Positions 1 to 64,000 of a stretch of 64,000 nt of DNA are shown here, one piece after another. The notes below the pieces were generated by a model. The model saw only the letters and a list, made by a program, of their open reading frames with translations. It was not told where the DNA came from and made no database searches. Source of the DNA: Phallusia mammillata (taxonomy: Eukaryota). Within the stretch, counting starts at the first letter, position 1; the number at the start of each line of letters is the position of its first letter. The stretch is taken from the NCBI GenBank assembly GCA_965637545.1, contig OZ281494.1, positions 9,238,001 through 9,302,000 on the forward strand. The letters are read 5' to 3'. The position numbers and the translations under genes were made by a program.

Positions 1-1535
1 TATGAAGTGCTGCTCTCCAAACAATCATTAGTCAAAATGTTTTGTTAGGCTCAACATGATCATTTTAAATTGTTTGAAAGTTATATGTGCCCTACTTTGA
101 CTTTCAAAAATGATGCAGCAAATGTAATGTAACCTATTCGTGGCAGTGTTTTTTTGCTAGTATTAGCACTCGGTTTGGGTGGGCAATTCAGAACAGTGTC
201 TTGTGGTAGAATCAAATCCAGATTAGTTAAATCAAATCCAGGATACCAAATCCTATCCTTTTTTGTGATCATGCAGTAATGTGGAACCATTAACATAAAA
301 ACCTACTTTTCTAATTGCATATGGGTGTTGTAACTGCACAGTTAAAATACAAACCAAATTCTGTCATCCAGTTTTGTTTTTGACTCAAATCCTCAGGATA
401 TTTTAACTCTAAACTGTCCATTTCTTCTTTATAGTCACAACCAACTTTGTAATACTTCTTTTGTTTGACAGGGTCTCTTGCATATTTGGGTTATGATAGT
501 TCTGCTTACATATACTCCAGAAGTGCACGGTCAAGATTTTGTTGGTCCACGGAGGACCGATTTGATGGTTGGATGCTAAAATCTCTCCATTCACCGTACT
601 AACAGTATTAAGCAGCATACATACAGAAATCTTGCTTGTGTGCTTGACACTCCAAGGAGATCGTTACTTGGAAACATTCTGCTGTACATGGTGCACTTAG
701 CTGTGAAAAGCTTGTTTTTCAATTTAGCAAACATAGATAGCAGAATATTCTGCCAGAAATTTGAATTTTTTCCCATGATATTTAAGTCTGTTTGGTTTTT
801 AGTTTCACACAAAACTTACAACGATTGTTTTTGTGCACAAATGAAATAAACTGGCATTTTAAAAAACAAACAAACACAGAAGCCTATGTGTTCAGTTGCA
901 AACTTATCCAAACAAAACATTTTTTTTGAGAAAAGGCAATTTCACAAATGTATATGTATTGTTCCACTTTGCGTATTATGTATTTTGGTGCTTAACGATT
1001 GTGTATGCAGACAATGTGTATGTAACTCCTACAGCTTAGCTTGGTACATCATTCACTTCTAAGACACAAGCATCAACATAGGTCCCATAACCTTAAGAAA
1101 CTCTTACAGTGTTGAAGCTATAATTTTATTGAAGCCCAGTACACAAATCTTGCAGTTATCTTTTCCATAATCTGGTTATATAGCCATGTGCAATAAAACT
1201 TTTCCGTTGTGCTGTTAGTTGTAAAAAACAACTTCACGGGTAGTAAGTTTTTATCCAATAAAAGAATATTACGTATACATATTACAACCAGGACAGTTTC
1301 TTTTGTGGCAGTGTGTTGCCCAAATTTTTTGTTGGAACAAATCAAAAAGCAGAATTACCTTCACTTGTCTCAGCAGGTTTGCATTTCATATTGTAGTAAA
1401 AGCATTTTAAAATGTCTTTAGAAAGTAAAAATGCTTTTTGTAATAGCATTTTACACTACTGAAATGGGCTAGCATAACTTCCTCCATAATCACAATCAAT
1501 CTTGTCCTAAAGTGTATATAAAGGGGTGCAATTGA

Positions 1536-1640
1536 TGTGGCCTTCATATCACTGATGATGGCATGAGCATTTGCCGAAACGTTTGAACAATAAAGCATGT
1601 CGCTTTTTACGTCTATTTGGGCCGTTATTTTCACCATTAA
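1536..1640 (+). repeat. Dispersed ~105-bp repeat with a minimal type-I hammerhead ribozyme-like core (Penelope-like element remnant)
   Basis: CTGATGA (1552-1558), T, GGCA/TGCC stem, GAAA (1576-1579), CGTT. A similar copy lies at 21946-22049. Confidence 0.6.
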
Positions 1641-3168
1641 TCTTGTCCAGGGCTGTGTAAATCTCAGTGAAATGTTGCTAGATAAAAGAAAGACAATGCT
1701 ACTTTGTTTTTACTGATAGCAACACGCAATGACAAATCACACAGAATGTATGTTCTGAGTAATAAATGCATTTAGCTTTTGCCAACAGTACTCCGGTACA
1801 AAAATTTGTTCTGCCATACACAGCAGGCAAAAAGTTTAAATTGTCAACCAAAAGTATCAAATCAAGATTTTTAGATCACCAAAATGCAAAAAATTACAGC
1901 ATGAAGAAAAAAGGCAACACCACAAATGCTACATTACAATTTAAAAGGCCAATGTGTCAGGCTGATGATGTTAATGGCAGATTTGGAACTAAACTACAGG
2001 TAAACAGTTGGTTAGTGACAATGACAAAAAACAAACAAATTAGGATTCAAATTACACCTTAAAATTTGAATCTGTGCTGCGACAAATAAAATGGCTTTAA
2101 GTTGTTAAGACAATGAGATGAAAAAAATGCAAAGATTGTACATGATCGCAATTTTCCCTTATGTGCATTGGCTATTGGTATAACACCAAAAGTGTTTTAG
2201 CCCTTGAGATTCACAAAATTTAATTATACTGTTGTACCACAAATTTAGCATTTAATTACGAAAATGTGTCATTTCATTATCTTTTAGATATCTAATCCAT
2301 TTTGCTTGTAACTTCAAGAGGCAGCATGGCAACGAACAATTGGTGGCGCTCCAAAATAATCATAGCATTGAGCAAATTAAAGTTACACTACTACGCTAAA
2401 AATGAGGCACTGGACATTGATCCACAAAAGACTTATGTACAGATACACCAAGCACAGGCTAGATGCAATAGCATGTGCAAACACACATTAAGTCAACATT
2501 CAGTGAGATGCCAAAACTCATAAGGCTGTCATATTCAGAGCATGTATTCTTTACACTGGAGCAGTTTATTATTGACTTTTCATCAACAAAGGGCTTGGAA
2601 AGTTGTATTTGATTTTACATGTTTTTGCAGCTTGGTTAAATTGGTAACAACATAAATAAATATATATTGTCATAAAGTCACTCACCCTGATAAAGTTTTA
2701 AATATTGGTCCTAGTTCAATGAGTAAAGCATTCATTAAATTGGTCCACACCGACATAGCCCAGAACATAGCAAAAATACAGTCAAATTATTCATCTTATA
2801 ATAGCAAGTACAAAAAATAGAGTCAGAAAAGTTAAAATCATTTTTGGAAATTTATATATCTTACAAACAGTTTGGGTAAGCCAAAATCAATGTCAAGACC
2901 AACTGTGTAAAATTTTTGTTCATTGAAAGTGCCTAATTTATCTCCCTGCTTGGGTTGTTGATTTTAACACAAAATTTAACATTTAGCTGCCCTATACAAT
3001 AACATGACAGTAAAGACAATAATAAACAAATCTTTTGCAACAGGACTACATTTCAGGCTAGAGTTGGGTACTTGACTTGAATTGGCCAGCATTGTACTTG
3101 GATTGAATGGCCAACGCAATCATCCTGAGCTTACAAAGTCTTTCTTTAGCTTCAACAGTTTTTTATTT

Positions 3169-6100
3169 TCAAAACACATATGGGATCACCCTGTATTGCA
3201 CTCTCTGACAGTAGACTGTCCATGCATGGCCATGTTTTTCTGCAGATTGATGGTCACATCGAAGTGCGCGATGGCAGAGAAGAACTGTCACAAACACCGG
3301 GTAGTACCAGGGCAGCAGATTTTCAAATCCTGTGGTGTTTAGATTCAGACAAGAAAAAATATTGGTTATCAGGTTTACACACCAAAATATCCAAACAGTG
3401 TAACACTCTAAGACAGGGGTGTTCAAACTTTTTTTAATGGGGGCCAAGCTTTTGCGTGAAGTTGCAAGTCACCACAACCCAAAACCTTCATGAAAACTGT
3501 AGTGGGCTATACGCAACAAAATTTGAAATAACAGCTGTGGGCCACATGAAATGCTGTCGCAGGCTTATTTGGCCTGCGGGCCGCACTCTTGGACACCCCT
3601 GTTCAGTGTTTTTTTTAAGGTGTTTTCTACAGCGGTTTCCCAAATAAGCAAATCTGGCTATTTACACTTGCGGTCTCTTAAAACTACTTAGCGGTCACCC
3701 AAACCAAACCTTAAAAAAAACCTGCCCCTGTTCTAAGGAGTCAACACAAACAGTAACCAAACTTATTAGGTCCAGTTATTGGATAAAAGCTCACAAACTA
3801 AAAAAAACTAAGATTTAAAATTGAACATAATACATTGGTAAAATCACATCCATACTGTTTCATACGAAATGGATCTTTTACTATATTACACTCGTTTTTA
3901 TTTTTCATTCTCAAATATTTTGTCCTAAAACTTACCACAGGCAAAACTCCAACCCATTCCAACCAGTATCTCTCCTAGGTAGTTTGGATGTCGTACAACT
4001 CCCCATAAACCTGAGATGAGCAACCTCTGACCATCAGGACGTGAGGCTGGAAGACTCTCCATACCTATGATTGTCACAATATACCGATAAATGAGTCACT
4101 GACAGTGCCATTTAAAAACATTAGCTGGCTTCAAACACAGAATTTAAGCATGAATTTTGCTTCGAAATTCGCCTTGCTGTGATTACTGACAAAGAAAAAC
4201 AAAGCAAAAACTTTCATTCACTTGAAAGACTGGAGTCATAGGGATTTATTCTGAACCGACTCTTCTGGATCCCAGAAAGCACGATCAAAACCATGCCAGC
4301 AACTATGAAGAAAAGTCACATTTTAATATATCTATTTTCTGCTTGTATTTGTTTTTAGCCATTAATACTCACTGAAGAATATGACAATAAGAGCCTTTGA
4401 GAGGTTTGTTGTCTTTGCTGGGTGTTCAGCAACATATCGAACTGGCAAAGAATATACAATAGGCACTAGCACAAGTTCGCCAAACCATTGTACAAATCCA
4501 AGACCTTCATTTTTTATGTCAAACATAAATGGACACTGTGCCTGTAATGAATTAATGCCTATGTTAAGCAAAAATTTCTGCTTTACTAAAATAATTTCAT
4601 GTCTAAAAAACACAATTTGTGCTTATGACTTGCTTTCTGTTCAGTTAAAGATTTTTTTTTGTAAACTTATTAAACACATTTGACAGGCATACCTCATCCC
4701 AGAAAAACTCCAGGACAATGTAGAAAATTTGAGATCCACCAACCAGAAGAATCATATTTGGAATTTCCCATTTATGTTCAAGGTATGCTCGGTGCAATTC
4801 AACAAACACCACAACAAGCTATAAATACGAAAAAGACTGGTCAAACATGAACAAAACAACATGTTTAGTGCCTAATTGAAGTTGTTTGGCAAATTTTAAA
4901 AATCTGAGCAGTCAAGTGGTACTGGAAAATAAATTGAAAGAAATGCATATGATAGTTGTATTTATATTTATGGCTGCTGCTTTGGCTAAAAGTTGGGCCA
5001 GCTTATGCAGTTATTAGGTAGTCTCCCCTAGGGATGTGCCAAAACTGCAAATGTTCTGTTTGGTCGAGCACCGAGCATCTCACTTTAATGCTCGGTGCTC
5101 GGCCGAGCACGCTCGGTGCATTATGACGTCACAAAAAATCCCCTTTCTACGTTTTAGCTCTACAAGGTCTCTTACGTCACCGGCGGTGTTTTATTAAGCT
5201 GTACATGCCCGTAAAGTAAGCGTTCTTCCACCATCTAGTGCATTTGAAAAATCATTCGTTTTTTTCATAGACATCCTTTAGAACACTAGTTACATATGTT
5301 AGCAGGGCATGAATATGCAAATTTAACGCTCGGGTCAGTTTGTGCAACTGCTCGGCCGAGCACCGAGCATTGAAAACAGCGACGCTCGGTACCGAGTACT
5401 CGGGTTCGGGCTCGGCTCGGCGCATCCCTAGTCTCCCCCATGGTGCTGTTAATCAGTTGGCCAGACAACTGATTACTAGTTTAAAAAAGCAGAGATAATC
5501 AAGGAAGTACTATGTTACATATTTCCACTTAAAAAGGTACCAGTATTCAAAAATATAACTCCCTATTTCACAGTTTGCACACTGACTAATAGGACAGTGT
5601 GTTGCAACCATTTTCTCACCCAGCCTCCCATTGATGGTCGGTATAGATAAAGCTTTAAATCGAAGATTTTTCCAAATCGTGGATGCATTTCTCTTCCAAG
5701 AAAACTGTCATAAATTGGAGAGCCAGTATTTGCTTTTGGATTGAGGTCACTGTCTTGACATCCAAGAGACTGAAAAAACATGTTTATTACAGAAAGGTTG
5801 TTTAATTGCCACTAAGCTAGCGGACATATAGTTAAATGAAAGTGTGTTGTTAAACATCATTTATATATATACAGTAGTATGAATGAATCAAGAAACCCAA
5901 AACTTCTCATCAATGCCATTTCAAATAAACAACTGTTTTTGAGTGGAAAACCAATTACCCAGACCTTAATGTATTCAAAAACTAATATTCTTTCGGTTGC
6001 GACATATATGTGACACCATCATCCCCTAACACCTGATCATCATTAAATATTGATTGGAGTTGACCTATCCCCACAACAAATGCTACATATTGTAATGCAG

Positions 6101-8283
6101 TCTACATACAACTGAAATTCAATTCGTAGGCCATGTATAAATGACACCATAAAGCCCTTACACCTGACCATCAATAACATAAAGCAAGTGCATTCCCTAG
6201 CTGAAGGTTATATTGTAATGATGTCTAAATGCAAATGAGGGTCAAACAATCTGTAAAAAACTATCTTACCCTAAGGTAGAACAAAATGGTCATTGCGTAG
6301 CTGAAGATCGAGGCAGTAACAGCAAGAGTAAACTGTTTGTCATGTATTTTGGTGATTGGTATATCATGGTAGTAAAACAATCCATATGTGATCAATGTTA
6401 AAATCAGACTGTAAAAAGCTGCAAGAAAAAAATTTAGGTGATCCTCAAAATATTTCTGCTTGAAAATTGTACTTACCACTTATTCTGTATGGAAGACGTT
6501 TGCCATGTGGGGTAGGTGGGCCATCAAGTATGTAACCGAATGGAAGAACATATATTATGGCATGGAATAGCAGGAATCCAAAAAACATTAGGACAGACTC
6601 GAGATCATAGTAGTCGTGTAAATTTCGAGGAATCATAGAAAGTTTAAACTGTGAAAAATGTAATTTATTATTGAATTTAGGTATAAGCAACTTTTGTTGG
6701 GCTTTTGGTCATAAAAAGTCTTGAGTTATACATAATTTATTGTGTACCCAAAAGTGCATTGACAAACTCAGGGTACAAAATTGTTTTGTTTGGGGTGTTG
6801 ATGTAACGATTTGTTCACAAGTAAGATGTGTATGTGCTACCTGCTGTAGTATCCGGGGCATTGACAACCTACCTTTGTGACACTGCAATCATTTTTAGTA
6901 CATCCAAGCACAACAAGGCAGGGCAGAATAGGAATGGTCATATAAATGAGAAAGGTTCCTAAAACACCTCCAAATTCCTTCTCATGGCTTTTACCAAGTT
7001 GTGCAACTGGTTTTGTGGGAGCTGACACTGTCTCTGTCTCTGACTTTTCTCTGAGTCTTTGTCTGGTGACCATGTAGCGTGAATCAGAAACTGGAGATTC
7101 AGTGACCAAAGTCTGTGGAGATAATAACTGGTGTGATGATGTATATAATATAACTGAACTATGGTTCAATTTTTTTTTTTTTTAATAGGCAAATTTATAA
7201 AATGCAAATCAAAAGGCTTGATTAAAATAAATTGAAAACATGACACTTTTTTCCATTATTAAACTTTAGCAGTGACCACTCTACTTATTACGAATATCAA
7301 ACCAATAAAGATTGAAAAATGAAGAATACATATGTACCTTTGCCTTTGTTGCAATGACTGCACCCTTGGTGATGGTTTTTGTTTCAGTGATTGATTCAGT
7401 CACTTTTCTGGTGGCATTTCCAGATTCAGATCTTTGAACCCTAACAGTCAATCGTTTCTCCTCTGCAGAAGAAGATGAAGACTCAGTGCTCGGAAGTTTC
7501 CTGCTTCTCGATCTTGAAGGACTTTTTTTCTCAACTCCATCAACAACAGTTCTTGCTGTAATGAATTAAATTTTAAAATATTTATCAAAAAACTTCTGAG
7601 CTTCAGTTGGTTTCACTTTACTCATTTTATTACACAGATGTTTCGACAAAAACAATTGTCATTGTTAAAGCTACTATTTAAGTCCGTGTCTTGTGTACCT
7701 AAGTTGGGATCATGATTTTAACAAAAAACAGATACAGAAAGTTTGGTGACTGCAGACAACACAGTTGTAATTTCTACTGGATTCAGTATGCAACAAAACA
7801 AATGTTTTTGTAGCAACACATTCTAGCGCTAAGACCGAAGCTTTACCACCATAATTTTGGTTGACTCACGCCCAAAATCATTTTTTAAAAGTCCAAAAGC
7901 CAACACATTCGAATAAATCACAGAAAGTTATGATAACAAAATCAACCTACATTTTGCTTTTCTTCCTGGGCTGCGTCCCGGACTACGACCTGGCGATCTT
8001 GACCTTCTGCGAGACCGTCCTGGTGACTTTGCCCTTTTGGGGCGAAAAGATTCTTCTGTCTAAAAAAGGACAGGTCATGATCATTTTTAGACCATTCGCA
8101 GACTTCAAAATGTATTAAGAAACATACTTTAAGGTGTCTCAATTCGACATCCATCAATGTTCCATCCTCAAACAAAACTTCAGCTATTTCTTCATCTTCA
8201 TCCATGTTTTTTACAACTGCATGGAAGTATAGAGAGCTCCCAGGCCACTTGGCCATCACATTATCTCCAACACACCACTTCAT
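3169..8283 (-). CDS. LBR: Lamin B receptor (Tudor + RS region + ERG4/ERG24 sterol reductase domain), 624 aa
   Basis: 12 GT-AG exons with consistent phases: 8283-8128, 8059-7951, 7555-7338, 7127-6873, 6648-6477, 6418-6270, 5769-5620, 4818-4693, 4541-4373, 4302-4222, 4064-3936, 3329-3169 (1875 nt with stop). Motifs: Tudor VMAKWPGSSLYF, RSRSPGR, EFGGVLG, GREMHPR, LLISGLWGVVRHPNYLGE, YCQRVQYRVIPYVF*. Confidence 0.95.
3414..3601. mobile_element. hAT-type MITE (degenerate)
   Basis: Imperfect TIRs CAGGGGTGTTCAAAC and CTCTTGGACACCCCTG. The flanking 8-mers do not match, so no TSD is confirmed. Confidence 0.6.
5029..5430. mobile_element. hAT MITE in LBR intron 7
   Basis: TIR TAGGGATGTGCC / GGCGCATCCCTA; perfect 8-bp TSD GTCTCCCC (5021-5028 and 5431-5438); subterminal CCGAGC repeats. 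Confidence 0.9.
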
Positions 8284-8970
8284 GCTTTTTTAATAAACTG
8301 GTCAGGTAAATGAGAAGGTCTATGAGGAAAAATATTTCGTTCATTTAAATTCTTATTTAAAGAACAACTTTTAACTTTAAAACATTGTGGAATATACTTC
8401 CACAACACAAGCAATATTTTTGCACAGTAATTACATCATGTCTGTGAATGTGTTTGATTTCATGTCAACTAACAACTTTCAATTGACAGAGACTTATAAG
8501 TATTTGTTTTCACTTTATGTTATATATTGTGTAAGGGGCAAATGCAAACAAAGGGTTTCAAAAAAACGACTTTTTTTATAACATGCATGTTTAAAAATAT
8601 GTATTTAAAAAAAACGTACAAAACAAAAAAGGCAAAACTTTTGAACAAAATAAGTATACTAGCACGTCATTTTGATGATGTGTTACGTTTACTTTTTACT
8701 TGCAATCAATCAATGACAAATTGCAACACGTTTTTAGTTTCTAAACTATGCTCAAAAGTCAAAACTATCCAAGTCTTACATAATGTTGCTGCCTGTAACT
8801 CTTACTTTGACGTTGATGTAAAACAAAAATGATATTGCAAAACTTAAAAATTTTCTAAAGTTGCACAAATCAATAGATATTTATGCGAAACCTCACTGCC
8901 ACTGGTTTGTAAAGCAAAAATTCATGAAATTCGGTACCTTAGGCGGAAAAACTGTTCAAACGAACTTTGA

Positions 8971-9010
8971 CCAATCACAGCGATGGAATCCTATGATGTG
9001 TGACGTCACA
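8971..9010. promoter_or_regulatory. CCAAT box plus CRE/ATF palindrome upstream of LBR
   Basis: CCAATCA at 8971 and the perfect 12-bp palindrome TGTGACGTCACA at 8999-9010, between the divergent LBR and NFKBIZ-like starts. Confidence 0.45.
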
Positions 9011-9327
9011 TTGTCTTTTTTGCAACTTGCTGTTGTTGCTGCAGAACGACTAGGGACCAAGGCAATGACATTTGACAGCTGCCGGTATTTATTAGTGAAG
9101 AAAAGACGCAGCGAACATTGTTTAAAACTGAATTAAAGTTATACGCAGAGAGAGCCATGCGTTTCATGAATTCGCCAATTGTTTGGTGCCAACCAACGGC
9201 AGCCAACTACTTATGGTGATTAAGTTTTTAACATGAAGACTACAAAACATTTAGATTTATTATCAATTTTATCATGAATTTAATTATTTTTCTCAGACAA
9301 AATGCTTCTTACAGTACGGTCGTAATT

Positions 9328-9338
9328 GGGAAAGTTCC
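9328..9338. promoter_or_regulatory. Candidate NF-kappaB site upstream of the NFKBIZ-like gene
   Basis: GGGAAAGTTCC (reverse complement GGAACTTTCCC), close to the kappaB consensus GGGRNWYYCC. Confidence 0.4.
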
Positions 9339-9870
9339 AGCGTGAGCTTACATCCGCTAGAGATCACTAACGAGTCATAAATGGAGTTAAGCAATGAGTG
9401 GAACGTCAGCAACTTCAAATCCCTGTAAACTGCGACTGCAAATTATACACGTTAATAAGAAACAAGTCATCAAAACATTGAAGCTTTAAATTAATGCAAA
9501 AAAACAAACAATACACAGTTTGTGAGATCCAACGCCAGACTGTTTAACAGTAGGCTAAACTTGTTTCAGAGCTTGTAGAAAGCAATACAACATTCAGGTG
9601 ACGAAAAATATGGTTCATTTTTTACATTTAAACAAGAACAACCAGACTGTTAGAAAGTTTGAGCATGCATTTAAACAGGGTGATTTACTATAACGTTGCT
9701 GGCAGTGGTATCAAATTCCGCTTCCGCGTAGCTCTGATCAGATGCCAACACACGCGAGGCGTGATCAGTTTGCCCGTCGCGTAACGTTGCGTTTGAGAGA
9801 AAAAAAGAAAGAACATCGAAGAGGAGGGAGCACAAAAAAGAAACGGAACGGGATTCTCTTTGCTCAGCTC

Positions 9871-9883
9871 ATTGGCTACCAAT
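9871..9883. promoter_or_regulatory. Inverted pair of CCAAT boxes
   Basis: ATTGG-CTA-CCAAT about 350 bp upstream of the NFKBIZ-like ATG, in a CpG-rich stretch. Confidence 0.35.
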
Positions 9884-10224
9884 GCGACCTTTTTTTCTCG
9901 AGGCTGCGCACTTGTTTACCAGTTGAAATCCTTTTTAGAGCGCTGCGAGGCTGAGTTTCTGCGAAGCTACTTGAGGCGACTGCGAGTGCTGGTGTGTTGT
10001 GCGTTTGTCTCTGACAGGAGTTGTTTTAAAGGTGCAAGCTATTGCTTGAAACTAGCACACGTTTTTGTAAAGTTTAAAATGTGTTATAGGCGTTTGTAAT
10101 TTCATCATGTGTTTGGTTATTCTGCAGCGTATTTTGTGTCAAAAATTATTGTAAAACATTTTGAAGTGCTGTTGTGGCACGACTCTGACCAACTCACAGC
10201 AACTGAAGTCAGCAACACCCAGTT

Positions 10225-13200
10225 ATGGAAGTGCTAGGCTATAGCTTCCCAATCGAAGTTCCCAGTCCATCTGGTAGCGACGATTCAGGAATAGGGTTAT
10301 CTCCAAACCCTCCCCCTTGCGACCTGAGGGCGTGCGGTCCTTACGCGTCGGAAAGTCCCCAGGAATCCCATTTCGTCAGCAAAAGTTTCTACTCCGGAGA
10401 ATGTACGGAAGGCGGCGCATTCAACGGCTGGGCTTATAACCAACAGGGTCCTGACATCAACGCCAGTTACCTGAATGATTGTGCAGATACCAAGCACTTG
10501 CCAATTCGCAACAAAGACAACTTCAGTCAAGAGATAGATAACTTCTTGGAATCAATTGTGGTTCAAGAGAAAAATATCACCAACAAGACCAACAGAAAAA
10601 ACGCGCCACTTCAAAAGCGTTTGAGCAACGTTGACATTAACACGAAACAAATGTAAGCCCTATGTTAGTTTTAATATTTAATGTCTACGATGTCGACTCA
10701 CAGGTTGATAATTATAGGTGCACAGAATTCAAATTACCATGTCATACGGGCGGTCTATAACAGAGCGCGTCTCGCTTAGCGTGTAGTCATTCGTGTTATG
10801 TAGACATGATGTGTCTAACGGTGTGGGGATAATATGTTTACCCTTTACGAATACAGCTTGAAGCTTGAAAGGTGTCTTCAGCCAAAGACGGGAAACGGAA
10901 AGCCAAGACAGACATCTTCTAAGAGAAAGATGAACCAAACTAGGAAGACCGGCGGAAGTCGTCCAGGTAGATACTTTGTTTATTTCTTAGTTTTAGTAAT
11001 CAAGGTAAAATGATACGCCTTTAGGTGTGTAAAATCAGTGGATGCTATTATTAACAACAATTTTTATGTTATAGCTGTTTATCCTGGAGTGAGACCAAAA
11101 ACAGTTCGAGAAGTTTTACAGCATATGCGCCAGACAGGGGTAAGTGTAACTGATATTTAAGTGATGCCTGGCAACAGTGTATTGGAAATGTTCTTGTAAT
11201 GTTTCAGAAAAGCCCAAGAAGCCAAAGTCGAGTACAACAACAGCGACCGATGCAGTTCCCAACCCAAAATCAACCTATTTTGCCTCATGTGCCTCAGCAA
11301 ATGCAAAACATCCCATTCCCCCCTCACCAGTCAATGAGCCCTGAATACATGGATCAGTTTCGACTTGCAGCATCCCCGCCCATGCGTTCCAATCTCGGTT
11401 ACCCATCGCCAGCCTCCAATTTCTCCGAGACCCCGCCTCCATCGTACATCTCGGAAAGCAGCAACCCACAAGAATTGGTCGGCGACTTCTGTGGAGACAA
11501 CTTCGACAACATGTCTATTCAACCCAACATGTCCCCCTTCGACCAAAACCAGATGTGCTCGTCTGAAGTTTTTACCTGCGCGGAGTCCAGGTATAACATC
11601 CAATCGATGAGCCCCGCTACAACTGTTGCCGCAGCCGGTTCACCCTACCAGAATCCCACCAACTACCCAGACTCCCCTTACGCCATCCAACAGCCAAACT
11701 TCGCAGCACCTGACGAGTTCAACGACATGCAAGCTTTCGTGACCTCACAGAACTTCGTGCCGACTCAAGAAAACTTTCCGAGCTACTCGTGCATGAGTGG
11801 CTCTCAAACATACGGTAAGTGACACAATTTCATTTAAACTTTTCTGACCAAAATTTTATGCCTTTATTTTATTCCGCAGAAACTCCAGCGATTCCTATTA
11901 TGTCGCCTTATACGCCTGTTACAGGTTGGTTTCGTTTTTAACAGCGTGATACGTTTTTTTCATTTGGCAACGTCTGTAAAACCTTGGCTTTATTTTCGTA
12001 GGCGCCGAATCTGACGAGAACCGAAGTTTCATTCACCAACTGGTGATCAATGGAAACATGGAGGAAATTTCCATGCGATTGAGCCGATTTCCTCATGCAG
12101 TGGTGGCCGAACAAATTATCAACTCAAAGGACGACGAAGGAATGGTAAGTGGATTTCTCGTTTTAAAAACTGAGTTCTATGTTGTGTATTGACTAAACGC
12201 CATTACTTAGACGCGAAAACAATTTCGCAATTGCATTGAGGTATTGTCTGTCAGGCTAAAATGTCACAGCGGTCTCGTAATTCCTCTTTTCTCCCCACTG
12301 TTGTCCCGGTACTGTAATTACGCTTACGATTTGGAATTTACAGGGCACATTTGCATTGTAACAAGTCGCAGGGTAGGCCCGGCTCATCGAAACTTATAAT
12401 TTTTGTACTCGATCATCGAAGTCCGGACCAATTTTACAATTTTTAACTAATCGCGCGGCGGTCTAACCAGATTTGCAATCTAACCATGGTTTCAACTACA
12501 GCGAAAATATCACTAGTATCCGTTTTATCGACCTGTTTTTGTTAAAGGCCAGTGCAGCTTTTAAATTTGTTTTACCGCTCTAGTTGTGTAATTTGCGTGG
12601 CCGATTTCGCGATGCGACCTTCCATTAGGCCGATAGCGTCGGCTACGCATTTATACATAATCAGATCACTGGTTTGCCGACCGGAAAAACACGGATTCGA
12701 CTTTGTGGGCGTTAGCAATGCATGTGCATTAGTGACAGGTGCCCTTTTATTGGTGTTTACCACTTCCAGGGGAAACGACTTGTCGCTGTTGGGGGCCTTG
12801 ACAGCAAATACGACTCGATCCATAAAAACACACGGTTAATGTTTAACGTTTTGATGAAATTGATTACACTAGCGACGATTCTTTTGTGTAGTGGTTTCAC
12901 TGGAAACAGGCCTAAACCAGCAACTCTATAAATACCCGTTTATTAACAGAAACCCAGCTTAGTATGAGCAAGAACATATTGCCTTATGTCTTAGTTTAAA
13001 CTATTTAACACATAGGCTTCAAAAAACTGAAGACGTTTAGGCACTAACGGAACATCTTACATGCAAAGCGCATATACCAACGGAAGGGGCTGAATACAGG
13101 GCGACTCATCTTTCAAACCATCACAAAATCGCCGACCGTTTGACGCAACCAGTTGCTTACAGTGGTGAAACCACATCGCGCTTGCCTGTCTCATTATAGA

Positions 13201-16200
13201 CTCGTATATATAGTCTCTGGCGTCACTTGGCTTTTTGAACCAACGCAGAGGGCAACTGACGGCGACTGGTTCTAAAACAAACATTTTCGCATTGATTGCT
13301 CAATTAATTCATTGCCTCAGCAACCCAAGTTTCCCCACTATGATTTTCCACATCTAGAGATAGCTGGTATTTTTTGAGAAATACGATACCGCTCGTTTTG
13401 TTCAGTCTTCAGTCGCTTGTTCTGCCGTGTTCGTATCTGTTTCGGAGCAGCGCCTCAGGCCCAATGCACAAAATTCCTTGGCACGGGGCAAATTCGAACT
13501 TGAAACGGTTAGCGGTTCACGTTTTTTTTCAGAAAATTTCACCTCTCCTAGACGTTAAAAAATTTCGCTGTAAGTTCTTTTGCTAAAAGTTTTTGCTGTA
13601 AGCCTACCCGCCTAGGTCGTGACAACAAAATCGCATTTTCAACATGTGGGGAATTTCGCCACTTATACAAATATAGTAAACTCAAAAATGGGCAAAAAAC
13701 CCGCGACAAAAGTTTTATGGCGGCCACTGTCGGGATTTTTGCTGTAAGGCGATTCAGTCGAGCGCGACGACCATTTCAGCGCACCCTAAGCTTTTAGTAC
13801 AGGTCTGGAAATTTCGTTGTGGTACAACGCTCGACAAAACTTCACTTTGCTAGGGAACTTACACCAAGTTATTTTTAGAATCCGCATAATTCGATTTGCA
13901 AGTTGAAGCTTAGGGCATGGCGAGATAATTCGCGATTGTTTGGGCGACTGGGAAATATCCGACAACGCTAAACAATGCGCGTTTGGTATAGACAGCTAAC
14001 CAAGACTGTCACCCTACATTGGCCCGTTCTCGCGTCCCACTGACGTCACAAGCCTTCATCCGGACTTTGCGACGCGCATTTATTTTAAAGATCCAAGGCA
14101 GCGAGTCAGAATGCGATTGTCCGTGTTAGTGCGACTCTCCACGACTACTTGCACGGATTTGAAACACGAAAAGCTTCTTTTCTGACTTTGCGCTCCACTG
14201 CTTATGCACACAGATAAGTCCATATTTGCCGAAGCTAATAATCAATAGCTTTTTTGATAAAGCTTGTTTTGTAAGAGGTATGGAGCGGTATATTTTTTAT
14301 TCCATGAAAACGTTTTGTCGCGTTTCTTTGGAGAAATTTAAAGCGTGCGAAATTACAAACCAGTCACGCATCGATTGAAAAACAAGTTTTGGCAATGCAC
14401 AATAGTTAAAATTGCCAGTCATATGAATTTCTTAATGCAAGCTACAACGCAGCAAGTACGAAAAGCGTGATGTGCGATCTAACGGCCAACTCGTGACCTA
14501 TACCCGTCACAAGATTATTAGCGAGGTCTGCAGCAAATCTTGCTCGACCAGCAACCCGCGCATAGCTTGTATGAATCATCGCATCGCTCGGCCGAACACC
14601 AAAGCAAAAGGTTTCAATCTACGCCCGAGGGGAAGGGACAGAGCACTATTCATTGGCGGCATTCGCACTCGGTTTGCGGCATTCGTTGTCCTCGCTACGA
14701 GTTGTTCTGAAACTCGACACCCTGTTTTGCGACGCCCAGTTGGTGTGATATTCAATAACAAGGGTTGTTCCGCTGTTTGCAGACCCCACTTCTGTACGCT
14801 GTCAAGACAAACAACATCGAAGCTGTGAGCGAATTGATGAAATGGGGCGCAGATGCCAGTATACCAGCCAACGATGGACAGAATGCGCTTCACTTTGCTG
14901 CTGAACTGCCTCCAAATATGATGGTAAGACTTCCATTTAATTTTGTAATGCGTATGTCATTGGTCAGATTTAATACTTCCCGGAACTGGTTCGTTACATC
15001 TTTACGAAAAAAGCACTGGTTACAAACTTCGTGCTCCACAATTCGTTTTTGGTGCCCAGGAAGCAGAATAACTGCACATCAGTCTAGACCCCAGTCAGAT
15101 CATGATGGGTGCGCGTGACAAACACTTACCAGTATACGCTTGTTGGCGCGCTCGCCTTGATTCCAATTTACGCTAATGAATAGCGAACTCTATTTTTTAC
15201 CCCAAACGATTAATTGTCTGGGCAAAACCAAATTATTTGCATGTCATCATATGAAATAGCGAAATAACCCCGCAGTCAACTTATGCTGGATTTTCTTTGT
15301 CTCTTTCAGAGCTTCCTGGCCGCAAAAGTTCCTCAATTCGGCGAGCTTACAAAAGGCACTGCAACTCTTAAAGCAGGTAAGCATCTTTAATTTGCCTATT
15401 CAAATCGCTAATTGTGGTGCGTACAATATACGGAAGGTGACAGTCAGGCCAACCGTCAATGTATGTGTATTGGATTTTTCGCTTGACCCTTGGTATTTTT
15501 CTTTCTTGTCAGGTCGCACCCCGCTGCACATAGCAACGGAGCAAAAGAATGTGATGAACATGGTCCAGCTTATGAGTCAAGGAGCCTTGCTAATGGCAAA
15601 GGTAAGCAAAGCAAACAACGACTTCTTTCGGTTTGCCATCGAAAACATGTGTCTAACCATATGTACCTTGTTTCAGGAGCAACACGGCGGATGGTCGGCG
15701 CTCCATATGGCTGTCAAGAATGCTGATGTGAAGGCAACGCAGGAAATCCTGTCCTTCGCCGCCTATGGCTTACCCAGCAACCAATCAGAGGCCCGCAATA
15801 AGCCACGTGACATCGACGCTTTGCGCGAGGTGGTCTGCCAACCAGCGTACAACGAGAACACGGCCTTACACTTTGCCGCTGGTAAGTAGCTTCACCTCTT
15901 TACGCTTTTCGAATTTGGGGTGTTGTTTAGAGAGGAGCGAGCTCTCGGGCGTCAGCTGCTTCCCTATCAGAAGGCTGCCAGTGCGGCTAACCCTCAAATC
16001 GATAATCACATCGACACACTTTAGGGTCGCGATTATAACATAATCAATAGGCAATCGTTTCTCAGTCCTTTGTGACGTAATCAGGTCTTGCTACTAGCTT
16101 CTTTATACATGGTACTGTTCTTAAACATCTAACTCTTTTTTGTAGAACTGCAAGTCTCCACAAGCCCAATGCTTGCTGATGCGCAGTCCCTTATCATCAA

Positions 16201-16590
16201 TCTGCTCATGGACAACGAGGCTGATCCATCGATCAAGAACCACCAAAACCAGTTGCCCATTAACCTTCTTTCTTCGGCCAACTCTCAGGTGAGCATCCAT
16301 GCCTCGTAATACGACTTTTACTGCAAGTACTCATGCATAATTTACAGTTCAGCTAGAAGAAGGCACTTTGGCAAAGTCATTCGCTTTATCTTAAAACATT
16401 TGTTTATTTTGTGCAGCTTTTCGAACGCCTGAGAGGTGGACGGAGATTTGGACACGGTAGCCGTTCGGCGATGAACAGCAGCAAAGGCGACATGAACTTG
16501 CCGCCTCTGCGTCCTGTCGTCAGCTCCGGCACCGGTGTCCGCTTCGGAGGCCCTTCTTCGGGGGTTGCCCGAACAACTTTCTTGGAATGA
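10225..16590 (+). CDS. NFKBIZ: IkappaB-zeta-like nuclear IkappaB ankyrin-repeat protein, 738 aa
   Basis: 12 GT-AG exons with consistent phases: 10225-10652, 10857-10966, 11075-11139, 11208-11814, 11880-11924, 12002-12144, 14783-14923, 15310-15376, 15513-15601, 15677-15881, 16146-16288, 16417-16590 (2217 nt). Six clear ankyrin motifs, including TPLLYAV, NALHFAA, GRTPLHIA and WSALHMAV. AYNENTALHFAAELQ...LLMDNEADPSIKN resembles human IkB-zeta AYNGNTALHVAASLQ...LLMRKGADPSTRN (recalled). P/Q/S-rich middle region. Orthology to NFKBIZ rather than NFKBID or BCL3 is inferred. Confidence 0.85.
13950..13960. promoter_or_regulatory. Candidate kappaB-like site in the long intron 6 of the NFKBIZ-like gene
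   Basis: GGGAAATATCC. A weaker GGGGAATTTC lies at 13648-13657 and TGACGTCA at 14041 in the same CpG-rich 2.6-kb intron. Confidence 0.3.
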
Positions 16591-16923
16591 ATTTCTGTTG
16601 TGCAGAATTTACTATAATTGAGGGTTCCTTGTTGCTTTGCCAGCACCGCTCACCCGTGCGCCCCCGCGAGCGTCGCAGCTACCAGCAAACTGTACAACGT
16701 TTCGCGTCTGAGGCCTACAGGCGATCACTCAGGCGCGTGCGTTTTGTATGTTTGTTTTTGGTGATCCGAGTCACTCGCTGTGGCAAGGGCGGAACAATTA
16801 ACTAACGTTAGAGCCTTGCGCGCTCGCGGGCGTCTTAACCGAAAATGTAGCGACATTTCTCGCGTTTAATCTTCGTTAAAACCCCCGGCATTGCAAAGCA
16901 AGGACCCCTCGATTTTCTTGTGA

Positions 16924-16936
16924 TCTTCTATGAAGA
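16924..16936 (+). promoter_or_regulatory. Roquin constitutive decay element (CDE)-like stem-loop in the probable 3' UTR
   Basis: TCTTC-TAT-GAAGA: a 5-bp stem with a Y-R-Y triloop, containing UUCYRYGAA. I saw no AATAAA between the stop (16590) and this site; an AATAAA lies downstream at 17531. Confidence 0.55.
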
Positions 16937-17530
16937 ATGAAATAACTCTGCAAAAACCAAGGGCGGTCACCTTCCCACTTTTTTGGAATTGTGTGGCTTA
17001 GCCTGGTTTCGCTGAGTTGTTTCCTTTAATCTGGTTCGCCTTATTTTCAAGGCATATTCATTCGCGTCCGTTTTCACCCTTTTTGTCTTCTGTCGTGGCG
17101 TGGCATTTTCGGCGGCCTTTATGGTCGTGCCACCCTTCCCAGTCAGTGATATGTTACTTGCGTGTAAAATCGATTGTGCCTTTTTGTGTAACATTTCAGC
17201 GACCTTAAAGCGATTGTTATTTTGCGCCCCTTCAATTTGTGTTAACGCCAACGTTTGTAACCACCGGTATTATGTACATCAATCGTCGCTCTAACCGTAT
17301 TTTATCAATATACATGTCATAATCCAATAACCTAAAACCTGATCCTTTTAAGTTCCAATTGTACAAACACCAATTTAAGCGTTTTCGCTTTATTTCGATT
17401 TGACTGTTGTACATAATTTAACCACACCAACCGTTAGTTATGTGTACAGCATATGTTTTCGTGTGTGTATGTGTCTTCTGTATACTTCAAACGTAGCCTT
17501 TGAGCCGATGTACATAAAGCGTGTGAATAG

Positions 17531-17536
17531 AATAAA
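17531..17536 (+). terminator. Candidate polyadenylation signal of the NFKBIZ-like gene
   Basis: First AATAAA I found after the stop codon (AATAAATAAA, overlapping pair). Confidence 0.35.
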
Positions 17537-19247
17537 TAAAAATGAACAGCAAATGCTTAGTCTGGTTTTCAGAGCCGAAACGAGACAAGCTTGGTTGGGG
17601 TCTAATGCGCCGTGTATGACGTGTGCCTTGTTCAGGATATGGCCCATCCTGTAAGGGCGACCACGTGCTCTTTGTATTGCATCCTACTGCTGATGCTTGG
17701 TTAATATTACGAAGGTGAATTACGGTCGCCTGGTTGTAGTGCTGAATGTGACATTAAATGCCTATGAACGGCTGTCTATAAACAACTATCAATTCAAGTC
17801 ATTGTAATGAAAAGACATTCATAAATGTAAAGATATGTTATCAATGGTTCTTGTTTCTTTTTAAGTACAATACGGACTAAACGGTTTTGCGTTCATATAG
17901 CTGAGATCCTAAAACCTATGTGGTATAAAGGTTTTGAGCTATTGTTTTTCTGGCGAGTTATGATTGTCCAAGTTAGAATATTATTAAATAAAAAGTCACC
18001 ATTATTATACAGTTAAGTTTCCGGCATACTTGATGTTCCAGCTAAACAGTCTTGTAAAAATCTGATCCGAAACCGTAAGTCGTTTAATTCGGGGAATCTT
18101 GACCGAAACATAACACCCCGTCTTAAAACAGGTTAATTGTGCCTCACTACAGAAGCCACTTCGAGTAGTTGCTTTCGTTGAATTACCGAAAACAATTAAA
18201 TTTGGCCATTCTCCACAGGCGATAATTGCTAGTTATAATGGGTCGCGACCTCGTATCCATCCTGTAATATTGAATCCAGTCGTACCGTACAGACATTTCC
18301 TCAATTCGTTCATAACAACTGAAGTTTTCACACAGGTTTTCGGATTACCCGCCAATAATTGCTTGTCAGTTACACCCTAATGGCTTGTACACGTAGTGTT
18401 TAAGTGAATTTCACCTAGGCCTGTATTGTCCGACAACGGGCACGACTGGGCAGTTAACACCAGGAAAGATTGATATGTGCCGAAATTTCGGACAGACAAT
18501 TATAAACGGCCATTCACCGTGAACAATAAGCCGCAAGACGCTCCCTTTGTAAATGACATTCCCAAATATAATGGATCTATATTAGTATTTCCCGTCACCA
18601 TTATCCAGTGCAATTATGGCGAGCCCTTGTTTTTATACCAATGTTTTTATTTGGCCTGTGGGCTTTTCGTGGTCTGCTGTACAGTCTCCCAAACAAAATG
18701 TGAGACAAACATGTGTCAGGCACGGACAAGCATTCGGAAGCACAAATTAATCACTAGTTTTGTGCTCGCCTGTTGCCGCTATCCAAAATCAAGACATTTC
18801 GATGAGTTTAACAAGTCAAGTTTAAACGTCTGCTTACTGCAGGTTCCGTCTGGCGGATTTACACGGTTGAATGCGTAAAGGAATCTGCCAGTCGCCAAGG
18901 ATACGCTTCGCTAGTCAAACACAAATAGCGTAGGTACGATCGAAACTCGGTACGAAACTCGGCGATTGTGTAATTGTTTACCCACCTTTTCGCGTTCAAA
19001 TAGCTATTGGGACGAGTCAATAGACTCAATAACATTGTCTGAACGAAAAACACAACACCCTCACTTGCACGAATTGTCGGCAATTGACGCGAATATGGGT
19101 GTTGCCTTGTCCTTGTGTATAATAGTCCTGAACGTTCAAATTTGAACTCAGCCGCTTTGTTTTGTCCGTACATGACACGCACTAAGGCTATACGGTCTCC
19201 GTACTATTTTAATGCGGAGTTTTTGTACTTGAACGTATGTTCAAAGT

Positions 19248-19555
19248 CAGTGGTTCTCAAACTTTTTTGAACGCGACTCAAATCTGAGTCTTATAAACAC
19301 CTCACGACCCAAGCCTCAAACAACAAATAATGTCTTTTATTTCCTTGTACGAATACTTACTCATCCTTAAACGCTAACTGTCACATGGCCAAGTTCAGTT
19401 AACGCAAGATTAACTTATCCTATTATTTCCTGTGCTATGACGTTACAATCGCCATGTGCGAAACAGTATAGTGGGAAGGCTATTGTGTGCGCGACCCATT
19501 TTTTTACCCTGTGCGACCCATGTTTGGGTCGCGACCCATACTTTGAGAACCACTG
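19248..19555. mobile_element. hAT MITE
   Basis: TIR CAGTGGTTCTCAAA / TTTGAGAACCACTG; perfect TSD TTCAAAGT (19240-19247 and 19556-19563). Confidence 0.9.
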
Positions 19556-19562
19556 TTCAAAG

Positions 19563-19837
19563 TAATGATACACCGAACCCCCCTCAAAATGGACGAAATC
19601 GAATATTCGGCCGAATGAGGCATAACCCAAAATCTCTGATAGATATTTTTAACTGAACCTTGTATTGTAACTGCAGGTGAACTCATTATAACACTCCAAA
19701 ACAACCTTAACACATGTACGCTAAAAACACCTAGTATTTTGCAGACAATGTGATTTTTTTAATAAAGTTCGGGCCAAAACTGAAACATTGAAAAACAACA
19801 CATTCGGCCGAAAAATCGAAATTTGAGTGCATCTCTA
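19563..19837. mobile_element. hAT MITE (TAGTGATGCACCG family, decayed)
   Basis: Ends TAATGATACACCG and GAGTGCATCTCTA; TSD GTTCAAAG/GTTTAAAG; internally similar to the element at 34792-35226. Confidence 0.75.
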
Positions 19838-20915
19838 GTTTAAAGCAGTTTACAAACTGGGTTTATTTAATCCCAGGGGGTCAGTAAGTATCATGGCCTT
19901 TTGGCACGTAGCTACACGTACTGTGATTTGTTTGTTTATCCGATAAATCTGTCGCATAAGCTTTGATGATTAAACATACAAAATTTACTACGCCAATAAG
20001 TTTTAAAGAATCAGCGATTTAAGGACTCCAACACTCGACACAGACAGGGGATTTTGTAGTCACGGAAATTGGTTCCTTGTGCAAACAGGGGGGAGAACAA
20101 ATATTGCCTATCTACAAGCTATAGGTCATGTCCCCTATCGTGTGCAGTACTTAAGTGGGTGTTACAATGCTGATAAATCATTTATAACATATTGCGGTTG
20201 GTAAGGCGTATTGAAAATATGTACTTAAGCCCCTCCCCCATAGTAGTTAAAAAAACCTTATTCGTGCCTCTTTATTGCATTTGGCCATCAATATGCATTA
20301 TTTCTGCAGTCACCGGAAGCCGTAAAAGTGAATTTATATACTTTAACGTTGTTATGTTCCATAAAAAATCAAAGCGAAATGTGTTTTTGAACCAAAACCT
20401 TGTGTATCGATCATTAGTATAAAAACCATTAAATATCCGGAATGTAAAATAGCGAATAACCTAAAAAAGTGACATGCGTGCAAGTAAGAGATTAGGGGTT
20501 TAAGCCTTTTGTGTTCTACAGTAACAGTAAAAATGTTGTGCACAGCTTAATTAGCATTGCTGCAACTTAAGGTTTCGCACAAGGCTTGCCAACGTCCGTC
20601 GATATTCGGTTTAAGCTTTGCATTTTCGCTGACCCAACTCATGAGTCGGTAGATGGACGGTGGCTGTCACTGCACGTCCGATGCATATTGTGTAGACCTG
20701 AAAGATGCAACGTTGGATCTACAAGCGGATTTTCCGCCCTCGTCACCCTTTGATCGTTACTTGACGGACGTTACGTAGCCTGAGTCACATCACGGACTTG
20801 AATGAGTGCCAACGCGGTATCTTCTAAGGCAGAACACATGGTAATATTAAAGGCTGTATGGCAAGTTGTCACCCTTGATAATTACACAAACCGACTGATC
20901 CGAAAATGGAGAGTA

Positions 20916-21019
20916 CAGTAAACAAGGCTTTAACTAATCGACATCGGTTAATTTGGATCTTTGCCTGATCCGGACAAATGTTTTGGTCCAAACGGGTCCG
21001 GATCACCCGAGGTTTACTG
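20916..21019. mobile_element. Tc1/mariner (pogo/Tigger-like) MITE
   Basis: TIR CAGTAAAC / GTTTACTG with TA on both sides (20914-20915 and 21020-21021); internal ATCCGGA/TCCGGAT motifs. Confidence 0.7.
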
Positions 21020-21945
21020 TAGTTTAATTATAGTTAAGTGATGTAATATTCCACAAAGTTTAAACTCTAAACCACAATATGGAAACTTTTTGAGGGACCC
21101 AACGGGGCACGTTCTTCCTAACATGGTTTCAATCAAATTTAGACTGTGGATGTTTAGTCGCTTCTTTGTGTTTGAATGACATCCAAATCATGCCACTGAA
21201 AACCCAAACAAAGTCGTTGCATGGTTTCGTAGAATCAGAACGAACGTGCGGTTTGCTGCTGGTAAACTCTTTCTCATTTTCGTGCCATTACATAAAGCAC
21301 GATTGCATCAGCCCCCGATTGTACACTGTTTTTGTTACAAAACTTTGTGGTGTATCTTTTGATCGCCTGGCCGAAACATAGCGACACCGAGCGGCTGTTG
21401 TAAAACGTCTAATAGGTACAATTTAAGTAAGAAATTTCTCAAAAGAAGCAAACCGCGTATGGATCAGTGAAGTTGAGCAGTTAATCGGCCTGAACAATGG
21501 TTACCATACTTCGTTTACATTTACAAAACTTCGTTTAGTGTTTTCCTGCGTTTTGTTGTGACTTTTTATAGTATCACATAGGAAGGAGACGACAATTAAC
21601 GTTTAACGCCTTCGGTTGGTCGTCACTCGTTGAGGCGGGGTGGGGCCTCTACATACTTTAGGAAAGTAAAGATAAAAAAACGAAAAAAAAAACTTTGATT
21701 GATCAAACTCTTTTATACCTTTTTTTGCTTTGGAGCATAAACACTTCTCACGGTTTGCTAATGCATGCAGCTGCAATAGCAAAACTCCATTGGCAACAAA
21801 CAATCATTTAAACTTGGTCGCCAAACAATGATGTCAAACTGCGTGGAATAATAACGACTTCTTCCTGTCACGGTAACAGTCATTGGTGCAAGATGTTGAC
21901 TCCCATTTGGTTTACATAATACCCCAAGTGAATAATGTTTACTGG

Positions 21946-22049
21946 TGTGGCCCCTTATCACTGATGATGGCATGTACATTTGCCGAAATATTTGAACCAT
22001 AAAGCATACCGCTTTTTACTTCTATGTGGACCGTTATTTTTATCATTAA
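21946..22049 (+). repeat. Second copy of the hammerhead-core repeat
   Basis: CTGATGA (21961-21967), T, GGCA/TGCC stem, GAAA (21985-21988), TATT; aligns with 1536-1640. Confidence 0.6.
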
Positions 22050-25000
22050 AATTACTGAATAATTCTTCGCACTAAAATCTGAAGAAATATTTGTCAATTT
22101 TGTTTTTTGATCTCTTAAGCAATTTTCGAGGAAATTATTTTCACTCAGTAAATGAACCTAGCGTAAAACACGTTTTTAACGTACACGTAAACATTGCTAA
22201 TCGCTCAAAGTAACCATTATCCGTTAAAGTACAGTATCGTTGACGTCAAAATACGTTTTACCCGCTTATGGTCAAGTTGGTAGACCCGGGTATTTTTAAA
22301 GGCCTGGTCATTCCGGTTCAACATATCTTGTGTGCTGTTTTCGGACACATTAGAATACCAGTAGTTATTTTCACTAGCGCTGATGGTTGAGGTGGAAGCT
22401 TTAATGTGCATACAGTACTTTCCGTGACGTACACGCTGACCAGCTGAATTCGTCACAACCTCGGCTAATTCTTTGAACACCGAAACTTCTTAAAGTGCTG
22501 AGCGAAGTATTGAAGTGATTCAAAGCTTCCGGTGGCATCATTACCGCAATCAGTCTCACACAATGCCTGTCTAGTGACGTCAGGCCTTTAATGACGACAT
22601 ACACGCGCTCATGGCGAATGCTGATTGTTTTCTTGGCGAAGTACCTTCAGATCGTTACCGGCGTCAGGCTATCGAAGTGAACATATTTTGCATTCTAGAT
22701 GGCACAGGGCACGAATCCCAACATTGTCCGGATGTGGATGTACAGAGGCGAGATTTAAACACCGTTGTAACCCAAACACCGTGCTTTGTTTTTGAGCGGA
22801 GAGTATTGTTTGTGCGGATGGGCGCTATACCCGGTATTAACATAGCGATGGGGGCGCATATACACATTCAGGTGAAAATTATTAGCCGCGATAAAAATAA
22901 GTTAATTATCCTGGCAATTAGGCGAGTATATGTACATTTTCTCGATTTCATTGGATTGGGTAATTAAACATGTGCGCTATGTCTGATTCGAAAACACGAA
23001 GTTTTGATGCCAAAATAGTTTCATAAAATACGTGCACCATAAGTACTACATGAACAATAATAAAACACTGGTAGTCAAAACAAGTCTTTATTTAGTCTAT
23101 GTGAAATGCAGCGACTGTTATCGTTTATAATTATCACTTTGACATTTTACCCTAAACTTTTTCGGCGATTTGTTATACATTTTGGCAATTTCGAATGATA
23201 AAAATGATGTTCCACCTCTTGTGTTATATTTGGTTTCTTTTAAATATAAATAGAAACAGTTAATATAATCCTACGGATGTACGACCGGAGCAGGAAAATG
23301 TATAAAAAAATGCGCACACACCTTGCGAATTCCTTTCAAACTAAATTTGCCCGCAAAAGATTTTTTGGTTTGCAGTAGTCGCTACCTATCTGGGCCTCGG
23401 GCATTTCGAGTTGCTGGCCGATGACAGTATATTGTGGTTGATCGCATTTGACGTTGCGTTTGTTGTTGGGTCGCTTTTTGTTTGTCAGGCTTTTCTCTTT
23501 TTCTGCACGATCTCGTTACCTAATGCGTCTGTTAAACTCCTTTGGAATTCCAGACGTTTGTTTGTTTATACGCAGGAACGCTCAGATACAATAAATGAAG
23601 CTTTGAAATGATAATAAAAATGCACATTTCGTCATATGTCGAAGGCAAGGCAGTTACGCTTTATCATTCCGTGCCAAAGATAAATGCCATCAAGTGCACG
23701 TTTGGCATCTTGCAAGTGAATGTTTTGCAAAGTATGAAGTCCTCAAAATGATATAAATCAACTTTTTTATATTTTTCCCGGCGAATTTTACCAAATCTTC
23801 AAAAACATCAAACATCAGGTTTTAAAATCAAACTCAAATATTTGAGTGTTGGAATAGATTGAAGCAGTTAAACTCCCAGGATTGGTATAAAATTTAATAT
23901 CCAAACTAACTCCAAATATAGAATTGTGGCAGGTTTTCGGCAAACTCCACTTGTGGTTGCAACGGTTTGTGGAATCAGTTTACACGTGCCAAACAGATTA
24001 ACGTATAATGATGCAATTGTCAGCTAAGCATTACCATCATCTTTCGTGACAAACTCTGACTTCACATTGATGGATTAGCGTTGATAAGTTCATCGTGTTG
24101 TTTACGTTTTTTGTTGTGTTTAAAGCTTATACGCAGCGTTAATTCAGCCGATGCTTACGTAATTTTTCGTTTTGCCATTAAATTGTTGTCTGTGCGTTTG
24201 TACCGCTTTTAAAATTGTGTTTCAGTTTTAAAATACAGCTGATTTACAAGTAGGGTTTTAAACAGGATGCACACATCTTACACACTCTGTATAGGTCTGT
24301 CATTTCGGTTTTACAATAATAACACTTACCCCAACAGACATACCAACAAGCTTTGCTAATACCACGACGATTGCAATCAAATAAAATGTTTGTGCTTTTT
24401 CTAGCAAGGATGATTTGCACGCATTCAAGTAATATTAAGGCGTGCGTAATAAAATCTTTTGTGACGAGATATAGAAGTGGCAAATTATGCTCTTTTGATG
24501 TGCAAAGAAGCGCCAATGCGTTTTTTTTTGTGCGGCGACGAGCCCCGTCCGTAACAAAACAAACACATACTTGAAGAAGGGTGCGAACTTCCCAAATAAG
24601 CAATGAATTCTAACTCCCGGCGCATTATACCAACTGAAGATAAAGCAGTCGTTATTTTTGCGTGAAATTCCTGTGAAGTCGTCTGAATCGCATCAACAAC
24701 TCAAATTTCGTCACCGCGTGAACCAAAAACTGCCCAACCGATTCTTTGGGCCACGTGCTGCCTCGGGGCCCAAGTGCCTTTCAAGAACCTGTGTACGTCA
24801 CTGTGCGACGGACGACTGAAGGCAACGTAAATGCAAATGGTGTCGGAAAGCACGCGAAACATCTGCAAGAATTTTCGGTTCCGGTTTACACCTTCAGCAG
24901 TTAGGGGTTCTGTAAAACGGGTGCGTTACATAAGCATCTTTTGTCAGTTTACGTTTTGTTTTCATTGCCCAAAGAAATGTATACCTCCACTCCACCATCG

Positions 25001-25846
25001 CAAGTATAAATTAAGAAACCGGTGAATGGAAAACATGGATAATAGAAAGAATAAGACAACTAAATTTATAAACAGCCGTCACTTGCGTTATATAAGTTTC
25101 AGATGTGTCTTTTAGAAATTGTAACCTGTATAAGTACGTTTCCACGTAACAACCAGACTGTCTTTTATGAATAAACGCTTTTTGCGCTACAATGCAAGTA
25201 CAAATCGCCGAAGCGTTATAGCAAAATCGCCGAAGCTTTATATAAAAAAAAACTCCAGCTTAAGGAAAAATGTAAATCGTATAGTTTTGTAGAGTAATAA
25301 ATGATCGTTGTTTGGAATTTTTAAAACTATTTACAAAATATTATAAAACCTATTTTACAAAATATTAAATGTAATCAACAACAATCAAAAGCAAAGCTGC
25401 TACGTCACACTTGCAATTCCTTCTTGATCATGATTTTCCACGTGAAGTTGTTATGCCCAGCGATCGAATACGTATTCTGTTACGCATAGTGTTATGACGA
25501 CATGGTATTTAGGTCATCTCAATGTATGAATGTTGCCGAATGACTGACACCACATGACGATGATGTTACTTCGAGGAATTACGTTGAGTTTTGCTTTGCA
25601 TACAAATATTATTGCAGGCGTTGGATGACCAATATATCTTTACCACCTTGCATCCAGCCTGATACGCCAAGTTATTATCAAAATGCAATGGTTTTCTGTT
25701 ATTTTGCTAATCTTGGCCAACTATAGCAAGATGTTGCACCTTAAACATTGCGGCACTAACCAACAAAAACGCAAATAAATTACATTTTAAACATACCGTA
25801 CCTGTTTGCACAACGTAAGATACTAATTTGACCAGAAGAATAAAAG

Positions 25847-25871
25847 GTCACGTGACAGGCGTGACGTCACG
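25847..25871. promoter_or_regulatory. Adjacent E-box (CLEAR-like) and CRE palindromes
   Basis: GTCACGTGAC (25847-25856) and CGTGACGTCACG (25860-25871). No associated gene identified. Confidence 0.3.
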
Positions 25872-28868
25872 AGGACACTGGTCATCGAGGAAAAATGATT
25901 ACAGGCTCGATATGTGTTCACACACCCTGTCACCTGTTGGAGTAGTGTGAATAAAATTCTGCGACGCGCGTAATATGCTCCACTTTTAGATGGACTTATG
26001 GCTGATGGCTTGGCATGTAAACCACCCAATGATGTTCGGTATAATTATGTAAGATCGCGGCAACTAATAAGAGACAATTTGTATGTCCATAATCGACTGA
26101 CATTGTGCTTTCCAATGCTAAAAAGGTAATAGTGCTCTAGGTGCCAAATGAAAGTCCCCGAAAACAGTAATTCAATACACAATTATTTGTGTGGACGGTC
26201 TTTTATAACATTTGCTCAAAATTGAACAGTTATCGTGATGAATGTTGCTACAAATTTTCGGAGGCGCATCCGGAGGCGAGAGGATGCCTTCTTGTTTGCA
26301 TTTCTGCTGATGGGCCGTGTTTGGAAGGGCAGAGATTGTTGGTAACCATAGACTTGTTGACTAACTGGAATTGGCGCAACACCGTATTAGTGCATGTACA
26401 AAAACGTTATAGAATCATAGGGTTTAAGGCGGTAACATCTACCGCTCGTTCATCCATAGGCGCACATTTAAAACCACTTTTTCGTTTTAACTAAGTTATG
26501 TAACAACACTTGAAATACTTTATGTAACTCTCGATAAAACAAAGGCAAAAATCGCCAACACATCCTGTTTAAAATGTAATTAATTCACGCTTTTGTTTAT
26601 GCAGATTGAAGGTTCTAAAAATCTTTTAAAAATCGAAACAGTTTAAACTAAAAATTTCTGCACGAATCTTTGCGGTGTGAACCCGCGACAGCACGATTGG
26701 AAGTTCGTGCGAATATCGGCAACCGTCTTAAAGGTGGTTGTATTTAAATCAATTCAAGCGTCACTCATTATCTGTGTATGTTTCTGATGTCTTGCTCTTG
26801 ATGATAAGAAGACTTTTAACCGTGTTTGGTTCTACATTTGAATACAACTTAATACCTGCGTTGTTTGCAGATGGGTACATGCCAAAATCTTTATTTTAAG
26901 CAATAGTGAAAATTGTGCTTTTATTTAGGCGGGAAGGAGTTAAAGCAGGAGTTAAGTCATTAGGACATTTTTTTTATGGCGCAAAATGTATAAAAGTTAG
27001 CTTAAGTAAGAATATATATAGCCTTGCGCCATTCGTATCACGTGTTTTAACATGCGGACCAAAAACCAACACGCTTATATAATCCGGCAAAATTACCTTA
27101 ACATACATGAGTAATCGGAAAACCTTTTCGCTTTTGGTCACCAAAAGCCTACGTTTTACTTATTGCTAGTTTGCGGAAAACAACCAACGCATATTTCTTG
27201 CCATTTACAAAATCACCAAATGGATCGTCTCCACAGAAGTTCTGAAAGGTTGCAGCGACCTTCTCTTTAATCGGTTGCGGTCAAAATATTGTCCCATACA
27301 GTTTTCTTGGTATTCTAAGACTTGACCAAACCCATCCTATACAGAACGAGCATTGTTCAAACATCACACTTACAGTATGAGAAACCGCAGTCAAAGACGC
27401 ACCCTAAAATTGTTTGCAGGTCTTCGTACAATCATGGACTTATTTTGCCTCGCCTCGCAATAGTTTTTTTAAGAAAATATCTCAGTGTTTATTAAAAAAA
27501 ACTTTAATGTTATGGTTTGATTGTTTATTTGTTTTACGCAAGCGCTGGCCAAACCCAAACATACATACGATGGCCTGCCCGCGAGCAAGCACTAGAATTT
27601 AATCCAAAAAGAGGATTTTGCGGTACCAGCGCGGGCCAACGGAAGAACTATAATGGCCCATTTGTCAACCTAAAATTAACGAAGTAGTTCAAGTGATGCA
27701 ACATGACTTTAACCGCAGTGGTTGCCACTTTCTCAATGCTGAAATTGTCTGAATGGTTAAATCTGTTTATTGTCGGTTGAGAGATTCCTGTTGACCCAAA
27801 ATCAATTTTTGTCAGTTGGGTGAAAATGCTTCAGGAGACAAAAGATCAGATCTGCACGATAATTGTCCTTATTACTTGAGATTTTAATTAGATGTAGGAA
27901 ATAATTCAACCAACAAAACCAAAAAAATCAGCTGCAACAGTTTTGATTCAAAACTTTCAATGATTTTATCGGGATTTTTAACCACACAACCACAAAATTC
28001 CAAGATGTAAAGATTTCTTGTTAAAAACGCTTTACGAAGCTTTACATGTTTATTTAAGGGTTTTCGTGTTTTTGCTACATGATGTGTTTGTGCTGTAATC
28101 CTTTTAGTGTTGGGCATACGTTTAACTTTCGAAGTTTTACTTTGCAGAAGAGACTGGTTTTGTTCCTAATATTTTGTTTATTACTTTGGGTTTACCTGAT
28201 ACAATCCATACACGGATTTTAACATTCACTTGGCGATACCTTACGGCTCATTTTGCAGAATATCAAATCCTTTACTTATCAGTGCTTAAGACAAAGAACC
28301 GCACACATGCACGTTGTCATATGCTAGCAAAAACCGCGTGTTCCAAAGGAGAATTTTCCTTTTCCATTTCAAACCAGTCAAACAGCCGCATGCAGCAGGC
28401 TTCGCTATTTTATATCATTTTCGGATGGCCGACTTCCCGAATGCTGATATTTAACACCGGGAATCCGCAATCGCCCCGACTGATTCAAAAGATTTATAGC
28501 AATTTTTTTATGAATGGATCCAGCTGCTGTGGTTAAACTATATGACTAGACGTGACAAAATACTATTTTAAACGGATTTTTAAGACATATTTCTCCCGCC
28601 TTGTATTAACAATATGTTTGATTCACAATCGTCTTGTCTTATATAATGTTTTCCTAGATTTTTAAATTGTTATGGTGACTCCAAATCCTGTTAAGTTAGT
28701 TATTATCTTGTGTGGTTTATTCAGGTGCAGTTTTAATTGTAATAAGTGGCGTATTCAGTCCAGAATGTTTGTAGAAACCCCAAAAAATGTATGCCTCCCA
28801 AGACAATTTGTTTGAAATAGGTCCCTTGAGTGTTTTTGTGGGTAGAGCACGGCCCCTTGCCGCTAGAC

Positions 28869-29288
28869 CAGTGGTTCCCAAACTTTTTCATATTTTTTTC
28901 AAAACGGTCCCTTTGCCATTATTTCGAGGGCTCGCGGTCCTTAAGCCTAAATGGGTATTTCATAAAAACGAAAGTTGATTGCAGGATTTTAGCTAGTTAT
29001 GCAAAATTGCGCATAACACTCATCCAAAGACAGCATATGACACCACAAACAGGACAAAAACATTACGATTGTGCGCGAACAATTGCATTTTTGATAGTTG
29101 TCATTCAATAAAGGCCATTGTTTAGCAATGGAGACAGTCGATTCTCAATTCTACTTTGATTTAAACTTATTTAGTGGCACAAACTGACGCCAAATAAGAT
29201 TATAGAATTACTTCAACCGCTTCGCGGTCCCCCCAAAATTGCCTCACGGACCCCTAAAGGACCGCGGACCCCAGTTTGGGAACCGCTG
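28869..29288. mobile_element. hAT MITE
   Basis: TIR CAGTGGTTCCCAAAC / GTTTGGGAACCGCTG; perfect TSD CGCTAGAC (28861-28868 and 29289-29296). Confidence 0.9.
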
Positions 29289-30663
29289 CGCTAGACTAAT
29301 AAGTTTTGTATTTGATGTGCAACAAACTGAGAATAAGAATTCCATACCCTTAGTTGACGAGAAAACCTTGTTTCAATGCAGTATTTCCCTGACACAAACT
29401 ATCTTTTCAACTTCACACTCTTAACACCAGCTGAATGTACAAAGGGTGTTTAGGAAATAAGATATCTGACAAATTGCGGCGGACCAAAAGGTCAGTCCCA
29501 TAAGGTAAAAGTCGTCTCTGCAATTTGCTTGTTATTAGTTGGTTGGGCAAACCCCGTTTGCCCGTGTGCAAAGGTAAACACCAAAATGCTATAGGCTAAG
29601 TAGGCTAAAGTGGCAAATATCGAGACTGGGTCCAGAATTCTCTTAATATGTCCTCAATATGTTTAAGCGTATGTTGAGGATATGATGTAACATAAACGCT
29701 GCTGGTCCTGGTTCTTTGAGGCGCCGCAAATATTCGGAGCTCGAAACTACGAAAGAGAAAAGATCCGAAACCAGCTACCGATTTTAATTAGGAAGAAAAA
29801 CTTAACCCAATTTTCCGGACTTAATTTCCCACCCGACAGACATTTCTCCCTAAGAGCTCTCATATAATTAATGATGCGTCCAAAATGTATAATTTATAAC
29901 TCTCTGTCGCTACTTGGTGGCGGATTTGGTAAACCTGTCGCGAGATAACCAGACCAAAAAAACAGAAAATCAAGCAAATAACTGCTCCATTGTATTTCGA
30001 AACATAAGAAGTTCCTGATAATGCAAATAATTCAGTCTCGTCATTTTTGTTCAAGTACATACGACACAAGTGTGGGTTGTTTTTTTGAGCTAGCAATGTA
30101 TCTGTGATAAAAATAGTCTATTACGTTTCGATTTTTTGCTTATGCTATTTCTCTTACATTGTTTTCAGCTGCAGCAGAGTTCATAGTTATAACTACTTTT
30201 TATGTTACAGAATAAAAAACAAACACGAGTTATTTCGAGCAACCAAACAAGTATTTAGTCGCGTTTACTGTTTGGCGTCTTGTTTTGCATTTGCGCCTTT
30301 ACTCAATTTGACGTTTCAAACATTTGCGTTTTTTTTGCCCTTGTGTTAATCCATTTCGTTTGAGAAAAACGCGTAGCGTTGATCTGGGTTTGGTTGAAAC
30401 AGTAAACACTATAATGCAGGTTTGTACAAAACCAAGATCATTGTAATTACCTTCCCAATAAACTGACCGGTTAATTCGTTGCAAAACCGTGGATAATGTC
30501 TTTTAGCTTTTTATACCCGTTTGCATGTTTGTTGCTGTGCTTCTATTCTCAACAAAACTTTTGAAAACTTAAAGTCTTCTAGATTCATATTAAACTTTGG
30601 TATTACGATCCTGTCGAAACATAACAGATACATAAGGATTTTTTATTTGGACTCTTCAGCATG

Positions 30664-33600
30664 TTACAATGTTCTTCCACAATCTTTTACTGTGAAGGGC
30701 AAATCTTCTTGCTCATCAACCTTCCTTTCGTCTTTACAAGGTTGGGGCCGAAACAGCTGCAGGAATATTATGGTACAAACATTTAAAATTCTGTTTTCAT
30801 GCTTACCAGTAAAAATTTCTGCTTCCCTTAACCATGCAGTAAATTCATAGGTTATGATATTAACTACCAATTTGAATCGACTTTATATGATGTACAGTTG
30901 ATAATTGACTACTCACGAGGATCACCATCATGCCCAACGTTTTATAGATTTGACAAAGTAAGTGCGAATTGTTGTTTTTTTCATTAAGATCTACGTTGAT
31001 TTATCAAATATAAATTTTAAACGTAACTCTGCAATTGTTAACACAAGACAACATGGCAACGTATGATTTTTCACCTGATAGATGTCACCTCCAATTCTGA
31101 TTGTTCGTACAATTTTGTAAATCGCATATCCAGGAATAAATACGAAACACGTGACACTGATCAGGTGACCTACAACTTCTGTCCACGGGGGAAACACGTA
31201 TTCGTTGTATTTCAGAGGTTCAATCGTGGAAATGTAGTAGATTGATAATAGCTGTGGCAAACAGTATTTAAATGGTTTGACCTAATAGTAAAGTGGTATA
31301 TTTACTGCCAGCAAGAGGGTAGTCTGAGAGGTAGAACTACTAACGCAAGAACTCACAGCAGCATATTTGCTAATTTCGGGTAGGTGGCGCAACGGAAATA
31401 TTTTAAAAGCAGTTTGTGTAAAAAATGACGTAATCCTATCCCAGTTTTACTGTCTTTAAAAAAATAACTGTGCTTTTTACACCCACTATCAGCATTTAGC
31501 AAACCGTATGTGTTGTGAGTTGGTAGCTCTACCTCTTTAAAAAACGTGTTTGCTCCTAAAAACCACTTGAGGCGTAATAGTTCAAACTATTTACCGCGGT
31601 TATTGCAGGACTGACAAACTTCCATGATATCTTGAGCCATAGTCTTCTTCCCCGATAATCTCCGGTCATTTTGACGATATCTTTCCAATATCTTTCGAAC
31701 CCGTAAAACCACGCCACCGCCACACACTCGCAAGTTGTGATCAAGAACCAACACCAACCAGAGTTCGCGTAGCGATTGAGAAGCTCAAATACGTAGACTC
31801 CTCCCTGACACAGTTAGGAGAAAACGTTTTAACTGCACGTGTGCCTTTAAATGTTTAGAGTGTATAAAAACGCCAGGATATTTAGATAAAAAAACTGTTG
31901 GAAGTTTTTATAAGAATTAAATTTGTTTTGAATATGAGAGGCAATCATAATGACAAGTATATGCAATTTGGTTAACTGTGATAGTAAAGAATGTCCAATT
32001 TAAATCCAAGTGAAATATTTTATAATCTTGTTTTGTCAAAATTCCAGAAAGTTTTTCAATTTTTATCTACAAAACGTTGTTGTCGCACGAAGAAAACAGC
32101 TTGCTCTTTTTACCTGTGTCATCATTGGTAAGCCGAGAAGCATGAGACAGGTGCAAAGTAAGGCTTGTGAAATCTCTCTTCCGTATCGATGTTGGCGTAC
32201 ACTTCTGACGTTATCCATCACCACTGCTATAATCGCCTCAAGCACGACAAACTATAAAAACAGCTGAAAAGTTTCAGTGAAACCTTTTGTGATAAGACTC
32301 TTTGGTTCCAGCGTGCTGGGTCGTGAAATACCTGATCTAAGCAACCCAACAATTTATTTAAATGCAAGAGCTTAAACGCGTCCTAGCCGTCAGTGATTCA
32401 GCTTATAATCTGAAGCAGGCATATATTGGAAACTTTTCACATAAACCCAACACAAAATACCTGTGAATCAAATCCGAGCAATAATAGTGTCAGGAAGAAA
32501 AGTGCGCTCCACAACTGCGGAAACGGAAGAAGTGACAATGCTTCAGGATAAGTAACAAACACAAGACCGGGTCCAGATGTTGCCACATCATGAATTGTTG
32601 CGTTCTGCAAATAGTACGGTTTAAACTGCATTACACTTTTATTGAATGAAGGAATTGGACACTTACTTGATATGTTGCCATATAACCAAGAGTTGAAAAC
32701 ACTGCGAATCCGGCTATAAAACTTGTTAGAAAGTTTCCAACGGCTATTGCAACAGCATCTCTGACAAAAGTATTAAACAAACTATAGTGTTACAAAGTTT
32801 ATGACATTAAAATCCCTGTACATATCAAGTTGTGTGACCACCATTAAAGTTTCTATACAAATGCATTTTAAATTAAGTCATCAAGTTAAATTAAGTCATC
32901 AGAGCAGTGAACTTTAAGTGCAGCCCGGCTGTATATGTTTTCTTTGGTTTCCAACTTGAATATAACGACCGCACAAGGAACACCCATACACCCAAACAAT
33001 TTTTGTAATGTATTTATCACCGTATTGATTGGTGGGTGAGGAATTATTGAAAAAGTGGTTTTAATGGACGCAACTTGCCTATGACGCGTTTTCAGATTTT
33101 GCAAATCGAGTTTAGCATAGTCCATTTTGAAGAAGCGACCAGAATATAGCGGCTACAGCAGTGACCAAAAATGACCTCGAGATGGAAACCCATTTATTTA
33201 TCACTTTAAACACACTTATAATAATGTATATCACCTCCAAAAGTTGTGATGATAATTGTTGTAACTTCCGAGAATAATCAATGTGCCCAATCCAGGACCA
33301 TTCGTGTAGATAACTTGAGAGCATGCTCCTACCCAAGTCTACAGGTAAAAAGGATAATTTACTAAAGGGCTTGAAAGTAAATGTTCGAAATATTTTACCG
33401 AAATTTCCATTAGCTTTTCGACTTGGGGTGTCAGATAGAAATATATTCCACGCCAAGCGCCCTCAAGTGTCGCACTTCGTATTGTTATAACCACGATAAG
33501 AAAAACTGGAAGTGTGGCTGTCACATAAACAATCTGTAAAACAGATGGAAACCTTATGGGTATATGCTTTTCTTGTGAACTCCAAAAAGTAGTGTTTGTG

Positions 33601-35451
33601 TAATAAGTCTTTACTTTACAATTTCGTTACCTTGGAGGTCCATTTGATGCCTTTAAAGGTGCACAAATAGAAGAGGACCCACATGATAACATTGTAGAGT
33701 ACCAGATCCGATCTCATGCTTCCTACTTCATTGATGTTTGTGGTAAGGTTTAACACCTCACTTCTGCATGATGCAATACGAAATAAGCTGTTGCAAAACG
33801 GCAGTCCGACATGCACATAGTCTATTAAACCCCTTTCTGATCAGTCAAGATATGTTTGAGATCATTGGTCACAACTTTTGCGCAACATTATCATTGTCCT
33901 TACCTACAGACCTGAATTACTGACAGAGTGGCGTGACAAACTATTTTTACTGTCGTTGGTGTGATTTATTTCTACATCAACCCAAACTGGACTTACAATT
34001 TTAACACGAAGTCATTTCGAAGTCACTGAGCAAATGCAATACCTGCAAAGCACACACTTTTTAAGATAATGTTAAAGCGTTTCTTAAAGCGAACAACCCT
34101 TTTGAAGTATGTTTCTTTATTCATCACTAAATAACAATATACCAATCTGTGCTACAATTAAAAAGAGAAATTCAAACATTTGTAACCAGTATACCGGTCT
34201 TGTTATTAGGAAAATATTGGATCCTATTGTATTTTTTGCACAGGACGTTATGTTAGCGAACATAGGAAATGATGTACAGTAGCCTGGCTATGCTATAATG
34301 CAATGTAGCTGCACTAATTGGTCGAAACACTACAAGCATCCAAATTATCACTGTATCGGTACATTGCTTTTATGTTCAACTTCGAACACGGTACCCCTTA
34401 GTTTGGCTGCTTAATTTCACAGTAAATAAATTAAAGTTTAATCATGTAAGAAGGTACTAAACTAAAGGAACTAAATTCGTATTGGGTGCAAAACATATAG
34501 AGAAGACAACAAATGTACTTGTGCTGCTATCATGTACGTACCAAAATACCATACATTTATCTTACTCGTGTCGTCTTTTGCACAATACGGTTTTAACAAT
34601 CCATCTCAGATATATCTAACAAGTTTTTGTCATATAGTTACCTTTGAAAATAGGGACTTCTGACCAGCTTTTAACCAGTCCACTTCGCAACTTCTGACCC
34701 AGAGAAATTTCGAGGACAATTAAAGGAACGGCAACCAATGCTCCGAATATCATGTATGCGACAAGAAATGCACCTACGGAAATATTTCAACTAGTGATGC
34801 ACCGAACCTGCTTAAAAACGCGCGGACCAAAACCGAATATTCGGCCATGAGGCCAAACAATTTTGTCCGAATCAGGCCGAACCTAAAATCCCCTCTCGTA
34901 TGGTTGTTTTTAACTGAACCTTGTGTTATTGATGCGAGTGAACTCAATTTTGACAAACTGAAATTACTTTCACAATGCGTGAGCTTTACTAAACATCTAA
35001 CATTTTGCAGACAACGTGGCTCGTATTTTATAGATACAACAAATAGTTAATTTATTATGTTTTGTATAGGCTAAAATGAATTTAAGGCGTTAATTCCATG
35101 CCATAAAAAAGTTCGGTTTCGGTCGAATTTTCAAAAAAAGTTTGGGCCGAAACCGAAACCGAAACATTGGAAAACAACGGATTCGGCCGAAATGTTTCGG
35201 CCAACCGAAACCTCGGTGAATCACTAATTTCAACCAAAATACAACTCTGCATGATAATAACCAAAATACAACTATTATTTTGACTTACCTCCTCCATATT
35301 TGAAACACATGTACGGAAATCTCCAAATGTTTCCTAAACCGATAGCGTATCCCAATGCAGCAAACATGAAGTCCCATGGTTTCTTCCATTCTGGTCGCGG
35401 TTGGTTATCTTCGACAAATCGTTGCTCATAGAATTTACCAGAGGAATGCAT
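30664..35451 (-). pseudogene. SLC6 transporter pseudogene (copy 0, divergent paralog)
   Basis: The exons I checked match the intact copies (start [10 protein letters not shown]...[14 protein letters not shown] at 35451; last exon LFRPQPCKDERK...GRTL*). Exon 3 (TM3 + EL2) is reduced to GIAFAQ followed by TGA at 34023-34025 and then intron-homologous sequence. Skipping it would join phase 1 to phase 2, a frameshift. Confidence 0.85.
34792..35226. mobile_element. hAT MITE in intron 1 of SLC6 copy 0
   Basis: TIR TAGTGATGCACCGA / TCGGTGAATCACTA; perfect TSD ATTTCAAC; empty site in the other copies (around 44251-44260). Confidence 0.92.
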
Positions 35452-36884
35452 GATATATTTTTGCTTCGAACGTGTAATATTTAAAACCTAATGAATTATA
35501 AACTGAGTTGTTGCCTCCTTTCCTCTTAAAATATCATTGCCTCTTAAAAATTATTGCCTATTTTTTTGCTTATTGGCGTCAAATCCCTTCAGTGGCTCCA
35601 TCTAACCACGGTTAAGAACGACTGTTTAAGGTATTTAAAAGTAATTAGTCCCGCATGCTGTGAACACTGCTGGGTTCATAACGCTGCTCAAATCTTTTGA
35701 CTGTGTCAACACAGTTGTTCAATGTGCGTTTCTTAGCACATAGCCTAGACCAGCTTACAGCAAACCCCTTGTTTTGGGTTAGGAGCTGAAACTTACAGAC
35801 TGAATCGTGTCATATGAAGTACCAAAAACTTTATCCTTTCTGACATATGGCATTCAAATTCCAATGTTTGCAAACGTTCTGGAGGTTTCTCTGCAACAAA
35901 CCATCGTTAACAAATTACTTTGAACTATAGTCGACATGCTGAAAAATCTTGTGCATTTGGAGGCCATTAAAAACATTGCAAAATCTTGCTTCTTGCACAC
36001 CAGCGCACGGCGGTTTAATTCGCTAGAGTCAAAATAAGCGCCTTGTTCATGTGAATCGATAATGAACCAGGTATTTTTCTACTTTAACTAACGCAACAAG
36101 TCAAAACAACAAAACTGACAAATAAAATTCCATACCAATTCCATGTTTACCGATGTGTTTAAAGAATACGATTTGCAACTCTCCAATACTAACTTAAACT
36201 TTAGTTTAAGAAAAAAGGTCTCTAGCCAAACAGATCGAATTGTTTTGTGTTACCAACTGCACATTGGTGTGTATCCAATTATTAGCTTTATCCATCAGCT
36301 TCACCCTCTAAGGTACAAACAACACCTGTTGCAAAGTAGGTCTAGGTAGGCTACTGCAATTTCCTCATTCATCAAACTGACAATTAAAACGCCATTCACT
36401 TCAGGAAATCCCGTCGGTGTTATGAGGATATACAACGACGAGAAAGTTGTACAAGGTGGCCTATACAGCAAATATGTAGACAACTAGCCTACTAATTAAT
36501 GCACAAGCTTGCATTAATTGATCATCTGGGCTTGCATGAACTGGCAATTTACTGCCGAGACGATACTATAGCCTACTGCCTAATATTTAAATCAAACTTT
36601 AAGAAGAAAACGATCTTGGTCACGACATAAACATAATTACAATGTCTTGTTCGCACAATAACTCCTACATAGACTGAACAAGAAAAATATCTAGAAATAG
36701 TTAAAACATTTTTTTTGAACAAATTAAATGTTCTTCCACAGATATTAGCCATAAAGTTCCACCAAGCCACTGTGGTAAAACCGTGCTTCCTATCGGGTTT
36801 GGTTTCATTTTCCCGCTGCACGATCTTCTTGTTTCAGAGACTTTGAAGAAGTGTTTTTATCATTTTTGAGTAAGTCTGCAAAAA

Positions 36885-37118
36885 CAGTGGTCGGCAACCG
36901 CCGGGCCGCATACTTTTTCTGGTTAAATGCATTTTAAAACATTTTGCCCATGTGTCCCGGGGATGATAAACTAATTTTTCATTGCTGAATATCATTTGGC
37001 GTTTCATTGCTGAATAGGCGTTTTCATTGCTGAATATCATTTGTTTTTTGAACGCCGGTCCGTGATAAATTTTCAGTTTCAAAACGGTCCCCTGTACATA
37101 AAAGGTTGCCGACCCCTG
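36885..37118. mobile_element. hAT MITE (family of about 220-235 bp)
   Basis: TIR CAGTGGTCGGCAAC / GTTGCCGACCCCTG; TSD TGCAAAAA/TGCTAAAA. Confidence 0.85.
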
Positions 37119-37265
37119 TGCTAAAAGTCAACCTGGCGTTTTTTTGTTTCTTTTTTGTTTTTGTTTCATTGAAACTTGTACTTCCTTTATCCCGAAGCTT
37201 CTGTGATAGGAAGTATTTGCAAAAAGTGGATGTAGCTGATTCAGTAATTAATGGACTACCTAAAG

Positions 37266-37481
37266 CAGTGGTCGGCAAACGCCGGTCCGCGAGAAGTTTG
37301 TTACCGGGCCGTATAGTTTCCTGGTTAAATGCTTCGAAACAATTTCCACGTGTATCCCGTGGTTGATAAACTAATTTAAGCGTCGTTATTGACAAGTATT
37401 TGTAGTTTTTTGAATGCCGTTACGCGATATAATTTCAGTTTCAAAAACGGTCCGCAGTACAAAAAAGGTTGCCAACCCCTG
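37266..37481. mobile_element. hAT MITE, same family as 36885-37118
   Basis: TIR CAGTGGTCGGCAA / TTGCCAACCCCTG; perfect TSD ACCTAAAG. Confidence 0.9.
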
Positions 37482-37862
37482 ACCTAAAGGATGCAAACTT
37501 CAGAGCAATGAACATAGTTGATGAAACTGTTAAGGTCAAACGGAATTAGAGTTTCGTTTTCCCTCTCTTGCTGTTATAAGAACGACTGTGTTGGGTAGCT
37601 GACATTACTCTGATAAACACGCCCCGTGTAGGATGTCGAAACGTCGATGACTTGTTTACATTTCTCGAATGAACATTTCTCTATAAGAAAAATTCTATAA
37701 CCATTATAACTTTAAACATTTTCAAATTGTGAGTAAAAAAAATCTTCGCTTGCCATTTTTCTGCGCAGTAATGCTAACGCTAATGGTGTATGTTTTGATA
37801 AGTTAAACAACTCCATGATATACATTGCATCTCGCATCGCAAATTGCAGAAATCGTCTAATA

Positions 37863-38130
37863 CGGGGGTGTGCAACCTTTGTTACTGTGGGGCCCAACAC
37901 AATTGCCAAATTTAGATCGCGGGTAACTAAGTCAAAAGTCTGTGTCAAGTGACTTATTATGATTGTAGCAAAAACTGCAAGCTAAAGCACGTTTTCTCGC
38001 TTTTAAGGTATCGGCCGTTATACTGCCGAAATATCGGACGAGTACCGATACTGCACATAGCATCAGGTATCGGCGCCGACACAATTATACCGGGGGCCAG
38101 TTTTATCAAATGTTTATTCGCGGCCCTTAA
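37863..38130. mobile_element. Truncated or nested hAT remnants
   Basis: One TIR-like end, CGGGGGTGTGCAACCTT, resembling the element at 3414; internal TATCGG/CCGATA repeats; no second end. Confidence 0.4.
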
Positions 38131-38856
38131 TTGAATTGTGCTTTTTTGCGATTTCTAGGAACTGGCGTCAAACCTCTAACAGCTTTATGGAGATTTCAGC
38201 GGCTCTATCACACCCAAGATAAGCACCATGTTTTGAACACTGCTGGGTATGTTGCACTCCTAAAATCATTAGACTGCGGCAACATTTTTACTTTGCGCGT
38301 TCTTAGCACATAGCTTAGACCACCAAACTGCAGTTTGGTAAAAACCGTTTGTTTTGCGTAAAGAGCGCAAATGAAAAACTGGCTCTTAATTTACTCCAAG
38401 TACGACGAACTGTAAGTGATGTTTTCTGATTTATCTCATTGAAAGTCCAATCCTTGCAAACATTCTGGAGGTCCCACTACAGCGAACTCCTGTGACCAGA
38501 TTACTTCGAAACAGCTATTCTACTGATTACACGTCGACATTCTGGAAACATTGTGCAGCAAGTCGGAGGGAATAAAAACGCTGCAAAATCTAACCGCATT
38601 CAAACCAACGCCCGCAGGTTTGGCTTTCCAGCCAAAAGCGCGGCCTTTTATAATTTATTTTTGTCAGACGATAATGAAACCAACCAGTTTGTCTTTCACC
38701 TAATGATCAGATCCCAGACTTATAATTCAAAACAAGTTAAATGTCTTTGAACTAGGAATTTACTTTAATCTTTGTATGTGGTTTGTAAACGGACACTTTA
38801 GCTTTGAGACCCAAGTATAAATGGTCTTTTTATGGTTTAGCACCAACTATGTAGAC

Positions 38857-39091
38857 CAGGGGTCGGCAACCTTTTTTGCACTGCGGACCGTTTTTGAAAC
38901 TAAAATTTTATCGCGGACCGGTCTTCAAAACACTACAAATATTTAGCAATAAAAACGCTTAAATTAGTTTATCATCTCCGGGATACATGGGCAAAATGTT
39001 TTATAGCATTTAACCTAAAAAATTCTGCGGCCCGGTAACGAACTCCTCGCGGACCGGAACCGGGCCGCGGACCGGCGGTTGCCGACCACTG
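38857..39091. mobile_element. hAT MITE, same family as 36885-37118, opposite orientation
   Basis: TIR CAGGGGTCGGCAAC / GTTGCCGACCACTG; flanks ATGTAGAC and ATGTTTTC (partial TSD). Confidence 0.8.
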
Positions 39092-39442
39092 ATGTTTTCA
39101 ATTTTTAAGTGAGAAATTGGCACGCATCAACCCAATTGGGTCAAAATCTGAATAGAATATTGTTGTTTCGTTTTACGGATCCTATCATATATGGTATGTA
39201 TACATCAAAAATTGTTTTCTTTGTCTTTGTATTTAAGCTAAACACGAAAGACGCAAAAATGTTTTTGTTTATGCCACTGCGTTTTGTTTTTACCAACGGT
39301 CCAATTATAAATGTATTTGTAGATTTTTGCGCAAGAGCAGACATAAAGCGAATGTTTAACTTTTTAACGTCAAATCAACACCTTGATCTCAATTGAAGAA
39401 AATCAAATAGCAAGTGAAGATGTGGGATCAACGTGCAATGTT

Positions 39443-42400
39443 TTATTCTTTCACTCGAAGAGCTAAACCTTCTTGATCATCTTCCTTGCATTCGTCTTTA
39501 CCAGGTTTAGGCTGAAAGAGCTGCAAGAATATTTTGTTAGAAATATTGAAATGTGTCCACTCCATAGACAATGCACGTGTACATGTGCATAGCAAAAAAA
39601 TTGGACGGGACAACAAATAAGTTCTACATTCGGGTTCAATAGAATAAACCGTCTCAATACATTTCGGATTTTTCACAACTTATTATATCAACCTTTAAAA
39701 ATTGTGACTAATTTGTATGTATAGAGCTCCTGTCATCCATACATCGTAAAACCACCTTGTAATAACTAGTAAGCTTAAGTTCATGGGATCTGATATTAAC
39801 AATCAGATTAACGGCTATCTCTACCGGTTTTAGAGCTTCGCTCAAGTAGGTGGGCAAATTGTTTTTATCATTATGTGTGGTTTTATCAAATATGAATTTC
39901 AAATCTAACTCTGCAATTCTTAGAGCCGACTGAAGAAGTCTACTTTGCAAAGCATAGTCTTTTACCTGATATATGTCATCTCCATTTCTGATCGTTTGTA
40001 CAATTTTGTAAATCGCATATCCAGGAATAAATACGAAACACATGACACTGATCAGGTGACCCACAACTTCTGTCCACGGGGGAAACACGTATTCGTTGTA
40101 TTTCAGAGGTTCAATCGTGGAAATGTAGTAGATTGATAACAGCTGTGACATTTCAAAATTGAGATAATTTGACCCCATTGTGAAGTAGCATATTAAATGC
40201 CAGGAAAGATTTTTTTTGCTGGAAAAAATACCACTTGAAACTATAATCGATATTTTACCGCGGTTATTGCAGGACTGACAAACTTCCATGATATCTTAAG
40301 CCATAGTCTTCTTCCCCGATGATCTCCGGTCATTTTGACGATATCTTTCCAATATCTTTCGAACCCGTAGAACCACGCCACCGCCACACACTCGCAAGTT
40401 GTGATCAAGAACCAACACCAACCAGAGTTCGCGTAGCGATTGAGAAGCTCAAATACGTAGACTCCTCCCTGCCACAGTTAGAAGAAAATATATTTAACTG
40501 CGGGTTTGCATTTAAATGTTTACCGTCAGGTTATTTTGGTAAATATGTATTGGATGATTTAATGTTTTGAATGTGCTGCAGCGATGCAGTATAATGATAT
40601 GTAGGCTATTTGCAGTTTGAAAGAAAATCTTGTAGATTCTAAAGAATCTTTAATTTAAATTCAAATTAAACTTCAAAATATCGGGGATGCTTTCTAAGAA
40701 ATTCAGGATTCCCAAGTTGGTTTATCTGCAGAAATATGTTGTCATCTCATTAAACAGTTTAGAAGTAACAAAAATACTTTCTTTCTTCTACCTGTGTAAG
40801 CATTGGTAAGCCAAGAAGCATGAGAAATGTGCAAAGTAAGGCTTGTGAAATCTCTCTTCCGTATCGATGTTGGCGTACCGTTCTAACGTTATCCATCAGT
40901 ACTGCAATAATCGCCTCAAGCACGACAAACTATAAAACAGCTGAAAAGTTTCAGTGAAACTTTTTAAGTTTTCTTTGCTTTGCTTCCCGCCTGTTGTTTC
41001 TTAAAAGAACCGATTTAAGCAACCTACTAGTTTATAGTTTATCGCTTGAACTCGACCAAGCCGTCAGTCATTCAACTCTCGATTAAGCTTTTGATGTGGA
41101 CCAGGCTTAAGTTGGAGACTTTCCACAAAAATCAAATACGAAATACCTGTGAATCAAATCCGAGCAATAATAGTGTCAGGAAGAAAAGTGCGCTCCACAA
41201 CTGCGGAAACGGAAGAAGTGACAATGCTTCAGGATAAGTAACAAACACAAGACCGGGTCCAGATGTTGCCACATCATGAATAGTTGTGTTCTACAAACAG
41301 ATGTGCGGTTTGATCAGCAGAAAGCTTTTATTGAATGAAGGAATTGAACACTTACCTGATATGTTGCCATATAACCAAGAGTTGAAAACACTGCGAATCC
41401 GGCTATAAAACTTGTTAGAAAGTTTCCAACGGCTATTGCAACAGCATCTCTGACAAAAATTTGAAACAAACTATTGTGTTGGAAAGTTAAGTTCCAAGTT
41501 ATTTTAGGCTCGCTGTTTTCTAAAATTGTATTGTTGCATGCCGGTATGTAAGTTAAATCATCAGAACAACGACCTTTAAGTGGATCCCAAGTGTAGGTTA
41601 CTTTTGGATTCGAATTCTTGAATACAACGGCCACACAAGGAACACCCATACGCCCAAACAATTTTTTGTGATGTATTTATCACCGTGTTGGTTGGTGGAT
41701 AAGGTGCTATTGAAAAAGTGGTTTGACTGGACGTTAATTAAGTAAAAATACCTGTGACGCGTTTTCAGAATTTCTGAATCGATTTTGGCAAAGTCAATTT
41801 TGAACAAGTGAACTAGAACATACCGACTATAGTTGTAACTCTAAGTACCCGCGAATTTAAAACCTAAATTACTTATCATGATATATCACCTCCAAAAGTT
41901 GTGATGGTAATTGTTGTAACTTCCGAGAATAATTAATGTGCCCAATCCAGGACCATTCGTGTAGATAACTTGAGAGCAAGCTCCTACCCAAGTCTGCAGG
42001 GAAAAATGATAGTTTACACATGACAGGCGAATGCTTCAATATTGGTTACCGAAATTTCCATTAGCTTTTCGACTTGCGGTGTCAGGTAGAAATATATTCC
42101 ACTCCATGCGCCCTCAAGTGTCGCACTTCGTATTGTTATAACCACGATAAGGAAAACTGGAAGTGTAGCAGTCACATAAACAATCTGTAAAACAGATGGA
42201 AAACTTATGAGCCAAATTCTATTTTCAACAACCCCAAAAAGTAAAGCTTGCGTAACCGATCGTATCTTTACAATTTTCGTTACCTTGGAGGTCCATTTGA
42301 TGCCTTTAAAGGTGCACAAATAGAAGAGGACCCACATTATCACATTGTAGAGTACCAGATCCGATCTAATGCTTCCTACTTCATTGATGCTTGTGGTAAG

Positions 42401-44466
42401 GTTTAACACTTCACTCCTGTATAATGCAATCGGAATAAGTTGTTACAAATTACGTACTTGCCTGTTTGACATGCAAAAATAGTCAAAACCCATCCGGATA
42501 AGTCAAGATATGTTTGAGACCAATTTAACTTTGCGCACCGTTATACATTATTATCGACCTTACAGAGAGACATGTCAAATCAATTGTTTTTACTGTCGTA
42601 GGTGTGTTTTATTTTCTACATCAACTCTAATCGGTCTACTCTAAATAACAACATTAAATCATTTCGTTTGTTTTTAAATGTAATCGGGCGTTTGCTATTT
42701 ATAGTCTTTTTATTCTTACTTCCAATATTCAGTGGCTGCAGATATAGTTTTATTTTTCTGCCCATGAGTGTGATTTAAACTTGAGTTTAGTTGCATTTCA
42801 CCAATCGTTGTGCACGCAGCTGTGTTCCAGGGATTGTCGCATGAAGCCCAGGGGAGCTTTGCAGAAAAACTTTTGACGAAAAATTTGGTTGACCACACCA
42901 AGACGATAGGATAAATGAGCTTCATCAACAACTGAATCACCAATTGAGCGAAGGCAACACCTGCAATGCACACACATTCTAAAAATGAAGCTAAAGCTAT
43001 TCTTGGAGCGAGCGACACTTTTTCAAGTATGTTACCAGTGGTGGGATTCAAATTTTTTGTCGGGTTCTATCACAAAAGTCATATTTTTCAGCCGGTTCTG
43101 TTTACAAAAAGTCCATTGACAGTAACCAGTAATGCTAACCGGTTCGCTGATAGAACCAGTGCGAGCCAGCTGAATCCCACCACCGTATGTTACTGTATAG
43201 GGTAACCACCAAAGCAGTTCGTAATATCCATAGCGTACCATGTCGCCTAAAGCGCCGAATCCATAACATGGAATATAATACAACAGCATAAAGCCCCGGG
43301 ATTACCCAGAATTCGACAGTTTCAAGCGCCTAAAAGTAGACGGATCGGGTGGTATAAAACAAACCAAAAGCACACAAATCAGTATAGCGGTCTCGTCATC
43401 ACAAAAATAATGGATCCTATAGTACTTTAAGAGAAAATATTATCTATTATTTTGGAATTGGTAATAGCGACTTTTTTCCGACACAAGTGATACTACTTCA
43501 ATAAAGGAAGCATAACTTATTACCGGCTTCCCTTTCTTTGAGTGGATCACACTTTGATGAAACGCGGTAATTGACACTCATTAAACAATATGGACAACAA
43601 CACCCTTTGGAATTTTAGAAAACCCAAAATATTTTTACTAGAGCGTTTGTACAGTAAAGTTCGCTTAAACCAAGCTGCAACTACAATGCTCAATGTCAGC
43701 GAAAAAAGTTTTTGCATGTAGTAGCAACTTCGTTACGTGAAAATTAAGCAAAAATTACTAAATTACAAGTCGCACAGTAAACTGCTTCTGTTGTTTGGTT
43801 GAAGCTCAACGGGTCATCTGTTAAGAATTTTATATTTGATAGTGGCATCCCGAGTCCGAATCAATTTTTGTCTCATGGCTTGACGAGTCAAGTCAAGTCT
43901 TTTCATTGCTGAGACTCAAGTCAAGTCAAGTCAAGTATTTAAAAAAGGTGACTTTAGTCGGACACGAGTCGAGTTACTAAATCAAATCTCCCAATCACTG
44001 CATACACGTAACAATTAATGCCATGGATTCCTCTTACTTACGTCGTGTTTTGCACCGTATTCGCTTGAGCATCAATCTCGGATATAGCTACAAGTTTTTG
44101 TCATAATTACCTTTGAAAATAGGGACTTCTGACCAGCTTTTAACCAGTCCCCTCCGCAACTTCTGGCCCAGAGAAATTTCGAGGACGATTAGAGGAACAG
44201 CAATCACTGCACCGAATACCAGGTATGCGACAAGAAATGCACCTATGAAAGCATTTCAATGCTAGTACAAGCTCTCTGCATGATAACTGTTATTTTGTCT
44301 TACCTCCTCCATATTTGAAACACATGTACGGAAATCTCCAAACGTTTCCTAACCCAATAGCGTATCCCAACGCAGCAAATATAAAGTCCCACGATTTCTT
44401 CCATTCTGGTCGCGGCTTCTTTTGGTCAATAGATCGTTGTTTATTACATTTATCCGATGAATACAT
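39443..44466 (-). CDS. SLC6 Na+/Cl- dependent transporter, GABA/taurine/creatine subfamily-like (copy 1, intact), 582 aa
   Basis: 12 exons: 44466-44304, 44242-44111, 42960-42720, 42416-42284, 42184-42050, 41993-41890, 41449-41356, 41290-41147, 40929-40792, 40468-40259, 40142-39966, 39520-39443 (1749 nt, phases consistent). Motifs [59 protein letters not shown]. Confidence 0.92.
43036..43185. mobile_element. hAT MITE in SLC6 intron 2 (also at 49399-49548, 55762-55911, 62125-62274)
   Basis: TIR CAGTGGTGGGATTCA / TGAATCCCACCACCG; perfect TSD TATGTTAC; internal GGTTCTATCA/TGATAGAACC inverted repeat. Confidence 0.9.
43851..43975. repeat. (AAGTC/GAGTC)n pentamer tract, probably a DNA-transposon subterminal remnant (repeated in each unit)
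   Basis: GAGTCAAGTCAAGTC at 43885 and TCAAGTCAAGTCAAGTCAAGT at 43916; no convincing TIR or TSD. Confidence 0.45.
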
Positions 44467-44845
44467 GATAAAATTTATACGCCTCTCACGCGTAAAGTCT
44501 AAAACCAATTGACTGATCCGCCTATAGTACAATTCATTTTAACTTTGCTTGAGCTTGACAGTTCCTTCTTGTCCAAACTCGTAACGTTAGTCTTTAAGCT
44601 TTTATTCACTGCTATCAATTACATTATTGTTTTTTGCGGTTTCAAGGTATTGGCATCGAACCTCCGGTAACTTTTTGCATATACCTGAGCCTGTATTAAA
44701 CCCAAGTTAAAAAGCAGGTCTTCAGAAGCAACAAGGTTATACAACTGCTTATGAGATGTTTTGAACACTGTTGAGTATCTACCACAGCCCTCTCAAATTA
44801 TTCAAGTGATCAAGACATTTTTGTAATACCCATTTTTTTATACGC

Positions 44846-45060
44846 CAGTGGTTCTCAAACTTTTTCTGTTGCGACGCCTCTGGAAAAGTTTTCTGGTCTT
44901 GCGACGCACCAGCAAATAAAAGTTAGTGAGAAAACTTATTATTAAAGTTGTGTTTATTGATACAACCACAAAAAGCCACGAAACGCAACTATTCTGCGAC
45001 GCCCTTGGAAAATTGAAACGACGCACCAGAGCGTCGCGACGCACAGTTTGAGAACTACTG
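44846..45060. mobile_element. hAT MITE in the SLC6 5' flank (also at 51209-51423, 57572-57786, 63935 to the window end)
   Basis: TIR CAGTGGTTCTCAAAC / GTTTGAGAACTACTG; TSD TTATACGC/TCATAGGC (6 of 8 match); internal GCGACGC repeats. Confidence 0.85.
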
Positions 45061-45696
45061 TCATAGGCTATAGCGCATATAGACTATAAATGAAAAAAAC
45101 TGGCGTATATTTATTTTAAGTACGACAAACCGTATCCTTCCTGACCGATCTAATTAAATATCTATTTCTTGCGAACATTATTCTGGAGGTCTCTCTACAA
45201 ACCGTCGTCATCACATTACATTGAAATAGCAATTTTTCCTATTACTGGTCGACATTCTAAGAAATCTTACGCAGGAGGTCGAATGCTACAAAAATGCTGG
45301 AATGTGCGTGCAAAACAACGCCAGCCTGGTTTGCTATCTTATTTATGTAATTGGATAATCAAAACATCAGGCAGTTTTATGTTTCACCTGATGACCAGAT
45401 CCATGCCTTTTAACGCAATAATTCAAAGCAAGTTAAATGTCTTTGAACTATGACTCAGTTGCCGCAATACAATTTTAAACAGTATTAAAATTTAAGATTC
45501 CAACCACTTAGACGTTTTGAACACTGCTGGGTATGTAACAATCCTAAACATATTGAAATCTTTGCAAGAACAGAAATGAAGCGACCAAATGCTTGACTTT
45601 TTGACGTCAAATCAAACCATCATCCCAATAAAAGAAAATCAAATAGCAAGTGAACATGTGGGATTTGTTTAGTCTATATCATCATCGTGCAATGTT

Positions 45697-48600
45697 TTAC
45701 GAACATTCTTTCACTCTAAGGGGTAAATCTTCTTGCTCGGCGACTTGCTTGGATTCGTCTTTAAAATTTTGAGGCTGAAATAGCTGTAAGAAAATTTGGT
45801 ACAAATGTTGAAAAACAAGCTTTTAGATTTACATGTAATTCACTCAATAAACAATATACGTGTGCATGCATAAGAAAAAATTGGGATGGGATGACAAATA
45901 CGTTCTGCATTGTTTTTTTTACAACTTATGTCAACCTTAAATATATTTTGTCGCAAAAAATATTTATCCAGATATATGGGCTATATATATATATTGAATA
46001 ATTTTTATGTGCAGAACTCCTGTTTTTCATGCAATGTAAAACCACCTTGTAATAAGAAGTAAGTTCATGGGCTCCTGGTATTAACCACCAGTTTGACTCG
46101 ACTTTATAATGCAGTTGATACAGTTGATACTTAAATATACACGACGATTAATATGATGCCTAACGCCTATCCGGTTTTAGAGATTTTATTTAGTAAGAGG
46201 GCCAATTTGTTTTCATTGCGATTTTTGTAATGTTATCAAATATGGATTTCAAACGTAACTCTGCAATTCATAGCACCGACTGAAGAAGTCTACATTGCGA
46301 AGCATAGTCTTTTACCTGATAGATGTCATCTCCACTTCTGATCGTCCGTACAATTTTGTAAATCGCATATCCAGGAATAAATACGAAACACATGACACTG
46401 ATCAGGTGACCCACAACTTCTGTCCACGGGGGAAACACGTATTCGTTGTATTTCAGAGGTTCAATCGTGGAAATGTAGTAGATTGATAACAGCTGTGACA
46501 TTTTAATATTGAGATAATTTGACCCCATTGTGAAGTAGCGTATTTAATGCCAGTAAAGTTTTCTTTTTTTGCAACAAAAGATACCACTTAGAACTAAAGT
46601 CGAATTTTTTTACCGCAGTTATTGCAGGGCTGACAAACTTCCACGATATCTTAAGCCATAGTCTTCTTCCCCGATGATCTCCGGTCATTTTGACGATATC
46701 TTTCCAATATCGTTCGAACCCGTAGAACCACGCCACCGCCACACACTCGCAAGTTGTGATCAAGAACCAACACCAGCCAGAGTTCGCGTAGCGATTGAGA
46801 AGCTCAAATACGTAGACTCCTCCCTGCCACAGTTAGAAGAAAATATATTTAACTGCGGATTTGCATTTAAATGTTTTGCGAGTAAAAACGCTATATTTTG
46901 ATGAATATGTATTGAATGATTTAATGTTTTGAATGAACGATCCATTATAATGGCGTACGGTAGGCTATTTGTAGTGTGAAAAAATCGTATCCATATTTTA
47001 TTGTAAAGAATCTTTGATTTAAATTCAAATTAAACTTTAAAACATCGGGGATGTTTTCTAAGAAATTTAGGACTTCCAAGTTGGTTTATCTGCAGAAATA
47101 TGTTGTCATCTCATTAAACAGTTTAGAAGTAACAAAAATACTTTCTTTCTTCTACCTGTGTAAGCATTGGTAAGCCAAGAAGCATGAGAAATGTGCAAAG
47201 TAAGGCTTGTGAAATTTCTCTTCCGTATCGATGTTGGCGTACCGTTCTAACGTTATCCATCAGTACTGCAATAATCGCCTCAAGCACGACAAACTATAAA
47301 ACAGCTGAAAAGTTTCAGTGAAACTTTTTAAGTTTTCTTTGCTTTGCTTCCAGCCTATTGGTTTTTAAAAGAACCGATTTAAGCAACCTACTAGTTTATA
47401 GTTTATCGCTTGAACTCGACCAAGCCGTCAGTCCTTCCACTCTCGATTAAGCGTTTGATGTAGACCAGGCTTAAGTTGGAGACTTTCCACAAAAATCAAA
47501 TACGAAATACCTGTGAATCAAATCCGAGCAATAATATTGTCACGAAGAAAAGTGCGCTCCACAACTGCGGAAACGGAAGAAGTGACAATGCTTCAGGATA
47601 AGTAACAAACACAAGACCGGGTCCAGATGTTGCCACATCATGAATAGTTGTGTTCTACAAACATATGTGCGGTTTGATCAGCAGAAAACTTTTATTGAAC
47701 GAATGAATGGACATTTACTTGGTATGTTGCCATATAACCAAGGGTTGAGAACACTGCGAATCCGGCTATAAAACTTGTTAGAAAGTTTCCAACGGCTATT
47801 GCAACAGCATCTCTGACGAAAATTTGAAACAAACTATTGTGTTGGAAAGTTAAGTTCCAAGTTATTTTAGGTTCGCTGTTTTCTAAAATTGTATTGTTGC
47901 ATGCCGGTATGTAAGTTAAATCATCAGAACAACGACCTTTAAGTGGATCCCAAGTGTAGGTTACTTTTGGATTCGAATTCTTGAATACAACGACCACATA
48001 AGGAACACCCATACGCCCAAACAATTTTTTGTGATGTATTTATCACCGTGTTGGTTGGTGGATAAGGTGCTATTGAAAAAGTGGTTTGACTGGACGTTAA
48101 TTAAGTAAAAATACCTGTGACGCGTTTTCAGAATTTCTGAATCGATTTTGGCAAAGTCAATTTTGAACAAGTGAACTAGAACATACCGACTATAGTTGTA
48201 ACTCTAAGTACCCGCGAATTTAAAACCTAAATTACTTATCATGATATATCACCTCCAAAAGTTGTGATGGTAATTGTTGTAACTTCCGAGAATAATTAAT
48301 GTGCCCAATCCAGGACCATTCGTGTAGATAACTTGAGAGCAAGCTCCTACCCAAGTCTGCAGGGAAAAATGATAGTTTACACATGACAGGCGAATGCTTC
48401 AATATTGGTTACCGAAATTTCCATTAGCTTTTCGACTTGCGGTGTCAGGTAGAAATATATTCCACTCCATGCGCCCTCAAGTGTCGCACTTCGTATTGTT
48501 ATAACCACGATAAGGAAAACTGGAAGTGTAGCAGTCACATAAACAATCTGTAAAACAGATGGAAAACTTATGAGCCAAATTCTATTTTCAACAACCCCAA

Positions 48601-50829
48601 AAAGTAAAGCTTGCGTAACCGATCGTATCTTTACAATTTTCGTTACCTTGGAGGTCCATTTGATGCCTTTAAAGGTGCACAAATAGAAGAGGACCCACAT
48701 TATCACATTGTAGAGTACCAGATCCGATCTAATGCTTCCTACTTCATTGATGCTTGTGGTAAGGTTTAACACTTCACTCCTGTATAATGCAATCGGAATA
48801 AGTTGTTACAAATTACGTACTTGCCTGTTTGACATGCAAAAATAGTCAAAACCCATCCGGATAAGTCAAGATATGTTTGAGACCAATTTAACTTTGCGCA
48901 CCGTTATACATTATTATCGACCTTACAGAGAGACATGTCAAATCAATTGTTTTTACTGTCGTAGGTGTGTTTTATTTTCTACATCAACTCTAATCGGTCT
49001 ACTCTAAATAACAACATTAAATCATTTCGTTTGTTTTTAAATGTAATCGGGCGTTTGCTATTTATAGTCTTTTTATTCTTACTTCCAATATTCAGTGGCT
49101 GCAGATATAGTTTTATTTTTCTGCCCATGAGTGTGATTTAAACTTGAGTTTAGTTGCATTTCACCAATCGTTGTGCACGCAGCTGTGTTCCAGGGATTGT
49201 CGCATGAAGCCCAGGGGAGCTTTGCAGAAAAACTTTTGACGAAAAATTTGGTTGACCACACCAAGACGATAGGATAAATGAGCTTCATCAACAACTGAAT
49301 CACCAATTGAGCGAAGGCAACACCTGCAATGCACACACATTCTAAAAATGAAGCTAAAGCTATTCTTGGAGCGAGCGACACTTTTTCAAGTATGTTACCA
49401 GTGGTGGGATTCAAATTTTTTGTCGGGTTCTATCACAAAAGTCATATTTTTCAGCCGGTTCTGTTTACAAAAAGTCCATTGACAGTAACCAGTAATGCTA
49501 ACCGGTTCGCTGATAGAACCAGTGCGAGCCAGCTGAATCCCACCACCGTATGTTACTGTATAGGGTAACCACCAAAGCAGTTCGTAATATCCATAGCGTA
49601 CCATGTCGCCTAAAGCGCCGAATCCATAACATGGAATATAATACAACAGCATAAAGCCCCGGGATTACCCAGAATTCGACAGTTTCAAGCGCCTAAAAGT
49701 AGACGGATCGGGTGGTATAAAACAAACCAAAAGCACACAAATCAGTATAGCGGTCTCGTCATCACAAAAATAATGGATCCTATAGTACTTTAAGAGAAAA
49801 TATTATCTATTATTTTGGAATTGGTAATAGCGACTTTTTTCCGACACAAGTGATACTACTTCAATAAAGGAAGCATAACTTATTACCGGCTTCCCTTTCT
49901 TTGAGTGGATCACACTTTGATGAAACGCGGTAATTGACACTCATTAAACAATATGGACAACAACACCCTTTGGAATTTTAGAAAACCCAAAATATTTTTA
50001 CTAGAGCGTTTGTACAGTAAAGTTCGCTTAAACCAAGCTGCAACTACAATGCTCAATGTCAGCGAAAAAAGTTTTTGCATGTAGTAGCAACTTCGTTACG
50101 TGAAAATTAAGCAAAAATTACTAAATTACAAGTCGCACAGTAAACTGCTTCTGTTGTTTGGTTGAAGCTCAACGGGTCATCTGTTAAGAATTTTATATTT
50201 GATAGTGGCATCCCGAGTCCGAATCAATTTTTGTCTCATGGCTTGACGAGTCAAGTCAAGTCTTTTCATTGCTGAGACTCAAGTCAAGTCAAGTCAAGTA
50301 TTTAAAAAAGGTGACTTTAGTCGGACACGAGTCGAGTTACTAAATCAAATCTCCCAATCACTGCATACACGTAACAATTAATGCCATGGATTCCTCTTAC
50401 TTACGTCGTGTTTTGCACCGTATTCGCTTGAGCATCAATCTCGGATATAGCTACAAGTTTTTGTCATAATTACCTTTGAAAATAGGGACTTCTGACCAGC
50501 TTTTAACCAGTCCCCTCCGCAACTTCTGGCCCAGAGAAATTTCGAGGACGATTAGAGGAACAGCAATCACTGCACCGAATACCAGGTATGCGACAAGAAA
50601 TGCACCTATGAAAGCATTTCAATGCTAGTACAAGCTCTCTGCATGATAACTGTTATTTTGTCTTACCTCCTCCATATTTGAAACACATGTACGGAAATCT
50701 CCAAACGTTTCCTAACCCAATAGCGTATCCCAACGCAGCAAATATAAAGTCCCACGATTTCTTCCATTCTGGTCGCGGCTTCTTTTGGTCAATAGATCGT
50801 TGTTTATTACATTTATCCGATGAATACAT
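45697..50829 (-). CDS. SLC6 transporter copy 2 (intact), 585 aa
   Basis: Same 12-exon structure as copy 1; ATG at 50829; last exon 45783-45697 [28 protein letters not shown]. Confidence 0.9.
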
Positions 50830-52059
50830 GATAAAATTTATACGCCTCTCACGCGTAAAGTCTAAAACCAATTGACTGATCCGCCTATAGTACAATTCAT
50901 TTTAACTTTGCTTGAGCTTGACAGTTCCTTCTTGTCCAAACTCGTAACGTTAGTCTTTAAGCTTTTATTCACTGCTATCAATTACATTATTGTTTTTTGC
51001 GGTTTCAAGGTATTGGCATCGAACCTCCGGTAACTTTTTGCATATACCTGAGCCTGTATTAAACCCAAGTTAAAAAGCAGGTCTTCAGAAGCAACAAGGT
51101 TATACAACTGCTTATGAGATGTTTTGAACACTGTTGAGTATCTACCACAGCCCTCTCAAATTATTCAAGTGATCAAGACATTTTTGTAATACCCATTTTT
51201 TTATACGCCAGTGGTTCTCAAACTTTTTCTGTTGCGACGCCTCTGGAAAAGTTTTCTGGTCTTGCGACGCACCAGCAAATAAAAGTTAGTGAGAAAACTT
51301 ATTATTAAAGTTGTGTTTATTGATACAACCACAAAAAGCCACGAAACGCAACTATTCTGCGACGCCCTTGGAAAATTGAAACGACGCACCAGAGCGTCGC
51401 GACGCACAGTTTGAGAACTACTGTCATAGGCTATAGCGCATATAGACTATAAATGAAAAAAACTGGCGTATATTTATTTTAAGTACGACAAACCGTATCC
51501 TTCCTGACCGATCTAATTAAATATCTATTTCTTGCGAACATTATTCTGGAGGTCTCTCTACAAACCGTCGTCATCACATTACATTGAAATAGCAATTTTT
51601 CCTATTACTGGTCGACATTCTAAGAAATCTTACGCAGGAGGTCGAATGCTACAAAAATGCTGGAATGTGCGTGCAAAACAACGCCAGCCTGGTTTGCTAT
51701 CTTATTTATGTAATTGGATAATCAAAACATCAGGCAGTTTTATGTTTCACCTGATGACCAGATCCATGCCTTTTAACGCAATAATTCAAAGCAAGTTAAA
51801 TGTCTTTGAACTATGACTCAGTTGCCGCAATACAATTTTAAACAGTATTAAAATTTAAGATTCCAACCACTTAGACGTTTTGAACACTGCTGGGTATGTA
51901 ACAATCCTAAACATATTGAAATCTTTGCAAGAACAGAAATGAAGCGACCAAATGCTTGACTTTTTGACGTCAAATCAAACCATCATCCCAATAAAAGAAA
52001 ATCAAATAGCAAGTGAACATGTGGGATTTGTTTAGTCTATATCATCATCGTGCAATGTT

Positions 52060-55000
52060 TTACGAACATTCTTTCACTCTAAGGGGTAAATCTTCTTGCT
52101 CGGCGACTTGCTTGGATTCGTCTTTAAAATTTTGAGGCTGAAATAGCTGTAAGAAAATTTGGTACAAATGTTGAAAAACAAGCTTTTAGATTTACATGTA
52201 ATTCACTCAATAAACAATATACGTGTGCATGCATAAGAAAAAATTGGGATGGGATGACAAATACGTTCTGCATTGTTTTTTTTACAACTTATGTCAACCT
52301 TAAATATATTTTGTCGCAAAAAATATTTATCCAGATATATGGGCTATATATATATATTGAATAATTTTTATGTGCAGAACTCCTGTTTTTCATGCAATGT
52401 AAAACCACCTTGTAATAAGAAGTAAGTTCATGGGCTCCTGGTATTAACCACCAGTTTGACTCGACTTTATAATGCAGTTGATACAGTTGATACTTAAATA
52501 TACACGACGATTAATATGATGCCTAACGCCTATCCGGTTTTAGAGATTTTATTTAGTAAGAGGGCCAATTTGTTTTCATTGCGATTTTTGTAATGTTATC
52601 AAATATGGATTTCAAACGTAACTCTGCAATTCATAGCACCGACTGAAGAAGTCTACATTGCGAAGCATAGTCTTTTACCTGATAGATGTCATCTCCACTT
52701 CTGATCGTCCGTACAATTTTGTAAATCGCATATCCAGGAATAAATACGAAACACATGACACTGATCAGGTGACCCACAACTTCTGTCCACGGGGGAAACA
52801 CGTATTCGTTGTATTTCAGAGGTTCAATCGTGGAAATGTAGTAGATTGATAACAGCTGTGACATTTTAATATTGAGATAATTTGACCCCATTGTGAAGTA
52901 GCGTATTTAATGCCAGTAAAGTTTTCTTTTTTTGCAACAAAAGATACCACTTAGAACTAAAGTCGAATTTTTTTACCGCAGTTATTGCAGGGCTGACAAA
53001 CTTCCACGATATCTTAAGCCATAGTCTTCTTCCCCGATGATCTCCGGTCATTTTGACGATATCTTTCCAATATCGTTCGAACCCGTAGAACCACGCCACC
53101 GCCACACACTCGCAAGTTGTGATCAAGAACCAACACCAGCCAGAGTTCGCGTAGCGATTGAGAAGCTCAAATACGTAGACTCCTCCCTGCCACAGTTAGA
53201 AGAAAATATATTTAACTGCGGATTTGCATTTAAATGTTTTGCGAGTAAAAACGCTATATTTTGATGAATATGTATTGAATGATTTAATGTTTTGAATGAA
53301 CGATCCATTATAATGGCGTACGGTAGGCTATTTGTAGTGTGAAAAAATCGTATCCATATTTTATTGTAAAGAATCTTTGATTTAAATTCAAATTAAACTT
53401 TAAAACATCGGGGATGTTTTCTAAGAAATTTAGGACTTCCAAGTTGGTTTATCTGCAGAAATATGTTGTCATCTCATTAAACAGTTTAGAAGTAACAAAA
53501 ATACTTTCTTTCTTCTACCTGTGTAAGCATTGGTAAGCCAAGAAGCATGAGAAATGTGCAAAGTAAGGCTTGTGAAATTTCTCTTCCGTATCGATGTTGG
53601 CGTACCGTTCTAACGTTATCCATCAGTACTGCAATAATCGCCTCAAGCACGACAAACTATAAAACAGCTGAAAAGTTTCAGTGAAACTTTTTAAGTTTTC
53701 TTTGTTTTGCTTCCAGCCTATTGGTTTTTAAAAGAACCGATTTAAGCAACCTACTAGTTTATAGTTTATCGCTTGAACTCGACCAAGCCGTCAGTCCTTC
53801 CACTCTCGATTAAGCGTCTGATGTAGACCAGGCTTAAGTTGGAGACTTTCCACAAAAATCAAATACGAAATACCTGTGAATCAAATCCGAGCAATAATAT
53901 TGTCACGAAGAAAAGTGCGCTCCACAACTGCGGAAACGGAAGAAGTGACAATGCTTCAGGATAAGTAACAAACACAAGACCGGGTCCAGATGTTGCCACA
54001 TCATGAATAGTTGTGTTCTACAAACATATGTGCGGTTTGATCAGCAGAAAACTTTTATTGAACGAATGAATGGACATTTACTTGGTATGTTGCCATATAA
54101 CCAAGGGTTGAGAACACTGCGAATCCGGCTATAAAACTTGTTAGAAAGTTTCCAACGGCTATTGCAACAGCATCTCTGACGAAAATTTGAAACAAACTAT
54201 TGTGTTGGAAAGTTAAGTTCCAAGTTATTTTAGGTTCGCTGTTTTCTAAAATTGTATTGTTGCATGCCGGTATGTAAGTTAAATCATCAGAACAACGACC
54301 TTTAAGTGGATCCCAAGTGTAGGTTACTTTTGGATTCGAATTCTTGAATACAACGACCACATAAGGAACACCCATACGCCCAAACAATTTTTTGTGATGT
54401 ATTTATCACCGTGTTGGTTGGTGGATAAGGTGCTATTGAAAAAGTGGTTTGACTGGACGTTAATTAAGTAAAAATACCTGTGACGCGTTTTCAGAATTTC
54501 TGAATCGATTTTGGCAAAGTCAATTTTGAACAAGTGAACTAGAACATACCGACTATAGTTGTAACTCTAAGTACCCGCGAATTTAAAACCTAAATTACTT
54601 ATCATGATATATCACCTCCAAAAGTTGTGATGGTAATTGTTGTAACTTCCGAGAATAATTAATGTGCCCAATCCAGGACCATTCGTGTAGATAACTTGAG
54701 AGCAAGCTCCTACCCAAGTCTGCAGGGAAAAATGATAGTTTACACATGACAGGCGAATGCTTCAATATTGGTTACCGAAATTTCCATTAGCTTTTCGACT
54801 TGCGGTGTCAGGTAGAAATATATTCCACTCCATGCGCCCTCAAGTGTCGCACTTCGTATTGTTATAACCACGATAAGGAAAACTGGAAGTGTAGCAGTCA
54901 CATAAACAATCTGTAAAACAGATGGAAAACTTATGAGCCAAATTCTATTTTCAACAACCCCAAAAAGTAAAGCTTGCGTAACCGATCGTATCTTTACAAT

Positions 55001-57192
55001 TTTCGTTACCTTGGAGGTCCATTTGATGCCTTTAAAGGTGCACAAATAGAAGAGGACCCACATTATCACATTGTAGAGTACCAGATCCGATCTAATGCTT
55101 CCTACTTCATTGATGCTTGTGGTAAGGTTTAACACTTCACTCCTGTATAATGCAATCGGAATAAGTTGTTACAAATTACGTACTTGCCTGTTTGACATGC
55201 AAAAATAGTCAAAACCCATCCGGATAAGTCAAGATATGTTTGAGACCAATTTAACTTTGCGCACCGTTATACATTATTATCGACCTTACAGAGAGACATG
55301 TCAAATCAATTGTTTTTACTGTCGTAGGTGTGTTTTATTTTCTACATCAACTCTAATCGGTCTACTCTAAATAACAACATTAAATCATTTCGTTTGTTTT
55401 TAAATGTAATCGGGCGTTTGCTATTTATAGTCTTTTTATTCTTACTTCCAATATTCAGTGGCTGCAGATATAGTTTTATTTTTCTGCCCATGAGTGTGAT
55501 TTAAACTTGAGTTTAGTTGCATTTCACCAATCGTTGTGCACGCAGCTGTGTTCCAGGGATTGTCGCATGAAGCCCAGGGGAGCTTTGCAGAAAAACTTTT
55601 GACGAAAAATTTGGTTGACCACACCAAGACGATAGGATAAATGAGCTTCATCAACAACTGAATCACCAATTGAGCGAAGGCAACACCTGCAATGCACACA
55701 CATTCTAAAAATGAAGCTAAAGCTATTCTTGGAGCGAGCGACACTTTTTCAAGTATGTTACCAGTGGTGGGATTCAAATTTTTTGTCGGGTTCTATCACA
55801 AAAGTCATATTTTTCAGCCGGTTCTGTTTACAAAAAGTCCATTGACAGTAACCAGTAATGCTAACCGGTTCGCTGATAGAACCAGTGCGAGCCAGCTGAA
55901 TCCCACCACCGTATGTTACTGTATAGGGTAACCACCAAAGCAGTTCGTAATATCCATAGCGTACCATGTCGCCTAAAGCGCCGAATCCATAACATGGAAT
56001 ATAATACAACAGCATAAAGCCCCGGGATTACCCAGAATTCGACAGTTTCAAGCGCCTAAAAGTAGACGGATCGGGTGGTATAAAACAAACCAAAAGCACA
56101 CAAATCAGTATAGCGGTCTCGTCATCACAAAAATAATGGATCCTATAGTACTTTAAGAGAAAATATTATCTATTATTTTGGAATTGGTAATAGCGACTTT
56201 TTTCCGACACAAGTGATACTACTTCAATAAAGGAAGCATAACTTATTACCGGCTTCCCTTTCTTTGAGTGGATCACACTTTGATGAAACGCGGTAATTGA
56301 CACTCATTAAACAATATGGACAACAACACCCTTTGGAATTTTAGAAAACCCAAAATATTTTTACTAGAGCGTTTGTACAGTAAAGTTCGCTTAAACCAAG
56401 CTGCAACTACAATGCTCAATGTCAGCGAAAAAAGTTTTTGCATGTAGTAGCAACTTCGTTACGTGAAAATTAAGCAAAAATTACTAAATTACAAGTCGCA
56501 CAGTAAACTGCTTCTGTTGTTTGGTTGAAGCTCAACGGGTCATCTGTTAAGAATTTTATATTTGATAGTGGCATCCCGAGTCCGAATCAATTTTTGTCTC
56601 ATGGCTTGACGAGTCAAGTCAAGTCTTTTCATTGCTGAGACTCAAGTCAAGTCAAGTCAAGTATTTAAAAAAGGTGACTTTAGTCGGACACGAGTCGAGT
56701 TACTAAATCAAATCTCCCAATCACTGCATACACGTAACAATTAATGCCATGGATTCCTCTTACTTACGTCGTGTTTTGCACCGTATTCGCTTGAGCATCA
56801 ATCTCGGATATAGCTACAAGTTTTTGTCATAATTACCTTTGAAAATAGGGACTTCTGACCAGCTTTTAACCAGTCCCCTCCGCAACTTCTGGCCCAGAGA
56901 AATTTCGAGGACGATTAGAGGAACAGCAATCACTGCACCGAATACCAGGTATGCGACAAGAAATGCACCTATGAAAGCATTTCAATGCTAGTACAAGCTC
57001 TCTGCATGATAACTGTTATTTTGTCTTACCTCCTCCATATTTGAAACACATGTACGGAAATCTCCAAACGTTTCCTAACCCAATAGCGTATCCCAACGCA
57101 GCAAATATAAAGTCCCACGATTTCTTCCATTCTGGTCGCGGCTTCTTTTGGTCAATAGATCGTTGTTTATTACATTTATCCGATGAATACAT
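52060..57192 (-). CDS. SLC6 transporter copy 3 (intact; no coding difference from copy 2 seen)
   Basis: Copy 2 shifted by +6363; ATG and stop checked at these coordinates. Confidence 0.9.
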
Positions 57193-58422
57193 GATAAAAT
57201 TTATACGCCTCTCACGCGTAAAGTCTAAAACCAATTGACTGATCCGCCTATAGTACAATTCATTTTAACTTTGCTTGAGCTTGACAGTTCCTTCTTGTCC
57301 AAACTCGTAACGTTAGTCTTTAAGCTTTTATTCACTGCTATCAATTACATTATTGTTTTTTGCGGTTTCAAGGTATTGGCATCGAACCTCCGGTAACTTT
57401 TTGCATATACCTGAGCCTGTATTAAACCCAAGTTAAAAAGCAGGTCTTCAGAAGCAACAAGGTTATACAACTGCTTATGAGATGTTTTGAACACTGTTGA
57501 GTATCTACCACAGCCCTCTCAAATTATTCAAGTGATCAAGACATTTTTGTAATACCCATTTTTTTATACGCCAGTGGTTCTCAAACTTTTTCTGTTGCGA
57601 CGCCTCTGGAAAAGTTTTCTGGTCTTGCGACGCACCAGCAAATAAAAGTTAGTGAGAAAACTTATTATTAAAGTTGTGTTTATTGATACAACCACAAAAA
57701 GCCACGAAACGCAACTATTCTGCGACGCCCTTGGAAAATTGAAACGACGCACCAGAGCGTCGCGACGCACAGTTTGAGAACTACTGTCATAGGCTATAGC
57801 GCATATAGACTATAAATGAAAAAAACTGGCGTATATTTATTTTAAGTACGACAAACCGTATCCTTCCTGACCGATCTAATTAAATATCTATTTCTTGCGA
57901 ACATTATTCTGGAGGTCTCTCTACAAACCGTCGTCATCACATTACATTGAAATAGCAATTTTTCCTATTACTGGTCGACATTCTAAGAAATCTTACGCAG
58001 GAGGTCGAATGCTACAAAAATGCTGGAATGTGCGTGCAAAACAACGCCAGCCTGGTTTGCTATCTTATTTATGTAATTGGATAATCAAAACATCAGGCAG
58101 TTTTATGTTTCACCTGATGACCAGATCCATGCCTTTTAACGCAATAATTCAAAGCAAGTTAAATGTCTTTGAACTATGACTCAGTTGCCGCAATACAATT
58201 TTAAACAGTATTAAAATTTAAGATTCCAACCACTTAGACGTTTTGAACACTGCTGGGTATGTAACAATCCTAAACATATTGAAATCTTTGCAAGAACAGA
58301 AATGAAGCGACCAAATGCTTGACTTTTTGACGTCAAATCAAACCATCATCCCAATAAAAGAAAATCAAATAGCAAGTGAACATGTGGGATTTGTTTAGTC
58401 TATATCATCATCGTGCAATGTT

Positions 58423-61400
58423 TTACGAACATTCTTTCACTCTAAGGGGTAAATCTTCTTGCTCGGCGACTTGCTTGGATTCGTCTTTAAAATTTTGAGG
58501 CTGAAATAGCTGTAAGAAAATTTGGTACAAATGTTGAAAAACAAGCTTTTAGATTTACATGTAATTCACTCAATAAACAATATACGTGTGCATGCATAAG
58601 AAAAAATTGGGATGGGATGACAAATACGTTCTGCATTGTTTTTTTTACAACTTATGTCAACCTTAAATATATTTTGTCGCAAAAAATATTTATCCAGATA
58701 TATGGGCTATATATATATATTGAATAATTTTTATGTGCAGAACTCCTGTTTTTCATGCAATGTAAAACCACCTTGTAATAAGAAGTAAGTTCATGGGCTC
58801 CTGGTATTAACCACCAGTTTGACTCGACTTTATAATGCAGTTGATACAGTTGATACTTAAATATACACGACGATTAATATGATGCCTAACGCCTATCCGG
58901 TTTTAGAGATTTTATTTAGTAAGAGGGCCAATTTGTTTTCATTGCGATTTTTGTAATGTTATCAAATATGGATTTCAAACGTAACTCTGCAATTCATAGC
59001 ACCGACTGAAGAAGTCTACATTGCGAAGCATAGTCTTTTACCTGATAGATGTCATCTCCACTTCTGATCGTCCGTACAATTTTGTAAATCGCATATCCAG
59101 GAATAAATACGAAACACATGACACTGATCAGGTGACCCACAACTTCTGTCCACGGGGGAAACACGTATTCGTTGTATTTCAGAGGTTCAATCGTGGAAAT
59201 GTAGTAGATTGATAACAGCTGTGACATTTTAATATTGAGATAATTTGACCCCATTGTGAAGTAGCGTATTTAATGCCAGTAAAGTTTTCTTTTTTTGCAA
59301 CAAAAGATACCACTTAGAACTAAAGTCGAATTTTTTTACCGCAGTTATTGCAGGGCTGACAAACTTCCACGATATCTTAAGCCATAGTCTTCTTCCCCGA
59401 TGATCTCCGGTCATTTTGACGATATCTTTCCAATATCGTTCGAACCCGTAGAACCACGCCACCGCCACACACTCGCAAGTTGTGATCAAGAACCAACACC
59501 AGCCAGAGTTCGCGTAGCGATTGAGAAGCTCAAATACGTAGACTCCTCCCTGCCACAGTTAGAAGAAAATATATTTAACTGCGGATTTGCATTTAAATGT
59601 TTTGCGAGTAAAAACGCTATATTTTGATGAATATGTATTGAATGATTTAATGTTTTGAATGAACGATCCATTATAATGGCGTACGGTAGGCTATTTGTAG
59701 TGTGAAAAAATCGTATCCATATTTTATTGTAAAGAATCTTTGATTTAAATTCAAATTAAACTTTAAAACATCGGGGATGTTTTCTAAGAAATTTAGGACT
59801 TCCAAGTTGGTTTATCTGCAGAAATATGTTGTCATCTCATTAAACAGTTTAGAAGTAACAAAAATACTTTCTTTCTTCTACCTGTGTAAGCATTGGTAAG
59901 CCAAGAAGCATGAGAAATGTGCAAAGTAAGGCTTGTGAAATTTCTCTTCCGTATCGATGTTGGCGTACCGTTCTAACGTTATCCATCAGTACTGCAATAA
60001 TCGCCTCAAGCACGACAAACTATAAAACAGCTGAAAAGTTTCAGTGAAACTTTTTAAGTTTTCTTTGCTTTGCTTCCAGCCTATTGGTTTTTAAAAGAAC
60101 CGATTTAAGCAACCTACTAGTTTATAGTTTATCGCTTGAACTCGACCAAGCCGTCAGTCCTTCCACTCTCGATTAAGCGTTTGATGTAGACCAGGCTTAA
60201 GTTGGAGACTTTCCACAAAAATCAAATACGAAATACCTGTGAATCAAATCCGAGCAATAATATTGTCACGAAGAAAAGTGCGCTCCACAACTGCGGAAAC
60301 GGAAGAAGTGACAATGCTTCAGGATAAGTAACAAACACAAGACCGGGTCCAGATGTTGCCACATCATGAATAGTTGTGTTCTACAAACATATGTGCGGTT
60401 TGATCAGCAGAAAACTTTTATTGAACGAATGAATGGACATTTACTTGGTATGTTGCCATATAACCAAGGGTTGAGAACACTGCGAATCCGGCTATAAAAC
60501 TTGTTAGAAAGTTTCCAACGGCTATTGCAACAGCATCTCTGACGAAAATTTGAAACAAACTATTGTGTTGGAAAGTTAAGTTCCAAGTTATTTTAGGTTC
60601 GCTGTTTTCTAAAATTGTATTGTTGCATGCCGGTATGTAAGTTAAATCATCAGAACAACGACCTTTAAGTGGATCCCAAGTGTAGGTTACTTTTGGATTC
60701 GAATTCTTGAATACAACGACCACATAAGGAACACCCATACGCCCAAACAATTTTTTGTGATGTATTTATCACCGTGTTGGTTGGTGGATAAGGTGCTATT
60801 GAAAAAGTGGTTTGACTGGACGTTAATTAAGTAAAAATACCTGTGACGCGTTTTCAGAATTTCTGAATCGATTTTGGCAAAGTCAATTTTGAACAAGTGA
60901 ACTAGAACATACCGACTATAGTTGTAACTCTAAGTACCCGCGAATTTAAAACCTAAATTACTTATCATGATATATCACCTCCAAAAGTTGTGATGGTAAT
61001 TGTTGTAACTTCCGAGAATAATTAATGTGCCCAATCCAGGACCATTCGTGTAGATAACTTGAGAGCAAGCTCCTACCCAAGTCTGCAGGGAAAAATGATA
61101 GTTTACACATGACAGGCGAATGCTTCAATATTGGTTACCGAAATTTCCATTAGCTTTTCGACTTGCGGTGTCAGGTAGAAATATATTCCACTCCATGCGC
61201 CCTCAAGTGTCGCACTTCGTATTGTTATAACCACGATAAGGAAAACTGGAAGTGTAGCAGTCACATAAACAATCTGTAAAACAGATGGAAAACTTATGAG
61301 CCAAATTCTATTTTCAACAACCCCAAAAAGTAAAGCTTGCGTAACCGATCGTATCTTTACAATTTTCGTTACCTTGGAGGTCCATTTGATGCCTTTAAAG

Positions 61401-63555
61401 GTGCACAAATAGAAGAGGACCCACATTATCACATTGTAGAGTACCAGATCCGATCTAATGCTTCCTACTTCATTGATGCTTGTGGTAAGGTTTAACACTT
61501 CACTCCTGTATAATGCAATCGGAATAAGTTGTTACAAATTACGTACTTGCCTGTTTGACATGCAAAAATAGTCAAAACCCATCCGGATAAGTCAAGATAT
61601 GTTTGAGACCAATTTAACTTTGCGCACCGTTATACATTATTATCGACCTTACAGAGAGACATGTCAAATCAATTGTTTTTACTGTCGTAGGTGTGTTTTA
61701 TTTTCTACATCAACTCTAATCGGTCTACTCTAAATAACAACATTAAATCATTTCGTTTGTTTTTAAATGTAATCGGGCGTTTGCTATTTATAGTCTTTTT
61801 ATTCTTACTTCCAATATTCAGTGGCTGCAGATATAGTTTTATTTTTCTGCCCATGAGTGTGATTTAAACTTGAGTTTAGTTGCATTTCACCAATCGTTGT
61901 GCACGCAGCTGTGTTCCAGGGATTGTCGCATGAAGCCCAGGGGAGCTTTGCAGAAAAACTTTTGACGAAAAATTTGGTTGACCACACCAAGACGATAGGA
62001 TAAATGAGCTTCATCAACAACTGAATCACCAATTGAGCGAAGGCAACACCTGCAATGCACACACATTCTAAAAATGAAGCTAAAGCTATTCTTGGAGCGA
62101 GCGACACTTTTTCAAGTATGTTACCAGTGGTGGGATTCAAATTTTTTGTCGGGTTCTATCACAAAAGTCATATTTTTCAGCCGGTTCTGTTTACAAAAAG
62201 TCCATTGACAGTAACCAGTAATGCTAACCGGTTCGCTGATAGAACCAGTGCGAGCCAGCTGAATCCCACCACCGTATGTTACTGTATAGGGTAACCACCA
62301 AAGCAGTTCGTAATATCCATAGCGTACCATGTCGCCTAAAGCGCCGAATCCATAACATGGAATATAATACAACAGCATAAAGCCCCGGGATTACCCAGAA
62401 TTCGACAGTTTCAAGCGCCTAAAAGTAGACGGATCGGGTGGTATAAAACAAACCAAAAGCACACAAATCAGTATAGCGGTCTCGTCATCACAAAAATAAT
62501 GGATCCTATAGTACTTTAAGAGAAAATATTATCTATTATTTTGGAATTGGTAATAGCGACTTTTTTCCGACACAAGTGATACTACTTCAATAAAGGAAGC
62601 ATAACTTATTACCGGCTTCCCTTTCTTTGAGTGGATCACACTTTGATGAAACGCGGTAATTGACACTCATTAAACAATATGGACAACAACACCCTTTGGA
62701 ATTTTAGAAAACCCAAAATATTTTTACTAGAGCGTTTGTACAGTAAAGTTCGCTTAAACCAAGCTGCAACTACAATGCTCAATGTCAGCGAAAAAAGTTT
62801 TTGCATGTAGTAGCAACTTCGTTACGTGAAAATTAAGCAAAAATTACTAAATTACAAGTCGCACAGTAAACTGCTTCTGTTGTTTGGTTGAAGCTCAACG
62901 GGTCATCTGTTAAGAATTTTATATTTGATAGTGGCATCCCGAGTCCGAATCAATTTTTGTCTCATGGCTTGACGAGTCAAGTCAAGTCTTTTCATTGCTG
63001 AGACTCAAGTCAAGTCAAGTCAAGTATTTAAAAAAGGTGACTTTAGTCGGACACGAGTCGAGTTACTAAATCAAATCTCCCAATCACTGCATACACGTAA
63101 CAATTAATGCCATGGATTCCTCTTACTTACGTCGTGTTTTGCACCGTATTCGCTTGAGCATCAATCTCGGATATAGCTACAAGTTTTTGTCATAATTACC
63201 TTTGAAAATAGGGACTTCTGACCAGCTTTTAACCAGTCCCCTCCGCAACTTCTGGCCCAGAGAAATTTCGAGGACGATTAGAGGAACAGCAATCACTGCA
63301 CCGAATACCAGGTATGCGACAAGAAATGCACCTATGAAAGCATTTCAATGCTAGTACAAGCTCTCTGCATGATAACTGTTATTTTGTCTTACCTCCTCCA
63401 TATTTGAAACACATGTACGGAAATCTCCAAACGTTTCCTAACCCAATAGCGTATCCCAACGCAGCAAATATAAAGTCCCACGATTTCTTCCATTCTGGTC
63501 GCGGCTTCTTTTGGTCAATAGATCGTTGTTTATTACATTTATCCGATGAATACAT
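58423..63555 (-). CDS. SLC6 transporter copy 4 (intact; no coding difference from copy 2 seen)
   Basis: Copy 2 shifted by +12726; ATG checked at 63553-63555. Confidence 0.9.
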
Positions 63556-64000
63556 GATAAAATTTATACGCCTCTCACGCGTAAAGTCTAAAACCAATTG
63601 ACTGATCCGCCTATAGTACAATTCATTTTAACTTTGCTTGAGCTTGACAGTTCCTTCTTGTCCAAACTCGTAACGTTAGTCTTTAAGCTTTTATTCACTG
63701 CTATCAATTACATTATTGTTTTTTGCGGTTTCAAGGTATTGGCATCGAACCTCCGGTAACTTTTTGCATATACCTGAGCCTGTATTAAACCCAAGTTAAA
63801 AAGCAGGTCTTCAGAAGCAACAAGGTTATACAACTGCTTATGAGATGTTTTGAACACTGTTGAGTATCTACCACAGCCCTCTCAAATTATTCAAGTGATC
63901 AAGACATTTTTGTAATACCCATTTTTTTATACGCCAGTGGTTCTCAAACTTTTTCTGTTGCGACGCCTCTGGAAAAGTTTTCTGGTCTTGCGACGCACCA

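Follow-up and report, generated by a model that had tools for sequence, protein, structure and literature searches.

A small constitutive exon of an IkB-zeta-like ankyrin gene in the tunicate Phallusia mammillata may encode a divergent OCA-type POU-docking peptide

OCA motifs, peptides with a coil-plus-helix pattern, are carried by the POU2AF proteins, small co-activators that have the peptide at the N-terminus and lack ankyrin repeats. Crystallised examples are OCA-B (POU2AF1) with the Oct-1 POU domain (PDB 1CQT), OCA-T1 (9PFP), and OCA-T2 (POU2AF3) with POU2F3 and octamer DNA (9PFN, 9PFO). A 2026 review (PMC13043367) places the origin of OCA-B in jawed fish and states that lampreys lack an orthologue. 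According to PROSITE, the sole family besides POU2AF known to have the motif is IkB-zeta, where it was found by PROSITE in 2022 (PS52003, InterPro IPR047571); its experimental confirmation followed in 2024 (see Alpsoy et al. 2024, cited in PMC12807641 and PMC11393961). At motif position 20, PROSITE describes Ile in IkB-zeta and Lys or Arg in the POU2AF proteins. IkB-zeta proteins of 718–728 aa combine the OCA motif with an NLS, an activation region, and seven repeats, and mammalian IkB-zeta couples NF-kB and POU factors, which has been shown with OCT2 and OCT6.

Like the IkB-zeta class, some atypical IkBs outside vertebrates are tied to innate immunity. One such gene is NFKI-1 of C. elegans, linked to innate immune signalling. 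Another is sea urchin nfkbiz, which is IkB-zeta-like and IL-17-responsive (PMC5457136). The searchable literature holds no mention of the OCA motif in non-vertebrate IkB-zeta-like genes, and the InterPro annotations under IPR047571 may already cover such proteins.

Here, we describe a gene in a 64,000-nucleotide stretch of the P. mammillata genome (contig OZ281494.1, positions 9,238,001 to 9,302,000), referred to below as the window. The coding model comprises 12 exons from 10225 to 16590, all with canonical borders, and yields a product of 738 aa. It was built from transcript joints and one loose contig end. Four public runs from the same organism (X1, X2, X3, and X6) were mapped to 10400–16390, X1 and X3 being two samples of one study. 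The contigs of X1, X2, and X3 are spliced and hence represent transcripts, though the record label is only "RNA?"; X6 is colinear with the genome and hence is DNA. About ten (10–11) GT..AG joints of the gene are carried by the contigs of X1, X2, and X3, including the exon 1 donor joint 10652/10857, found in all three. Beyond their loose end at 16288, these contigs go on with the sequence found at 16417, which an AG precedes. An in-frame stop at 10204 lies upstream of the ATG at 10225, and the introns include short ones of 65–110 nt. The features of the gene, in window positions, are as follows.

10225..10652, + strand: coding exon 1, aa 1–142 plus 2 nt; ATG start; acidic S/N/P-rich N-terminus
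10857..10966, + strand: coding exon 2, aa 143–179; joints in transcript contigs; basic NLS-like cluster inside
10900–10947, + strand: basic NLS-like cluster K158–K173 in exon 2; net charge +9 over aa 151–180
11075..11139, + strand: coding exon 3, 65 nt, aa 180–201; AG at 11073–11074, GT at 11140–11141; both joints in X1 and X3 contigs
11077..11100, + strand: OCA-like coil part V181–K188 (VYPGVRPK), aligned with OCA-T1 V12–K19
11101..11130, + strand: OCA-like amphipathic helix part T189–R198 (TVREVLQHMR), aligned with OCA-T1 T21–R30
11208..11924, + strand: coding exons 4 (11208–11814) and 5 (11880–11924), Q/P/S-rich; joints in transcript contigs
12002..16288, + strand: ankyrin-repeat domain, exons 6–11 (12002–12144, 14783–14923, 15310–15376, 15513–15601, 15677–15881, 16146–16288); transcript joints
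16417..16590, + strand: coding exon 12, C-terminal tail and stop codon

Exon 3 had been proposed, together with its OCA-like peptide, in an earlier sequence-only reading of the window, and that observation is borne out. The exon (11075–11139; 65 nt) is preceded by a T-rich tract and ...ttatgttatAG and followed by GTAAGT, so that the letters match the ATAG and GTAAGT borders that had been claimed. Joined to the final G of the preceding exon (10966), exon 3 is translated as AVYPGVRPKTVREVLQHMRQTG, and the junction with exon 4 (11208) is in phase 0, i.e., exons 2 and 4 are indeed bridged in frame. The two joints suggested for an RNA-seq check, 10966/11075 and 11139/11208, are both present in the X1 and X3 contigs, that is, in two transcript samples, the X6 DNA being colinear. 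Omission of exon 3 from the model leads to a stop at codon 224; since its skipping shifts the frame, the exon behaves as a constitutive coding exon. An alternative cassette was considered and rejected, given this frame shift and the lack of a skipped contig among the transcript contigs. Exon 3 thus is a genuine coding exon and, on the available data, a constitutive one. The label "micro-exon" had to be dropped, as micro-exons in the strict sense are usually about 50 nt or less, and a 65-nt exon is simply a small one. Nine transcript SNPs were observed in the gene (4 synonymous, 5 non-synonymous), none of them in exon 3, a sample too small to show constraint on an exon of this length; four of the five non-synonymous SNPs fall in exons 4–5.

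The layout of the encoded protein resembles that of IkB-zeta. Residues 1–120 are acidic and S/N/P-rich, and residues 121–214 are strongly basic, with a net charge of about +21. The latter region contains the exon 3 peptide, situated immediately after the K158–K173 cluster, whose composition suggests a putative NLS. Further downstream, aa 202–418 are rich in Q, P, and S; the part encoded by exons 4–5 is probably disordered and is a putative transactivation region. The ankyrin repeats, preceded by 418 residues, span aa 419–681, and are followed by a short tail. At 738 aa, the protein is similar to IkB-zeta in both length and layout, and as in vertebrate IkB-zeta (NFKBIZ), the OCA-like peptide precedes the putative activation region and belongs to the extended N-terminal half of what is probably a nuclear ankyrin-repeat IkB.

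The order of the basic patch and the peptide differs from that in IkB-zeta. The PROSITE legend lists OCA before the NLS in IkB-zeta, while the NLS-like patch here seems to lie before the motif, not after it, an arrangement that speaks against the OCA reading of exon 3.

Kinship with IkB-zeta can also be assessed from the repeats. Ankyrin is the only Pfam domain seen in the protein (Ank, Ank_2, and Ank_3, in exons 7, 9, and 10). In a comparison with PDB, the best natural solved match of the last ankyrin repeat is the IkB-zeta chain 9bor_A, with a single stretch of 25 bits (domain E 2e-4), and this chain is the sole IkB among the matches listed. Exons 6, 7, and 10 were rejected as discriminators of IkB-zeta, since they have generic ankyrin matches in PDB or none. 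In the ESM Atlas, exon 10 retrieved only generic ankyrin clusters and exon 1 gave no usable match. Exon 4 (202 aa), in a region that evolves fast, has zero relatives among 1.84 billion representatives, which argues against vertebrate NFKBIZ, and a metagenome scan with the same exon gave no match. Word-index protein searches with the read-through ORF of exons 9–10 and with the 48-aa segment around exon 3 were likewise empty, within a length range that leaves out full-length proteins for queries of this size. The host gene probably belongs to the IkB-zeta family. The earlier description of the gene as IkB-zeta-like is backed by the layout, the length, and the last repeat, which is closest to IkB-zeta (9bor_A), but the other repeat exons are generic or unmatched. 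Assignment of the gene to the POU2AF family was rejected, as the peptide occupies aa 181–198 of a 738-aa ankyrin protein and not the N-terminus of a small co-activator.

The likeness of the exon 3 peptide to OCA motifs was assessed against the peptides of the PDB structures of OCA-B (1CQT), OCA-T1 (9PFP), and OCA-T2 (9PFN). When aligned by MAFFT with one gap, the peptide VYPGVRPKTVREVLQHMR shows 50, 53, and 63% identity to OCA-B, OCA-T1, and OCA-T2, respectively; in the best pair, with OCA-T2, 12 of 19 positions are identical, with one gap. Eight columns (Y, G, V, R, K, V, L, R) are invariant across the exon 3 peptide and the three OCA peptides. With a Smith–Waterman score of 47, the peptide outranks every other OCA-T2 match in the six-frame translation of the 64-kb window, and the next best score for any OCA peptide there is 39, lower by 8 or more raw units. 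For the peptide, blastp-short yielded E 2.3e-4 against the 738-aa protein and E 0.02 against the six-frame set. An HMM made of the three PDB peptides, as a stand-in and not the PROSITE PS52003 profile itself, gave E 4.8e-4 on the 738-aa protein.

Shuffled sequences did not reproduce these values. The observed HMM score was attained in none of 20,000 whole-protein shuffles, and the Smith–Waterman score of 47 in none of 5,000. Local shuffles matter here because the peptide sits in a K/R-rich region; when the 100 most basic residues surrounding it were shuffled 20,000 times, a score of 47 never arose (Gumbel p 1.6e-4), nor did it in 20,000 shuffles of the peptide's own 22 residues. The similarity to OCA-B that had been asserted earlier therefore holds against the actual 1CQT peptide, and equally against 9PFP and 9PFN, and exceeds composition-matched chance. 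The outcome of the OCA HMM check is mixed: the E-value of 4.8e-4 and the 20,000 shuffles favour the motif, but with a gap-averse HMM on the six-frame set, a noncoding ORF at 6229–6276 scores about equal to the exon 3 peptide. No match for the peptide came from default phmmer searches of PDB (E up to 10), from Pfam, or from standard BLASTP, and none from a metagenome scan with a degenerate DNA pattern of the short-linker peptide with H-[IM]-R. By our estimate from these scores, the probability that such likeness would arise by chance in a 738-aa protein is about 1e-4 to 1e-3, a low value that is persuasive because IkB-zeta is the only non-POU2AF family known to have the motif. A kB-like site in exon 1 (10350) and an octamer at 6229 were also considered; both look like chance occurrences.

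Residue roles, given here in OCA-T1 numbering, were taken from crystal structures and a deep mutational scan (PMC12755459). The exon 3 peptide shares with 1CQT, 9PFP, and 9PFN the coil core Y-x-G-V-R and the basic K19 column (Y182, G184, V185, R186, K188), and relative to OCA-T1 it also keeps T21, V22 (V190), the basic residue at 23 (R191), the acidic residue at 24, L26 (L194), and R30 (R198). In OCA-T1, Y13 and R17 form a pi-cation pair fixing the register, the backbone amide of V16 bonds adenine 5, K19 can be substituted only by Arg, V22 and the basic residue 23 make backbone bonds to the POU-specific turn, and R30 tolerates no substitution (PMC12755459). Position 29 in the exon 3 peptide is Met (M197), and the K29M substitution in OCA-T1 beat the wild type (PMC12755459). 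On the hydrophobic face, V190, V193, L194, and M197 are spaced as in the OCA helix (i, i+3, i+4, i+7). The alignment columns contain the GVR-x-K and V[KR]E[LV]L noted earlier. For the "zeta-type" H[IM]R, the hydrophobic residue is present (Met here, Ile in IkB-zeta per PROSITE), but the comparison is limited to what the PROSITE description says of the IkB-zeta letters.

Four columns deviate. Pro replaces Q14, yielding a Pro-Gly pair that could still form the same turn. The V18 column is occupied by Pro187, so that the aliphatic thymine-contacting residue, whose side chain in OCA-T1 touches thymines 5' and 6' (PMC12755459), is not kept. The L25 column contains Val193, and every substitution of L25 was deleterious in OCA-T1 (PMC12755459). 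Finally, one linker residue, in the H20 column, is absent: only T189 stands between the K19 and V22 columns, compared with two residues canonically. H20 is the only contact-free position of OCA-T1 and has broad mutational tolerance (PMC12755459). As a consequence of the shorter linker, the register of the coil/DNA contact versus the helix must shift by about one residue. The gap at the H20 column and the Pro at the V18 column correspond to the one-residue shortening and the V to P change that had been noticed earlier. As judged from the alignment, the OCA motif in this protein departs from two defining features, namely, the linker spacing and the V18 contact.

Each of the known systems shares a different subset of these traits. 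With IkB-zeta, the peptide has in common the coil-plus-helix pattern and a hydrophobic residue at motif position 20 (Met here, Ile there, by the PROSITE description), and probably differs from it in a linker shorter by one residue, two prolines in the coil, and Val in place of the first Leu. OCA-T2 shares VY-GVR-K-TV-E-LQ--R, but has the spacing K-I-T-V where the exon 3 peptide has K-T-V; it also lacks ankyrin repeats, being a small co-activator whose OCA peptide sits at the very N-terminus. OCA-B resembles the exon 3 peptide in the Y-x-G-V-R-x-K core, in the way the helix starts (V-[KR]-E-x-L), and in the R at its end; the identity is lower (50%).

We propose that exon 3 is a constitutive exon of an IkB-zeta-like nuclear ankyrin protein and encodes, nearly by itself, a divergent OCA-type POU-docking peptide, a reading that in our judgement has an even chance of being correct. 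Its parts differ in strength. The exon and its splicing, the reading frame, the protein layout, and a similarity exceeding chance are direct results. That the peptide and the OCA motifs of vertebrate IkB-zeta and POU2AF1-3 are homologous is quite likely. Exon 3 probably supplies a non-vertebrate example of the OCA motif, in divergent form and with a function predicted from sequence; actual docking to POU and DNA, suggested by analogy with the crystallised complexes, is about equally likely to be right or wrong. By this mechanism, VYPGVRPK would run as an extended coil along the major groove at an octamer site (ATGCAAAT), with the Val backbone against adenine 5. The helix TVREVLQHMR would bury V190, V193, L194, and M197 in the POU-specific domain's hydrophobic cleft and form a salt bridge through R198. 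NF-kB dimers would be held by the C-terminal ankyrin repeats, and the protein, with its peptide docked on POU, could then bridge both on composite promoters. As to the partner, POU2 and POU4 have been reported in 11 of 11 ascidian genomes analysed. The expression of Botryllus Pou2 is reported to be restricted mainly to oocytes and early buds; hence, a POU2 partner in immune cells is not assured, and another POU class may serve.

The same homology could also hold with a shifted function. The peptide may descend from the ancestral motif and no longer form a DNA-dependent ternary complex, binding POU without base contact or having some other partner; we regard this as rather unlikely. The changes do affect contact positions or positions intolerant to substitution in OCA-T1 (V18, L25, and the register of Q14-G15-V16), and tunicate proteins evolve fast, exon 4 of this very gene being without a detectable relative. 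On the other hand, the deleted residue is the dispensable one, the Pro-Gly pair can make the same turn, and the preserved charges at K19 and R30 and the preserved Y-R pair fit continued selection for the same interface.

A less probable explanation still is that the likeness is due to chance or convergence, the peptide being a basic amphipathic segment in a K/R-rich stretch of 100 residues with a role in nuclear import or in some other interaction. In favour of this, the net charge over aa 121–214 is about +21, the standard search tools (default phmmer, BLASTP, Pfam) are silent, and the noncoding ORF 6229–6276 reaches a similar HMM score. Against this, local composition does not account for a score of 47 (0/20,000 shuffles; p about 1.6e-4), the peptide is the best OCA-T2 match in the 64-kb window by a margin of at least 8 raw units, and its identities fall on functionally critical columns and not just on K and R. 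Moreover, the host belongs, on its most probable assignment, to the single family other than POU2AF in which the motif is known.

If the peptide is indeed a divergent POU-docking OCA motif, the link between NF-kB and POU may be older than vertebrates. Because the host is a tunicate, the motif would be dated before the tunicate–vertebrate split and not to all invertebrates. A fuller scenario, in which an ancestral IkB-zeta gained the OCA motif before that split as a self-contained module with a small exon to itself, dual NF-kB/POU co-activation is ancestral, and the POU2AF proteins are later derivatives formed by duplication or shuffling, appears doubtful at present, and the idea that exon 3 is the module that seeded the POU2AF family is speculation. 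A functional peptide in P. mammillata would nevertheless move NF-kB/POU coupling back before vertebrates and point to IkB-zeta as the family from which the motif probably came. Such a peptide would, in addition, be a natural variant, with its short linker, two prolines, Val for Leu, and Met at position 29, that probes the tolerance of the tripartite peptide–POU–DNA interface.

The region 5' of the IκB-zeta-like gene contains an ORF on the opposite strand and a κB-like decamer; a second decamer lies within the gene itself:

7942-8283, minus strand: ORF encoding a Tudor domain of the lamin B receptor type (Pfam LBR_tudor, E 2e-10)
9329-9338: κB-like decamer GGAAAGTTCC, approximately 0.9 kb 5' of the ATG of the IκB-zeta-like gene
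10350-10359: κB-like decamer GGAAAGTCCC, within coding exon 1 of the IκB-zeta-like gene

The Tudor-domain ORF probably represents coding exon 1 of an LBR-like gene, which would then lie upstream of the IκB-zeta-like gene in a head-to-head arrangement. The exonic decamer is probably a chance occurrence, and no octamer, the DNA site of POU factors, was found in the promoter region of the IκB-zeta-like gene.

A position for the start of the 1,318-nt spliced contig from X1, a public run of the same organism, can be derived from its position 273, which corresponds to window position 10400. As the aligned stretch began there, the contig start was calculated by arithmetic and, if the contig is colinear with the genome upstream, extrapolates to 10128, immediately 3' of ...ttctgcAG (10120-10128). 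This AG could be the acceptor of a 5'UTR intron or of trans-splicing.

A scan of the whole window (1-64000) against Rfam at gathering thresholds identified no RNA family; hence, the "minimal hammerhead" candidate at 1498-1648 falls below the cut-off of every curated hammerhead model. The right part of the window, from about 41.3 kb to its end (41300-64000), is occupied by a 6,363-bp unit repeated in tandem. At least 3.5 copies, 100% identical, are present within the window, and their minus strand carries SLC6/SNF transporter exons, with identical 131-aa ORFs:

42014, minus strand: 131-aa ORF
48377, minus strand: 131-aa ORF
54740, minus strand: 131-aa ORF
61103, minus strand: 131-aa ORF

This perfect repeat has two possible origins: a tandem duplication that happened very recently, or an artefact of the assembly.

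Finally, the Q/P/S-rich exon 4 of the IκB-zeta-like gene (11208-11814) had no detectable relative among 1.84 billion representative proteins, and of the five non-synonymous differences that separate the transcript contigs from the assembly, four fall within it. Taken together, these two observations indicate that the exon 4 region evolves very fast.

What the first reader, a model, noticed from the sequence alone, without database searches (positions are those of the whole stretch)
41637..64000. Very recent whole-gene tandem amplification (6363-bp unit, at least 3.5 copies) of a transporter
Each unit holds a complete 12-exon gene with its 5' flank, and I saw no indels even in homopolymer runs. 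This looks like an ongoing copy-number expansion raising the dosage of one SLC6 variant, a pattern associated with recent adaptation (inference). The array continues past the window. A collapsed or over-expanded assembly is the main alternative.
Basis: partly seen in the sequence, partly recalled or inferred. Interest (0 to 1): 0.7.

Follow-up and report, generated by a model that had tools for sequence, protein, structure and literature searches.

The report
Near-identical tandem copies of SLC6 transporter gene
Inside an older cluster of transporter genes in what earlier notes call a sea-squirt genome, one 6.4-kb gene-plus-promoter unit is written almost four times in a row with virtually no differences, which is most likely a very young duplication by unequal crossing-over, an ordinary way for gene families to grow, though the exact copy number could not be checked against raw reads.

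Summary
From window 41637 the sequence is perfectly periodic at 6363 bp with no indels. The only differences are two intronic transitions private to the middle copy. The tract ends 1,642 bp past the window: 24,006 bp, or 3.77 units, not an open-ended array.

Each unit carries an intact minus-strand SLC6 (Pfam SNF) gene. It has 11 coding exons (not 12) and 577 codons, identical in three complete copies. The tract begins in intron 6 of the left neighbour and ends in intron 10 of the right one. Both neighbours are therefore chimeric, open-frame paralogues, and identity fades outward on each side.

The best reading is recent unequal crossing-over, needing at least two exchange events, in a pre-existing tandem array of a large SLC6 family.

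Only Logan contigs of public runs were available, so depth and spanning reads could not be tested. Contigs from two studies match the amplified version exactly and show its junctions. A third animal lacks its diagnostic letters. Contig word-depths are ambiguous, at roughly 2-5 copies. RNA contigs show splicing, so the gene group is expressed.

Nothing tested supports the adaptation claim, and a wrong assembled copy number is not excluded. The scan noted other recent tandem repeats in this genome.

The parts
41637..64000 (.). Perfectly 6363-bp-periodic tract. It continues to extended coordinate 65642, giving 24,006 bp or 3.77 units.
   Evidence: lag-6363 identity is 100% with no indels and two substitutions only.
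41637..47999 (.). Unit U1.
   Evidence: 99.97% identical to U2 (2 substitutions) and identical to U3.
48000..54362 (.). Unit U2. It carries the two private intronic transitions at 53705 (T) and 53818 (C).
   Evidence: the flanking diverged copies carry the U1/U3 letters, so the U2 letters are derived.
54363..60725 (.). Unit U3.
60726..64000 (.). Unit U4, first part. It stays identical for 4,917 bp (to extended 65642), then becomes the 97.5% copy called beta_R.
46268..50829 (-). Amplified SLC6 gene copy G1. It has 11 coding exons, 577 codons, GT-AG introns throughout and no internal stop.
   Evidence: (Pfam SNF positions 1-523, exon by exon). Introns 48548-48646 and 47294-47510 are seen spliced out in RNA contigs.
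52631..57192 (-). Amplified gene copy G2. Its coding sequence is identical to G1.
58994..63555 (-). Amplified gene copy G3. Its coding sequence is identical to G1.
39918..44466 (-). Left chimeric gene L. Exons 1-6 and the promoter are identical to the amplified gene. Exons 7-11 come from the older copy: 21 nt and 7 residues differ, and the stop codon is lost, so the frame reads on 69 codons.
39824..41636 (.). beta_L: the older homologue of unit positions 4535-6362, at 92.6% identity. It forms the left edge of the perfect tract, and the boundary lies in intron 6.
31027..35451 (-). Older paralogue P0. Its exons are 73-98% identical to the unit, and exon 3 is only partly recognisable.
51204..51428 (.). 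A 225-bp MITE-like interspersed element with 21-nt terminal inverted repeats, in the intergenic/promoter region. It is repeated with each unit at 44841-45065, 57567-57791 and from 63930.
   Evidence: (40 or more genomic copies at 92-97%).
49400..49600 (.). Very high-copy interspersed repeat inside intron 2.
   Evidence: contig word-depth there is about 1000-fold above the neighbouring bins in all four runs.

Best explanation
A tandem cluster of SLC6 (sodium:neurotransmitter/amino-acid symporter family) genes on the minus strand has recently gained extra copies of one 6363-bp unit. The likely cause is unequal crossing-over between neighbouring paralogues that were already in register. The assembled haplotype reads beta_L - (alpha beta)x3 - alpha - beta_R. 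Alpha (4,917 bp) holds exons 6-1, the promoter region and the last exon of the next gene. Beta (1,446 bp) holds exons 10-7.

The result is three identical complete genes plus two chimeric neighbours. Four genes (L, G1-G3) share an identical promoter and 5' half. This should raise the dosage of that transcript if all copies are active (inferred).

Because the perfect tract is 3.77 units and not a whole number, at least two exchange events are needed: duplication plus a further crossover or a long conversion (inferred). The copies are far younger than the other differences at this locus: 0-2 differences per 6.4 kb, against 2.5% to the next paralogue and about 1% to the nearest version in another animal.

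The protein is a divergent Na+-coupled transporter, probably also Cl--coupled, of the amino-acid/osmolyte type. It has Gly and not Asp in the TM1 GYAIGLGN motif. Its substrate is unknown.
For: Exact periodicity, two private substitutions and the tract limits.

Identity falls outward on both sides. On the left it goes 100 > 97.5 > 90% > unalignable; on the right, 100 > 99.6 > 97-98 > 77%. This shows repeated exchange at the locus over time, with the perfect tract as its youngest layer.

The amplified beta has at least 11 private letters where beta_L and beta_R agree. It is therefore an old, separate copy and not a fresh chimera.

Intact gene models, identical coding sequence, and open frames in both chimeric neighbours.

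Independent data: contigs of X2 (study P1, 2024) and X3 (study P2, 2018) match the amplified version with 0 differences. They bridge alpha-tail to beta (X2, 46460-46826) and beta to alpha-head (X3, 47788-48274). Alpha therefore has two different left neighbours, that is at least two copies. In X2 and X3, contigs of the amplified type are 2.2-2.9 times deeper than contigs carrying non-reference letters at 45630, 50465 and 51018.

RNA contigs of X8 are spliced at two of my introns and match exon 1 exactly.

Tandem duplication is the documented route by which SLC6/GAT genes arose (PMC3849432). This genome has dozens of SLC6 loci in tandem clusters.
Against: No raw reads were available, so neither depth nor spanning reads were tested.

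The layout 'one shared node alpha with a loop beta' is also what an assembler prints when it walks a repeat loop a chosen number of times.

At three sites where both flanking copies agree against the amplified one (47537, 47543, 47664), only the flank-type letters survive in the contigs of all runs. The flank-type contig is also deeper than the amplified-type contigs: X2 1034 versus 482-562, X3 31.7 versus 19-27. The assembly holds 3 flank-type and 3 amplified-type copies of that exon. This fits 3-4 copies only if those animals are heterozygous.

Confidence: 0.6

Rival explanations
1. The assembled copy number is wrong. The real haplotype has the older three-gene array with only one amplified-type unit between the flanks (beta_L alpha beta alpha beta_R), or some other number, possibly more than four. 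The perfect identity is produced by traversing a collapsed repeat loop and by polishing with ambiguously placed reads.
For: The perfect tract (24 kb) is longer than typical accurate long reads. Only the two U2 variants anchor it. The non-integer 3.77 units equals 'loop plus shared node'. The amplified type shows no excess word-depth over the flank type in X2, X3 or X5.
Against: The two U2 variants are substitutions, not homopolymer indels, and neither flank carries them. They sit 12.1 and 11.8 kb from the two edges, so ordinary 15-20 kb reads could resolve exactly this structure (inference). Assemblers collapse such repeats more often than they expand them (general knowledge). In two runs, amplified-type contigs are 2.2-2.9 times deeper than non-reference-letter contigs.
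Confidence: 0.25
2. The copies are old, and gene conversion (concerted evolution) keeps them identical. They were not recently duplicated.
For: The graded identity around the tract shows that sequence exchange between the paralogues has happened repeatedly.
Against: Identity is complete over whole 6.4-kb units, including introns, the promoter region and two transposon insertions, with no patchwork. Conversion tracts are usually short, so this would need many overlapping events. The flanking copies 1-2 kb away keep 2.5-7% divergence.
Confidence: 0.07

Closest known systems
Recent tandem segmental duplication / copy-number variant formed by non-allelic homologous recombination in a tandem gene family
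   Same: Copies lie head to tail with an exact period and in register with older paralogues. Divergence is near zero across coding and non-coding DNA. The genes at the edges are chimeric. One independent animal lacks the amplified version's diagnostic letters.
   Different: Copy number and polymorphism have not been measured here. The perfect tract is a non-integer number of units, so more than one event is needed.
SLC6 / SNF family (Pfam PF00209) Na+-coupled transporters; GAT-group genes are known to have arisen by tandem duplication (PMC3849432)
   Same: The exons cover the SNF profile from 1 to 523. TM1 reads [12 protein letters not shown]6 reads G-P-G-L-G...SYN, and the TM7 and TM8 motifs are present. 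Growth by tandem duplication matches the family's history.
   Different: No vertebrate subfamily is singled out. Best solved-structure hits change from exon to exon: taurine transporter, fly dopamine transporter, SIT1. The TM6 stretch reads [11 protein letters not shown] where most members have QIFFS-type residues. The substrate is unknown.
Other recent tandem repeats noted in this genome (3.5-kb exon cassette in a VWF-like gene; duplicated front of a protease gene)
   Same: Same genome, kilobase-scale near-identical tandem copies.
   Different: Those are repeats within a gene that lengthen a protein. This one copies a whole gene with its promoter. I did not re-examine them.

Membership tests
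SLC6 / SNF (PF00209) | Significant match to the SNF profile along its whole length | tested here: met
   Five of the nine tested pieces match at 48.5-65.5 bits and three more at 29.4-32.6 bits, all above the 27-bit cut-off. One piece reached only 19.4 bits and one gave no match. The matches run from profile position 1 to 523 with gaps at about 160-203, 250-282 and 365-428. Exon 6 (TM6), not, matches solved SLC6 structures.
SLC6 / SNF (PF00209) | TM1 and TM6 unwound-helix motifs (GxGNxWRFPY; GxG...SYN) that form the Na+/substrate site | tested here: met
   Translations and alignments. TM1 is canonical. TM6 keeps Q, GPGLG and SYN but has IYT where FFS is usual.
SLC6 / SNF (PF00209) | Na+-coupled transport activity | not testable with these tools
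   Needs expression and uptake assays.
GAT group (GABA/taurine/creatine/betaine carriers) of SLC6 | Phylogenetic placement within the group | tested here: inconclusive
Exon-wise searches of solved structures give best hits in different subfamilies at similar scores.
Recent NAHR-type tandem amplification (CNV) | Head-to-tail copies with an exact period and near-zero divergence in non-coding DNA | tested here: met
Recent NAHR-type tandem amplification (CNV) | Pre-existing homologous sequence in register at both edges, and chimeric edge genes | tested here: met
Recent NAHR-type tandem amplification (CNV) | Read depth and spanning reads agree with the assembled copy number | tested here: inconclusive
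   Only Logan contigs were served. The junctions alpha>beta and beta>alpha are confirmed in X2 and X3. Word-depth ratios are compatible with about 2-5 copies.
Recent NAHR-type tandem amplification (CNV) | Copy number differs between individuals | tested here: inconclusive
   X5 shows only non-amplified-type letters at 46554, 46937, 47357, 47364, 47537, 47543 and 47664. Contigs can drop variants, so absence is not proven.

The most novel reading that the evidence does not exclude
The 3-4-fold amplification is a haplotype-specific variant still segregating in the species. In this reading it has risen in frequency because extra dosage of this particular divergent SLC6 carrier is advantageous, for example for uptake of dissolved amino acids or osmolytes in some habitats. 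The carrier has private TM8 changes V377/I379. An identical haplotype appears in samples of two separate studies, while a third animal lacks it.
Probability: 0.1. Interest if true: 0.6.

Novelty: new member of a known kind. Interest (0 to 1): 0.3.

Why it matters
If the copy number is real, this catches a gene family in the act of growing. Three identical transporter genes and two chimeric neighbours show how unequal exchange both multiplies a gene and makes new hybrids. That would make the locus a convenient one for measuring copy-number variation and dosage effects in a marine chordate. If the copy number is wrong, it flags a spot where the assembly should not be trusted. In either case the mechanism and the family are well known.

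Tried and rejected
- **Tandem Repeats Finder:** found nothing, because its longest period is 500. I used lag comparison instead.
- **Whole-genome DNA search with the unit:** it did not list the identical copies and mostly returned the 225-bp MITE. I fetched the flank directly instead.
- **Read depth:** impossible, because all 24 runs are kept as contigs. In hindsight that removed a single-copy depth control.
- **Copy number from contig word-depth:** rejected as unreliable. Two contigs (48.0-49.1 kb) are 1.4 times deeper than expected under any model.
- **Origin of the U2 variants:** I checked whether they came from a flanking paralogue by conversion. They did not.
- **Amplified beta as a fresh beta_L/beta_R chimera:** rejected, because it has private letters.
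- **Rfam and tRNA scans of a unit:** nothing found.
- **Literature:** no report of SLC6 copy-number variation in ascidians.
- **Joined 577-codon model:** built only inside local scripts to check the frame and compare copies. It was not sent to any search or folding tool, so subfamily placement rests on single exons.
Full report
**1. The observation**

A lag comparison of the window with itself shows 100% identity at a shift of 6363 bp from position 41637 to the end of the window. There are no indels.

The only exceptions are two substitutions in the middle copy. Position 53705 is T where 47342 and 60068 have C. Position 53818 is C where 47455 and 60181 have T.

The window is C1:9238001-9302000 of a 240-Mb assembly in 312 contigs. 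I fetched 40 kb downstream. The exact periodicity stops at extended coordinate 65642, which is 1,642 bp beyond the window.

The perfect tract is therefore 24,006 bp, or 3.77 units. 'The array continues past the window' is true only for a short distance.

**2. Anatomy**

Taking 48000 as unit position 1, the tract consists of two blocks:

| Block | Unit positions | Identical copies | Content |
|---|---|---|---|
| alpha | 1-4917 | 4 | exons 6-1, promoter region, last exon of the next gene |
| beta | 4918-6363 | 3 | exons 10-7 |

- **Left of the tract** lies an older beta, called beta_L (39824-41636). It is 92.6% identical, falling to about 65% further left.
- **Right of the tract** lies beta_R (65643-67077, about 97.5%). 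An alpha-like stretch follows, which is 96% identical for 0.9 kb and then 87-86%.
- **Further left** sits a still older paralogue, P0 (about 31.0-35.5 kb, 73-98% in exons).
- **Gradient.** Identity falls outward in steps on both sides. The perfect tract is the youngest layer of repeated exchange at this locus.
- **Beta is an old copy.** The amplified beta has at least 11 letters of its own at sites where beta_L and beta_R agree. It is an old separate copy and not a fresh hybrid of its neighbours.
- **U2 variants.** Neither neighbour carries them. Both lie in the intron between exons 8 and 9.

**3. The gene**

The gene is on the minus strand. Open segments match Pfam SNF (PF00209) exon by exon, and together they run from profile position 1 to 523.

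I built the model from splice sites, frame continuity and two introns seen spliced out in RNA contigs. It has 11 coding exons:

| Exon | Window coordinates |
|---|---|
| 1 | 50829-50667 |
| 2 | 50605-50474 |
| 3 | 49341-49083 |
| 4 | 48776-48647 |
| 5 | 48547-48413 |
| 6 | 48356-48253 |
| 7 | 47812-47719 |
| 8 | 47654-47511 |
| 9 | 47293-47156 |
| 10 | 46823-46614 |
| 11 | 46492-46268 |

All introns are GT-AG. The frame is 1,734 nt (577 codons) with no internal stop, and it is identical in the three complete copies.

I assembled the joined coding sequence only inside local scripts, to check the frame and compare copies.

The perfect tract starts in intron 6 of the left gene (L, 39918-44466) and ends in intron 10 of the right gene (R, extended 65357-69561). 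Both are chimeras:

- **Gene L** shares exons 1-6 and the promoter with the amplified gene. It differs at 7 residues in exons 7-11. It has also lost the stop codon, so the frame reads on for 69 codons.
- **Gene R** shares exons 5-7, 10 and 11. It differs at 30 residues, mostly in exons 1-3. Its exon-3 acceptor is shifted by 6 nt.
- **Both frames** stay open.
- **The amplified protein** has two private conservative changes in TM8, V377 and I379, where L and R both have Leu. These correspond to nucleotides 47537 and 47543.

**4. What kind of transporter**

- **TM1** is canonical ([14 protein letters not shown]) and has Gly, not the Asp of monoamine carriers.
- **TM6** keeps Q, GPGLG and SYN but reads QVIYT where most members have QIFFS.
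- **TM7** keeps the N...TS residues used for chloride in the family (the functional reading rests on general knowledge of SLC6).
- **Solved structures.** Exon-wise searches give different best hits at similar scores: the taurine transporter for exon 3, the fly dopamine transporter for exon 6 and SIT1 for exon 1.

I therefore file the gene as a divergent SLC6 member of the amino-acid/osmolyte type, with subfamily and substrate unknown. My exon-level tests neither confirm nor exclude that.

**5. Family context**

PF00209 exons occur at dozens of places on all large contigs, many in tandem clusters. Only this array shows identical-scoring copies. The one other case is a small unplaced contig that duplicates a C2 locus and looks like a left-over haplotype.

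Exon 8 has exactly six near-identical copies genome-wide, all in this cluster: beta_R, beta_L, three amplified copies and P0. Tandem duplication is the published route by which GAT-group SLC6 genes arose (PMC3849432).

**6. Is the copy number real?**

All 24 runs offered are kept as Logan contigs, so true depth and spanning reads were out of reach. I laid four runs on one whole gene copy, 45200-51199.

*What the contigs show:*

- **Exact matches.** Contigs of X2 (study P1, 2024) and X3 (study P2, 2018) match the amplified version with 0 differences over most of the stretch.
- **Junctions.** X2 bridges alpha-tail into the amplified beta (46460-46826). X3 bridges the amplified beta into alpha-head (47788-48274). 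That contig carries the amplified letters at 47872, 47993 and 47999.
- **Minimum structure.** X3 also holds 70% of the words of 38401-44400, which contains beta_L joined to alpha. Alpha therefore has two different left neighbours in that animal, so at least one extra unit exists outside the assembly.
- **Run X5.** X5 (study P3) has a version about 1% different. At the seven listed sites that distinguish the amplified beta, it shows only the other letters. That animal may lack the amplified version, but contigs can drop variants.

*What the depths suggest:*

- **Against.** At 47537, 47543 and 47664 only flank-type letters survive in every run. The flank-type contig is also deeper than the amplified-type contigs. 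The figures are 1034 against 482-562 in X2, and 31.7 against 19-27 in X3. The assembly holds three copies of each type at that exon.
- **For.** In X2 and X3, amplified-type contigs are 2.2-2.9 times deeper than contigs carrying non-reference letters at 45630, 50465 and 51018.
- **Noise.** Two contigs (48.0-49.1 kb) are 1.4 times deeper than any model predicts, so the noise is large.

Taken together, the figures fit about 2-5 copies on a reference-like haplotype in heterozygous animals. They cannot decide between 2 and 4. I laid no unique flank, so there is no single-copy control.

**7. Expression**

Run X8, labelled only as a guess at RNA, yields contigs that skip 48548-48646 and 47294-47510 exactly at my GT-AG introns. 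One contig matches exon 1 and 86 nt of leader (50665-50915) without a difference.

It is therefore RNA, and genes with the amplified-type 5' half are transcribed. The one listed contig over exons 8-9 carries flank-type letters, so transcription of the amplified 3' half is not shown.

**8. Mechanism**

The most economical account is unequal crossing-over between paralogues already 6.35-6.36 kb apart.

A single such event gives a whole number of perfect units. A tract of 3.77 units, with all four alpha blocks identical including the two next to the diverged betas, needs at least one further exchange. That could be a second crossover at another point or a long conversion. This step is inferred.

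Homogenisation of old copies by conversion alone is unlikely. Identity is unbroken over whole units, including introns, the promoter region, a 225-bp MITE-like element (51204-51428) and a very high-copy repeat in intron 2. Meanwhile sequence 1-2 kb outside the tract keeps 2.5-7% divergence.

The assembler-loop alternative remains open. The layout 'shared node plus loop' is what a graph walk would print, and the tract is longer than most accurate long reads. Three points count against it:

- The two U2 variants are substitutions.
- They lie 12.1 and 11.8 kb from the two edges, so ordinary 15-20-kb reads could resolve exactly this structure.
- Assemblers tend to collapse such repeats more often than they expand them (general knowledge).

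**9. Verdict**

The reading as a very young whole-gene tandem amplification is the best explanation, at about 0.6. The exact number of copies is unverified.

The adaptive reading is untested and has no support here. This is a new example of a well-known process in a family known for it, so interest is modest.

Noticed in passing
window 51204-51428 (also 44841-45065, 57567-57791, and from 63930): A 225-bp element with 21-nt terminal inverted repeats (TACGCCAGTGGTTCTCAAACT...) sits in the promoter/intergenic region of each unit. It has 40 or more copies at 92-97% identity on all large contigs, and looks like a recently active MITE.
   Followed up: partly
window 49400-49600 (intron 2 of the amplified gene): A short interspersed repeat with enormous word-depth in every run (about 1.4 million in X2, against about 600 nearby). 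Contigs show many small internal rearrangements there. It was not classified.
   Followed up: no
window 31027-35451 (paralogue P0): Ten of the eleven exons map with intact splice sites, but only the start of exon 3 is recognisable (about 34026-34151). This copy may be degenerating or may have a different exon 3.
   Followed up: partly
window 39918-40142 (last exon of gene L): The stop codon of the amplified gene is replaced by a sense codon in the left chimeric gene. Its frame runs on for 69 more codons, giving a possible new C-terminal tail.
   Followed up: partly
G000:C256:1543-3421 versus G000:C2:8468122-8470000: A small unplaced contig carries SLC6 exons with scores identical to a C2 locus. 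It is probably a retained alternative haplotype, which would mean the assembly is not fully purged.
   Followed up: no
G000:C1 4.596, 4.631 and 4.665 Mb: Three SLC6 exon hits with near-equal scores lie about 34-35 kb apart. This may be another, larger-period tandem duplication of the family.
   Followed up: no
L001:6892-7391 and L001:9191-9727 (extended 70892-71391 and 73191-73727): Two copies, in opposite orientation, of a sequence about 70% similar to intron-2 DNA of the unit (unit positions 1893-2366). Probably an interspersed repeat.
   Followed up: no
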